A stretch of 64,000 nt of DNA from Malacoraja senta. Its lineage: Eukaryota. This document shows positions 1-64,000 of this stretch, piece after piece. A program made the position numbers and the translations under genes. The notes beneath the pieces are model-generated. The model was not told where the DNA came from, ran no database searches, and saw only the letters and a program-made list of their open reading frames with translations. The stretch is taken from the NCBI GenBank assembly GCA_038087875.1, contig CM075989.1, positions 19,408,001 to 19,472,000 on the forward strand, in the 5' to 3' direction. The stretch's first letter is position 1. Each line of letters begins with the position of its first letter.

Positions 1-1226
1 TACCGCCACAACAGATAAACGGTGGATGCGATCTCGCTGGCTCTCACTCCGCTCTGGACCACTTGGACAACAAAAACACATATGTCAGGCTGTTATTCAT
101 TGACTACAGCTCGGCATTTAATACAATCATCCCTCCAAGCTGATTACCAAGCTCTCAGAACTGGGTCTCTGCGCATCCCTCTGCAATTGGATCCTCGACT
201 TCCTCATTCACAGACCAGTCTGTTCGTATTGGTGTAAATGTGTCAGCCTCGATAGCAACACGGGAGCACCTCAAGGCTGCGTGCTCAGCCCCCTGCTGTA
301 CTCACTCTATACTCATGACTGCATAGCCGGTCATAGTGCGAACTCCATCATCAAGTTTGCCAACGACACCACTGTTGTGGGACGTATCACTGATGGGGAC
401 GAGTCAGAGTATAGAAGTGAGATCGACCGATTGACAAAATGGTGCCAGCACAATAACCTGGCTCAACACCAGCAAAAGCAAGGAACTGATTGTAGACTTT
501 GGAAGGGGTAGGATGGGGACCCACAGTCCTGTTTATATCAACGGGTCGATGGTGGAGAGGGTCAAGAGCTTCAAATTCCTGGGCGTGCACATCTCTGAAG
601 ATCTCTCCTGGTCCCAGAACACTGATGCAATTATAAAGTAAGCACATCAGCGCCTCTACTTCCTGAGAAGATTACGGAGAGTCGGTATGTCAAGGAGACT
701 CTCTAACTTCTACAGGTGCACAGTAGAGAGCATGCTGACCGGTTGCATCGTGGCTTGGTTCGGCAACTTGAGCGCCCAGGAGCGGAAAAGACTGCAAAAA
801 GTTGTAAACACTGCCCAGTCCATCATCGTCTCTGACCTCCCTTCCATCGAGGGGATCTATCGCAGTCGCTGCCTCAAAATGCATCATCAAGGATCCACAC
901 CATCCTGGCCACTCACTCATCTCCCCGCTGTCCTCAGGTAGAAGGTACAGGAGCCTGAAATCTGCAACATCCAGGTTCAGGAACAGCTACTTCCCCACAG
1001 CCATCAGGCTATTAAACTCAACTCATACAAAAATCTGAACTTTCATAGCCTATTGCACTTTATCTGCTTATTTTTGTGTGTGTATATATATATTCAATGG
1101 TATATGGTCACACTGATCTGTTCTGTATTCATGCCTTCTATATTCTGTTGTGCTGAAGCAAAGCAAGAATTCCATTGTCCTATCTGGGACACATGACCAT
1201 AAACTCTCTTGAATCTTGAATCTTGA
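1..1226 (+). mobile_element. Rex1/Babar-clade LINE, 3' part (frameshifted RT remnant plus 3' tail); runs off window start
   Basis: Across frames: [21 protein letters not shown]...LCNWILDFL, GAPQGCVLSPLLYSLYTHDC...IIKFANDT (FADD-like), FYRCTVESMLTGCIVAWFGN. Ends in a (TCTTGAA)n tail at ~1207-1226. Confidence 0.9.
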
Positions 1227-1614
1227 GCAGTTTCAGTACATATGACAGTTAAACACTCTTGATTCTTGTCTGTTCAAGAATGTATTTGGTTTTCAACCCT
1301 TAGCTGCCATCCTGTGGTTGTAGCTGACATTACAATTCATAACAATGGTTGCCAGAAATGAATTTAAAACCCCCCACTATCAGTAGCTTCATAGCAGATA
1401 TTTTTTTCCACACTTGTGTGCCAAGAGCTCCCTGTAAACATTAAAACACTTGTGGACACGAAAGTTAGGTCTTCCATGCAACAAGTTAGTCAGTGATCAA
1501 AATGAAAAACAGTCAAAGCTGTTGAAGATGTTGAGATGCAGCCACAGGTGAAAAGGCACACACTATTAAAATCTTGTATTATTTATTTATAGGTGTTCAG
1601 TTTTAGCTTTTCTT

Positions 1615-4600
1615 TTTTTTTTTTTGAAAATATTTTTATTGGAGATAAGTACACAACCTATTAACATCATTACAGTCTTACATTTTTGAATTGATAATAT
1701 TGTCAATTATTATTACATTGTCTCCAATACCTTTTGCCTTTTTTTGTTTTTTTTTAAACTAGATAGAACTAAAAAGATAGATAAAGTAAAGAAAGAAAAG
1801 AGAGAAGAAAAGAGAGAAAAAGAAAAAAAAAAAGAAAAAAACAAAACAAAAAACAAAAAACAAAAAACAAAACAGAAAAGAAAAAGATAGTTAAAGAAGA
1901 ATGGAAAAATTTATTAAAATAAAAAACTTCATTCGAGATATATTCGTACATTCCAGAGTATAGCATTTCATCCATTCTTTAGCTCGAGTGTTAATCAGGT
2001 TCTTGTGCCAAACCATTCTGACCCTTTAAATAATCAATAAAGGGAGACCATGTTCCAACGAATAATTCCTGTTTATCCAACAGGGAAAATCTGATTCTTT
2101 CCACGTTTAAGGTCTCCGTCATTTCTATAATCCACATTTTGATTGTGGGGGTTATAGGGCCTTTCCAAACTTTTAGAATTAATTTGTTTCCTGTTATTAT
2201 ACTATAATCAATAAAGTTTCTTTGTGTTGTTGTAAATGTTTGATTTAATTCTAATGTTCCGAGTATTATTAATTTTGGATCCGGGTCCAATTGTGTGCTA
2301 GTCACTTTAGATATTATACTAAAAATATTTACCCAGAATTTTTTAATTTTTTATACAGTTTGCAAACATATGAGATAAGGTAGCTTCTAAATGTTGACAT
2401 TTATCACATATAGGTGAGATATGTTGAAAGATTTTATGTAATTTTGTTTTTGAATAATGTAACCTATGTATTACTTTAAATTGTATTAAAGAATGTCTGG
2501 CATTTAATGAACATTGATGTATGTGTTGTAAACTTTCTTCCCAAGTATCTTTCGTTATTATTTGATTTAATTATTTTTCCCATGTTTGTCTGTGTAAGTC
2601 CGTCGATGGAATGTCACTGTCTAATAAAATATATATATAAGTTATTAATTTTTCTGTATTAGGATGTTTATTCCAACATTCGTCAAGAATGTCTGAATTT
2701 CTAATTCGAAAATTTTGAGTATTCGATTTTACATAATCTCCGAGTTGAAGATATCTGAAAAAATAATTTCCTCGGAGTCCATAAGTCTGTTGCAACTCCT
2801 GAAATGTCAGAAAAGTGCCTTCCTTGTAAAGTTGTCCCATATTTTTAATTCCATAATTCTTCCATTGTGTAAAACCCCTGTCCAACCATGAGGGCTTAAA
2901 CAAAGGGTTATTCACAATTGGAAGAAAAAGTGATAAATTATCTAATTTTAATGTCTTTTTTAATTGTTTCCAAATTCGTATAGCACTAAATATTATAGGG
3001 TTTTCCCCATACATTTTTTGTTTAATTTAGACGTAGCAAATAATATCGAGCCGATATCAAAAGGTAAACAATCTTCCTTTTCCATTTTTAACCAATCTGG
3101 TTGTTGATCTATTTCTTCCAACCAGAAATTCATATTTTTAATATTAACTGCCCAAAAATAAAACAGAAAGTTGGGTAAAACCAAGCCTCCATTTATTTTT
3201 GATTTACACAAATGTCTTTGTTTATCCTATGATTCTTATAATCCCAGATAAAATCATTAACAATGGAATCCAATTTAAAAAAAAAGTTTTTTGACAAATA
3301 TATCGGAATTGTCTGGAAAAGGTATAATATTTGCGGTAAAAAAATCATTTTTATGGCATTAATTTTGCCAACCATTGAGATAGGAAGTGTTTTCCAATAT
3401 TGAATATTCTTATGTAGTTTGTTCAGTAATGGGGGAAAATTTGCTTTAAATAATGATGTATATATCTTAGTTACGTAAATACCTAGGTATTTAAATTTTT
3501 CATTTACTATTTTAAATGGAAATTGTTGTATTATCTGTTTGTTGTGTTCCCTTATTGGCATAATTTCACTTTTATTCCAATTTATTCTGTATCCTGAGAG
3601 TGAACCAAATTGGGTTATTAGCTTTAATAAGTTTGGAATACTAATTTCTGGTTTTGTAATGTAAATTAGTACATCATCTGCGTATAGAGAAATTTTATTC
3701 ACTGTGTCCTTTGTGTTATACCCATGTATTTCCGGATGACCCCTAACTCTTTCTGCGAGTGGCTCAATAGCAAGGGCAAATAATAATGGAGATAACGGGC
3801 ATCCTTGTCTACAACCTCTAGATAGGCTGAATTTAGATGACAACCTTTGGTTTGTTAATATTCTAGCCGTAGGGTTTGTATATAACAGTTTTATCCATGT
3901 GCAGAATTTCTCCCCTAGCTGCATATTTTCCATCACCGAAAATAAATAAGACCATTCAACCTGATCAAATGCTTTTTCAGCGTCAAGTGAGATTATTGCT
4001 AGATCTTCATTAATAATTCTCTTAGAATAAATAATATTAAATAATCTTCTTAGATTATAATAGGAGTACCGTTTCTGAATAAAGCCTGTTTGGTCAGGGT
4101 GTATTAATTTATTCATCACTGTACTTAATCTATGCGCTAGTATTTTAGTTAATATTTTCTGATCTGTATTTAAAAGTGCAATTGCTCTATATGATCCCGG
4201 ATCTTCCGGATCTTTATCAACTTTAGGAATAAGTGTTATTATAGATTCATTTAAAGTATCTGGAAGTTTCTGTTGAGTATAGATATGCTCATACACCCTT
4301 TGTAAACGTGGGGAGAGCAAGTCATACATTTTTTTTATAGAATTCAGAGCCTAAACCATCTGGTCCTACTGCTTTACCATTTTTTAAAGAGCCAATAGAC
4401 TCCTCAATATCCTTTATCGTAATCTCCCTTTCTAATAATTCTCTATCGTTTGAATCTAAACCTTTTAAATTACATTTTAATAAAAAATCTGCTATTCCTT
4501 CTGGTTGTACTACAGTTTTAGTTGAATAAAGATTATGATAGTATTGGAGAAATCTTTCATTTATATCCTTGGGCATTTTTAATAATTCTCCTGTCTCTGT

Positions 4601-4823
4601 TCTAATTTTATGAATTATTTTTTCCCCTTCCATTTTTCGTAACTGACGTGCTAATAGTTTTTGTGGTTTGTCTCCAAACTCAAAATGTAATTGTTTGGTT
4701 TTTTGATAAAGTTTTATTACTTGTTCTGAATACATTGTTTAATTTATATTTCAATACAGCAATTTTATTATGTTTTAAAATAGATGGCATTCTCGCATTT
4801 TCTATATCTAGTTGCTTGATTGA
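1615..4823 (-). mobile_element. 5'-truncated L1-clade LINE (ORF2 RT and C-terminus, a few frameshifts) with polyA tail and candidate TSD
   Basis: ORF pieces 4322-4735, 3193-4329 (DPGSYRAIALLN, SLDAEKAFD, RGCRQGCPLSP, SLYADD), 2993-3211, 2571-3014 and 1991-2305. Minus-strand AATAAA near 1635-1640 and polyT at 1614-1625. Flanking direct repeat TTTTAGCTTTT(T)CT at 1601-1614 and 4824-4836. Confidence 0.93.
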
Positions 4824-4949
4824 TTTTAGCTTTTCTGTGATGATTAATCATCGAGTCACCCAGCACAGAAACAGGCCCTTCGACCCATCTAAGCTGGTCC
4901 AATTTGCCAAGGCCTGGCCCATATCCCTCTCAGTCATCTCCCCACCCCC

Positions 4950-5085
4950 TATCAGTCTGAAAAAGGGTTTCGGCCCGAAACGTTGCCCATTTCCTTCGCT
5001 CCATAGATGCTGCTGCACCCGCTGAGTTTCTCCAGCATTTTTGTGTACCTTCGATTTTCCAGCATCTGCAGTTCCTTCTTTAACA
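4950..5085 (+). mobile_element. Penelope-derived short element, single arm, hammerhead core mutated (CTGAAAAAG)
   Basis: Matches the family ...GGGTTTCGGCCCGAAACGTTGCC...CTCCATAGATGCTGC...GCATCTGCAGTTCCTTC seen many times in the window. Confidence 0.75.
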
Positions 5086-5128
5086 CATTTCCTATCCATG
5101 TACCTGAAAATATCTTCTAAATGTTGTT

Positions 5129-5352
5129 TTTAAGAAGGAACTGCAGATGCTGGAAAATCAAAGGTAGACAAAAGTGCTGGAGAAACTCAGCGGGTGCAGC
5201 AGCATCTATGGAGTGAAGGAAATAGGCAACGTTTTCGGCCCGAAACGTTGCCTATTTCCTTCCCTTTCAGGTTTCGGCCCGAAACGTTGCCTATTTCCTT
5301 CGCTCCATAGATGCTGCTGCACCCGCTGAGTTTCTCCAGCACTTTTGTCTAC
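5129..5352. mobile_element. Palindromic Penelope-derived mini-element with 15-bp TSD
   Basis: Inverted arms, flanked by CTTCTAAATGTTGTT at 5114-5128 and 5353-5367. Inserted in a CR1 3' fragment. Confidence 0.85.
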
Positions 5353-5663
5353 CTTCTAAATGTTGTTATTGTACCTGCCACAACTACTTCCTCTGGCATC
5401 AAAGAACCTCTATTTCTGTGCCTGACTCCCATGTTTTAAGTTGCTGCAGATTTGGTCAGTTGAACTGAAATAAGGATGATCGTGCAAGATGTTGGAGGGC
5501 ATCTTGCATCAGCCCCAAACTTGGTGGGTTGTGGTCTCCCACTGCAAGACGCTCCCCATAACTAAAGGCTGGCATTGGCCGTTGTTCAGGGCCATGTGTT
5601 GAAGGACACAGTAGAGCCAATGTGGTTACCTTGAAGAGAATGAGAATAGATTACACCTACCTT

Positions 5664-6081
5664 CACTGGAGTTTAGAAGGATGAGGGGCAAATCTTATAG
5701 AAACATATAAATTTATAAAAGGACTGGACAAGCTAGATGCAGGGAAAATGTTCCCAATGTTGGGCGAGACCAGAACCAGGGGCCACAGTCTTAGAATAAA
5801 GGGGAGGTCATTTAAGACCGAGGTGAGAAAAAACTTTTTCACCCAGAGAGTTGTGAATTTATGGAATTCCCTGCCACAGAGGGTAGTGGAGGCCAAGTTA
5901 CTGGATGGATTTAAGAGAGAGTTGGATAGAGCTCTAGGGGCTAGTGGAGTCAAGGGATATGGGGAGAAGGCAGGCACGGGTTATTGATAGGGGACGATCA
6001 GCTGTGATCACAATGAATGGCGGTGCTGGCTCGAAGGGCCGAATGGCCTCCTCCTGCACCAATTTTCTATGTTTCTATGTT
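5664..6081 (+). mobile_element. CR1-type LINE 3' fragment
   Basis: ...TRGHSLRIKGRSFKTEVRKNFFTQRVVNLWNSLP... followed by 3'UTR and a (TTCTATGT)n tail. Confidence 0.9.
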
Positions 6082-6256
6082 ACCGGATCTCCCGGTTGCT
6101 GCTTTAATTATGCTTCCCATCCCAACACAAACCTTTCTGTCCTCCGGTCTCCTCCATTGTCAGAGCGAGGCTAAACGCAAATTGGAGGAACAGCAACTCG
6201 TATTTCGCCTGGGCAGCTTACAGCCCAGAGGTATGAATATTGATTTCTCTCACATT
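6082..6256 (+). mobile_element. Penelope-like element, GIY-YIG endonuclease C-terminal remnant
   Basis: PDLPVA...GLLHCQSEAKRKLEEQQLVFRLGSLQPRGMNIDFS is the typical end of a PLE ORF. Homologous to 46590-46770 (minus). Confidence 0.8.
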
Positions 6257-6599
6257 AATGGAGCATTAGTTTTTGTTCCGCTGGATTTCTCTCCCCTTTG
6301 CAGCATTGAATTTGCTTTCAGTAAATAACTGATTGTCTTGCCTCTATCCAAAGACCAACAATAACAATGAACAGGTACGCCTACCATTTGGTAACTTCAT
6401 AATCGTTGCTGCATCGTGCTATAATTCCACACACGACTCAATCACTTCCCATACTCCAAACATCAATCCCACTAAAAATATCTCTCTCCCTTTTAAAAAT
6501 AATTGCCATGATATTAAATGCAACATCAAGGGAGTGAGCTACTGTGACAGACAAGCATTCCTGCCCATATGATCTTCCACAAAGCATCGAACACCTCGA

Positions 6600-6748
6600 T
6601 AGACATAAGATGCTGGAATAACGCAGCGGGACTTGCAGCGTCTCTGGAGAGAAGGATGGGTGACGTTTCGGGTTGAGACCCTTCTTCAGAGATGCTGCCT
6701 GGGTCCATATTCAGTGTGAACCAGCATCTACAGTTCCTTCTAACACAT
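6600..6748. mobile_element. Penelope-derived mini-element, partly palindromic, minus-strand hammerhead motif at ~6658-6690
   Basis: GTGACGTTTCGGGTTGAGACCCTTCTTCAG. Flanked by the near-TSD GAACACCT(C/A)GAT. Confidence 0.75.
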
Positions 6749-7224
6749 TGAACACCTAGATTATACGCACACTAATCCATGTCTGCAGTTTCTGCAAGGC
6801 ATTGAAGGTGGAGGGCCAGAGTACATTTACAACAAAATCCAAATTAAAATAGCAGCAAGTACAATTCACTTAGACACCACTAACGAGAGCAAAGATTGGT
6901 TAAATATGCCATGTGCCCTGATAGAATACTGTCCCTTTCTATATTTTTTAAATTCCATGTCTTAATAGAACAGAAAATAAAGCTCCCTAAATCATCTCTC
7001 CACACTCCAGCATATGGATGTGTTCTGCCAACCAATATATCAGCATTTGGTGATCGGTATTGGTAGTGCTTTTTCTGGTGGACAAAAAGGAGCCAGTATG
7101 CATGATTTATGAACAGGTGTATCAAATGGAAAATGATAATAATGACATGTAATCTTATTTTTTTGAAATTGATGTGCAAATACACCATGTCAGTGAGGAC
7201 CATCTCTCAAAAAAGGACCAGATA

Positions 7225-7490
7225 TTGGTTTATTGTTGTCACGCCAGAGTCCCGGGTTTGATCCCGACCATGGGTGCTGTCTGTACAGAGTTTTTACGTT
7301 TTCCCTGTGATCGCATGGGGTGCTCTGGTTTCCTCCCACATTCCAAAGATGTGTAGGTTTTAGATTAATTGGCTTCTGTTAGTTGCCCCGTGTACATAGT
7401 GTGCTAAAGTAGGATAATATAGAACTAGTGCACGACTGATCATTGATCGATGGGTCTAAGGGCCCTTTTCCACATGTTTCTTCTGAACTA
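7225..7490 (+). mobile_element. tRNA-derived V-SINE (HE1-like)
   Basis: B-box-like CCGGGTTTGATCCC, then the V-domain core GGGTGCTCTGGTTTCCTCCCACATTCCAAAGATGTG. Confidence 0.75.
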
Positions 7491-9159
7491 CACGTGGACT
7501 GGAATGTGAAGCTGAGGTTACAATCAGATCAGCCATGATCTTACTAAATGCTAAAGCAGGCTTGAAGATCCAAACGGCTTCTTAATTCATTTGACATGAT
7601 TTTGTTTCCAGCATCTGCAGTTTGGCTTTGTAAATCTAGAGTACCATGTACATTTCCGGTCACCATGCCAGCGGGAGAATATGCTTGGGGCAAGATCGGA
7701 CTTTACAGATATTTGGAAGTTGCAATATGGACCGTGGCGACTCTCTGCCTGCTGTTCCAGAAGAGGATCTATTGTACTCGTGTATAGTAAGATTGAACTG
7801 GACAGTATGCAGAGCACACATTTTGCTGTATATTTATTGACCAGAAAATAAATAAACTAAACTAAAAGAGATTTACAAGGTTAGATGTAGAAACAAGGAA
7901 CTACGGATGCTGGTTTACGAGAAAAACAAGACAGTGCTGGAGAAACTCAGTGGGTCGGGCAACATCTTTGGAGAACATCCTGATTCTCCAGAGATACTAT
8001 CTGACCCATTGAGTTACTTTGGCATTTTGTGTCTTAAAAAAAAATTTTTTTTTTTAATTTACAAGGCTGTTGGCCTGCTTGAGGAATTTTTGCTACAATG
8101 GAAATACTGGCTTGATTGGAACTGATTTATTAGGAACAGAGACATGGGGAGAATTAACACAGGTCTTTAAAATTGACACTCTTTGATAGAGAGGAGCAAG
8201 GATCCATTAAGGAGGTCAATAATGAGGGAGCATGGATTTAACTTAATTAGTGGAAGGGTTAAGAGAAAAAGATTTTCATCTCGAGATGGATGAGGGTTAG
8301 AACTTAACACCTCTGCTGGTGGTGGAGATAAAAAACCTATCAAGTTTAAAATGTCACCGAGCCCAACAGCAGGGAAACAGGCCCCTTGGCCCCATAGTGA
8401 GGCAAGGAATGGTTAATGTAGTTTAATAATAATAAGTGTGAGGTGTTGCATTCAGGGGAAGTCAGAACCAGGGCAGGACCTTCACAGTGAACAGTAGGCC
8501 TCTGGGGAATGCTGTGGAGCAGAGGGATCTAGGAGTACAAGTTCATAGTTGCATTAAAGTAGCGTTGCGGGTAGATAGTGTGTTGAAGGCAGCTTTTGGT
8601 GGGCTGCCTTTCATCCATCACGAAGTTGAGTACAGAAGCTGCCTGCATTTGGCCCAGAGCCCACTAAACCTTCAATTATTTAACCAGGGCAATATAGATT
8701 TATCAGATGCTACCATACTCTCTCAGCATTCCCCTTCAAAGCAGCTGGCTTCCACTTTCAGATCAGTTCATTGCCAGTTCAAGATATTTTCTAAAGATCT
8801 GCTCTTGGAGCAAGTCTTTTGAACACCACGGGGCTTCTGGCAAGCTCTGTATGACTCTTGTGGCCATGTTATTTTGTGGTTCTGATTTATTATTGGAAAC
8901 AGCAGAGCACAATTTGGAGTGGGAAATAACTGCGTTGCCTTGCACCCAATTACTTACTCCCTGCAGTCAGGAAAGCTTTATGCCTGCAGACTTTCATTGT
9001 GATATCTGAAATAATTTGCAATCTGCTGACAAATACAGATGTCTCGCAGACCACGCCCAGATATTATTCTTTAGCACAAAGTAAATCTACATCAAGCGGC
9101 AATAATTGGGAAACTTCACCCTCATTTACTAATCTGGTGGAAATGTACTTTGGAGATAC

Positions 9160-9595
9160 AGCATGGAAACAGACCCTTTAGCCCAGAGTCCACGCCAGTC
9201 ACTGATTACTCCGTACACCAAAACTATCTTATGCAATAGGGACAATTGATAGATTCTTCATTAGTGCAGGTGTCAGAGGTTATAGGGAGAAGGCAGGAGA
9301 ATGGGGTTGAGAGGGGAATATATATCAGCCATCATTGAATGACGGCGTAGACTTGATGAGCTGAATTCTGCTCCTATAACTTATGAACTTGTGACAAGGT
9401 ACAATTTTACCAAAGCCAATTAACTTACAAACCTGCACATCCTTGGAATGTGGGACAAAACCAGAGCACCCAGAGAAAACCCACGTGGTCACAGGGGGAT
9501 CGTACAAACTCCATACAGACAGCACATGTAGTCCGGATCGAACCCAAATCTCTGGCATTGTAAGGCAGCAGCCCTGTAGCTGGAATATTGCGGCA
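9160..9595 (-). mobile_element. V-SINE (HE1-like) interrupted by a CR1 3' fragment (~9250-9390, +)
   Basis: Reverse V-domain core at ~9430-9520, B-box GGGTTCGATCC at ~9535-9546 and internal CR1 tail sequence. Confidence 0.7.
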
Positions 9596-9984
9596 CAAAG
9601 CTGGAGGGTCTGTTCTGTGCTATACCTTGTTCCAAGAGGCTGCAGATGCTGAAATCTTAAGCAAAACACAAAGGAATTCAGTGAGTCAGGCAGCATCTGT
9701 GGAGGGAATGGACAGACGATGTTTTGGGGTGGGATATTTCATCACATATTGACTCTTGCAATATTGGTTTGAATGTCATATGTCCAAGAGGAATTGGATT
9801 CATTAAAAGGTGAAACTGGGGTAGATAATTATTGAAATGTGGAGAAGTCCTTATTTGGGCGTAACATAATGAATTGGAATGTATAAGTACACCTGCAAAT
9901 CAGATCTGAAAAACTAGCCCCTACTCTGGTAAATTGGTGTTCATGTCTATGAAATGAGACCAATATTTACATAACAGCAGCTAT

Positions 9985-10180
9985 TTAGACATAAAAAGCT
10001 GGAGTAACTCAGCAGGACAGGCAGCATCTCTGGAGAGAAGGAATGGGAGAAGTTTCAAGTCTCGACCCAAAACATCACCCATTCCTTCTCTCCAGAGATG
10101 CTGCCTGTCCCGTTGAGTTACTCCAGCTTGTTGCACCTATCTTTGGTTTAAACCAGCATCTGCAGTTCCTTCCTACACAC
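9985..10180. mobile_element. Palindromic Penelope-derived mini-element
   Basis: Inverted arms GCTGGAGTAACTCA...CAGCATCTCTGGAGAGAAGGAATGGG and its reverse complement. Near-TSD CAGCTA(T/C)TTAGA. Confidence 0.8.
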
Positions 10181-10404
10181 ATCAGCTACTTAGATTTTAT
10201 TTTCCAAGTGGACATTTGAGACAAAGACTAACAAGAACATTCAAATAGTAGTTAATCCTAGAATTTTTACCAAAGGTGCCTCGGGGGTGTTGTGGAGCAG
10301 AGGGGTCTTGTAGTACAAGTACACAGGTGCTGGGGAAAAGTTGTCTTGAACCTGGACTTTCAGGCTCCTGTACCTTCTTCCAAATGGTAGTAGTGAAATG
10401 TATA

Positions 10405-10500
10405 TCAGTCTGAAGAAGGGTTTCGGCCCGAAACTTTGCCTATTTCCTTCGCTCCATAGATGCTGCCGCACCCACTGAGTTTCTCCAGCACTTTTGTCTA
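10405..10500 (+). mobile_element. Penelope-derived arm with hammerhead motif, inserted in a Rex1 3' fragment (~10325-10560, minus)
   Basis: AGTCTGAAGAAGGGTTTCGGCCCGAAACTTTGCC. Flanks resemble the reverse complement of the Rex1 3' end at 890-1000. Confidence 0.75.
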
Positions 10501-10561
10501 TGTAGTGAAATGAGAGCGTGGCTAGGGTAGTGTGTGTTATTGAGGATGCTGGCTGCCTTTT

Positions 10562-11312
10562 TTGCCTGCAGTCATAACATAGAATAAATAACAGAAACAC
10601 ACACTCAACACAGTTTAACATCCACCACAGTGAGTCCACCAGGCACCTCCTCACTGTGATGGAAGGCAAAAAGTCCCAAAGTCCATGTCTCTTCCCTCCT
10701 TGCTCTCCCTCTGCATTGAGGCGATCCAGGCCTCCGATGTTGTGACCCCGCCGGGTGATGGTAAGTAAGTCCTGCGGCTGAATCCGAACGGGCCGGTTCA
10801 AACTCCGCGGCCCAGGGCGGTCGAAGCTGCCGCCCTCCAGTCCAGCGGACGCAGCTGTTGTTGCGGGAGCTACGGAAAAACAGGTCACCAACCTGTGACC
10901 TGCGAGCTCCCGACAATGTCGTCCACTGGCCCTCGCCGAGCCTCCGAGGCTCCGAAGTCGGGTCGGAAGTCGGGTCGCAACGCCACCACAGCCCCGAAGT
11001 CGGCCAGCCCCGCGCTGCTGGCAAGTCCCGGCTAGCTCTGCCTCCCGAGCCCCGAGGTCGGTCCCAGTTGGAGGCCGCCAGCTCCGCGATACGCCTCAGC
11101 GCAGACGGAGATGGAGACGGAGACGGGAGATACGGCAAGAAAGGTCGCATCCCCCCCGAAGAGCCAAAATACATGCTTCTCCCACCCCCCCCCCCCCCCC
11201 ACACATACACAACTAAAATAAACCAAAAACAAACCGCAACAACTGGACAAAAGAAAACAAAAAAAGAAAAGACAAACGGACTGCAGGCGAGCCGCAGCTG
11301 CAAGGCAGCACC
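10562..11312 (-). mobile_element. GC/CpG-rich probable interspersed element of unassigned family
   Basis: Sharp GC/CpG-rich block in AT-rich surroundings, with internal short duplications and a poly-C tract. No recognisable protein. Confidence 0.4.
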
Positions 11313-11677
11313 TCCTACAGATCCCTTCAATGGTAACAAAGTCCATACCTATGGTAGACTCAGTAAATGGCTCTAAATTTTCTGTTCAGCCTTCACTGAA
11401 TTTAAAAATAATTCCAACTTTCTTTTTATATTAAATGTCACATCAAATGAGAATGTGAAGTCAATAAGTGTTCGCAGGCAAGGTATCCTTATCAGGGCAG
11501 ACACCCCAATGAAGCATGGTGCACAACTCTCATCTCCAAGGCCATGAGAATCATCTGCTGTACTTTGGTTAAGTTCTCACCCAACTCAACCCACATCTTC
11601 CCTTTACCTACTGTATCAGGATGAGGTGAAGTTGATTCACACCAATACTCTAAATCTAATATTCATGCACTCACAAA

Positions 11678-12150
11678 TAGAAACATAGAAAATAGGTGGA
11701 GTAGGCCATTCGGCCCTTCGAGCCTGCATCGCCATTCAATATGATCATGGCTGATCATCCAACTCAGTATCCCGTACCTACCTTCTCTCCATACCCCCCG
11801 ATTCCCTTAGCCACAAGGGCCACATCTAACTCCCTCTTAAATATAGCCAATGAACTGGCCTCAACTACCTTCTGTGGCAGAGAATTCCAGAGATTCACCA
11901 CTCTGTGTGAAAAATGTTTGTCTCATCTCGGTCCTAAAAGACTTCCCCCTTATCCTTAAACTGTGACCCCTTGTTCTGGACTTCCCCAACATCGGGAACA
12001 ATCTTCCTGCATCTAGCCTGTCCAACCCCTTAAGAATTTTGTAAGTTTCTATAAGATCCCCCCTCAATCTTCTAAATTCTAGCGAGTACAAGCCGAGTCT
12101 ATCCAGTCTTTCTTCATATGAAAGTCCTGACATCCCAGGAATCAGTCTGG
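11678..12150 (-). mobile_element. CR1-type LINE 3' fragment
   Basis: TRLIPGMSGLSYEERLDRLGLYSLEFRRLRGDLIETYKI...TRGHSLRI and a TAGAAACATAGAAA tail. Confidence 0.92.
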
Positions 12151-13124
12151 TTTGATTTGTACATTGATTTGAACATTGATTTGTAACAATTTTGTCATTT
12201 CCTTTAGCATAAATGAACAACAGAAAATCTTACCTTGTGTGACTTGATTGCAGGCTTTTCCCACTTCTGAACCAAGGTCAGAATACACCAGTGTAAAGGC
12301 CAGTAAATTCTCATCACATATTCCAAGACTCAGTCTTGTTTAGTCCAAGGATGGATTACATTTTCACAGAGCTTCCAAACAGCTCAACATTCACCCTCCT
12401 CTTCCTTTACTTTGGGGAAACAGTGCAGAAGGCGATCAAATCAAGAAGACAATTGCATGAAGTGTTTGCACATGGAAGGCAATTGGTTTCAATCAAGGCT
12501 TATGATTAAAAGGTTGGTTTAAGGGAATAACATAATTAAGCAAAGAGCAGATGAAGTGTTTACTCATGTCAAAAACATGCTGAAAGAATGCATTAAAGTG
12601 TCAAATTATTTTCCATTTCTTAAACATCTTTGACCGAGGCGTGTGAACTGGATTGCACATTATTTAAAATAAAAACAGAAAATGCTGGAAATATTTAGCA
12701 AGTCAAACTACATCCTCAGGAAGAGAAACAAAGTTAATGTTTAACTGTTTCTTTTCCCACAGAGTGCTGAGTATGTCCAGCATTTTCTGTTTTGCATTTT
12801 AAATAACATGCAATGTAGTTCTTGAGCTTCAGGCACAAATGATTTAGAAATGGAAAACATTTAGACATCTAAAAATCTTCACAAGTTTATTAATTTAAAA
12901 CTTAAAATAAGAACTTTCTAAAAGTTTTAAGAGATTGTTTGATAGTTTCTATGAACTTCCAATAGCTCCCGAGAATACTTACCTGCAGGTCATCTAATTT
13001 TCTGATTTTGGCCGGGATCTAGTTTTGACAGATCGTCTGATTATTCCTTGAATGTATTAGTAAAACAAAGGGAAAAGTCAAGGAAAAACTTAAAGAAATT
13101 ATCCACGTTATGGATTGGAACATT

Positions 13125-13575
13125 AGAGTCATCAAGTCATACAACATGGAAACAGGCCCTTCAGTCCATGCAGACCAAGATGCCCCAGCTAAGCTAGTCC
13201 CATTTCCCTGCATTTGGCCCATATCCCTCTAAAACTTTTCCCTCTAAAAAGTGTCTTTTATATGCTTTTATAGTACCTGCCTCAACTCAAGCGACTTTGA
13301 GTCCTGAAAAGCGCTATATTTAAAAAATTAAAAAATAAATCTATTATTATTACCTCCTGCAGCAGCTTGTTCCATATACCCACCAGCCTCTGATTGAAAA
13401 CGTTGCCTCTCAGGTTCCTAATAAATCTTCTTGTCCCCCCCACCTTAAATCTTGGTCCTCTAGTTCTTGATTTCCCAACCCTTGGCAAAAGACTGAGCAC
13501 TCACTCTTATGACATTATACACCTCTATACAATCACCCCTCAGCCTTCTGCACTCTAAGGAATAAAATCCTAGCA
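13125..13575 (-). mobile_element. CR1-type LINE 3' fragment (second subfamily)
   Basis: LLPRVGKSRTRGPRFKV...LRGNVFNQRLVGIWNKL, with the 3'UTR GAAGGGCCTGTTTCCATG. Confidence 0.8.
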
Positions 13576-13628
13576 TAAAATCCTAGGAATAAAATCCTAG
13601 CACAAAATCCTAGCATAAAATCCTCGCA
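13558..13628. repeat. Short tandem array of an ~13-14 bp unit (ATAAAATCCTAGC) at a CR1/CR1 junction
   Basis: About five copies of A(T/C)AAAATCCT(A/C)G(C/G). Confidence 0.85.
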
Positions 13629-13629
13629 T

Positions 13630-14582
13630 CGAAGGGATTCAAAGTAACATTAGCAAATTTGCAGATGACAGAAAGCTGGGTGGTAGTGTGAACTGTGAGG
13701 AGGATGCTATGAGAATGCAGGGTGACTTGGGCAGGTTTGGTGAGTGGGCAGATGCAGTTTAATGTGGATAAATGTGAGGTTATCCACTTTGGTAGCAAAA
13801 ACAAGAAGGCAGATTATTATCTAAATGGTGTCAAGTTGGGAAAAGGGGAAGTACAACGGGATCTGGGGGTCCTTGTTCATCAGTCAATGGAAGTAGGCAT
13901 GCAGATACAGCAGGCAGTGAAGAAAGCGAATGGCATGTTGGCCTTCATAACAAGAGGAGTTGAGAATAGGAGCAAAGAGGTCTTTCTGCAGTTGTATAAG
14001 GCCCTAGTGAGACCACACCTGGAGTATTGTGTGCAGTTTTGGTCCCCTAATTTGAGGAATGACATTCTTGCTATTGAGGGAGTGCAGTGTAGGTTCACAA
14101 GGTTAAATCCAGGGATGGCGGGACTGTCGTATGCTGAGAGAATGGAGTGGCTGGGCTTGTATACTCTGGAATTTAGAAGGATGAGAGGGGATCTTATTGA
14201 AACATATAAGATTATTAGGGGTTTGGACACGCTAGAGGAAGGAAACATGTTCCCGATGTTGGGGGAGTCCAGAACCAGGGGCCACAGTTTAAGAATAAGG
14301 GGTAAGGCATTTAGAATGGAGATGAGGAAACACCTTTTCCACACAGAGAGTTGTGAGTCTGTGGAATTCTCTGCCTCAGAGGGCGGTGGAGGTCGGTTCT
14401 CTGGATACTTTCAAGAGAGAGCTTGATAAGGCTCTTAAAGATAGCGGAGTCAGGGGATATGGGGAGAAGTCAGGAACGGGGTACTGATTGTGGATGATCA
14501 GCCATGATCACATTGAATGGCGGGGCTGGCTCGAAAGGCCGAATGGCCTACTCCTGCACCTATTGTCTGTTGTTTATTGTCT
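13630..14582 (+). mobile_element. CR1-type LINE RT/C-terminal fragment with 3'UTR
   Basis: ISKFADDRKLGG, MQFNVDKCEVIHFG, LYKALVRPHLEYCVQFWSP and RRMRGDLIETYKI. Ends in a (CTATTGT)-type tail. Confidence 0.93.
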
Positions 14583-14589
14583 ATACCCA

Positions 14590-15330
14590 ATCTCTCCCTT
14601 CAGCTCTGTCTTTCGAGTCATGGCCACATCCTTGTAAATCCTCTCTGCTCTCTTTTAAGCTAACTAACACCCTTCCTGTAGCACAGTGACTAAAACTGAA
14701 CACAATACTCCAAAATGTGGCCTCACCAACATCCTGTACAACTATAACACAACGTCTCTGTACTCAATGCTCTGACTAATGAAGGCCAATGCACCAAAAG
14801 ATTTATTTCCACCCTATCTACCTGTGACTCAACTTTTGGGGAAATGTGTATGCCTGCACCTAGATCCCTCTGCTCTACAGATGTGTATGCCTGCACCTAG
14901 ATCCCTCTGCTCTACAACACTCCCCAGGGCCTTGCCATTCACTGTGATGGACCTGCCCTGCTTAACTTGCCAAAATGCAGCACCTTACACTTACTTGCAT
15001 TCACCTCTATTCACCATTCTTCAGTCACTTACCCAGCTGATCACGATCCTGCTGTAATTGTTGCTAACCATTTACACTGTCTATGATACCACCTACTTTA
15101 GTGGCATCTGCAAACTTACTGAACATGCCTTATACATGCCGCAATGGGCCCAGCATCGTTCCCAGAGGTACACCACTAGTCACAGGCCTCCAGTGGGACA
15201 AACAGCCTTGCACCACCACACTCTGCTTCCTTCCATGAAGCCAATTCTGTATGCAGACAGCTAGCTCTCCCTGGATGCCATGCAATCTAACCTTCCAGAG
15301 CCGTCTTCTATGCAGAACTTATTCAAGGGT
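14590..15330 (-). mobile_element. Old CR1 RT fragment with an internal 35-bp tandem duplication (~14846-14916)
   Basis: Reverse SKFADATKV and LYRMLVRPH motifs. ATGTGTATGCCTGCACCTAGATCCCTCTGCTCTACA is present twice. Confidence 0.7.
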
Positions 15331-15409
15331 AATGCCTGGAAAATTGGTCAAGGTGAGGGGGAGTTTTTAAATGAATGCTTGCTAAGTAAAAACAGTAACA
15401 TACATCTAG

Positions 15410-15660
15410 TAGAAACACAAGAGACTGCAGATGCTGGAATCTTGAGCAAAACACAAAATGCTGGAGGAACTCAGTGGGTCAGGCAGAATCTGGGGGGGAG
15501 ATGGGCAGATGACATTTTGGGTCAAGACCCTCTTTCTGGCTTCTTCAGACTGAAGAAAGATCCTGACTCGAAATGTCGTCTGTCCATTCCCTCCCCAGCT
15601 GCTGCCTGCCGCTGAGTTCCTCCAGCACTGTGTTTTGCACATGCATTTGCAGTTTTGTAA
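15410..15660. mobile_element. Diverged palindromic Penelope-derived element
   Basis: Centre reads TTCTTCAGACTGAAGAA (head-to-head hammerhead cores). Inverted arms GCTGGAGGAACTCAG and CTGAGTTCCTCCAGC. Confidence 0.75.
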
Positions 15661-16149
15661 CATTCCAATGCATCATCTAGCCAAAGAAAATGTTATATGT
15701 AGTCAGGATTGCAATATTATAACGTGACGTACAGCAACATGCCACAAACAGAAGTCTTTTGTTGACCAGATACTCCATTTTGGTGCAGAAAATAGTGGCT
15801 AGGACTTGGAGGACAATCAATCTATCTCCTTTCGTTCGAATAATGATATGGTATCTTTAGTGCCTACCTTAGCGAGCATATGTGGCTTCAGGAGGTTGTT
15901 TCAATCCCAAAATGGCATCTCACGGAATGCAGAATCCCTCCGAACTGCACAGGACTCAGCTTGGACCTTGGCTTCACATCCCTGGAGTTGGTCTTGTATC
16001 CACTACATGATTAAGAGTCAATGGAGCAACAACAGATGATCTGGCCACCGAGTCCCTGCCAAGCATGAAACGCCCCTATGCATCAAACCTGCATGAACAC
16101 CATTTTATTCCTCACATATTCCCATCAACTCTGCACAGATTGTCTCTCT

Positions 16150-16720
16150 TTTGGACACCAGGGGCAATTAACTACCTTTAATAATCCTACTGACCCACTT
16201 GTCTTTGAGAGGACACCAGGAGCATCCTGAGTGTACCACACCCTTGGAGGGTGAACGTACAAACTCCAGACAGACAGCACTGGAGGTCAGGTTTCAATCC
16301 GGGTCTCTGGTGCTGCAAGGCAGAAGCTCTATAAATGGTATGGATACTGGTTTATTATTGCCGTGCGTACCTAGATGCAGTGAAAATTCAATTGGATCCA
16401 ATCCAATCCAAGCTATCCAATTGGGTGTAATCAAGCCATTCACAAATAAAGCAGGTAGTACAAAAGAGAAAAATACCTGAGTGTGGAATATAGTAATGAT
16501 ACAGTTCCAGAGAAAGAGTGCAGTGTCCGCAATGTGGTAGGTTGGAAGATCGGGACGATGGCCTAATTTATGGAGAGACCGTTCAGCCATCTGATAATAG
16601 AGGGGAAGAAGTTGTTTCTGAATCTGGTGATACAGTACGTGTTTTCAAGCTTTTGTAACTTCTGCTTGATGGGAGAGAGGAGAAGAGGGAAGGACTGGGT
16701 TAAAAAAAAGGTACTGCCTG
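16150..16720 (-). mobile_element. Adjacent V-SINE remnant (~16150-16330) and Rex1-type 3' fragment (~16350-16720)
   Basis: CAAACTCC..ACAGACAGCAC..GAGGTCAGG SINE core, and the reverse-frame TRFRNNFFPSIIRWLN LINE terminus. Confidence 0.65.
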
Positions 16721-16764
16721 CTGTACTGCCCTGTCCCCAAGTTGCTAGGACTGAACTGATTATA

Positions 16765-17585
16765 AACATAGAATATAGAAATGCAGGAACAGGCCCCACG
16801 GCCCACAATATCTGTGCTGAACATGATGCCAAGCAAAACTAATCACGTTTGCCTGCACGTGATCTATATCCCTCCCTTTCCTGCATATCCATGTGCCTAT
16901 CTAAAAGCTCTTAAATGCCACTATTGTAACAGCCTCCACCACCACCCATGGCAGTGTTTTCCAGGCACCCACCACTCTCTGTGGAAAGAACTTGCCCTGC
17001 ATATCTCTATACTTTACCCCTCTCACCTTAAAGCTACTACGCCTTCCTGTCTTTGAGACTCCCACTCTGGGATAAAGATTCTGACCGTCTACCTAATCTA
17101 GGCCATAATTTATACACTTCCATCAAGTCTCCCCTCAACCTCTGATGCTCCAGAGAAAGCAATCTTCATTTGTCCAATCTCTTCTTATCGCTAATAGCCC
17201 TCAATCCAGCAGCATTCTGGTCAAGACAGAATGTGTAGGAAGGAACTGCAGATGCGGGTTTAAACCGAAGATGGACACAAAAAGCTGGAGTACCTGAAAC
17301 ATCACCTATTCCTTTTTCTCCAGCGATGCTGTCTGACCCCCCTGAGTTTCTCCAGCTTTTTGTGTCAAACATTCTAGTAAACCTCCTCTGCACCCTCTCC
17401 AAAGCCTGCCCATCCTTCCTGTAATGGTGCAATCAGAACATCATGCAATACTCCAAATTCCGCTTGGCCAAAGTCAGATTGAGCTGTGACGTGGCTTCCT
17501 GACTCTTATACTCAATGCCTTGAGCAATGAAGGTGAGCATACCATACCATCACAAGCCTCTCTATTTACTGGCGTTGCCATTAAG
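16765..17585 (-). mobile_element. CR1 3' fragment interrupted by a Penelope-derived palindrome (~17225-17368)
   Basis: HYRKDGQALERVQRRFTRM. The insert is flanked by CATTCTGGTCAA and CATTCTAGTAAA. Confidence 0.75.
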
Positions 17586-18404
17586 AGGTGGATTTTTTTT
17601 TAAAGCAAAAAGACAATATACATTTAAAGTGCTGGAAAAATCCAACATTTTATTGACTACATTTTTGTGACTACATAAACGCTGAAACATTTTAACACTG
17701 AAAAAGCATGAGGACGTCATCACTTGCTTTTTTTGCTTGCAAACACAGCAGATGATATTGCACGGCATATAGTGAGAACATTAGCAAAGCTTCAAAACTA
17801 AATTATTCTTTTTAAAACGCAGTACAGGAAAGATACTTGGAAACAAACCAGAATGATGCCTATTGCATTACACCCGCAGCTAGCACGAAAATACATAAGA
17901 AGCGCTTGACTAAGAGAAAGATTGACAAAATATCAGCAATAAACTGTAATCATATACAAGTATCACTTAGTTGGAAATGCAAACGCATAAACTACTACCG
18001 CTTTCAAATTTGCAAAATGTCAGCAAATTGTCTTTTTATCAAAATCCTTTTTTTAAAGCTTTTTTTTCGGATTTAATTGCTATGGAAGAACTCTCTTTGG
18101 GTCTTGGAAGAGATACTATTATCTACGCACCCTTCGTCTGTTGATTGTCTTAGGCGCTCTTTAGGTATTAACTCCAGGGCAATCTAACTTGAAAACGGAA
18201 GTGCAAAATTGCTGTCCAACTAACCTTTCACCAAATAAGGAACAACAAACCTGAAAGCGTGCATTGCTGATGACAAGAAGATTGGATTTCTTGGACGAAG
18301 GAGGAAAGAGGTTGTGTCAGTCCAATCTGAAAAGCGCCTCCAACGCCCGTTTTTTTGTGTGTGTAGGCGATAACTATTGAAATATTGACCGCAATATTGG
18401 TATA

Positions 18405-18673
18405 GTTTGGAAACGGGCCTTTCGGCCAACGAGCCCACACCGATCAAAGATCACCCGTTCACACAAATTCTATGCTATCCCACTATATCCCACCATCGGG
18501 GCAATTTACAGAGGCCAATTAACCTACAGACTCGCACGTCTTTGGGACGTGGGAGGAAACCCACGCGGTCACAGGGAGAACGCGCAAACTCCACATAGGC
18601 AGCAGCCGAGGTCAGGTTCGAACCCGGGTCTCTAGGCTGTGAGGCAGCAGCTCTACCAGCTGCGCCACTGTGT
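18405..18673 (-). mobile_element. V-SINE (HE1-like), near full length
   Basis: Reverse strand shows tRNA-like head CAGTGGCGCAGCTGGTAGAGCTGCTGCCTCACAGC...GGGTTCGAACC, V core TTTCCTCCCACGTCCCAAAGACGTG, and a CR1-like tail GCCGAAAGGCCCGTTTCC. Confidence 0.85.
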
Positions 18674-19417
18674 TATGCGTTGGGGGACAAGACCTATCGG
18701 GTCCCACTTGGTCTAGTATGTTACTAAAACTGAGAAGTTGGTAGCTCAACTCCAATGGGTTGCTTTGTACATTTGATCATTAAACTCGCGTTGCAATCTA
18801 TGTAGATTACATCCCATGGTTAATATTATTCCAACTATGTATCCGGCAGCATCTTACAGCTTCGTTTTTTGTTAGTGCAGTTTAAAATTACGCTGCATGT
18901 TGCACGGATGGAATATATCTATGTCAAACACCACACGTTTTCAGGTTAGTATTAGTCTAATATCTAGGGAAATTCAGCGGACAAAAACTAACATCCAACC
19001 ATCTTGGTTGATAAAATTGACAAAACATTTTAAAAAGTTGAAAGTTCCCGATTGAAGAGTGGGGCCAATTGGATGATCTAATCTCACTATTTATTACCAG
19101 CATAAAGCATATTTCCGGAGAACAATTACTATTTGAAGAGAGGTCCTTGGTTTAACAGATTGATAAATACACGGTAAAATGCTGGTAAGTGCGTTAAATA
19201 AAACTTTATTAAATAATAAAGACCACGGTTAAAGAAAAAGTACCTATTACCTCTAAAGCGGGATTATCTTTCTATATTTTAACCGTAGCTTCGATGGGAT
19301 TGTTATCATTGTTTGAATAATCCTGCCCCACAGGTAAATACACTTCAGGCGACTTTTGGAAATAACCACCAGTTGATCTATCTAAGTCAAGATCGAACTG
19401 AAAGTGAGATGATAGTT

Positions 19418-19614
19418 GTGTAAGAAGGAACTGCAGATACTGGTTTACACCGCAGATAGACACAAAATGTTGGAGTAACTCAGCGGGACAGGCAGCATCT
19501 CTGGAGAGAATGAATGGATGACGTTTCGGGTCGACCATGGACATCACCCATTCCTTCTCTCCAGAGATGCTGCCTGTCCCGCTGAGTTACTCCAATATTT
19601 TGTGTCTGTCTTCT
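19418..19614. mobile_element. Palindromic Penelope-derived mini-element with 14-bp TSD
   Basis: Inverted arms. GTGAG(A/G)TGATAGTT at 19404-19417 and 19615-19628. Confidence 0.85.
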
Positions 19615-20055
19615 GTGAGGTGATAGTTTCCGGCTTCATGTTAGGTTGCCTGCAAGGTTCTTCGCCCACTGCTGTCTATGCCCGTGCGAATGACAAATTA
19701 AACCCAATACTCACACTTCACAAATCCCAGTGCGTTAAACATTAAACAAATTTAAAAAAATTTGGAAGCGAGGTCTTCCGTGAGAAAAGACCCTTCCATC
19801 GTATATATATTTTTTAAACACACACACAAAAAAACAAATCTTACAATTCTTTTAAGTGACGAAGTGAAAGCTTCAATGAACCGTTATATATTTTTTGGCA
19901 TTTTGTTTTGTTGGGATCTGGCAGTATTTGTGACACTTGAAGTGCCTGCTGAGAGATTTCGGACGATATTAGATTCTGCACCCCACAGCAATTTTTCCAC
20001 CGCCTTTCTCGAAACACGAGAACAGAACTCTTTACCTGCAGATTGTATCAGAAAA

Positions 20056-23000
20056 CTTTGGTTGCATTAGGAACCCACTATATATACACTATTTTAGTTG
20101 TTTTTTTTAAAGATGTACAGATACATAAATTAATACAAGAATCAATCTTCACATAATACAAAAATGAATCAAAAATAAATCACAGCAATACGAACATTTT
20201 TGCAAGAAATACTTACACACATCTTAGCAGAGAATGGCTTACCCTGTGAAAAGACTATTTTTTTTAATATAACACAAAAACCTAGTATAATTTAACAGAA
20301 AGTTTAGGTTTCCTCTCAGAACCAATAACAATCAACTACCCTTTTCTACCATTCTCGTTTTCAAAATACTTCTTCCTCGACCCCATCAGAGTTCTGCCAA
20401 ATCTACAAAATAAATAATTATAAAGCTTTGAAGTGACGTTAACAATTATCAAACTATTCAGTTCTGCCTTACACGTAGACTCTCTATACAACATAACCCT
20501 AAGGATTTATTACTATGAGGTATCTTGAGAAATTGAAAAGGAATGCACGACCTGCGTTGTGTGAATACTCTAGGACGCAAAAAAGAGCTTTGGTAATCAG
20601 CAAAAAAGTGGAAATATCCTTTGGTATAAAGAAAGTTTCATTGCATGGTTGTACTGCAAAGCACTACGGTGAAAAGTTATTCCGTTTTTTTAATTCTTTA
20701 AAGTAGTGGCCTTTCTAGAGGCTGAGGTATTCGAGAGTAAGGTGAAAGAGGTCAACAGCGGTTTCACACTTTGGTTCAAGCAAGGCACTCGTCCTGTGAT
20801 TTTACAAATTTTGCAATATGTTTGCCTATAGCTTTTATGAAGAGAACTTCACACTGGGTGACAGTTGAGGGTTTAAGGATAGAACGCCGAGTAGTCCACT
20901 CACGAAGGCCGTGCAGGAAAAATCTTTGGTATTCTTTGGTATCATCGATGTGATTAAAATCACTAAATGGAAATCGAGTGAGGTAGCGTCTTTGGTTCAC
21001 ACTATAAATAGTAGATCTTTACACCTTTTTACACGTGGAAGCAGCTATTTTACTCTTGCTTCTTTGTCTTAATATTAGTAAATGATTACCAAATGTATCG
21101 TAAAGCTAACCACACCACAAGAAACACAAGGCCAGAATATTGTTAAAATTTCGGATTATCATCCACTCCATTGGCCTTCTGCGGATGAACGCACCAACTG
21201 CATGTCACCTTTGATCAATCACTAATTCATTCTCTTTGTATAAGGAGCCTCTTTTAACACATACAAATATCGGGCACGTTCCTTTCGGGGGAGGCGGGGG
21301 TGAATGGGAGGCGTGCCTGGGGAGGATATTTACAACATTCAAGTTGATAACAGCGGTTAAACAAGTCACTCAAGGGGCGTTATAAGTTACCGAAACAATA
21401 ACTGTCAGAAATATACATTTCCTATCACCATATCGTCAGGGGTGAGTAACTGACATAAATAGAAGTCAGAGAATTAACTTCAAATCAGACTAAGTTAGAA
21501 ACCCTAAATATAAACCCTGAACAGGTAATGTTCAATTTTAAAACCATCTTTTCAGCACACACTCTCTGGGAATTTATTCAGCAGTTTTAAGAGGGTAGTA
21601 CGTGTTTCATAGGAAGTAAGGTTTTTGTTGAGCTAAAATATTTTGGTGGCATTTTGCTTTCAGTGGACGAGAGGAAGGTGAATTATTTATACAACATGCA
21701 ACAGCCCACCTCTCCGGCCGTGGCCGCATTATATAATTTACTCTATATTTATATTTGTTGATGACAGAGACTCGGTAAAAAAAAAAGAAGTTACTTTAAA
21801 GCTAACTGCCCAACAAAATAAACGACTATAAAATAGTGGGTTTCGCCTGCATATTACGTTAGATTTGAGGTAAATACGTTATTTTAATTGAGTACTTTGA
21901 TTTGCAAGTAGTTTCAATTGATATTCAATCTTTGAAAATCTTGTATGCAAAATACGTGTCACTTAATTTTTTATCAGAAATTCATGAATGGGGAATGTAC
22001 GACAGTGAGATGGAGGTTTAAGTCGACATTGGCGTTTCGTTTTACCCCAGGTAAAAAAAACTACTTCACACCCTAATGTACAAGTGGTCAATCATTCAAG
22101 TCTATTCCATCTATGATTTTTAAAAACACATCCTATTATCGGCGTGTCATATTAAAGGTTCCTTGAAATTATTCACGAATTATCTTGACTCACTTGATCT
22201 GATGACATCGACATGGCGATCAGGTATCCTGAAGATGGATATTAGTACAATTGATGGGTGTAAAAAAGTGGACTCGTTTTGCATTGTAGCTCACGAACGT
22301 GCGATGTTCCTGAATAAAGAGTTATCTTTGGTTCTTTAGCAGATTATTTTTAAAGCACAAAGGGTAATATGTAAATACATCTGAGTGACTGAAATGTTGC
22401 ACTCTGTCAAGAGTAATTCATGTCTTGACTGACACCTGAAACATATCGTTCAGTAGCCCAGACTTGTACTGGGTTCGCTCTTTGTTCTGTCTCATTATGG
22501 AATATTAACCTGAATCATATAACATCTTGTATCTTGGTGTTAACAGCGCCCAACAGCAAAGTGCCTCCCTTGGCATTCGTACATCTAACGAGATGGTTTT
22601 TACTGTCAGCAATTGCTAACTACAAGTTAGGAACAACAACGTATCTGCAGTGGAGACAACAGGAACTGCAGATGCTCGAATCTTGAGCAAAACACAAAGT
22701 GCTGGAGGAACTCAGCACACCAGGCAGCACGTGTGGAGAATGTATGGGAGATGTTTCAAGTTGGGACCCTTCTTCAGACATGGCCTGTCCATTCCCTCCC
22801 CAGATGCTGTCTGACCCGCTGAGTTCCTCCAGCACTTTGTAGTTTGCTCAATACCTGCACAGTACTGCCTTCCCAGGGTTATACACTCTACCCTCCCGGG
22901 TCCATGCAGATAATTATTTGCAGATGTACTTCAAATACGGGCCAAAAGTTTAAACGAGCCTTGGAACTCGTTATGTTGACAAATAATTTACACAATTCTG

Positions 23001-24325
23001 CATACTGTATGCATAATGATGAAGGATTTGCATTTCAAATTGTTGTTAAATTTGTAGCTGATTCACTAATAGATGTAGCAAACCACATAAATTAAATTTC
23101 CCAACATATCAGGTGGGGTAACTATCTTCTAAGAATTATGTTATGATACTCATCGTGTGGGCCACGGGTTTTAGCAATAAATATTGCATGATTATAAGGG
23201 TGTTAAATAAATCTACCCTAAAGCATGTTAGGCAAGTGGCGGTAAGTTTGTGGGACGTTGTTATTTGTGTTAAAATGTTTGTGTTAAATTTAGCAAATTT
23301 GTTATTGCTGTTATTGCCAGTACACCTAATAGAAGCCTACAGCATCCGTAGCTAATTGGTTGTAACGGGACTGTTCATCCAGTGAACATATCTGACAACC
23401 CAATTGATAGCACCCTTTCTTGCCTCTGCAGCGATTTGGATAGCAAGGAACCGGGATAAAATGAATGATTCCTAATTGATTCTACCATTATTGGTTAACG
23501 TCTGTAACATATAAAGCAAATTATTATAAATAAATTGCCATATCATTAATTTGGCGTGCAAAATCTGTTTGAATAGAGATCTGAAACTGGTCGTGGTGGA
23601 TGTGGGGACTCCCAGTTCAACTAATATTTGTGCTTCTGGCGAAATCTCCCTGTCATTTATCCCGTTCTTTGTTATCCAACGTACTTTTCATCTAAAATAC
23701 TGGGTTGGGGGTGGTGTAGGATGATTTTTTTTTTTTGGTCATTAGCTGTCGCATTTCCTCTGCCTGCGATACAAAGAGAATGGAGTAGTGAGAGGGTGAC
23801 GGAACAGTTCTCGGTGCGTTGTTGAACTGTGCGCGGAATCGGAGCCCTTTGCCTTCAACCCGCAAAAGGGCTCGAGTCCAACCACATTCCAAAGGTACAC
23901 AGAACGACTCCACGAATATGTCAGGGGCCGCGCCTGAGCACAACCCGAAGACCAGCCCCATTGCAAAGTCTCTGACCACTGGCACGTACACTGGCATTTC
24001 GACAAGGTGGGATATCCGAGGAGATGAAATGAGTCATTGTTTTTGAAGTGATGTCTGATGTTCCCAACGACATTTACAGCCACGCACAATGAACGACGCT
24101 GAATGGTGAACATGTACAGCCAGCGGCCCCATTCATTTTTTTTTTGCAAAAAGTCATAATAAAGTGTTGTAGAACGGAGGCTTAATGCAGGTTAATTAAG
24201 TCTTTGGTTTCGTTGGGTATATAAATATGATACTGTCTGAGTTCATTAATTAAACCTGCTTCCTGGAGGTCCTGGTCATTTATTTTAAAGCTATTCCACC
24301 GAGGTTTAGTCCGGGGGTTTCTCCT
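20056..24325 (-). other. ONECUT1: Inferred long 3'UTR of ONECUT1 (minimum extent; true end possibly near the AATAAA at 19205-19210)
   Basis: Directly downstream of the stop codon and mostly repeat-free. Contains nine miR-9 and four let-7 seed matches in mRNA-sense orientation. Confidence 0.7.
22650..22865. mobile_element. Diverged palindromic Penelope-derived element inside the inferred 3'UTR
   Basis: ACAAAGTGCTGGAGGAACTCAGC ... GCTGAGTTCCTCCAGCACTTTGT inverted arms, with CCCTTCTTCAGAC in the centre. Confidence 0.75.
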
Positions 24326-24618
24326 TCATGCTTTGGTACAAGTGCTTGATGAGGAAGATGAGTTGACTGAGTTGGAGCTGCCGTCGTCCTGCCATTTATC
24401 CAAACTCCTCCGACGTGCGTTCATAAAGAAATTGCTGACGGTGCTCAGCTCCAACCCCAGCTGTTGGGAAATGGTGATTTGCAATTCTTTGGACGGACGC
24501 TTGTTTTCTTTGAATATTGCGTGGAGAGTTCTGCGTTGAACATCCGTGAACACCAGCCGAGGCTTCTTGGGAGCGGCGCCTCTCTCCTTCACATGCTCCT
24601 GCTCTTTTCTTTTGCACG
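24326..24618 (-). CDS. ONECUT1: One cut homeobox 1 (HNF6), terminal coding exon: linker, homeodomain and C-terminus
   Basis: Acceptor TTTGTCTTACAG (AG at 24620-24619), phase 1. Translation: (A)CKRKEQEHVKERGAAPKKPRLVFTDVQRRTLHAIFKENKRPSKELQITISQQLGLELSTVSNFFMNARRRSLDKWQDDGSSNSVNSSSSSSTCTKA*. Has the Onecut F48/M50 signature. DVQ, TLHAIF, KELQ and SLDKW match ONECUT1 rather than ONECUT2/3. Confidence 0.97.
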
Positions 24619-24712
24619 CTGTAAGACAAAGCCATAAATATTAATCGACACCCACTCACCACGCCGGAGAAAAATAGCAGGCAAGACGAGAAACGATGTA
24701 AAGACATATCAT

Positions 24713-24847
24713 GTTGCATTATATGGACCATGTCTGGAGTTGCATTATATGGACCATGTCTGGAGTTGCATTATATGGACCACTATAGAGTTGCATTATA
24801 TGGACCACGTGTAGTGCATTATATGGACCACTATAGAGTTGCATTAT
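24713..24847. repeat. Minisatellite, ~25-26 bp unit GTTGCATTATATGGACCA(TGTCTGGA/CTATAGA), about 5 copies
   Basis: Tandem copies directly visible about 95 bp into the intron. Confidence 0.92.
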
Positions 24848-24992
24848 TCAGATCACATCTAGATGTGCATATTTTGGACCAGTCTTTCTTACTTTTCAAC
24901 TAAGGTCCCAATTAGTCATTTAACGATTAGAGATTTCATTCACAAAGAACAATTTGTCCATTTCTGGCTGATTACTGGCAACAACTTAAATG

Positions 24993-25249
24993 AGAAATAC
25001 GAATTGCTGGAGAAACTCAGCAGGCCAGGCAGCATCTGCGAAGGGAATTGGAAGTCGAGGGGACCCTTCTCGCCAGACACGTTGGAGGTCTGGAGAAGGG
25101 TCTCGACCGGAAAGGTTACTAATTCCTTCTCTCCATAGACGATGCATGTCCCGCCGAGTTACTCCAGCTTTTTGTGTCTATCTTCCGTTGAGTTACTCCA
25201 ACAGTTTGTGTATTGCTCAGGGTTTCAACATCTGCAGTTCTTTGTGTCT
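24993..25249. mobile_element. Penelope-derived palindromic element with 12-bp TSD
   Basis: ACAACTTAAATG at 24981-24992 and 25250-25261. Degenerate hammerhead CTGGAGAAGGGTCTCGACCGGAAA. Confidence 0.8.
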
Positions 25250-26339
25250 ACAACTTAAATGTAATCAGTTGTGTGAGATTGATAATATTGGCCACACGGA
25301 AGGCACCGTTATAAAGGTGGTCTCAGGAACAGCGTTTAAATTATCTTAAAATATATCTGTGCCGAAATCGACATATTCAATATTCAAATCAACATACATT
25401 CAATATGGGGATGAACATTTATTTTTTGATAAACATTAAGGAGGAACAAGTGTCACATCAGGCCAACCAACTCATTCTGATCGTTAACTCTGCGGGTATT
25501 TTCTATGTTACCTTGTGCAGAACCATCTGACTCCAAGTCCGCGTCCATTTCTTCCGTTCTCTCCCTATCCAGGAACTCGCCCAACTCTCTCGAGTAAAGC
25601 TGCCAGGTTGTGGGTGCCCTGCACCTGGCCTCATTTTGTCTCCCAATCTGGCTCCCTTAATGTGTAAAAAACAAACGGACGCCGGAATTTGATTTGAGGG
25701 TGGATAGACTTAGATTTTGTTGTTGTTGCTGTCGTTGCACGGTGACACAAAGCAACTGGACAGAGGCGATGACAGTAATGCGCACACAGAATAAGATTCC
25801 TTTAGACAACGACATGAAAATTCAACTAGAGATCAATAGATGGCGCGGTAGAACAGAATTCCACTCCTGTGAATACTCTGAAAATGAACTACATATTAGA
25901 CCAATTCTAGATGGGCTTGATAAATACAGTTGCTTCCTGCGAATTGAGATGGATGCGTTAAAAAAGAGCACTAATAATCACTGACCTAAATGCAATTTTA
26001 TGTTATAGTTTCTATAAACGGTGCCATTTGGCTTCATCTTAAATCATTTTCATAAACATAATGCAGCAACAGCAATATTTTGGAAACATTCAAATCTCCC
26101 AATAATCAGTTTTCTCAGTCACACCGCGGAGGCATTTTGATGAAAACTTCCTTCGATTTCTACCTCTGTACCCCTGCATGTAGAACAAATTCTCTATCGT
26201 TTGGGATAGGTTGGGTTTTTTTTCCCCTTTAAAATCCGCATTGCTTAATTAAAAGCTTTCAGTTGTCAGCGAGTGAGACACGACTTTGAGATGTGGCTGT
26301 CCAATGAACTATGCTTCAGCAGAGGTCAACAGCCTCATC

Positions 26340-27120
26340 TCGGGAGGTAAAAAGACCCATTCCACGCGGGGAGATACATAACTAGCAGCCCGAGATAAAG
26401 AGAGAGCTGTCAGGTGTCATTTATCATGTAAATAACCAAGGAGAAGATGAGAGTATCGATTTAAAAACTGCAACTTAAGGTCGTCGTTTTAAATAGGATG
26501 CAAACATTCAAAGAGCAACATTTGGCGTGATGGAAGTGGGAAGAACGAGGCAGTGGAACTGTCCCCGGTGCTGAAAGGAAACTCCACAAAGGGGGTTTTG
26601 CCCGAGAAACGCCGGCGCCATCAGTCAATTACAATCCTTTTAAAAAACAAAACAATCTTAGATTGTAAAATTAAACCAATCCGTGGGATTACAATCCGCA
26701 GTCAGTAGTAATCCAATTAATCTCTATTGCCACCACATTGTTTCCACAATAGGATCACCCAAATTGTATTTAATCCCAGCCGGTTGTAAATTGGACATAA
26801 ACTCCGATGAAATCACCCAGATACCGGATAATTAGAGATTCGTAGAGTCATCCATAATTATGCGTCGGCCCAATTCCCCCAGACTGCTGCCTCCAGCCAA
26901 CAGTCTTGTTATGGCTTCTTGTGCTAAATTACCTCACTGCTACAAACGTAGCTGTTTACCATCATAAATATTTATTCAGCCCCTGACGTCAGGAGCTGGA
27001 GCTGGAGATACAACCAGAAGGTGGCGCCTTGGTCCTTTGGAAGGGAACTCATTAGCTCTTTAAAGATCCTGATTTGAACACGTGCTTGAAGATGTTTACC
27101 ATGTTATCACGTTGGCGGAC
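26340..27120. promoter_or_regulatory. Candidate intronic enhancer / conserved non-coding element
   Basis: Repeat-free, with clustered motifs: TATCGATTT (26454-26462), GGATTA/TAATCC x3 (26686-26777), TGTTTAC x2 and palindromic CCTGACGTCAGG (26982-26993). Confidence 0.4.
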
Positions 27121-27876
27121 GGGGGGTGGATTTTAAACTCTTTACACAAATATTTAACACCGAGGACAAAAATACGCAATTTCCCCCCTTTTTTAAATGT
27201 GAAGTTTACCTTATATAGAAAAAAATAAAATTCAGGGCGAAATTTTTTTGTTGCTGTTTCTATTTACACAAACACACATGCAATTCGTATCCGCAAGAAC
27301 ACTCGCGTTTACCCCCAATATCTGAACTAAATTGAAAACCCACCATGCGGTAGCGATGGAAGATCTCTTTTGTTATTTCGTTGCCCCCTCTCACAACTAA
27401 TTTGCAAATAAACCGATCAACATAATTGTCATGGATATTTCCACTGAGTATGACCGGCCACAACTAGTAGCAAGGTGTCTAGAATGATAATTGGGAAAAT
27501 TAAAAGTAGCTCCCGCTGAAATGGCAGTCTCCCTTTAATTGCCTCTCCCCCCCCCCCCCCCCCCCACGCACACACGTCATTTGACCTAAATCAATCACTT
27601 CACTCAAATTAGATATAGGCAGATAACACTTTAAACTTCATCATTCAAGTATTAATTACACACTGTCGTCATCTCCGCAATTGCAAAAAAAAAGGCTATC
27701 AATTACGCTTTCAATTATTTTTCCAATTTAATCGAGGTGCAATTGTTGCACAGACACCGAACGAACCAACAATATTAGCCTGTAATACAGATCCAAAACC
27801 GCCAGTTTGACAGTGCGTTTGGGTGCAATGTTACCAAACCCCACACCAAACACTTGCTGAAATTCTGTGTGTGTAA

Positions 27877-27970
27877 CCGAAGATACACACAAAAAGGTGG
27901 AGTAACTCGGCGGGGCAGACAGCATCTCTGGAGAAAAAGAATCTGTGACATCTGCAGTTCCTCTCTACAC
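27877..27970 (-). mobile_element. Internally deleted Penelope-derived element with 15-bp TSD
   Basis: ATTCTGTGTGTGTAA at 27862-27876 and 27971-27985. Confidence 0.8.
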
Positions 27971-30900
27971 ATTCTGTGTGTGTAATATGTTTTAACACTG
28001 AAGACAATGGGGCTAAACTTCCACTAAACTCCAGCATGCTTAGCACATGGTTGAAGGCTAAATATTTCGAAAACTGCGCCATATTTAAAAAACAAACATC
28101 ATTAACATCCATAGATATGCCATAGTGTTACTTGTCCGAATATCAGTGACACTGTTTTAATGTTAGTAGATTCCTTCACTTTAGGCAAACATTAACAGAA
28201 AGCAAATGTGGTTGGATATTAGGCAGTTATAAATCAATGGGTTTACAAGGACACTGTCAAGCAACGTCAGGAAATGTCACAGGAGCAAAACTTTCCCATA
28301 GTCCATGCATTTAGCCTGAAATATTCCATAACTGGTATCACCATTCTTATCTTCACAATGCAAACAAGCAAACGGCGTGCAAACAGTTGAGACTAATGTT
28401 TTCACATCATGTGAACTCTAAAGCTTCCACCCAAGTGAAATTCTTCCGAAGACACAAAGAACCATGCCATACTCCAGAATTTCGTCTCAAACAAAAAAAA
28501 AAACCCTGTCCACTTCCACAGAAGGGGATTTCTAGGTCAGAATTTTAATTATATAATTAATCACGAGACCTTTTTCTGGAGAGTACATGCCATAATTCTT
28601 GTAACACATCAAGCCCTTGTTAGAAGATTCATCCGAAATAATTAACAATTTCTGGTTTCCAAGCAACGCGACATAAAACATATAAAACACACCCCAAATG
28701 AATTATTCACAGTAAAGTGATTGTTTCACAATTTAAGTATAACATGTAAAAAGTACGGCGCTGACATTTCCTCCCGTCACTATATTTCAGCGCCTAATTG
28801 GGGCCCAGAAGCAAATAAAAATAATTCATCTCAAATATTATCGATGACCATTTGCAAAACGGTGCCACCGCCGATGCGCCGACTGTGGCGAAGTGTAGTG
28901 TATAACCCACACATTGATATGGTATAATATTGTTCTGACAAACCCGAGACAGTCTCTGATCTACATACATGGCACAAGAGAATATTCTGCCCCCCAAAAA
29001 AACGTGTTAACTGCTGGAAATTACACCAGTCACATTTTGCACCAACTCTTGTGTGTCCATAAATGCCTGTTTGGAACCAACTACTTTGGAGGGAACGCCA
29101 CGCCAAGACAATGCGAATACTGACACCTAACTATAGTAATGACAGGGAGAAAAGGGTGACTGTTTTCAAAAATGAGAAATATTTACAAATTTAATTTTAA
29201 ATGACCGCACCCTCAAACCCGTGGCTCCCTGTGTCTCTCCGTTTCATAGGTCGCAACCAAAGAACTGTCTTGCTAATAGATTAACAAAATACCGATATTA
29301 AAGCCTATGTTTTGCATGCGCAGGGCTGTTCGTTACATTTGGCTACAGTTCTTGATAGTAAAATGACTTGAGAGATTTCCGTTGGTTTCAGTGCCTGTCC
29401 TCCACCTGTAGACCCCGACACCCCCAATTATATCTGGGCGCAACACATCAACAGTCACGGGGGAAATAAATATCAATGGTCACCTAATTTGCCTTTGGAA
29501 GTGCAACTAGTGGGCGGTGTGAAACGGTCCTCATTTGAATCGAATTAACTCATTCCTACGTAATGTTAAAAAAAAAACACTTCCGCTGTTAATAGTGATT
29601 TTAGAACGAGGATTTTGAATATTTAAAAACAAACTTTGAAACTTATTGTCATTTACCTCCTTACACAACGTTACATTCTTATTATTCAAATGAACACAAT
29701 TGCCAGGATAATAATCCCATTTTCGACAATGGCATTTCTGTAACAGATTCCTGGTCTCTGTATTTAATTTACAAGGCACTGTATGGAGATTTAAATCTGC
29801 CTTTTGGTACAGTGGGAAAAGGGAATGCATTTTGAGAATAAGTACACTGTGTGTTGTGGAGTTAATTGCTACTGCTGTTGATGCGTCTGTCAGCATCTAC
29901 TGACAACATGTGTCAGTACTGTGGGTACCTTTTCAAGCCAATCTCCCCGAAACCCATCACCCTTCCCAGACCACCAAACGAAGCTTCGTGTAGTCTCCCC
30001 CCCCCACCCCCACCAACACCAAATACTATGTCTAACATCCGAAAATTATTATTTGAAATTATTCCAGTCGCAACAGTCCGAAAATTAATATTTCTAAATT
30101 ATCTATGACATCCCGTTCAAGTTTTATTTAATTTCTCTATCTAAAGCTGAAGCCAGGTGTTAATGAACCCCTTAAAAAATACAATGATAAAAATGTAATA
30201 AAAATAAAAATGAAAGCAGCGGCTTTTACAAAAGCAAACGCGGGTTGAAACAGTTACATCTAGAATATAGGCGGCAAGGAACGAAGAAACGGGAGTGTTG
30301 AGATGTCAGCCTTACAATTAGTATCTTCTGCTTGCATTTGAAATAGTACAGAGGGTGTCAAGACCCCCAATACATGTAACTACCAATTGTGAGACTGTTT
30401 GCGGCAGGTTCAATGTAATCTCGGTACCAGAAACCCCTCAGGAATTCGCAGGAAGAGGCAAGAACAGGAAGGCTAACTCGAGGAAACAACGAGGGAACTG
30501 GATGAATAACACATCACACCCAGTCAATTTTATTATTTCTACCCCAAAATACTATTTTTTATTATTTGTCTTAAAAAGTGTCGAAAAGAAAGCAAGGACA
30601 CTGGAAGCATCTTAAGTCCGGGTTGGTAGGGTCAAAGAAAGCATCTAGCTTAACAGGGGCCAACTGACCCCCCCCCCCCCCACCCCCCACCCCCCACACA
30701 AACACACAATCAGCTTCAAAGACTGTTAATTCTCCCAAACACCAAAAACTCAGGATGGGCGGCATTTAAGTTAATTACACATTTTCAAATCGTCTGAAAT
30801 CGGATGTCATTGTCCTCGTGGAATTGAGTGGCGATTATTGTTATCAGGGAAGCACATTTTGGAATTGGACTTGCTTGTGCAGAAGGACGACTGTACATTT

Positions 30901-31105
30901 CACTCAGGCAGACAGACACCTCTTTCAATTTGAGTGTAAACCGGGATCTCAGTTGTTCAGTGTGAAAGGATAAATAATAAATGAATTGCCTGAATAATAG
31001 ATCACAGGTTAGGACACGTTTGGATAGCTTTCTATCAGGTTGTTATGTTTAACAGATTTAAATATAACGGCTCCACTTAATGGACAGCAAAAAAAAAAAT
31101 CGCAA

Positions 31106-31305
31106 NNNNNNNNNNNNNNNNNNNNNNNNNNNNNNNNNNNNNNNNNNNNNNNNNNNNNNNNNNNNNNNNNNNNNNNNNNNNNNNNNNNNNNNNNNNNNNN
31201 NNNNNNNNNNNNNNNNNNNNNNNNNNNNNNNNNNNNNNNNNNNNNNNNNNNNNNNNNNNNNNNNNNNNNNNNNNNNNNNNNNNNNNNNNNNNNNNNNNNN
31301 NNNNN
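31106..31305. other. Assembly gap (200 N)
   Basis: Run of N. Confidence 1.
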
Positions 31306-32676
31306 GGAGGAGGCAATTTAAATGAAATCACAGCCTCCCGTCCAAACCAGCTCCAAGCTCCAAATAGCACTGCTCTCCCGCACCCCCCCTCCTCCCTCTC
31401 CACATTGCAATCAACAGCGAAATCTCTATCTAACACTCACAAAAGGCGTTAAAAAAATATTCCTTTTTATTCAATGCATTTTTATTGTTTCCAGCGCCCC
31501 TTAATTACACAATAGATGTATCCTGCGGACTGTATCGCCTGCGAGGCATTACCACTGATTCCAGAATGTCAAGGCAAGCCGAGATATTTTAGCAAGGATA
31601 TCACACCGCACGTTGTTGAACGGTCCAAACGGTCTCGCTTCTTGGATCCGCCACCGTTAATTCCACGCTTGCAACCGGAATAACATTTCACTGGATTCAG
31701 TCTCTGTTGCCGCTTGCTCCTTTGAGGGGAGAAATATTAGCTCAATTGTACTGTTCCAATGCAGATGTAAATCGGACCCAGGCGTCTCTCTCCCTGCATG
31801 GGTGGTTTATTGAAAAATAATAACACCCAAAAAAAGAATTTAAAAAAACACCTCATCCCCTTCCCCAGTGTCCCCGTCTCACGCCAGCGAGGAACAAGGC
31901 GGACATGCAGGCTGCAAATGCCGGCAAAATGAGCCAGGAGCTAAAATGCAGACCCAAACTGGCTGCAACATGTTTAGCTAAATTTGTATAATATATGTTT
32001 GATCAATAAACTGAGCTTGGATAGGCCAGCAAAAGGTGATGATGTAGAATTAATTAACCACACAAGTCACTTCTGACGACCACAGTGCAGCGAAATTGGC
32101 AAACAAATTAAACGGGCGAGAGAGAGAAATTCCAAGCCACCAATGTATTTTTAGGTCGGTAATAGTTTACTCCCAACGCCCAGTGCACCACTTCAAACTT
32201 ACGGTTAAGGTTTGGTGGAGGAACAATTAAAAAAACGCAGAAGTGCCGCAATGTGTTTAGGGAGACAAAGGATTTGATTTCTGTAAAGGGGTCGCCACAT
32301 GACACGGTTCCTATTTTAGGCGCTGGTTCTGATGCTAAGGTGCGAAGCAAAGAAACGGGACAGATGTGCCTATTGTTCCACGATTAACAATAACTGATGA
32401 GGGCAAACAAGTGTTTGGGAAATGTGGTCCTGTTCTCGCAGGCGGACCACGGGAAGCACGGAATTATGACATAATGCATCATGATATTTGACTGAATCCG
32501 TACAGGTCTACTTGAAATTGGTCAAATTGATTGGATGGGGGAAGAATTGAATGATGAATATAAACGGAGCAAGTGTCGAGTTACGTATCAAAATTCATAT
32601 ACAATATACGCACACACACATATATATATATAATTTCATATATCATATATCAGATTTCGTATATATATCTATCAGG

Positions 32677-32985
<309 letters not shown>

Positions 32986-33707
32986 TAGTGCACATATATG
33001 TATGTATGACCAAGAGTCTTATATTCGGTCTTAAATGAAATTGCAATGATAGCAATAATGGGACGACAAATGCAATTAGCCAAAAAACATCAATAGGAAA
33101 CAGATGAAAAGAATTTAAGACAGATCAGTGCAGCAGCGAGCTCACTATTATCGGTTTAATCAAGCTCCACTTAGCATTAAGATGGATACATTACAGCAGT
33201 TATATCATTAAGCCATTATCTTAGCATAAGCGTTAAACAGCACTAGTTTCCAGCAGTTATTTGCAATATATCTTTGGCAACAAGGAAACAATCACTATTA
33301 AGGGGAACCATTACATGTCAAGCTATTGTCGAGCTTCAAATGTTCATCAGCAATGTTACCAATTAATAACTTATATTCTGATTATCGATTGTGTTAATTC
33401 AGCGGAATCCTGGTCAATGCGATAAATTAGGTTGGACAAATAGTTGGTCGGATGGACATTTATATAATGCTGTCAATAGGATATTATGGAAATATTAGAT
33501 TCCTAAATTAATTCGCTTATGTGAAGACATTACCGCGGATAGGTTTATTTTGGACCTGTCTGCTTAAGGAATTTAGTTTTATTTCTAAAATTTGAATAAC
33601 AGTTTAACTGCTACGAACCAGATGGAGGTTAAATCAGAGAAAAAATATATATAATGGAAAATTGTGTGACATTGGATTGGAAGAAAACGTTAATATAAAC
33701 ACATATT

Positions 33708-33802
33708 ATAGACACAAAAAACTGGAGTAACTCAGCGGGACAGGCAGCATCTCTGGAGAGAAGGGATGGGTGACGTTTCGGGTCGAGACCCTTCTTCAGA
33801 CT
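33708..33802 (-). mobile_element. Penelope-derived single arm ending at a hammerhead motif
   Basis: Matches the family consensus and terminates at ...CCCTTCTTCAGACT. Confidence 0.85.
33768..33802 (-). ncRNA. Minimal type I hammerhead ribozyme motif
   Basis: AGU-CUGAAGA-A-GGGU(CUCG)ACCC-GAAAC-GUC-ACC has the CUGANGA and GAAA boxes, a 4-bp stem II and a GUC cleavage triplet. Stems I and III are minimal. Confidence 0.7.
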
Positions 33803-36800
33803 AAAAACCCATATTGTTCACGGACCATTCTTAAAATAAAGCTGCTCTGTGTATGTGTGAGTATTAATGGTCCGGAATCATTTGGTCAGTGTTTGTGTGT
33901 TTGTTGTGGCCGGGGAGGGAGGTGGTGGCTGAGAGGGGGGAAAATCCACACACATTTGAAATTTAAAAAAAGATAGAGGCCGGCATCAGCTAATCTAACA
34001 AAACGTTGAAAGGACTGTTATGGGTAAATTTGGCAGCATCTTGATCAGGCGTCTTCTCGTCCTTATTTTATGGTGCCTGTAGTGGTCAGTCTGCCTTGAT
34101 TGAAAAGGGACGTGTCAAAGGTGACGCTTCAAGACTCCAAAAGCCAACAGCTGCTGCTTCAGCAGATTAACCGGAGACTCTTTTTTTTGTACTTTCGCCT
34201 GTTGAGCTTCTTGGAACCTACTTGGCCATAAGAAAACACACATCTGTCAGTCCAGAAAACACAAGGAATACCCGTTGGATGTTAGAGGAAAAGAAAGCAT
34301 GATATTGCAAAAAGGCAAACCAAACAATGCAATTGCACCTTAACATCTGTCACGTCCACAATGACCATGCTCTAAAAATATATAAACTCTGATAAACGCA
34401 AAATGCAATTTTAGTACATTGACATTTTTCTCTCTCTATTAACGATCTCTCAATAAACAAGATTGAATAAGAACGAGGGAAGGGAAATAGGAGCAACTAA
34501 AGTTAGCAGGGAGATAATTAACAACAATGGTAAATCTATGGAAGTTTTGAAGCTGCCGTGTCACAACGTATGTCAAACGTGTGTGTGTTATTCTCTTGAA
34601 AGCACAATATTCTCTTGAAAGCACAATAAACTTATGTCCTGTTTTTTTTAAAGACTCGTCAGTCCACAAACACACAGCCCTGCTGACCGATGTAAACATA
34701 TTACATGTGGAAATATTTTGATTTCAGTTAATTGTGTAAAAACGATGCATTTTGAAATTACGCAGGGGTCTTGAAATTGGCCATTGTTACGACGTGCTGC
34801 AGAAACCCCAGAGTAGATTTGTGATCGCGTTGGAAGTGATATCTTCATAACGCAAACATTCATTGACTTTATTTAGATTTCCACAGCTCAGCCTCTAAAC
34901 TTCATTATACCGACGGCGGTGCAAGTAGTTTTAATGAACACTCGGCCACGTTCGCCTCGTAGCCAAACATAGGACGGTGCTCACTGGAAAACTGCATCTG
35001 CCCATATTCTCATACTGGTCGATATTTTCATTCACACTCACGTCTCTGCGGCTTGTAAGGGGAAAATTAGACTTTTGTTGGGACTCACTCAAGCAAATCT
35101 TATTCGTGTTACAACGCGAGTTTGTCGCATATGTTTTGTGACTGAATTAAAATGTAAAATGGTCGTGAGCTGATGACAATTCCGGGCACTGAAAACAGCG
35201 GCAGCGGCAGCAGAATAGGATTAGAACAAAAAGCACGTGGCTATTAATTTGGCGGCGATTAATTGGAATAAATACCTATGTTATTAACGTGAAATGAAAC
35301 ATAGCCGTGGGTTGAGAGACACGACGTTCTCAATTCTGTGGGAAATTTGATTTAAATCAATGACAGCATCTGCAGTTCCTTCCTACACATTTACACAAAC
35401 AGCAATTATTATACCCCTTTCTGATGTACCAGATTACGTTGTAAACATATAACAAATATCTGCCGTTTTAATATGGTCAAAATTGAAATGCGCTTTTTTG
35501 CTGGAACTTTCAAAATATTTTGTATTTAATTTTAAATTGCGATGTTATTCTATATTTAATCAATTTCGTAAAACTGAGCTGTAAAGGTTGATATGAGATT
35601 TATTAAATTTCGGAATTAAAATTTATTTTAGATTCTGTTTTTCACAAATAGCAAGTGCTTTCCCTTCATTTCCGTGTTGTTCTATTTCACGAAAAAAAAC
35701 CCATATAAAAACCTGTTGACAAAAATCATGGTCAGAATGACGGAGTGGAATTGACATGTTTTAATTACCCCGAGAGACGGGATGGCGTTGGCGATACGAT
35801 AGTGAGGGAGCAATAGGAGTGAACACACACTTTAGTGTATTATTGCCACAGTTTGCTCACTGAGTTATGAAACGTTCTACTATTGTACCAACAATAAAGG
35901 AGATATATTACAAAACAAACAGAGGGCAGCACGAAAATGCATTGTTCGCATTCCACTTGTAAGTATTACATAATAAGTATTAGCACCTAAGTATTAGCAG
36001 AATACATGCTGCAATACATAAGTGTTAGAAGAATACATGGTGCAATTGTCCAGGTAACTTAGTTATTCACGGCCCAGTAATGGTTCCCAAACAGCATTAA
36101 TGCAGGCTTCATCTCCACAGAAGTTATAGCGCGTACATTATCTTCCCTTGTTTCGCATTTTATGAACTATTTGCTAAGCAAGCGGGTTGTTCCCATTAAA
36201 TATTTACACCCTAATGTCTCTTCGTGTTTCAAATTATTAATTAGGCGCCTTTGGTCATTTTAAGTTGAAATTGAGAGTCTGCGAGGTTTTAAATATGATT
36301 TCAAATTATTAAAGCCTTCTATAATGCGAAAATTACCCCATGTCTTGCATGTCAGAGATTAACAGCTTCGAGGATCAATAATGTGAAATTCGCCAACTGA
36401 AAGCCTACAAATGACAGCGTTATTGATAGCAGGCATGCAAATTATTTCATACTGTAAAAATATATAAGAATGTAAAGCCACAATCAACCGGATTAAAACT
36501 GGCAAATGGCCGTCTCTCTGCAGCAGTAACGCTGAAAGTTGTTAGAATAACGACTAATTCAACGAGAATTGCAAGTGAAAACTCTCTGCATAGAAATCTA
36601 AGCAAAACCTTTGCAAAATGGCTCCATTCCCTTTGTAATTTTAAAACTTATTTTAACATCAACCTAAAATTGTTATTTCGGTTGTGGTTCACCTAAACAA
36701 TCAGACGTATATTCGTTTTACTTTACTAAAATACATATCTGACATTAATCCAAGATTAGCCACAAAAAGGGAGTAATAATCTAATATTATTCTTTCCTGG

Positions 36801-37444
36801 TCTTTTCACATTATACAGTTAAACCAAACCTTATTGCCTGCAGAATATGTCGACACTTACCATCTTATTAAAAGTCATCAGTAAAGTTTATTTTCAAACA
36901 ACATTTTGTAATCCACATTTTATATCGCCTTTCACTTTGTGCCGTTAAAGTCATCTCGCTTTTGTTCATTTTTTTGTTTTGGAAATAAATTGTCGATAAC
37001 ACACTTTATAGATTCGGCAAACATCATCATCCTTTTTTTTAAACAGAAAAAACGAAGATCAATTACGCTCATTGTATTTGGCGAATATTTATTTGTAAAT
37101 AATACAGCGACCGGTAATATTCACGTTGAACCAAAGACTGTTTTCTAAAATTACATGGTGGTGATCTTCAAAATCGAAAACTATTTTCAATTCAATGCAA
37201 CTTTTGTGATTGTGTTGTGTTTGCCTCTAAGTTTTAACGTTTAAATTGTGAAACGACGGCGCTCAATTTTTCGAAAGAAGCACCAATGTATGGAAAAGGG
37301 TAAATGTAGGGAGCGAAGTTGCAAATAATTTCACCTCAGTCGTTCCAAAATATTTCGGCAGGATCTTTAATCCATTGTGGTGAAATTGCAAGAAGTATTT
37401 TACGGGGCGGATTTTAAACGAAAGAGGCAATGGAAAGGTGTTTA

Positions 37445-37565
37445 AGAAAGAACTGCAGATGCTGGAAAAATCGAAGGTAGACAAAAATGCTGGAGAAACT
37501 CAGCGGGTGAGGCAGCATCTATGGAGCGAAGAAATAGGTGACGTTTCGGGTCGAGACCCTTCTTC
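37445..37565 (-). mobile_element. Penelope-derived arm with 11-bp TSD (duplicate at 59751-59871)
   Basis: AAAGGTGTTTA at 37434-37444 and 37566-37576. The element is truncated inside the CTGAAGA box. Confidence 0.85.
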
Positions 37566-38584
37566 AAAGGTGTTTATCATTTTCAGAAAACTAATTGATT
37601 TAATCTAAAAACAAGACAATCAGTTAAGCAGCGCGATGTTCAAATCTACTTGGGTTATTAAAGTGTGGAATTTACATTTTAAAACAATCTCAAAAATTCG
37701 TCTTCCCCCTTATTTTGATATTCCGCAGTAAAACTGAGCTGGAGAATATAAATTACTGTTGTTGAATGTATGTGATACGCCAACGTTGGCTGAATGAGTC
37801 AAACTTTGTGAGAACAAAACGGTTATTCTGTTTCACCGTGTTTGATGTATAGGTCCACATACACGGAGATTATCCCGTGTTTAATGTAATGTCTTTTAAA
37901 TGACCTTCCTCCCTTAGCAATGGATGAATTCGGGGCTGGCTGCGTGCTGATATAGGTGGGAAATGTGTTACTGGATAACTAGTTTACTTTACTTGGAAAA
38001 ATGCAAATAAATAAATACTTGGCTATCAACTGCCAAAGCGTTTTACGGAATGCGAGAAATTCCTTGGCTGGGATAGTAATTGTTGAAGGTTTAAAAGGTT
38101 GCAATTTTGTTGTTGTTGCAGAATTTGAAAGGAAACGATAAATGTAATAGTGACGGGGAAAGTATTTAAATAATCGTGAAAAGAAAAATTATATTTAAAC
38201 GTCCAAGTAACCATGAATCCAAGCAGGAAGGGCTGAGAGGGATTTGCGTCAAAGGCAGGCAAATTGGACCACTTCAGCAATAAATGCTGGTCCGCATGCA
38301 CAAATTGGGCCGAAGGGCCTGTTTCCCGCGCTGTATGACTCCATGACTGATATGGAACTGTACACGTCTGTTTCCCTTTACTACTGCACTTTCAATGCTC
38401 TTGCTCAGGAGAAAACATCGAGGAAAATGTTACACGATACAAGACCAGCACCTGCTAATTCTTGTACAAAACCTCCAAATATCAAATGCCCATCCGAGAT
38501 GGGACGGGGAATGATTCATCCCTCAGTATTCAAGTTTCTGTAATAAATTTATGTTGAGCAAATCCATTTCTGGAAGTGGCGGAT

Positions 38585-38790
38585 AAACTCAGCGGGTCGG
38601 GCAGCATCTATGGAGCGTCTGAAGATGGGTTTCAGCCCGAAACGTTGCCTATTTCCTTCGCTCCATAGATGCTGCTGCACCCGCTGAGTTTCTCCAGCTT
38701 TTTTGTGTACCTTCGATTTTCCAGCATCTGCAGTTCCTTCTATAACACAGCATCTATGGAGCGAATGGGCAGGCTGGGTGGGACCCTTCT
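38585..38790. mobile_element. Palindromic/rearranged Penelope-derived element with + strand hammerhead motif (duplicate at ~60891-61096)
   Basis: GTCTGAAGATGGGTTTCAGCCCGAAACGTTGCC. Confidence 0.8.
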
Positions 38791-40828
38791 TCCGACTCAG
38801 TACATTTCAAAGGGATTGGGGTTGTGTGTCCTTTCACCCGATGGACTTTATCAACAGCCCGGTTGTCGACCCGAGCACAATGTAACAGATCACACCTCCA
38901 TAAATAGCAGTTGAATCATTTAAGGCCGCATAAAACCCCCCAATACTTCTAAAAGAAGCGATCAAAAATGTAATGCAAAATAAGTACTAATTCACCATTC
39001 CAAAACTACGGTCCAAGTAGTCTATAAAAGGGGCAGGTCTACTAGCTGGACGTGAAATCGAGAGGAAATTTGCCTTGAAAACTTTTCTACCCGGTAACTC
39101 TCCAGATGTGACATTTTGTTTCCTATTGTTGAGATCCAGAATGAAATACAAATTCTACAGTTTTATAGTAGTTCTCAGAACAGACCCGGCTAATTAATTC
39201 GGGGCCGCGTTGGCGTTGATCGAGGATCTGCGTTAGTTTACAAACACGGTTGTAAGGCAACAGCACGAACAAGTCCTCATCTTAAATGGCAGCACGAACA
39301 AAACGGAAACAGCCATGCTGTAATATCCAACACAAGGACTCATCTACACTCGCAGTTAAGCAATTGTCAATGTTTAAGATGCACAAAGCGGACATGACAA
39401 CGAGATAGGGACCCGAGCATTGTTCAATTAAATAAACCCAGAAAAGAATCGTTTAACTTGAAACATCGGACATAATAATACAGATTCATGAATGGCGAGT
39501 GGGTTGAAAAGCATGGGGCGAGAGTGTGCCATTATTGGTTGCCGCGCTGTTCCCCCAATTAGCCCAGCTACCCCACACTCCTCCCATTAAAACACAAAGG
39601 TCGGTAAGTCAATGAGCATTTTCCCGTGGCAATTAGAGGGCCGACTACTGACAACAGCGGCAACTGAAGGGTTACTTTTTGGAGAGCGTTAACTGGTATC
39701 CAATTCAGAAGCAAGGAGCACATGGTTCTTCCGTAAACCAAGCCGTCATAAGTTTATGTTAAATTGTACGTTTCACAAGAAGACGATTGTGTTCATTCCA
39801 CCTGCCTTGTTGCAAACATAAACACAACATGGCTGTTACTGCGGTCGGCCTGTTGGTTAGTTATTATTGCACTACTTTATCAAGGCTGTGAAACTCCGTG
39901 CGCGCTTAAAACAGGATAGCATTTCAAAGAACCTCAATCAATTTGCAATTATCAACGCGAGCCTCTTTGCGGGTGTACCACACCGATGTAGTGAAGAATG
40001 TGCTGCGAGAACAAAATCGAAAACACGACTCCTCAATCAATAAATGGGACTGAGCAGTTCAGCGTCTCACGCTGTTGCTCAAAGCCATTCAATTATATTT
40101 TAAATGGTTTATTCACCACTAACTTACTGGGTATTCATTTTATCTATTTGTGGAGTGTAATTTGTATCGTAATAAACCATATTTCCATTAAAGTGGCTTC
40201 GTTATCATTGTTTGTTTTTAAAATATCACATATCCTCTCATTTGTTGCTTGGCTACTTCATCGTTGAGTAAGTACCTCTCTCTCAACTAATGCAAGGATC
40301 TCCCATTTCACCCGCACCAGCTAAAGGGGAGAGGTCTACCTTATGGGCCGTCACCACCCTTGTCAACTTGGGTACAGAACTCGGAATAACACCATCAACT
40401 ACTGCACAACTAGCAATCAGAAGAGTAAAGTGATCATTTTGCAACTTGATCTGAAGCATGCATTTGAATCGAGACGAGTTGTATATTCAGTCGGCGCTAC
40501 ATTTTGTACAGGAAAAACCAGTTGTGAATAAAATCGTACGCCTATCACACCCACTAGTCACATTAATTAAGCAATTGTGAAATTTGGAATCATCGAAACT
40601 TGCCATCGCCGATACTGTTATCTTTAACATTGCAATATCGAACAGGGGCCTGCTTCGCATTTTAACCCACAATTTTTACTCAATAACTATACTATATATA
40701 CACCGATACTATAAAAGAAAGCGAATATAACACACTCTAAAGAGGAATACAGCAACATGTCTGAGACACATGCCTGAAAAACAGTTGAACATTGCAGATT
40801 ACAAAATGTTTAGTTCATAAACGATTAC

Positions 40829-40939
<111 letters not shown>

Positions 40940-41494
40940 CGCCAGCGTTCAATACCAAACTTAACACAGTTAATGACTAAAACACATCATCACCGCTTCT
41001 TGGATAAGGAACAAATAGGTTATCATAAGAACCTACTTCTAAAGCAACATCGAAACGCTCGTTTAAAACGCGAGTTCACCATTCAGATCATGTGCTGAGT
41101 GCACTTCGTGTAACCCCAAAAGGTTGTTGACGAAATCTTTATGTACTCTGTTTCAATAACAAATATATCTTAAAAATGAAGAAAAAAATGAATATAAACT
41201 ACGTTTATATTTCCTGCTTTATATATAACTGCTGAACCACTGCAAAACATACTTTGAAATGATAACATGGCAGATCCACACTGGGATACCTATTGCATCT
41301 GATTGTGGGTTGACTCGCACGCTTTTACAACCCTATATTTTAATATCCACCAGCTAAGAAACGGGGGCATACAGCAACCCAGCGCTTTGCAAACCGTGCA
41401 TGCAATTTTAGGATATGGCATGAGTGTGTGAAGTTATCGCTCTGTGCGTTCCATACGCCTTAATAACAGTGTTTTGCAGCAGATACGCGTACAT

Positions 41495-41650
41495 AATAGA
41501 CACAAAAAGCTGGAGTAACAGCGGGTCTGAAGAAGGGTCTCGACCAGAAACGTCACCCATTCCTTCTCTCCAGAGATGCTGCCTGACCCGCTGTTACTCC
41601 AGCTTTTTGTGTCTATCTTCGGTTTAAACCAGCATCTGCAGTCCCTTCCG
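41495..41650. mobile_element. Palindromic Penelope-derived element with + strand hammerhead motif (duplicate at ~63812-63970)
   Basis: GGGTCTGAAGAAGGGTCTCGACCAGAAACGTCACCC, flanked by the direct repeat ACATAAT. Confidence 0.82.
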
Positions 41651-42399
41651 ACATAATTGAACACAATAGTCTCTGTCTGGCTTGTTCAAATTTACACGAG
41701 GAAATCCTTCAGTTGGTTTTCTCATCTTGGTTCAAAGAAACATACCTCAAAATGTGTACATTAAAATATATATATATATACTATTAAACCGTTAACACAT
41801 GATTGAGGTATATTCGCTTTAATTAAATTATTGTAATGAAACGATCAGGAAATGAACGAGACATTACGGGCGCTGTACGTTATGTAGGGCAGTCAAATCG
41901 TCACACGCATCTTTCATCTACTACTTTGTCATTTGTATGCGGGGCATATCTGAAGTAGATATGAAATATTATAAGCTGCCATCTGGCACGTCACTTCCTG
42001 TTTTTAAACCATTCAAAAAAGTTTGCAAGTTTGCCTGTTTCTGTACTTCTTGGAAGCTGGGAGCAGAGTTCATGAATTATATCTCCTGATATCATGTCAA
42101 GCGGGATCATATTGCTTAATCCTTCGTGTACTGGCGCCGCCATCAACCGGCCACTTCTCCACTAATTCTGCTTCCCTCAGTTATAAAACCCCCTTCCCCA
42201 GTTCATACTTTATCTCTGGCTCATACACAAATAGGGTTTAAGATTTTAGTTGGCAGCTTGCATTAAAATAATTCCAATCGTCGCCCCTCCCCCCCCCCTT
42301 GCTATCATCGTTGCTTTACAATTCCATCCTTACTCAGACCATATCAAAACATGTTCTCAGCTTCTCTTCTTTCTCTCCCCCTCCCCACCTCTCTCCCAC

Positions 42400-43250
42400 T
42401 GCACCCCCCCCCCCCCCATGCAGCCCGGATGTTGACTTCTATGTACAAGGGTTGAAATGCGCCGTTCTTTCGCCCTAACACCAGCGTGATGCAGCAATAC
42501 TCTCTGTGTCTCTCTCAGCGTCCACGCCACACACCCCAGCCCGGCCCGGCCCGGCCCAGCCCAGCCAGAGAGCGAGAGGGGCGGGCGGTCGCCCCCGTTG
42601 TAAACGCGGCGGGGTGTCATACACACAAGTGGGAATCCAGCCGATGGCGAATGGCAATCGCGCCCCCCCACCACCTCTTGAATTCCTGCAATGCTGACTT
42701 GACATATACTTACCGAAATCCACGCTAAAAACAAATTTGCAGCCGTTTCGGGGCATGTTGCACCTTTTTTCTAAAAACCCCATCCAGCAATATTCAAATA
42801 TCGGATTTGTTCCAAGGAAAATAGATCTGCATAATTTCAATGGGAAGACGGGCCGCTCTTCCAAGGCCCTTCTCTTGGTCGGAGAAGGGGGAGGGGGAGG
42901 TGCAGAAGGGAGTAGAGGGTTCGGGTGCGGGATGGTTGCTAAAAATAAACTTTCTCAGCTTGTCCGGGAGTCGCCTGTTCGATGCCCGCGGCCGGCTAAT
43001 CACAACACCTCTCCGGCCAGTCCTCTGTACTTTGAGGGAAGGACCAGGCGTCCCCTTGCCCTCTCTCCCCACCTCCCGCCGTCCCATCCTATCTCTCGCC
43101 CTTCTGGCTTTCGAAACCATCGCCGAAAAAAAAATCAAGAAAATAGGAACAAAATTAAGAAAAAAAAAATCAGAGTCCAGCCTTAATCCTTGGCCGTGGG
43201 GTGAAGAGCCTGTTTTGGGGCCAGTATATCCTCGCAATGCCACTTGCATT
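42400..43250. promoter_or_regulatory. CpG-island-like GC-rich region (candidate promoter or regulatory element)
   Basis: High GC and CpG, GGGGCGGG GC box at ~42578-42585, (CCCGG)n and no repeat homology. Confidence 0.5.
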
Positions 43251-45549
43251 CGAATAGCTCTGGTCTGTTATGTACCTCGGTGCCTATGAAAAGGAATCAG
43301 TATGCAAATCGTTCCAGTTACAATCGAAAGGTTCGATCTGTTGGAGTTCACTAACGGAAGCTGATGTCAGCTGTTCCCGGATTAGCCGAGAAATATCCAC
43401 CCAGTCAAATAGGCTTTTAAATTCCTTGTTAATTAAAAAACACAGAATTTGCAACATGTCTCTGCCCCCACCCTCCTGAAGGCCGGATTACCCCTTTAAG
43501 GCAATTATCATTCTGCAGGTGTAATGTGCAATGAGGGTTAGGTGCAGTGGAACAAGCGCTTGCATTTTCTACAGGGCGTTTTTGAACGCCAGCTCCTTTT
43601 CAGAGTCCCTGCACCCGCGAATCCAAACGCTGACCGATCAATATGTGCAGTAAATGAACACAATGGGTGGGGGGAGAAATAGTGTTGCTGTGGTTTCTGG
43701 TTTATCATGTACGCTCTTGCCTCTGTACCTGGCCCAACGTTGCACCACCTCAAACCTGGACAGATACGGCTCTGATAGCCGTAACCTGCAGCCCGTGCCT
43801 TCTGCCATAGGCTAAATTTGGCCCCTGTTGACTCCTCTCCCTACATGACCAGAAATCAAATAAAGATCCGCATGCAATATCGGCGGGCGTGCAGGCGCTC
43901 GCTCAGGCGACAACCCATGCTCTAAACCAGAAACGGCGATTTGAATTTTCCTTTACCACCCCCCCCCTCCCCCATCCCCCACTCATCTTAGTGATATGGG
44001 TGTGTAAATCTGGTGTGGGGTAAAAGATCAACAATGGACCCGGCCTACACAATGTTTGTTATCAAAAGGGATAATTCATTGATTATATTTTAATGTAAAA
44101 AATACTTCTGAGCAAAATCCTTGGTCATTAATATCAAACCTGCCTTTCCCAATCGCTCCTGAAGCCGCACAGTCTTGTAAATTAACCACCCAACGGGCCT
44201 TCCGTTGCAAACGCACCCGGAGCCACCAAGGCGTTTTTAAACAGAAAGTTTTCGATTCAAAAAAGCATCTGATGCAGAAAGCAAAAAAACAACTATTGTG
44301 CATTTTCGCAATAACTCTCCATAAACACCTCTTTTGAAATAACACATTACTTCACAATTGAATTATTGAAATACAATGTATTTTTTACAAATTTTTACAA
44401 TGTGCAGTTGTCACTATATTTGTTTCGTGCTTTTATTAAAGGGTTGGACTGATCACATTCGGGAATTTTACACTTAGCACCTTGCATTTTTACATTTAGC
44501 ATCTACATTTGACATTTTTATTCAAGCAAATAACAGCGGTATTCTCTTTCCGCTGACTGGTTAGTACACGCAACAAAAGCTTTTCACTGTACCTCGCTAC
44601 ACGTGGCAATAAACTCAACTGTAAAACTCTGATCGCGTTTACCATTTTTGCATTTACAATTTGAGGAAATCTCAGTGTTTCTCTATGGCACCCGCTGCAT
44701 TCGCTTGGACGACTAATGTGTACAATGTGGATGGAACCCCGCAGAGCTCTGCTTGCATCGTCCTTGTCCGAGAGCAGGGGCCACAGGTTTAACCTCTTTA
44801 TTGACAACTGACCTATCCACGCAGGGAACACGGAGCCGACATACTGCCAAGCACGCGTCTCCCTTTTTGCTAAGCTAATCGCTTGCAGCGAAGCAGCACA
44901 TCTTAGTAGCCTTACACAATCCATTCTTCTATCAGCAATAACGCAGTTTAAATACGTTCGAAGCCAAACTGCTATGTGTGTGAGACGAGGGCGATTTGTT
45001 TTGATGATTTGTTGGCGTTATAGGTGACTTGCCTTGCCTTTTCGCGGCCGGCATGTTGATTTGGTTCAGTTGCAGCTTATGACTTAGCCCGACCATCTGT
45101 CATTCAATTAACGTTTCGGGGCAGCTGATCTGTAACCAGCGGGGCCAGCGACCCCAGGACAAACCCTAAAGCTGGCGGAGAAAGGCGACTAAAGTTCAAA
45201 TGTTAAACGCCTGGCACTTCGCCGGGGCTGGGCAGGTCAGAACATTTGCCTATGTAAAGCCTGCATCGAGTCCCCCGGGAACACGACACCCGGCCTCGAT
45301 TTAAACCCATTGTAACACTTTGTTCTTGCACATCACACACACACTTTCAGCAAACAACAGATTACAGGATTTGAATCTTTCTTTTAATGCCACCTTTAAA
45401 GATATATTAACTGTGCTGTAGATTGGAGCAACATATTTTCATCCCTCCATTTATGTTACATGGAGTTAATTCTTCTAAACGGAGATACGAGAATCATGTC
45501 CAGAGTGTTTTATTGTCACATATCCTGAAACGGGACGATTAAATTCTAG

Positions 45550-45840
45550 TGTGTAGGAAGGAACCATGCTGGAGTCAACCGAAAATAGACACAAAAAGCT
45601 GGAGTAACTCCGTGGGTCCGGCAGCATCTCTGGATAAAAGGAATAGGTGACGATTCCGGATCGAAACCCTTCTTCAGACTAACTCGCTGAGTTACTCCAG
45701 CTTTTTGTTGTTGTCTATCTTCGATTAAATTCTTATTTGCAGGCGCACAACATATAGGTAAACGCCTATTCTTTTTCTCCAGAGATGCTGCATGACCCAC
45801 TGAGTTACTCCAGCTTTTTGTGTGCATCTTCGATGTAAAC
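45550..45840. mobile_element. Two adjacent Penelope-derived elements
   Basis: Family arms in both orientations. Degenerate minus-strand hammerhead at ~45647-45680. Confidence 0.75.
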
Positions 45841-46179
45841 ATAGTACTCTGTAAACATTACAATAAGCAACAACAAAAGTTCGGTACAGTATATGACCCC
45901 CCCCCCACCAATAATAGTGCAAAGATTAAAAAAAGAATGTCCCCCAAGTCTATGTAGTTCAGAGCTTAGTTGGAGGTTTCAGTGTTTAATAGCCTGGTGT
46001 TTGGGGAAACCGAAAGACTGAATCATTTCAAATTAATTAAACCGATTTGAAAGTGTTTCAGCTGATTTGTCAGAAAGAGGGGAAAAAATGTCCGTCGCCA
46101 TAATCGGAATCCACGTGACTGCATCCTCAGGTGTTAGGCGTCTAATCGTGAAATCAAGCAACACTTAAATATAAACAAA

Positions 46180-46770
46180 AGATAGACACGAAAATGCTGG
46201 AGTGACTCAGAGGGTCATTCAGCATCTCTGGAGAGAAGGACAAGTTAACGTTTCGTGTCGAGACCTTTCTTCAGGCTAGAGTCAGGGGAAAGGGAAACGA
46301 GACTCCTGCACCTATTGTCTCTATATAGGAACGGGGTATTGATTGGGGATGATCAGCCATGATCACATTGAATGGCGGTGCTGGCTCGAAGGGCCGAATG
46401 GTCTATTCCTGCACCTATTGTCTATTGAGTGATATAGACGGTGATGTATAGAGATATCGAACAAATGAATGAAAGATATGCAAAAAAGTAACGATGATAA
46501 AGGAAACGGGCCATTGCTAGCTGTTTGCTGGGTGAGAACAGGAACCTGGTGCGACTTGGGTGGGGGAGGGATGGAGAGAGAGGGAATGCAAGTGTTACTT
46601 GAAGTTAGAGAAATCAATATTCATACCACTGGGGTTGTAAGCTGCCCAAGTGAAATACGAGACGCTGTTCCTCCAATTAGCCAGTAGCCTCGCTCTGACA
46701 ATGGAGGAGGCCTAGGACAGAAAGGTCAGTGTGGGAATGGGAAGGGGAACTAAAGTGTTTGGCAACCGGA
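46180..46770 (-). mobile_element. Penelope-like element 3' end: GIY-YIG C-terminus, 3'UTR and hammerhead-bearing terminal repeat, interrupted by a CR1 tail (~46303-46425)
   Basis: Reverse translation of ~46600-46770 gives PVAKHFSSPSHSHTDLSVLGLLHCQSEATG*LEEQRLVFHLGSLQPQWYEY (frameshift before MNIDFSNF). Downstream lies CTGAAGAAAGGTCTCGACACGAAACGTTA and the family arm. Confidence 0.85.
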
Positions 46771-47037
46771 CAAAGATAAACAGTGTGGAGGATTCCCACA
46801 AAATTTGCACTGTGTGCATGTGTCGTCATTAGGTGATGTTTATCGTGCCGTTGTGTGTTCTGTTAGTCAAACAATCTCTCTTGGCACCAGACGCTGCAGG
46901 AACACACGTCCAACGAGTTTGTTGAGGCTTTCACACAAAAACACCAACAATATATTGAGCTTTCGCTATGATAATTGAACAGCCCTAAAAATTTAACCAG
47001 CGACCGGGTATAAACGACCTACTTTGAAATAAAACAC

Positions 47038-47768
47038 GTGTCGGAAGGAACTGCAGATGCCGGTTTACACCGAAGACAGACACAAAAATGCAGGAGTAAC
47101 TCAGCGGGACAGGCAGCATCTCTGGAGAGAAGGAATGAGTGACGTTGCGGGTCGAGACCCTTCTTCAGACCAAGTCAGGGGGAATGGAAAACGAGAGGCA
47201 TAGATGGTGATATAGAGAGATATAGAACAAATTAACAATGACCCGAAACGTCACCCATTCCTTTTCTCGGGAGATGCTGTCTGACCCGCTGAGTTACTCC
47301 AAAATGTTGTGTCGGTCTTCGGTCTAAACCCCAACCCTAAAATTAAACAAAAGTGCTGGAGAAACTCAGCGGGTGAGGCAGCATCTATGGAGCGAAGGAA
47401 ATAGGCAACGTTTCGGGCCGAAACCCAAGGGTTTCGGCCCGAAACGTTGCCTATTTCCTTCGCTGAGTCTGAAGAAGGGTTTCGGCCCGAAACGTTGCCT
47501 ATTTCCTTCGTTCCATAGATGCTGCCGCACCCGCTGAGTTTCTCCAGCACTTTTGTCTACCTTCGATTTTCCAGCATCTGCAGTTCCTTCTTGAACCTAA
47601 AATTAAACACATGTAATCTACAACCTGACTCAATCTGCATCGCCCTGATTTGAAAATCGACCACTTTTGCCTACTCCTTCTCTCCAGAGATGCTGCCCGA
47701 CCCGCTGAGTTACTCCAGCTTTTTGTGTCTGTCTTCGGTGTAAACCGGCATCTGCAGTTCCTTCCTGC
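47038..47768. mobile_element. Cluster of three Penelope-derived elements (47038-47330, 47345-47592, 47665-47768)
   Basis: Multiple inverted arms. The middle element is flanked by the direct repeat CCTAAAATTAAACA. Confidence 0.85.
47466..47500 (+). ncRNA. Minimal hammerhead ribozyme motif (UUCG-loop subfamily)
   Basis: AGU-CUGAAGA-A-GGGU(UUCG)GCCC-GAAAC-GUU-GCC. Confidence 0.65.
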
Positions 47769-49184
47769 ACTTTTCCCCCCAACATTTGTTTTAACAACAT
47801 ACCCAAATTTTGGGTGTAAAAACAATCGCCCTCGGTGGAAGGCGGATTAAGGTTGCAATGTTGCCGAGAAAAAACCCATTCAGTTTCCATATCCTATTCA
47901 TTCGCCACGATTTTTTTTAGCCTTTCAGCCGTCATTTACTATCTGCATTTATAAGGAAGTGAACATCTTCTTAATGACATGCGATCAAAGCCTTCTCCTC
48001 GAGTACTGAGCCATATCATTATTAATATTCTAAAATACAGCTGGCCTTCGGAAATTCGTAGGATATTATTCAATTTAATAGCTTCTGAAGATATTGAAAA
48101 ATCAGCAGAAATTACTTCAGGTCACGTGGAAGGTCTCACTAGTTTCACTGTCACAAAATCCATCCTGATTCAATATCCCCTCACATCCAATTCTCGGGAT
48201 TGTTAGAATGATAATGCGGGCTCGTTTTAAGCACCTTTGCATTTAGATCTGGACAGCATCACAATCCGCTGGAGAAAGTGAAAGGAAGTTGATAGCGGAG
48301 CATAACTGGAGTCAGAAATGACGGCTTCTCATTACTCGAGAATGAATCCTCATATTGACGTTGGCTCACATGACACAAATGATTGCACTTAGATCCAATT
48401 TTATTGGAACAAACTGTTCTTAATAACCACGGGGAGAAAAAAAAGAAGCAAATCCACGTTTGTCCCATCTCAAGTTCTCATTAATAATATATAATTAAAC
48501 AATTTTTAACTTTAGCAAAGTAAGCGTTTATTAAATCTCGCACTAAGGCTAGATGCAGTGCGTCATATGTACGCCGGGCTGTGAGATAATGTACTCCATA
48601 AGAGCGGAAAGAGGCAAAGGCTGGAAGATATGACTAGAGACTAATTTTCACCGTCTCTCTTTCCACTCTCAAACTACACGGTCCTTCGCAGCTCCAAAGA
48701 CAAGATCATTTCACTGTTAGTTATTGAGCTAATACGAACTTTCATCACTCCGGTTGAATAATACTATGAATGTTTAATTCAAAGTCACTTAGTTTGAATT
48801 ATCTGATAATTCATTTTTAACGCACTGCGTTGGTGCCTTCCTGCGTTATTTATACTACTTCATTCAAGTTACTGAATAATTCACTTTTTAGGGCACCGGG
48901 AGTTTAGAATTATCAGGAGTAGACTATATTTCAAATTGCAGTCATTTGGATTATAACGCCCCACGATATACAGCAAAGCAGATGCTAAGAACTAACAATA
49001 CGTCCAGCACTCCATTACTGGTGCAGTGTGAACGGTTCATAGAAATAACACTTTTCTCTGAAACCTCTTACTAAGACCCAGTTTCTTAACCATTCTCAAC
49101 CTCTTTTTTTTCAGATTGCGACAGCATTTATTGACCAGACTTTATTGACATTGCCCTAGAAATGAATGACTTCCTGGACCTAGA

Positions 49185-49410
49185 AAGACACAAAATGCTG
49201 GAGTAACTCAGCGGGACAGGCAGCATCACTAGAGAGAAGGGATGGGTGACGTTTCGGGTCGAGCCCCTTCTTCAGACTGAACGTCACCCATTCCTCCTCT
49301 CCAGAGATGCAACCGGTCCCGCTGAGTTACGCCAGCATTTTGTGTCTATCATTCGGTTTAAACTGGAGAACATGGATCGGTGATGTTTCTGGTCGCGACC
49401 CTTTTCAGAG
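49185..49410. mobile_element. Palindromic Penelope-derived element with minus-strand hammerhead motif (~49244-49279)
   Basis: GGGTGACGTTTCGGGTCGAGCCCCTTCTTCAGACT followed by the inverted arm. Confidence 0.8.
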
Positions 49411-49466
49411 GTCAGGGAGGTTTCATTGGCAGATGGATGGAGTCAGTGAAAAGGTGTTCAACCACA

Positions 49467-49600
49467 GAGTTGAGTTGAGTTGAGTTTATTGTCACGTGTA
49501 CCGAGGTACAGTGAAAAGCTTTTGTTGCGTGCTAACCAGTCAGCGGAAAGACAATACATGATTACAATTGAGCCATTCACAGTGCACAGATACATGATAA
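49467..49600 (-). mobile_element. Rex1-type LINE 3' end with (GAGTT)n tail
   Basis: GAGTTGAGTTGAGTTGAGTTTATTGTCACGTGTACCGAGGTACAGTGAAAA. Related copies at ~16350 and ~49890. Confidence 0.65.
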
Positions 49601-50112
49601 GTTGACCAGGGATGGGTGTGCATTGTTGACACATGGAGCAGACCAGGAACAGCAGATATCCCCAACTGATTCAATTAGTGAACCAGTTGGGTTTTTACAA
49701 CAATCCTATAGTATGTGTTCATTAGTCATGACTAAAGGTTATTATCTACTTACAATATTTTGCTTATTAACTGTTTAATTTATAAAAATTATGTTAAATG
49801 AAAGGTTATTAACAATTTAAAAATGTCATGTCACGCTGGGATTTGAAATCACATCTCTGGACTGTTCATTCCAGGTAATTGGAATTGGCTTATTATTGTC
49901 CAGTTTACCGAGACACAATGAAAAACTCTTGTTTGCGTGCTATCCCATTGAAGCAAATCATACAATACAAGAGTAAAATACAGCAGGTATTTCATAGAGG
50001 GAGCAGAATATGGTTTTACAGCATTGTAATATTACAGTTACAGAGAAAAGTGCAATGTCCGCAATGTAGGTTGGATTACTAGTGGGGTAATTTAACTGCT
50101 GCCTTAGTACCT

Positions 50113-50292
50113 ACGTGGGTTTCTCCGGGTGCTCCAGTTTCCTCCCACACTCCAACGATGTACAGGTTTGTCGGTTAATTGACTTTGGTAAAATTGTAAA
50201 TTGTCCCTTGTATGTGTGTAGGATAGTGTTAGTGTGCGGGGATCCCTGGTCGGCACGGACTGTATCTTGCTGTATCTCTAAACTAAACTAAA
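50113..50292 (+). mobile_element. V-SINE 3' half
   Basis: GGGTGCTCCAGTTTCCTCCCACACTCCAA core and a (TAAAC)n tail. Confidence 0.8.
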
Positions 50293-50323
50293 AGTACCAT
50301 TACCCAGTAGGGTTGAGATGATG

Positions 50324-50510
50324 GTAGACAAAAGTGCTGGAGAAACTCAGCAGGTGCAGCAGCATCCATGGAGCGAAGGAAATAGGCAATGTTTTGGCCC
50401 GAAACATTGCCTATTTCCTTCGCTCCATAGATGCTGCTGCACTCGCTGAGTTTCTCCAGCACTTTTGTCTACCTTCGATTTTCCAGCATCTGCAGTTCCT
50501 TCTTAAACAA
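50324..50510. mobile_element. Palindromic Penelope-derived element with 15-bp TSD
   Basis: AGGGTTGAGAT(G/A)ATG at 50309-50323 and 50511-50525. Near-perfect inverted arms. Confidence 0.87.
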
Positions 50511-50574
50511 AGGGTTGAGATAATGTTCTGTTTATATTAATGTAAGACTGAGAGACGCGAGTTATAAAGCTGAT

Positions 50575-50671
50575 GATGGACACAAACTGCTGGATTAACT
50601 CAGCAGGTCAAGCAGCATCTATGGAGGAAAGGAATCGGTGACGTTTCGGATCAAGACCCTTCTTCAGACTG
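50575..50671 (-). mobile_element. Penelope-derived arm ending at a hammerhead motif
   Basis: GGTGACGTTTCGGATCAAGACCCTTCTTCAGACT. Confidence 0.8.
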
Positions 50672-51290
50672 GTTTTATAACTTCAGACATACACATATAT
50701 TAGAAAGCAGGCCCATTTGCCCAGGATCATGAGTTAGTGAGGCCATGAACACCAGGAGGGTTCTGCACAGCAGTATCCAACTGTTAATGCAGGTGTAAAT
50801 GGCTCAGTTAACGTTCTAATAAAAGGCTAAAGGTGAAAAGAATATTTCAGCTCTTTGCGAAAGATTGTTTTTAAAGATTCCTTCAACTAGTTCTAATCAT
50901 GAGTGAATCACATTGTTATATTTTTTATGGCAAAAAAATTAGAACCATATCTACACAAGAGAGTTTTCATTAAGAAACATAAAACGCTCTTAGCTTTAAT
51001 GGTTTTCTACTTAAATTATCATTATGGGGGATTTTTCAGTTACTAATTAGGGGTGAGGTCAAGGAAGCTGGGGAGATTTTGATCTTATTTTGTAGTTACA
51101 CCTAATCATATCTTCCCTGGGGTTAAATGCTAGGCAAGAGACGCCAACCATACATAATAATTATATCAAGATTATATATTCGTTCGATGTACAAAATAGG
51201 ATAAATGTTATTTGGAATGAAAGATTCTCCTGGCCTTGCAACTCATTCCCTCATTCCGCTCTCTCATCTAACTGCAGGTTAATGAAATTT

Positions 51291-51638
51291 CAATAGACAA
51301 TAGACAATAGGTGCAGGAGTAGGCCATTCAATGTGATCATGGCTGATCATTCCCAATCAGTACCCCGTTCCTGCCTTCTCCCCATATCCCCTGGCTCCGC
51401 TATCTTTAAGAGCCCTATCTAGCTCTCTCTTGAAAGTATCCAGAGAACCTGCCTCCACCGCCCTCTGAGGCAGAGAATTCCACAGACTCTGTGTGAAAAA
51501 GTGTTTCTTCTTCTCAGTTCTAAATGGCTTACTCCTTAGTCTCAAACTGTGGCCCCTGGTTCTGGACTCCCCCAACATCGGGAACATGTATCCTGCCTCT
51601 AGCGTGTCCAAACCCTTAATAATCTTATATGTTTCAAT
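51291..51638 (-). mobile_element. CR1-type LINE 3' fragment
   Basis: IETYKIIKGLDTLEAGYMFPMLGESRTRGHSLRL and a (CAATAGA)n tail. Confidence 0.9.
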
Positions 51639-51971
51639 ATCCTGAATGCACAATAAAATGTTGTGTTCCCTTCCACACTGAAAACCTCATGAGGCTGAGA
51701 AGGAAATATTTGGATGGCTTCAGTACAAACTAAAATTTCTTTCTGTAACTAATTAGGGGGTCAGATGGGAATACTTTGCAAATTATGTCAAAGTAATTTC
51801 ATTTAAAGTTTTTCTTGAAAAACTTACAGATTATCAATGATCCCATTGGTTTTAAAACTCTCAAACAATCATTTTCAAACTGAAATGTAAAATAGCTTAA
51901 ATAAAATTAATATTGTTTTTGCTATTGTTTGTCATCATTTAAACAGCCAGGAACTATACTAAACTGTTTCA

Positions 51972-52447
51972 TGCTGGAAAGGGTACAGAGAAGATTTACA
52001 AGGATGTTGCCAGGACTAGAGAGTCTGAGCTATAGGGAGAGGTTGAGTAGGCTGGGACTGTTCCTTGCAGGAGGATGAGGGGTGATCTTATAGAGGTGTA
52101 TAACATCATGAGAGGAATAAATCAGGTGGATACACAAAGTCTCTTGCCCAGGGTAGGTGAATCAAGGACCAGAGGACATAGGTTTAAGGTGAAGAGGAAT
52201 AGATTTAATAGGAATCTGAGGGGTAACTTTTTCACACAAAGGGTGGTGGGTGTATGGAACAAGCTGCCGGAGGAGGTAGTTGAGGCAGGGACTATCCCAA
52301 TGTTTAAGAAACAGTTAGACAGGTCTATGGACAGGACAGGTTTGGAGGGATATGAACCAAACGCAGGCAGGTGGGACTCGTGTAGCTGGGACATGTTGGC
52401 CGGTGTGGGCAAGTTGGGCCAAAGGGCCTGTTATCACTCTATGACTA
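51972..52447 (+). mobile_element. CR1-type LINE 3' fragment
   Basis: RMRGDLIEVYNIMRGI...TRGHRFKVK...NFFTQRVVGVWNKLPEEVVEA. Confidence 0.9.
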
Positions 52448-52601
52448 TGTTAAAACGTCGCTTTCATGGATATGTGACTATAAACATTCACTTCCTCTTC
52501 ATGAATGTAGCTATCCAGTATAACTCACAAAATGAATTGGTAAGTACATTAGCTACGACTTATTATGTTAAGGCAGAGATGATTCTGCAGAAAAGTATAT
52601 G

Positions 52602-52780
52602 CACACACACAAACACACACACATATATGCACACACCTACACACAAACTCACACATACACACGCATGCACATACACTCACACACACTCACACACACGCTC
52701 ACATGCACACACACAAACACACACATGCACACACATGCACACACACACACACACACACACATACGCACACAAACATACAA
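52602..52780. repeat. Degenerate (CA)n microsatellite
   Basis: Directly visible. Confidence 0.9.
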
Positions 52781-54089
52781 TATTTTAAGTAACACAATTT
52801 CTATTTATTTACATTCATATGATGAAGCATAATGTGTGAAGGTATTGGATGGATATCAATGCTGAGAATCCATCAGACAACCTTGTTCTGATGGCAGCAA
52901 TTCCCAATGCACGCTGTATTCTCAGCCATCTCTTAGACTTCTGATGCACTGTTAACCACAATGCCAATTCTTCATAAAACTAATCTAGTAAAGTAAGGCC
53001 AAAAAATGAGTGGCGAGATCCACTGGAAGTGCTATAAGTGTGTTTCTTCTCATGTTTCTGTTTAATGTGTGTGCACAGACATTCAAAGCTTTCAAAGATG
53101 ATTTATCAAGTCTGTTTGAGAGTGCATGTTATTAATAATGTGTGCCCATTCATGTTGGCCTATGGATTTCGCTGGCAAAAATAACAAGTGCAACATATAC
53201 AATTACATTTGCTTCCTCGGGCTTGACAGCAATAACTTACCTCCTCTGTTGATACTGCGTTTGCGCAAACTTGTCTTCATATGTTATAAACCATTTCATT
53301 GCACTTAATATCTGGACATATTCTGTTACAGACTGCAGCCATTCTGCTTGTCACTGTGGTACTAACAATGATAACCCGAGGCTCTCGATGTCATGGAAAC
53401 TGATTTATTTCTCAATTAATGGTTTAAAATGAAGGCTCAAGGTGCAGCAAATTCAAATCTGCAGGTAGATCTGGGAACAGATTCAGCACAAAATGCTCAA
53501 ATTTTTCCATTTTGTACTGCACAACTTTGTGTGGAAATTGAAACTTTGTCCTTTGTGCATTTTGCATCATTTGAAACACATAAAATATAAAAATTCAAAC
53601 ACTCTCCTCTTGCTTACAGTAAAAGGCTCAATTGGGATGGAGTGGAGTCAGGCCATCAATAAAAACAACCAAGGCTAAGTTTGACATCCCTGATATACTT
53701 TTTTAATCTAGTGAATGTTCATCCCATTGGTAATAGGATTAGCCCCAAGAAATGCTTGAATTTAGCTAAATCCACCAGCTGAAATCCACAGACTCCCAGG
53801 TTGTTTGAAGTTGCAGTAACCAGGGTTAATGAAGGTATCAACTGCTGTTAATTCAGCTCTTTCTCTGTCAACATCAGTAAATCTTTCCATTTAGTCACAG
53901 AGTCACAGCGTGGAAACAGGCTCTTCATCCCAACTTGGCCAAGCCGACCAACATGGGCCTTAACATGGCATTTTAAGAAGTGGAGGGTGTTATGTTTCAG
54001 AAATCATTGCGTTAGAGTCATTATTCTTTATTAAAACGGGGGGGAGGTTGAAACTCAGCCACACATAATCTAAGGTGACAGAGGAGTCG

Positions 54090-54383
54090 ATAGAGACATG
54101 GAGTCATACAGCATGGAAACAGGTCCTACGGCCCAACTTGCCCATGCCAACCAACCAACTGCAATTAGTCCCACCTGCCTGTGTTTGGGCCAAATCTCTC
54201 TAATCCTATCATATCCATGTACCTCCATGTACCTGTCTAAACATTTCTTAAATGTTGCGATAGTCCCTGCTTCAACTACCTCCTCTGGCAGCTCGTTCCA
54301 TACACCCATCCATACGTTCCATACACCCATACATAAAAAAGTTACCCCTCAGGTTCCTAGTAAATCTATCCCCCACTCACCTT
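54090..54383 (-). mobile_element. CR1 3' fragment abutting the DIRS terminus
   Basis: GVWNELPEEVVEAGTIATFKKCLDRYM. Confidence 0.85.
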
Positions 54384-54689
54384 AAATAGTAAGATTAAAC
54401 GAGAACTTACCTAAGTTTGAAGTTTGATCTTTATTTTATGAGGAGTTACGTTGGTGATTACGTGAAGAACCCGCCAGTGCGCCTGCGCGTCAATCTTCGA
54501 AGCAGCGGTGTGAAATCACAAAAAACAACAAGCGAAGTAATATAGTAACATAATAAAATGAGTAATTCAAGAACTTCCATCTGACCTTTATGATAGAGGG
54601 TTGGGCCGTGGTGGGCACGTAATCACCAACGTAACTCCTCATAAAATAAAGATCAAACTTAGGTAAGTTCTTGTTTAATCTTACTATTT
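54384..54689. repeat. DIRS terminal inverted repeat pair (54384-54464 and 54616-54689)
   Basis: About 74 bp reverse-complement match, with one mismatch and a 7-bp AAGTTTG duplication in the outer arm. Confidence 0.93.
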
Positions 54690-57600
54690 TACTTTGGAGT
54701 CACGTGAGTGACTACGTGAAGATTTTAAAGCTTTGTGATTTCATGCCGCAGACAAATCCCGGCTTCTCACTGCATTGATTGACTCGGAACAAGAAATAAT
54801 CAATAATGCATTAATAATAACATTTGCCTGACAAATGCAGTAATTCATTTATTTGAATAAAAGAATTAACAGTATCCCCTTTAACCCAGGGAAATTTAAG
54901 CAGAACTTAATATAGTATCTGCAAACAGCCCCATATTGACAATAGGCCGATGGTAAAAGTGTTGAAACACCAACTTATTGGATCACCCGGCGGCTGTGAA
55001 AATATGGTCGACGGGACGTCCTTCGCCCTGGTCGTCAATGTTGCTGCTAAACTGAATGGAATGTAAAACCATCAATGTTCACACCTGCAGCAACCAAAAC
55101 TTGTTTTTAACCATCTTAAAATAGTCTGAACTGACACTATCTTGTATGGTTTTTCGTGAATGATAAACAATCTTGTTTTCATATTTCATAAGACCTTTGT
55201 AGCCTCAATGTATTGCAACAAATATGTCTTAACATATAGACATGGATCCATAGAATATGCTAATAAACTCTCTTGAATCTTATCACACCTGATCCTACTT
55301 AATTTGAGTAGGTCATCAAATGTAAAACATAACATAATCCTGAGGTACTTCCATCCTGTGTATCTGTAACTTTTGTAATGTTACAAGTGCCGTAAGCATG
55401 ACTACCTTCATGCTGAACTTGGCCAAATCAGAATCGTACCAAGACTCCATTGATGAAGTAGCTTAAAACAACTCTATATTCCAGATTCCCTCCTAGGTTT
55501 AGAAGGTCTGGAATTAAAATTCCTTTCATTAATCTGGAAATAAAAGAACGAAACTCAACAGGATGTCTTTCCAACCTCATCAATAAAAACAAGGAATAAT
55601 ATACTTCTGTCTGAATAAATCGCACTAACTCAACCCCTTAAATAGAGGTAAATCCAAGACATTTGCGTCATGTGCCATACAACATTCCATATCTTTTATA
55701 CACAGAAATGTTTTTCCCCTCATTCTTTACATAATGGGAAAGCAGCATTTACAGTCACAACTCAGATTCACAAATGTACTGCTTTTGCGTACTCTTCCGC
55801 CAGACAGCTGTAAGCATGTCCACAGCATGCCCAGACAATCCTCTTTTTTAAAACCTGCATCCATACAGGCATATGACGGATGTTACTCTCCAATTATCGA
55901 ATACACCAGTAACTTCCTTCTTTTGGGAACATTCATCAGAAACTGTGTCATAAATTCCAATATCAAAGGGAACCATGGCTGCGTAGATCCGTCTGGTACC
56001 ACGAATACCCCAGAGGCAGCATACTGCTTCATTTTAAGCAGACACCGATTTATGAGACAGGATGAAGTAAAATGCATATTACAACATACCATCCTAATAT
56101 AGCGAGAAACATCCATCGCTACTGTCTCCCGATGTAGTCCCATAACACATATCTCTGTAACTGGTGATTGAGTCTGGATGGAAACAAGTCATATCTGGCT
56201 TCCCAAATCTGACTATTATATCATTAAAAAATCTCAAGGTTAAACATCCATTCTTTGTTATCATAGAAATTCCACCCATACAATTAATACATGCCATTGC
56301 TGTAGTGTTGTTAATTTGAAACTGAACATGCAGTTTAGTTGTATTTAACAACAAGCTTGTAGCTCATAAGCCTTCCAATAGACTTTAAAACGTCGATTCT
56401 CCATGTCTGTAAAATAATACTTCTTCCATATTCCATCTGTCCACAGATGGATACCTTTTCAGTGGCACCAATCCTAATACACTGATATCAGTCTGTTAAG
56501 ACCATGGAAGGCTGTTCAATCCGTATCTTGCTTGAACTACTGAAGACATGTTAAATCCACTACTGCAATCAGAAGCAGCATTTGTTGTTTAATTGCATGG
56601 CCTATCAAAAAATGGCCATCATGCATCTTAGTGTTTTTTCTTTTTGCAGTCTGCAGCTGCCGGTAGTACAATGGCCCATAATTGTATTGCTGGAAATAAC
56701 ACTAATTCTCCTAACAAACTGGCCACCTGTCTTAATTGAAGATTGTTGCTTTTCCAACTACTTAATACAACCATCAATTAGCTTTACCATTTACCCTGGG
56801 TAAATTACTACCTTTTCAATTGAATCAAATAATCAATTGTTGTAAGTATCGTTAACTTAATTTCTCTCTGGATGAATTAAACCCAACTTTCAAAAGTGGT
56901 TTGAATAATTTGAGAGAGATAACTCCCGAATTCTCTTGTTTGTCCTAATTAGGACATCATCCAGTTAAGCCATCCACATCTGTCCTTGGACTCTAATTAG
57001 CCCCAAAATTGGTTTTACCAATTTAGTGAATTTCTAGGGACTGAAGTTAACCCGTTAGACAGAACTTTGAATTGCCATAATTGTTCCTTCAGATAATTTT
57101 ATCTTATAAATGAACAAACACTAAGTAATATACATCTTTCAGATCTATAAGTGCCATAAAACATCTTTTTTGAAATAAATTGTTTGGCAGTCTCAAAGTC
57201 TCCATTTTGAAGTGTCTATACTTCACAAAATTTTAAAGACTTGTCAGATCTAAAATACTCCTCACCTTTTTAGGTTGAGAAATTTTAAACACAATTTGGT
57301 GGTTTTGATGAACCGACCTTTCAATTACTTGTTTATAAACAAGTTTTCAATTCAGCTTGAACCTCCATCAATTATTTTTATGTGAAATTGGAGTGTTCTG
57401 CTTGGAACATGCTGGATGGCAAATCAGTATTTGAATCGAATCAATTCGAAACCTTTCTATAATACTCAGAATAATAACTGAAGTCATTTGCTTCCAATAT
57501 TTGGCTGTTTTTGCCTTAATATGTTCCCATAAGAACCAGGTCCACCTACCTCCTTTGTCATCTGAGTGACCTGTGGTCCCTGGCTCCTGGCAGGCAAAAC

Positions 57601-58453
57601 CCATGCTTTTTTGTTTTCCTGCTGCAGGACATCAACTGCGTACCTGCTTCAATGGCCGATTTGATCCTGATGTCGGTCCAGGATTTTGTATGATGTCTGA
57701 AAGGATACGTCATCTTTGCAGACTTGACGAACATTGATGTTGTGATCAACTTTGCTGTTTTTGCCTCATTATCCAACTCTTTTCTCTGAAGAATAAGTTG
57801 AATGACTGCACATTGCTGGGCTTTACAGAGTTGCTGCAACTTTGGGTTGATGGTGGACCGAATGGCATACTTCCTGAAACAATTCATCTTGAAGTGGGCA
57901 CTACATAGCAACCTTAGTGCCACTTGATGCATCTCCATCCATGGCCTCCATGCATTGTTTTGCAAATTGCAGTTGTTCATCAACCCAGCAGCTTTTACTT
58001 TCCTTAGGCTTACATGCCTTCACCCATCTGACCCCTTATCTTGGTTCACTGCTAGTACTTTCAGCAATACGCAGTTCCTTGGGATCTCGTGCTTTTTTGG
58101 CATTTTCATCCATCATAAGTTACTAGAGCTGATGGCAGACACAATAGTTGATCACAGAGACCACGTCCTTTCCAATGGCTCTCCTGACTCTGACGGGGCA
58201 GCGAATCGTACTACCAGGAGTAAAACATCTGGCAGCTGCCGTCTTCGCTTGTTTTGGAAACTCTGCTGACCCTGTGCACACGCCTCATCAATGAGGGTGC
58301 TATCAAGCAGCCCTTTACTAGGTGCTGCTGACCTGGCTTCTGGAGCCTGGTTCTAACATCACTCCTCCTGGAGTATGTTTTGTTGGAGCAACCTGTTGCT
58401 TGGAGTCTCATGCTTTTTTGAAGTATCATCCATCTCCTGCTGTTCCAGCTGAT
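54384..58453 (-). mobile_element. Decayed DIRS1-like tyrosine-recombinase retrotransposon (gag?-RT-RNaseH-MT-YR), 5' end lost in the gap
   Basis: Hand-translated minus-strand remnants. RT: FMALIDLKDVYYLV (~57120-57165) and QFKVLSNGLTSVPR..FTKLVKPILGLIRVQGQMWMA*LDDV (~56950-57085). RNase H: HVQFQINNTTAMACINCMGG. MT: GVFVVPDGSTQPWFP. YR: LFIIHEKPYKIVSVQTILRWLK..AAGVNIDGFTFHS..DHIFTAAG*SNKLVFQHFYHRPI (~54940-55200). Terminal inverted repeat / ICR-type structure at the end. Confidence 0.9.
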
Positions 58454-58653
58454 NNNNNNNNNNNNNNNNNNNNNNNNNNNNNNNNNNNNNNNNNNNNNNN
58501 NNNNNNNNNNNNNNNNNNNNNNNNNNNNNNNNNNNNNNNNNNNNNNNNNNNNNNNNNNNNNNNNNNNNNNNNNNNNNNNNNNNNNNNNNNNNNNNNNNNN
58601 NNNNNNNNNNNNNNNNNNNNNNNNNNNNNNNNNNNNNNNNNNNNNNNNNNNNN
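58454..58653. other. Assembly gap (200 N)
   Basis: Run of N. Confidence 1.

Positions 58654-64000
<5,347 letters not shown>

Follow-up and report, generated by a model that had tools for sequence, protein, structure and literature searches.

Arm copies in the window and in the genome

The window, the whole 64-kb stretch of DNA analysed here, contains many copies of one short repeat, the arm, which carries a hammerhead motif with a CUGA box. A search profile made from six window arms gave 55 matches across the whole window, and 46 arms (at least 15 bits), grouped in 21 clusters, were counted after a segment duplicating 36348-41681 had been dropped. This agrees with the about 25 elements sharing one arm reported by the first-pass annotation. 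The coordinates and strands of the eight copies that it named (33768(-), 47466(+), 49244(-), 41523(+), 38617(+), 10407(+), 6658(-) and 50637(-)) all proved correct; the core, the 4-bp stem II and the palindromic helix III are all kept in only five of them (33768, 47466, 38617, 6658 and 50637), a stem II pair being broken in 49244 and 41523 and the palindrome in 10407.

Solo arms without tail are found at 33706-33803 (minus strand), which begins AGT-CTGA and has an intact core with a 2-bp helix I, and at 10390-10512 (plus strand), which starts 9 nt before CTGA within an 11-bp target duplication (10390-10400 and 10502-10512). A tailed solo arm at 37434-37576 (minus strand) starts inside the CUGA box and is flanked by an 11-bp target duplication (37434-37444 and 37566-37576), while the solo arm at 50561-50671 (minus strand) begins CAGT-CTGA and has an intact core. 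The core is also intact in the arm at 6590-6690 (minus strand), with a helix I of 1 bp; the profile matches at 9644-9743 and 27870-27952 (both minus strand) are an old, decayed arm and an arm without the hammerhead core, respectively.

Other arms are joined head to head. Hairpin insertions with one tailed arm lie at 9978-10194, with a 12-bp target duplication (9978-9989 and 10183-10194), at 19404-19628, with one of 14 bp (19404-19417 and 19615-19628), and at 50309-50525, folded at stem II and with one of 15 bp (50309-50323 and 50511-50525). A head-to-head hairpin of truncated arms at 5125-5357 also folds at stem II and contains an internal 39-nt duplication, and the joint of the old hairpin at 15429-15635 falls at the TCAG-W-CTGA near-palindrome. 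Another old hairpin occupies 22670-22841, a truncated head-to-head pair 17260-17371 and a short head-to-head pair without hammerhead 7931-8034. The hairpin at 38577-38798 has a plus-strand arm with an intact core and an extra fragment, that at 49170-49409 is accompanied by a fragment, and the 4-bp helix I of the hairpin at 41493-41655 is an accident of its inversion junction. Three decayed arms cluster at 24990-25233 and three arms at 45567-45837, and a nest of six arms at 47045-47765 includes the intact plus-strand copy at 47466 and a hairpin of which one arm keeps ~60 nt of 3′ UTR.

Two copies extend further upstream. The subfamily-b arm at 4939-5087 (plus strand), a profile match that agrees at 94.6% over 166 nt with the tandem element L062, consists of ~19 nt of 3′ UTR, the hammerhead motif with one core change and a tail. 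The copy at 46175-46765 (minus strand) is a longer, 5′-truncated Penelope-like element (PLE) comprising a broken GIY-YIG C-terminal coding segment, a 3′ UTR split by another repeat, the hammerhead motif and the arm. The elements were first described as non-coding, which is true only in part, since this copy, taken over 46175-46780, contains the end of a GIY-YIG reading frame.

Genome-wide, a 27-nt core pattern has 31,994 exact matches in the 1.94-Gb genome and its reversed control 0, an abundance far above chance. Of 336 core-bearing arms in a 1.13-Mb sample taken without selection, 68 are fully intact. The arms are a very abundant PLE repeat, reaching hundreds per Mb.

The parent element and its hammerhead motif

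The arm is the 3′ terminus, a pseudo-LTR (pLTR) hammerhead with an optional tail, of PLEs encoding a reverse transcriptase (RT) and a GIY-YIG endonuclease. It lies downstream of a 932-aa stop-free RT and GIY-YIG frame at L061 and of the corresponding frame in the seamless tandem copy L062, and the ORF of L221 starts with an ATG. In at least six subfamilies the GIY-YIG stop codon is followed by 95-230 nt of 3′ UTR and then by the arm; in tandem copies the arm occurs upstream of the ORF as well, and the ATG of the ORF lies ~170 nt beyond the CUGA box. The UTRs were grouped into six clusters (5-21 members each), and wherever a subfamily had sufficient long copies for assembly, the upstream sequence continues into the 3′ UTR and the GIY-YIG C-terminus. 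pLTRs from tandem or partial-tandem copies are present in L062, L006 and the segment maps of 54 loci. An endonuclease-end motif lies at most 700 nt away from 81 of 497 core-bearing arms, in some cases only through a neighbouring copy, and a first look at the genome gave 93,137 endonuclease and 15,696 RT candidates, which are not copy numbers. The ORF protein matches the Pfam GIY-YIG domain at E=4e-4, below the cut-off, its homologues carry RVT_1 and GIY-YIG, and the named proteins nearest to it come from sharks and rays (66-73% identity); a PDB sequence search with the RT-EN protein gave 0 matches. The translations of L061-L069 contain a C-X4-C-XX-C linker before GIY-YIG and a CCHH finger inside it. 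The proposal that the repeats are Penelope-derived is thus supported by the contiguity of the arm with an RT and GIY-YIG ORF and by the window copy that keeps the endonuclease end. Very probably, each arm represents the 3′ end of an autonomous endonuclease-positive (EN+) PLE, the short ones likely being dead-on-arrival insertions made by the element's own RT/GIY-YIG protein.

To judge by its sequence, the motif is a genuine homologue of the PLE minimal hammerhead, its self-cleavage being putative. The features that define a Penelope-type minimal type I hammerhead with a palindromic vestigial helix III, as first suggested, are found in all six long-copy consensuses, namely the core boxes, the bulge between 9 and 10.1, the G10.1-C11.1 pair and the palindromic 15.2-16.2; in one of the six the outer pair of stem II is G-U. 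Covarying homologues were found in related PLEs, where helix I spans 3-5 bp in each of the 24 sense motifs. Here it has 2 bp in 49 of the 68 intact arms and 3 at most. PLE hammerheads typically have 4-5 bp, with 2 bp in D. virilis (PMC4209133). The pair probabilities predicted for the hammerhead fold are ~0.01 or less, with competing hairpins, and a hammerhead whose helix I spans 2 bp would be expected to be weak, or to need the help of a dimer or a protein. An Rfam scan of the window gave no hammerhead match at E<=1 and 40 matches, all of microRNA or snoRNA type and below gathering scores; this null result is uninformative, because minimal hammerhead variants were defined with custom descriptors. 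The ribozyme boxes are not better conserved than the rest of the arm: core and arm-body conservation among copies is 0.917/0.902, 0.951/0.947, 0.867/0.858 and 0.843/0.886, and between subfamilies two arm-body blocks are as invariant as the boxes.

Ends and joints of the short copies

Short arms are flanked by target duplications of 10-15 bp, found for 31 of 168 solo arms, where shuffles gave 1 and 4, and for 30 of 76 hairpins (0-2 in the null), with a mode of 14 bp in the latter. The head-to-head orientation occurs in 100 of 149 adjacent pairs versus 42 of 250 distant pairs. Exactly one tail is present in 55 of 76 hairpins and two in 4 (p=3e-5), and 115 of 294 solo arms are tailed. The fixed end of the element is its 3′ end, ~95 or ~130 nt downstream of CUGA, in agreement with the two RT start sites and the tail known from PLEs. 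Within a hairpin, the two arms have an identity of 0.80, versus 0.85 for the best other arms, and are each other's top match in 6 of 44 cases, in both comparisons among decayed sequences, so that one shared template for both is no more than a possibility; of 90 pairs, 42 could not be classified, and 44 of the other 48 agree in subfamily, which shared age can explain. The insertion anatomy of PLEs, as given in the available passages of PMC8557442 and PMC3846280, includes 5′ truncation, an inverted pLTR, palindromic junctions and an optional 30-40 nt tail. Because short arms share variants with long copies, show neutral core decay, are flanked by target duplications and form one-tail hairpins with fresh junctions, we read them as this known anatomy.

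The 5′ ends heap about 10-fold at AGT, just before CUGA. With the C of CUGA as reference, the interval -6..+4 takes the ends of 156 among 218 arms at risk (0.118 per nt), and roughly three in four core-bearing arms have their end only a few bases from AGT, the short arms numbering 258 and the long 78 (n=336). The early observation of single arms ending ~3 nt before CTGA is statistically sound. The pile-up is unexplained by random truncation, and no description of it was found in the PLE literature examined; some short arms may be old subfamilies without a UTR reference, inflating the peak at -5. A cap-derived extra G at -4, seen in ~9 of 23 non-C cases, is unconvincing, and the loose ends of four contig sets presumed to be RNA mirror the genomic pile-up, these sets carrying no start, end or strand information and not being counted as evidence. 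A splice-acceptor reading of CAG/T was rejected, two candidate spliced junctions (two donors tried) having 0 genomic copies versus 6,380 unspliced; target duplications directly adjoin AGT, which leaves no room for an exon piece. Less easily reconciled with templates starting at AGT are the full-length copies, most of which have an upstream pLTR extending far above it and so need read-through transcripts or strand transfer.

A type I hammerhead cuts after GUH. That the ribozyme boundary defines the mobilised RNA through self-cleavage, as the first-pass annotation suggested, is highly improbable, and as the main route it is largely refuted. The core boxes are intact in all subfamily consensuses, they have the covarying homologues mentioned above, and two of ~29 jump junctions fall exactly at the cleavage site at +29 (L223 and L280), from which some cleavage may occur in vivo. 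However, 5′ ends are not enriched at +28/+29, with 17 of 324 in +26..+33 (0.007 per nt), under the adjacent bins, and cleavage does not define the copies because the pile-up lies at AGT instead. Most short arms also contain the whole core, which the cleaved 3′ product would lack, the short helix I and the low pair probabilities of the hammerhead fold speak against it, and the anole element can do without cleavage in vitro (PMC11167929). Instead of an RNA 5′ end, the pile-up could mark a sequence- or structure-induced RT stall, caused for example by cDNA pairing at TCAG-T-CTGA or by a protein bound to the polypyrimidine-CAG tract. This is possible, if somewhat unlikely. The TCAG-W-CTGA near-palindrome has an exact inverted junction at 2,557 sites, the peak spreads over several bases, all subfamilies have a pyrimidine tract ending in CAG before it, and the intron of D. 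virilis Penelope ends at helix I (PMC4209133). The rejected spliced junctions and the target duplications adjoining AGT stand against it, as does the passage of cDNAs entering from the ORF side through the site in 20 of 22 cases, versus 18 of 57 among the same group's directly started arms (p=2e-6), a read-through that hints at AGT being the RNA 5′ end.

It is also conceivable, though quite improbable, that solo arms are an independent non-autonomous family, transcribed from their own internal promoter at TCAGT and mobilised again in trans by PLE proteins in a SINE-like manner. Their sharp shared 5′ end and the excess of short arms would fit, PLE-derived tandem retrozymes have been described (bioRxiv 10.64898/2026.07.22.740005), arrays of 138 and 384 bp exist elsewhere in the same genome, and cis-acting pLTR sequence is reportedly enough for trans mobilisation, according to part of PMC3846280; trans-remobilised short copies would be hard to distinguish in decayed 98-nt sequences. 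Yet short arms have no private variants (0 of 77 variants separate short from long arms after correction) and do not cluster together, their best matches coming evenly from the short and long pools (0.448 vs 0.449). Hairpin junctions are unique, 83 of 90 being distinct, with no fixed structure, the same pile-up recurs in different subfamilies, each with an ORF-bearing form of its own, and window arms are dispersed or inverted, without head-to-tail arrays. The distinct non-autonomous family first proposed is thus not sustained, long copies continuing into the 3′ UTR and GIY-YIG.

Proposed insertion route and comparison with known systems

In the PLE-driven route that we favour, the protein would make a staggered cut ~14 nt wide, giving the target duplication, and reverse transcription would begin inside the RNA at either of two sites, ~95 or ~130 nt downstream of CUGA, the tail lying between them. 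Both DNA ends would be extended, one per start site, and the two cDNAs would join by short complementarity, at stem II or at the TCAG-T-CTGA near-palindrome, into a head-to-head hairpin with a single tail; were only one cDNA kept, a solo arm would result. Many templates would have their 5′ end at AGT, within an initiator-like TCAGT, which rather than ribozyme cutting would be the most likely source of the arm stops, the hammerhead being a passenger carried within the pLTR. An extension of this route, which we consider unlikely, is that transcription starts at the TCAGT before the hammerhead and RT primes in the 5′ pLTR too. The 95-135 nt run-off would then be a strong-stop cDNA as in LTR elements, normally transferred to the identical 3′ pLTR to give a seamless tandem, and the solo arms and hairpins, in their hundreds of thousands, would be aborted strong-stop products. 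If so, the genome would be a massive fossil record of the missing middle steps of PLE retrotransposition (priming from both ends at two start sites by a dimer, 14-nt stagger and strand transfer); a literature search found no strong-stop model for PLEs.

There is nothing unusual in the repeat itself, since terminal PLE copies carrying minimal hammerheads are already known across animals, and such arms should not be mistaken for a new ribozyme element. A literature search found no paper describing the present elasmobranch family, and a shark genome-size preprint does not mention Penelope; the family may well be already catalogued in Repbase or Dfam. The arms are a very large natural dataset on PLE integration, in which hairpin tail asymmetry, the 14-bp stagger, the cut-site without 5′ ends and the AGT pile-up are measurable on thousands of insertions. 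These measurements give direct predictions for in vitro work of the anole-element type, and bear on PLE integration after priming and on the role of the hammerhead.

With the minimal type I hammerheads of metazoan PLEs (PMC4209133) the motif shares the CUGANGA/GAAA/UH core, the bulged base between 9 and 10.1, the G10.1-C11.1 pair, the palindromic 15.2-16.2 and the missing helix III loop, and differs in its helix I of 2 bp and helix II of 4 bp. Animal non-LTR retrozymes (bioRxiv 10.64898/2026.07.22.740005; see also PMC7229834) likewise derive from PLE pLTRs and carry type I hammerheads, but form head-to-tail arrays with a hammerhead per unit, whereas the window copies are solo or inverted with mostly decayed cores; two or more head-to-tail units each with a complete hammerhead were found in none of the 21 window clusters. 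Elsewhere in the genome, the 384-bp array L237 fits the retrozyme kind.

According to the passages of PMC8557442 consulted, a CX2-5CxxC linker between RT and EN marks the Neptune and Nematis clades, along with a CCHH finger inside GIY-YIG, and is absent in Penelope/Poseidon. The C-X4-C-XX-C linker relates the present ORF to the former, a likeness by linker motif; on inspection, no (TA)n target preference is evident among the target duplications listed here. With canonical C-terminal EN+ PLE units, as portrayed in parts of PMC8557442 and PMC3846280, the element has in common RT followed by GIY-YIG, a pLTR with hammerhead, partial tandems, head-to-head inversion with a palindromic junction, a one-end tail and target duplications of ~10-15 bp. 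It differs in being dominated by the shortest products (95-135 nt arms and two-arm hairpins, hundreds per Mb) and in the concentration of 5′ ends at one 10-nt spot, of which those passages gave no description. Poseidon of Anolis carolinensis (PAc; PMC11167929) belongs to a different clade by linker motif, and its ORF starts in stem II, whereas the present ATG lies downstream of CUGA and past the tail; the two internal RT starts of PAc downstream of the hammerhead, bounding the tail, its extension of both strands and the dispensability of cleavage would be shared by the present element.

Copy number and parent elements

All eight arms located by the first-pass annotation are present at its positions, and a profile built from six window arms gave 55 matches in the window. 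The segment 36348-58453 is repeated after an N gap (58454-58653) with 99-99.6% identity, extending past the window end, and because of this duplication 58451-64000 and the adjoining locus L074 were left out of all counts, leaving 21 clusters with a total of 46 arms that score 15 bits or more. This 22-kb direct repeat across the 200-N gap, which pairs 36348-58453 with 58654-64000 and G000:C13 beyond (L074, L076), is probably a duplication of haplotype or assembly origin. Across the 1.94-Gb genome, the 27-nt core pattern matches exactly at 31,994 sites and its reversed control at none. An unselected sample of 1.13 Mb (the window, 7 flanking and 100 spaced 10-kb stretches, with small chromosomes over-represented) contained 573 arms, which would extrapolate to several hundred thousand genome-wide.

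Of the ten genomic matches inspected first, two had a GIY-YIG C-terminus immediately upstream of the arm, and protein searches of the genome returned 93,137 (GIY-YIG) and 15,696 (RT) first-look candidates, which are not copy numbers. Locus L061 contains a 932-aa stop-free frame with Penelope-like element (PLE)-type RT motifs, a C-X4-C-XX-C linker and GIY-YIG, followed by the 3′ UTR and the arm. The order in the seamless tandem L062 is ORF end, UTR, arm, tail and the start of the next ORF; in locus L221 the ORF opens with an ATG at +171 (the C of CTGA being +1). The linker, characteristic of the Neptune/Nematis type in the part of PMC8557442 that describes it, points to this type by sequence. 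Bamboo shark, whale shark, stingray and devil ray supply the nearest named proteins (66-73%), which makes an elasmobranch host likely. When selected and unselected loci are pooled, 81 of 497 core-bearing arms have an endonuclease-end motif at most 700 nt upstream, a few only via a neighbouring copy; these 81 sort into six clusters, each with 5-21 members; their UTRs measure about 95 to 230 nt, and all finish with a pyrimidine tract and (T/C)CAGT. The window itself holds a PLE copy with a broken GIY-YIG end (46175-46765, minus strand).

Other features were observed alongside. A deleted PLE copy with a 430-aa frame, near-identical on dozens of small unplaced contigs and adjoining one common GC-rich flank (L025-L027, L041-L060), is a large segmental or satellite repeat. 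The window also carries a broken L1/Tx1-like LINE with an RVT_1 domain (2571-4738, minus strand; E=1.6e-40) and other LINE RT fragments, CR1-like by eye (122-511, 11861-12229, 13713-14426, 51323-52233), some arranged as long inverted pairs. GC content is raised at positions 42001-44000 (50% vs 40%), and this stretch may be a host gene's CpG-island promoter.

Short copies and their hammerhead motif

In the unselected sample, 78 of 336 core-bearing arms reach known UTR and 258 do not. Among 168 solo short arms, 31 carry a target duplication of at least 9 bases, compared with 1 and 4 after shuffling; the duplications adjoin the arm and frequently overlap its opening bases. Head-to-head orientation characterizes 100 of 149 adjacent pairs vs 42 of 250 distant pairs, and target duplications, most often of 14 bp, flank 30 of 76 complete hairpins vs 0, 1 and 2 in the nulls. 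In these 76 hairpins exactly one arm is tailed in 55, both in 4 and none in 17 (p=3e-5). Of 90 junction signatures 83 are distinct, the commonest junctions lying at self-complementary spots, namely stem II and TCAG-W-CTGA (2,557 exact sites genome-wide). Arm 3′ ends fall into two groups, at about +83 to +102 and +116 to +136. This is the published PLE anatomy: the portions of PMC8557442, PMC3846280 and PMC8969392 dealing with it describe 5′-truncated copies, partial tandems, an inverted copy alongside, junctions that are palindromic and a tail of 30-40 nt that may be absent. For an anole element, a section of PMC11167929 describes reverse transcription beginning internally at two sites 3′ of the hammerhead, which bound the tail, with both strands extended and ribozyme cleavage dispensable. 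Many copies at L211-L280 have the region where the ORF starts (+173 to +307) fused to a 3′ part of the element, sometimes through short A runs (L218, L272, L274), which suggests that RT jumps onto RNAs whose 3′ ends are heterogeneous.

The proposal of a distinct non-autonomous family did not hold. Short arms have their best match in the short and the long pool equally often (0.448 vs 0.449), and after correction not one variant out of 77 distinguishes short from long copies (smallest p 0.0016), in a test limited by sequence decay and the 98-nt length; solo arms may thus be re-mobilised to a modest extent. In each of four sequence groups the catalytic core is no better conserved among copies than the arm body, as expected of copies that decay once inserted. 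The window repeats are terminal-copy debris of canonical EN+ PLEs, in working as in kind.

The identification of a Penelope-type minimal hammerhead was borne out. The core boxes, bulged A, G10.1-C11.1 and palindromic ACGU match the minimal type I hammerheads of metazoan PLEs, as presented in part of PMC4209133. Related PLE loci from metagenomes yielded 26 motifs in 23 of 80 loci, 24 of them sense-strand, all 24 with a helix I of 3-5 bp and helices that covary freely; the arm motif is thus a true homologue. A U3-A8 core variant occurs in the related metagenome PLEs L336, L339 and L355. Between subfamilies the catalytic core is invariant, and two arm-body blocks equally so. The hammerhead is fully intact in 68 of 336 arms, with a helix I of 2 bp in 49 of the 68 and of 3 at most. 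Folding is predicted to prefer alternative hairpins (hammerhead pairs about 0.01 or less), and an Rfam search did not detect the arm motif. Motifs of this sort are reported in passages of PMC11167929 and PMC4209133 to have activity that is low or depends on protein.

The 5′ pile-up at AGT

The kind of element is ordinary, with one unexplained, testable feature. For the 384 arms whose 3′ body is intact, the end probability per nucleotide is 0.010-0.011 in the body, 0.026 at +5..+11 and 0.017 above -6, and peaks at 0.118 at -6..+4 (156/218), the -5 bin being inflated for older groups, whose upstream reference is only 5 nt. Independent support comes from solo-arm base frequencies, which fall most steeply between -3 (A 0.60) and -4 (C 0.36). 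The edge noticed by the first-pass annotation is therefore real, but it is not the ribozyme's cut site, where ends are not enriched (+26..+33, 0.007 per nt, 17/324). Since both tailed and tail-less arms show the pile-up, it is fixed by sequence and not by length.

A simple RT stall at AGT should affect segments entering from the ORF side as well as directly started arms. At 54 loci selected for a tail-to-ORF junction, 22 segments get to the core's 5′ edge, of which 20 run at least 30 nt upstream and two stop at -4/-5; a further segment begins at +9. Stopping at this edge was found in 39 of 57 directly started arms of the same group vs 2 of 22 such segments (p=2e-6), which disfavours a simple stall. 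In the loci of the two stopping segments (L251, L274), the second unit also starts at -3/-4, with an A-rich linker before one. Because ORF-side segments pass the site while directly started arms stop, we read the pile-up as a putative RNA 5′ end, whose first base would be the A of TCAGT; this sequence matches an initiator consensus. Contrary to this reading, full-length copies mostly have an upstream pLTR reaching far beyond that point. Also against it, in D. virilis the relevant parts of PMC2377424 and PMC4209133 place the start site well upstream, before an intron ending at helix I; a genome search for two candidate spliced junctions found no copies. At the tail-to-ORF loci the cDNA jumps onto points from +173 to +307, which are probably 3′ ends of RNAs; of about 29 jump junctions, two lie exactly at the cleavage site, a weak hint that cleavage occasionally takes place. 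Literature searches, with Repbase and Dfam outside their scope, found no description of this PLE family or of the pile-up.

Tandem arrays and retrozymes

Retrozymes (bioRxiv 10.64898/2026.07.22.740005, in part) form head-to-tail arrays, whereas the window contains none, and its repeats are therefore not retrozymes. Outside the window, arrays with spacings of about 254, 275 and 299 bp are visible. Locus L228 (783-2320; G000:C1 near 27817340-27818747) has eleven identical 138-bp units, each running from the very base where the hammerhead is predicted to cleave to the ATG of the ORF, and L280 has a single junction at the identical base; these junctions are possibly the trace of a cleaved, circularised RNA, or chance. 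At L237 (G000:C1:28902182-28905209) and its neighbours, a near-perfect, hammerhead-bearing tandem array with 13 pattern matches repeats a 384-bp unit of pLTR, hammerhead, tail, ORF start and 3′ UTR, which fits a retrozyme-like deletion derivative of a PLE.

Follow-up and report, generated by a model that had tools for sequence, protein, structure and literature searches.

The ONECUT1 locus and its downstream region

The window analysed here, a 64-kb stretch from the cartilaginous fish Malacoraja senta, carries on its minus strand the last coding exon of ONECUT1/HNF6 (24326..24618), which encodes the linker, the homeodomain and the C-terminal tail and ends with the stop codon TGA at 24328-24326. 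The exon starts with CGT, as does skate exon 3 (PMC12324554), and its acceptor context is further evidence for it. Identity over this homeodomain exon is 96-98% to cartilaginous-fish HNF6 (97-98% to five shark and ray sequences, 96% to that of a chimaera) against ~80% (79-81%) to ONECUT2, which supports the assignment made in the initial annotation, namely that the gene is the ONECUT1/HNF6 orthologue, closer to HNF6 than to ONECUT2/3. Moreover, the downstream UTR is homologous to a locus, L001, in which the exon encodes the same product as in amniote HNF6. The CUT-domain exon is absent from the 64-kb window, and spacer peptides of other vertebrates had no match in the intron. A search for Onecut in prokaryote and viral contigs found none, and there was no Rfam match in window positions 1-20500 or 21000-64000 (63.5 kb). 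The locus is repeat-poor and CpG-rich.

Deep conservation was assessed against one amniote-type ONECUT1 locus (L001), compared over the proximal and distal sites, and a second locus (L002) served for the proximal sites only. Reading away from the stop codon, with every element on the minus strand save one repeat of unspecified strand, the first features are a miR-9-3p 7mer-m8 (24286..24292) and a miR-9-5p 8mer (24201..24208), both conserved in L001 and L002; between them is a proximal AATAAA (24279..24284), aligned with an AATAAA in L001. An interspersed SINE-like repeat (22649..22851) holds no site and is followed by a miR-9-5p 8mer at 22325..22332, which lies in a conservation island and has in-register pairing to miRNA nt 13-16. 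Conserved block 1 (20906..21123, 80% identical to L001) contains a miR-9-3p site (21101-21107), a miR-9-5p 8mer (20989-20996) with a let-7 8mer two nucleotides behind it (20979-20986), and a miR-9-5p 8mer doublet (20933-20940 and 20923-20930) with a 2-nt gap. A miR-9-5p 7mer-m8 (20769..20775) and a let-7 7mer-A1 (20723..20729) fall outside the cross-species alignment. Conserved block 2 (20403..20689, 78%) holds a miR-9-5p 7mer-m8 pair (20619-20625 and 20588-20594), a let-7 7mer-A1 (20516-20522), a conserved AATAAA (20506-20511) with a GU-rich stretch after it, and a miR-9-3p site (20421-20427). Within a more weakly conserved stretch (20040..20254) there are a miR-10 site (20241-20247), a TGTATATA element (20081-20088) that we take to be of the Pumilio type, and the last miR-9-5p 7mer (20056-20062). 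The farthest block homologous to L001 (19663..19768; 74%, E 3e-12) is 4.56-4.66 kb past the stop. Two further AATAAA (19205-19210 and 19090-19095), past the end of L001, are candidate ends of a longest form (~5.1-5.3 kb).

The miR-9-5p seed matches

All ten positions for which the initial annotation had claimed a miR-9-5p seed match do carry CTTTGGT on the plus strand. The one within the last codons (24331..24337) is identical at the DNA level in L001 and L002 and, lying in coding sequence, is presumably weak. The other nine are 7mer-m8 matches 3' of the stop codon, all on the sense strand, and the five named as 8mers (20924, 20934, 20990, 22326 and 24202) are the sole 8mers of the region. Six sites lie inside 20588-20996 (409 bp), those at 20924 and 20934 being separated by 10 nt from start to start, and most are 3.3-3.7 kb from the stop, with let-7 and miR-9-3p sites interleaved. 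The seed itself agrees with the miR-9-5p sequence (PMC6341724, Table 1).

By dinucleotide shuffling of 20056-24325, 0.49 7mers and 0.14 8mers would be expected, and none of 2000 shuffles reached nine 7mers or five 8mers; the excess thus holds, although the chance figure of ~0.3 put forward earlier for the 7mer was slightly low. ACCAAAG ranks first among the region's 7-mers at Markov orders 1-3 (P 2e-9 to 3e-8, significant after correction for 16384 words) and is the densest non-low-complexity 7-mer in any 4.3 kb of the window, the rest of which has only a background level of matches (six on the minus strand and five on the plus). Since the region was picked after the motif had been seen, one could still suspect a chance or repeat-derived cluster. 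We regard this as hardly credible: P is about 1e-9 for the first-ranked of all 7-mers, the sites, when checked against repeats, belong to no repeat family, and the idea is refuted by their independent conservation in L001.

Conservation of the array

L001 has ten sense miR-9-5p sites and no antisense one, with 0.58 expected, and its homologous blocks are collinear with those of the window. Seven of the eight aligned sites (the ninth, at 20769, being left out of the alignment) are identical in L001, compared with 352/4580 (7.7%) of background 7-mers, or P 2e-5 with local background rates. The exception is the 20056 site, a mere 6mer in L001. The 22326 site has been kept although just 1% of the neighbouring 7-mers are conserved. 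The five conserved sites in the blocks are surrounded by far more conservation (19-51% of all 7-mers), and hence the constraint there, as judged from the alignment, covers more than the seeds. Two L001 8mers, again sense, have no counterpart in the window, suggesting that this word has been both gained and lost between the two loci. These comparisons support functional selection on the sites. As most of them recur at matching positions in a land vertebrate, they also support an array, and thus a control switch, at least as old as the jawed-vertebrate ancestor, the age that the initial annotation had proposed; the alignment to another vertebrate distal UTR that it had called for came out in its favour. 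A split date of about 450 million years is given in an extract of PMC8728216. The matches have several attributes of canonical miR-9-5p targets: pairing to nt 2-8, a place on the sense strand past the stop, numbers above chance and conservation above background.

The same cluster contains conserved let-7 and miR-9-3p sites that had previously gone unmentioned. Three of four aligned miR-9-3p sites and two of three aligned let-7 sites are conserved, as against 1/4 and 1/3 for control words of equal enrichment in the window. The count enrichment of let-7 is equalled by TTAGGGT, and conservation alone separates the two. Both microRNAs probably act on this cluster, to judge from these alignments. 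The single miR-124 and miR-10 matches were not significant by count (P 0.22 and 0.08).

The conserved blocks, 200-300 bp long and about 80% identical, are more than seeds need, and they could instead reflect a downstream DNA enhancer in which the motif is a transcription-factor site (the Wnt/TCF core CTTTG, named a Wnt response element in an extract of PMC10735318), in keeping with a repeat-poor, CpG-rich locus. Orientation makes this improbable: CTTTG followed by G occurs 9 versus 1 times by strand in the window and 14 versus 0 in L001, whereas CTTTG before two A/T bases changes its preferred orientation from one to the other (8:1 against 4:9). A role in RNA is further indicated by an A directly after the seed match (5/9 sites in the window, 7/10 in L001) and by let-7, miR-9-3p and AATAAA motifs that occur in sense orientation only. 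Overlapping enhancer and RNA-target functions are possible.

A probable multi-site miR-9 target

In our view, the stretch is very probably a long ONECUT1 3' UTR, its length being read from conservation, that has been kept under selection as a multi-site miR-9 target. Where the long mRNA is made, as many as eight or nine of its seed sites would be bound by Argonaute loaded with miR-9-5p. The let-7 and miR-9-3p sites of the 700-nt cluster would assist, and levels of ONECUT1 mRNA and protein would fall. Many independent sites would make the repression strong and dose-sensitive. In neural and retinal progenitors, a rise in miR-9 would turn ONECUT1 off and end the period in which early-born cell types arise, as has been described for mouse.

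Alternatively, the UTR might bind miR-9 mainly as a sponge (competing RNA), as proposed for ONECUT2, whose full-length UTR resists miR-9 although it has 26 sites (extract of PMC10356556); the number of sites and their conservation are compatible with either reading. We consider this improbable as well. Through its UTR, miR-9 represses human OC1 in a reporter, and both mRNA and protein are lowered (extract of PMC10914762), while Onecut1 and Onecut2 go up in the miR-9-2 knockout mouse retina (extract of PMC13060328). A transcription-factor mRNA would also be far scarcer than miR-9, Onecut1 not exceeding 46 TPM in skate retina (PMC12324554). Equally, the pairing of the 22326 site with nt 1-9 and 13-16 might suggest that one site triggers target-directed degradation of miR-9. 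However, duplex energies (-11.6 to -16.6 kcal/mol) are inside the seed-plus-random-flank null (mean -13.7, sd 2.7), against -36.7 for a perfect duplex; no run in the 3' half exceeds 4 nt, short of the extensive pairing of such triggers, and the nine sites have no more extended 3' pairing than random flanks; such a trigger is thus very unlikely. The lack of extra 3' pairing also counts against the multi-site reading itself, as does site accessibility, which showed no excess over composition-matched controls (median 0.24 vs 0.18, P 0.67).

Returning to the multi-site target, the repression was claimed earlier to be cooperative, and this may hold for a small part of the array. Cooperative microRNA site pairs are 8-40 nt apart (extract of PMC8255926). 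One of eight miR-9/miR-9 intervals, 20619/20588 with a gap of 24 nt, is in this range, as are two miR-9/let-7 neighbours some 38-39 nt apart, but the remaining miR-9 intervals span 48 to 1870 nt, and the doublet and one other pair, each with a 2-nt gap, are too close. At most a few close pairs are plausible candidates for true cooperativity.

Poly(A) signals and the probable extent of the UTR

Two of the AATAAA signals, at 24279..24284 and 20506-20511, are conserved and had been overlooked. L001 can be aligned with the window as far as 19663, which is 4.66 kb from the stop codon and would fit the proposal that the UTR extends at least 4.3 kb; however, the AATAAA at 20506-20511 suggests an end at ~3.8 kb, with eight miR-9-5p sites and without that at 20056. 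The proximal signal would give a UTR of ~66 nt and no miR-9-5p site, and the longest forms (4.7-5.2 kb) would have nine. It is possible, if somewhat short of an even chance, that the choice of poly(A) signal sets miR-9 sensitivity. The proximal AATAAA is missing from L002, which counts against this. The primers used to clone the human OC1 UTR (PMC10914762) match no better in the window than in shuffled sequence (86/100 and 95/100 shuffles as good). In L001 the forward primer matches at the start of the UTR (3/500 shuffles as good), and the reverse primer has no match (337/500).

In a more speculative form of this idea, the proximal signal would yield a miR-9-proof ONECUT1 mRNA (liver, some cell lines), and the distal ones a form silenced by both miR-9 arms and let-7 in neural progenitors. 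This would explain the report of mouse Onecut1 escaping miR-9, a matter in conflict in print: an extract of PMC10914762 says that mouse OC1 lacks miR-9 sites and is unrepressed in Neuro-2a cells, against the de-repression of Onecut1 in the knockout retina (extract of PMC13060328). Onecut1 is already under study in the developing skate retina (PMC12324554; the UTR does not come up in its main text), which makes a test of this conflict feasible.

Comparison with known systems

In arthropod-type onecut tails there are 10 8mers versus 2.0 expected over 52 de-duplicated loci, a weaker enrichment than in ONECUT1 here and one that varies with de-duplication: with 37 loose clusters, the counts are 5 vs 1.3 for the 8mer (P 0.011, about 600th of 6401 8-mers) and 8 vs 4.3 for the 7mer (P 0.07). 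A speculative reading, which we think rather unlikely as a whole, is that the miR-9 brake on Onecut predates the vertebrates (bilaterian 8mers), that ONECUT1 and ONECUT2 inherited the 2-nt-gap doublet via the genome duplications, and that poly(A) choice switches the brake.

The several 8mer miR-9 sites of the mammalian ONECUT1 3' UTR are described as vertebrate-conserved in an extract of PMC10914762, and Luxenhofer et al. 2014 is cited on miR-9/ONECUT1 in extracts of PMC7719755 and PMC10356556. A search of mostly open literature, with TargetScan outside its reach, showed no earlier account of such an array in cartilaginous fish or of ONECUT1 poly(A) forms. Either Luxenhofer et al. 2014 or Madelaine et al. 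2017 may already show alignments of these sites. Repression of Onecut genes by miR-9 being known, what is new is its age and the possible poly(A) switch. With the regulatory pair established, what is added is an age and an anatomy: an array of non-coding sites retained for about 450 million years marks those worth mutating, and a natural 2-nt-gap doublet offers a test of how close two Argonaute complexes sit.

The mammalian ONECUT1 of the PMC10914762 extract shares the gene, the microRNA and several 8mers with the window; the published work covers human, mouse and further bony vertebrates, whereas the array here is from a cartilaginous fish. Such deep conservation is hard to square with the statement there that mouse OC1 is without sites, unless that work used a short form of the UTR. 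A close parallel is the paralogue ONECUT2, likewise with a long UTR full of miR-9 sites. In human this is 14.6 kb with 13 conserved and 13 other sites (extract of PMC10356556), longer and richer than ONECUT1 here, so that the excess in the window is real but "exceptionally dense", as it had been called, overstates its novelty. Among the eight conserved 8mers of ONECUT2, sites 7 and 8 have two nucleotides between them and give the strongest PAR-CLIP signal (extract of PMC10914762), a doublet that we liken to 20924/20934 by geometry alone.

Gene identity and genomic context

The last exon in the window (minus strand, 24618-24326) codes for the linker, the homeodomain and the tail of ONECUT1 (HNF6). 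Its product shares 97-98% identity with HNF6 of sharks and rays, 93-94% with that of amniotes and ~80% with ONECUT2; the CUT exon is absent from the window. Upstream there is a sole candidate (25512-25655, minus strand) for a 144-nt, frame-keeping exon that is bounded by AG/GT and begins with GGA, and in length and form it fits the 48-residue "spacer" exon known from skate and ray Onecut1 (PMC12324554). Because of this candidate, the source animal, a cartilaginous fish, is probably a skate or ray. Immediately upstream of the last-exon acceptor, a unit of ~25 nt is repeated in a short tandem array (24690-24880).

As for the surroundings, the CpG observed/expected ratio is 0.67-0.89 in 20001-48000 versus 0.24-0.56 in the flanks, repeats are sparse in 20-44 kb and there is a GC-rich island at ~42-44 kb; 20001-48000 resembles a developmental gene's low-methylation domain. 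A stretch of 5.3 kb occurs twice (58654-64000 and 36348-41681, 99.6% identity), beginning exactly at a 200-N gap, and is probably a two-haplotype assembly duplication. SINE-like inverted pairs are numerous throughout the window, and 1991-4738 (minus strand) holds the broken ORFs of a reverse-transcriptase remnant, which we take to be LINE-type.

The miR-9-5p array and its age

The minus-strand word ACCAAAG is the complement of miR-9-5p nucleotides 2-8, as derived from the sequence in Table 1 of PMC6341724. The window contains 21 copies of CTTTGGT on both strands together, among them all ten listed in the initial annotation. One lies in the last codons (24331) and nine lie behind the stop on the minus strand, at 118, 1994, 3330, 3386, 3396, 3551, 3701, 3732 and 4264 nt (24202, 22326, 20990, 20934, 20924, 20769, 20619, 20588 and 20056); five, as claimed, carry the additional A of an 8mer. 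In 2000 dinucleotide shuffles of 20056-24325 the expectation was 0.49 7mers and 0.14 8mers, against 9 and 5 observed, and no shuffle attained either number; the claimed excess thus stands, with 0.49 replacing the ~0.3 expected originally. Since ACCAAAG is the region's highest-ranked 7-mer under three Markov orders, the excess holds despite the post hoc choice of word. In the window repeat comparison the sites were not found within any repeat family.

Metagenome contigs were queried with 29 aligned Onecut homeodomain proteins, and 80 of 166 confirmed loci were kept. The last-exon product of one, L001, is identical to turtle, bird and mammal HNF6 entries, and the 5.9 kb behind this exon contain 10 sense copies of ACCAAAG (seven of them 8mers) and no antisense copy, with 0.58 expected. 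Behind the last exon the two sequences align in collinear blocks (24316-24164; 21123-20906, 80% identity; 20689-20403, 78%; 20254-20040; 19768-19663, 74%). The site alignment took in eight of the nine UTR sites, leaving out 20769 and one let-7 site (20723); seven of the eight are identical in L001, that at 20056 being a 6mer there. The overall background is 352 identical 7-mers in 4580; with local background rates, this conservation has P = 2e-5. Between the same blocks L001 has one miR-9-5p and one let-7 site, in the order of 20769/20723. The 22326 site is a conserved island amid diverged sequence (local background 1%), with its best L001 match at the collinear place, and two 8mers of L001 lack a counterpart in the window. 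In L002, a second vertebrate-type locus that extends just 763 nt past the stop, the proximal sites for miR-9-3p and miR-9-5p (8mer) are both kept.

The array is therefore conserved in another vertebrate ONECUT1 distal flank, and as cartilaginous and bony vertebrates split ~450 million years ago (according to PMC8728216), the proposed jawed-vertebrate age is supported as a minimum date, the distal array resting on one locus, L001. Judged from sequence, the miR-9-5p seed sites are demonstrably under strand-specific selection. An alternative reading, as an enhancer with TCF sites, fails because CTTTGG is one-sided (9:1 in the window, 14:0 in L001) while the TCF-like CTTTGWW reverses between species. 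The ~100 nt at 21000-20900, spanning the 20934/20924 doublet and the miR-9/let-7 pair at 20990, are almost invariant between window and L001; this exceeds the needs of the seeds, and additional protein sites or structure are likely.

Companion sites

The unbiased 7-mer ranking also raised TACCTCA (let-7 7mer-A1) and AGCTTTA (miR-9-3p 7mer-m8), with four copies each. By counts alone (P = 3e-5 and 3e-3, some unrelated word ranking equally high) their enrichment is suggestive. Two of three aligned let-7 sites and three of four miR-9-3p sites are identical in L001, compared with 1/4 and 1/3 for two control words, and among words enriched in both sequences these two rank next after the miR-9-5p words. 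A let-7 8mer stands 2 nt behind the 20990 site in window and L001 alike. Predicted let-7 and miR-9-3p sites are thus mixed with miR-9-5p sites in one cluster, which the initial annotation had overlooked. In late retinal progenitors let-7 and miR-9 increase together.

Candidate mRNA ends and proposed mode of action

Candidate poly(A) signals (AATAAA) at 24284, 21578, 20511, 19210 and 19095 predict tails of ~66 nt (no miR-9-5p site), 2.8 kb (two), 3.8 kb (eight) and, for the last two, 5.1-5.3 kb (nine). Those at 24284 and 20511 align with AATAAA in L001, that at 24284 is absent from L002, and those at 19210 and 19095 fall past the end of L001. The 20511 signal lies inside a strongly conserved block and is followed by a GU-rich stretch; the sole miR-9-5p site past this signal is the non-conserved 20056. 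Conservation extends past 20511, where sites for miR-9-3p and miR-10 and a TGTATATA element, presumably Pumilio-type, all lie in sense orientation; this continuation suggests that a longer form is also made. The proposed UTR of at least 4.3 kb is accordingly likely for some transcripts, but the 20511 signal may end the UTR at 3.8 kb. Together the ONECUT1 signals suggest a possible, testable poly(A) switch.

The long form would be bound by Argonaute-miR-9 and repressed. Site accessibility is ordinary. Pairing past the seed is no better than for random flanks, which rules out the sites as miR-9 degradation triggers. As to the cooperative repression originally proposed, microRNA sites are described as cooperating at 8-40 nt (PMC8255926); with start-to-start intervals of 1876, 1336, 56, 10, 155, 150, 31 and 532 nt, one of eight was counted within this range and the remainder outside it, so that cooperation may apply locally but most sites would act additively, each independently.

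Invertebrate onecut tails

From the other 79 loci we removed L002, the vertebrate-like L012 and nine with <300 nt behind the stop, leaving 68. Loose de-duplication, in which several rows rich in sites were subsumed under a site-free row, gave 37 clusters with 5 miR-9 8mers (1.3 expected, P = 0.011); the strict set of 52 loci has 10 (2.0 expected, P = 5e-5; antisense 3 versus 2.0). In the strict set this 8mer is first among 168 words of the same composition, yet it is present in only 5/52 loci, all arthropod-type, two of them with a common homologous stretch and a common site. The signal is a lead, not proof, and may point either to a bilaterian origin or to convergence. Within these tails (L003-L080) the miR-9 signal is exceeded by TCTAGTC (sense 18 versus 3.8 expected, 11/52 loci; antisense 1) and ACATTCC (sense 27 versus 7.0, 21/52 loci; antisense 7), which we take to be miR-279 and miR-1 seed matches, respectively.

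Relation to known systems

The ONECUT1 miR-9 array is real and conserved, and almost surely functional. Our literature search, of partial coverage, found no prior report on a cartilaginous-fish array or on ONECUT1 poly(A) forms; what is new here is the date, the mixed miR-9-5p/miR-9-3p/let-7 cluster and the possible poly(A) switch. The pairing of miR-9 with ONECUT1 is itself already known: in the account of PMC10914762, miR-9 represses human ONECUT1, ONECUT2 and ONECUT3 UTR reporters and all three are among its top TargetScan predictions, with mouse ONECUT1 described there as having no miR-9 sites, and Onecut1/2 are reported to increase in the miR-9-2 knockout mouse retina (PMC13060328). The ONECUT2 UTR is given as 14.6 kb with 26 miR-9 sites, for which a sponge role has been proposed (PMC10356556). 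The 2-nt gap of the doublet described here is the geometry of ONECUT2 sites 7 and 8, which PMC10914762 presents as the strongest ONECUT2 sites in PAR-CLIP.
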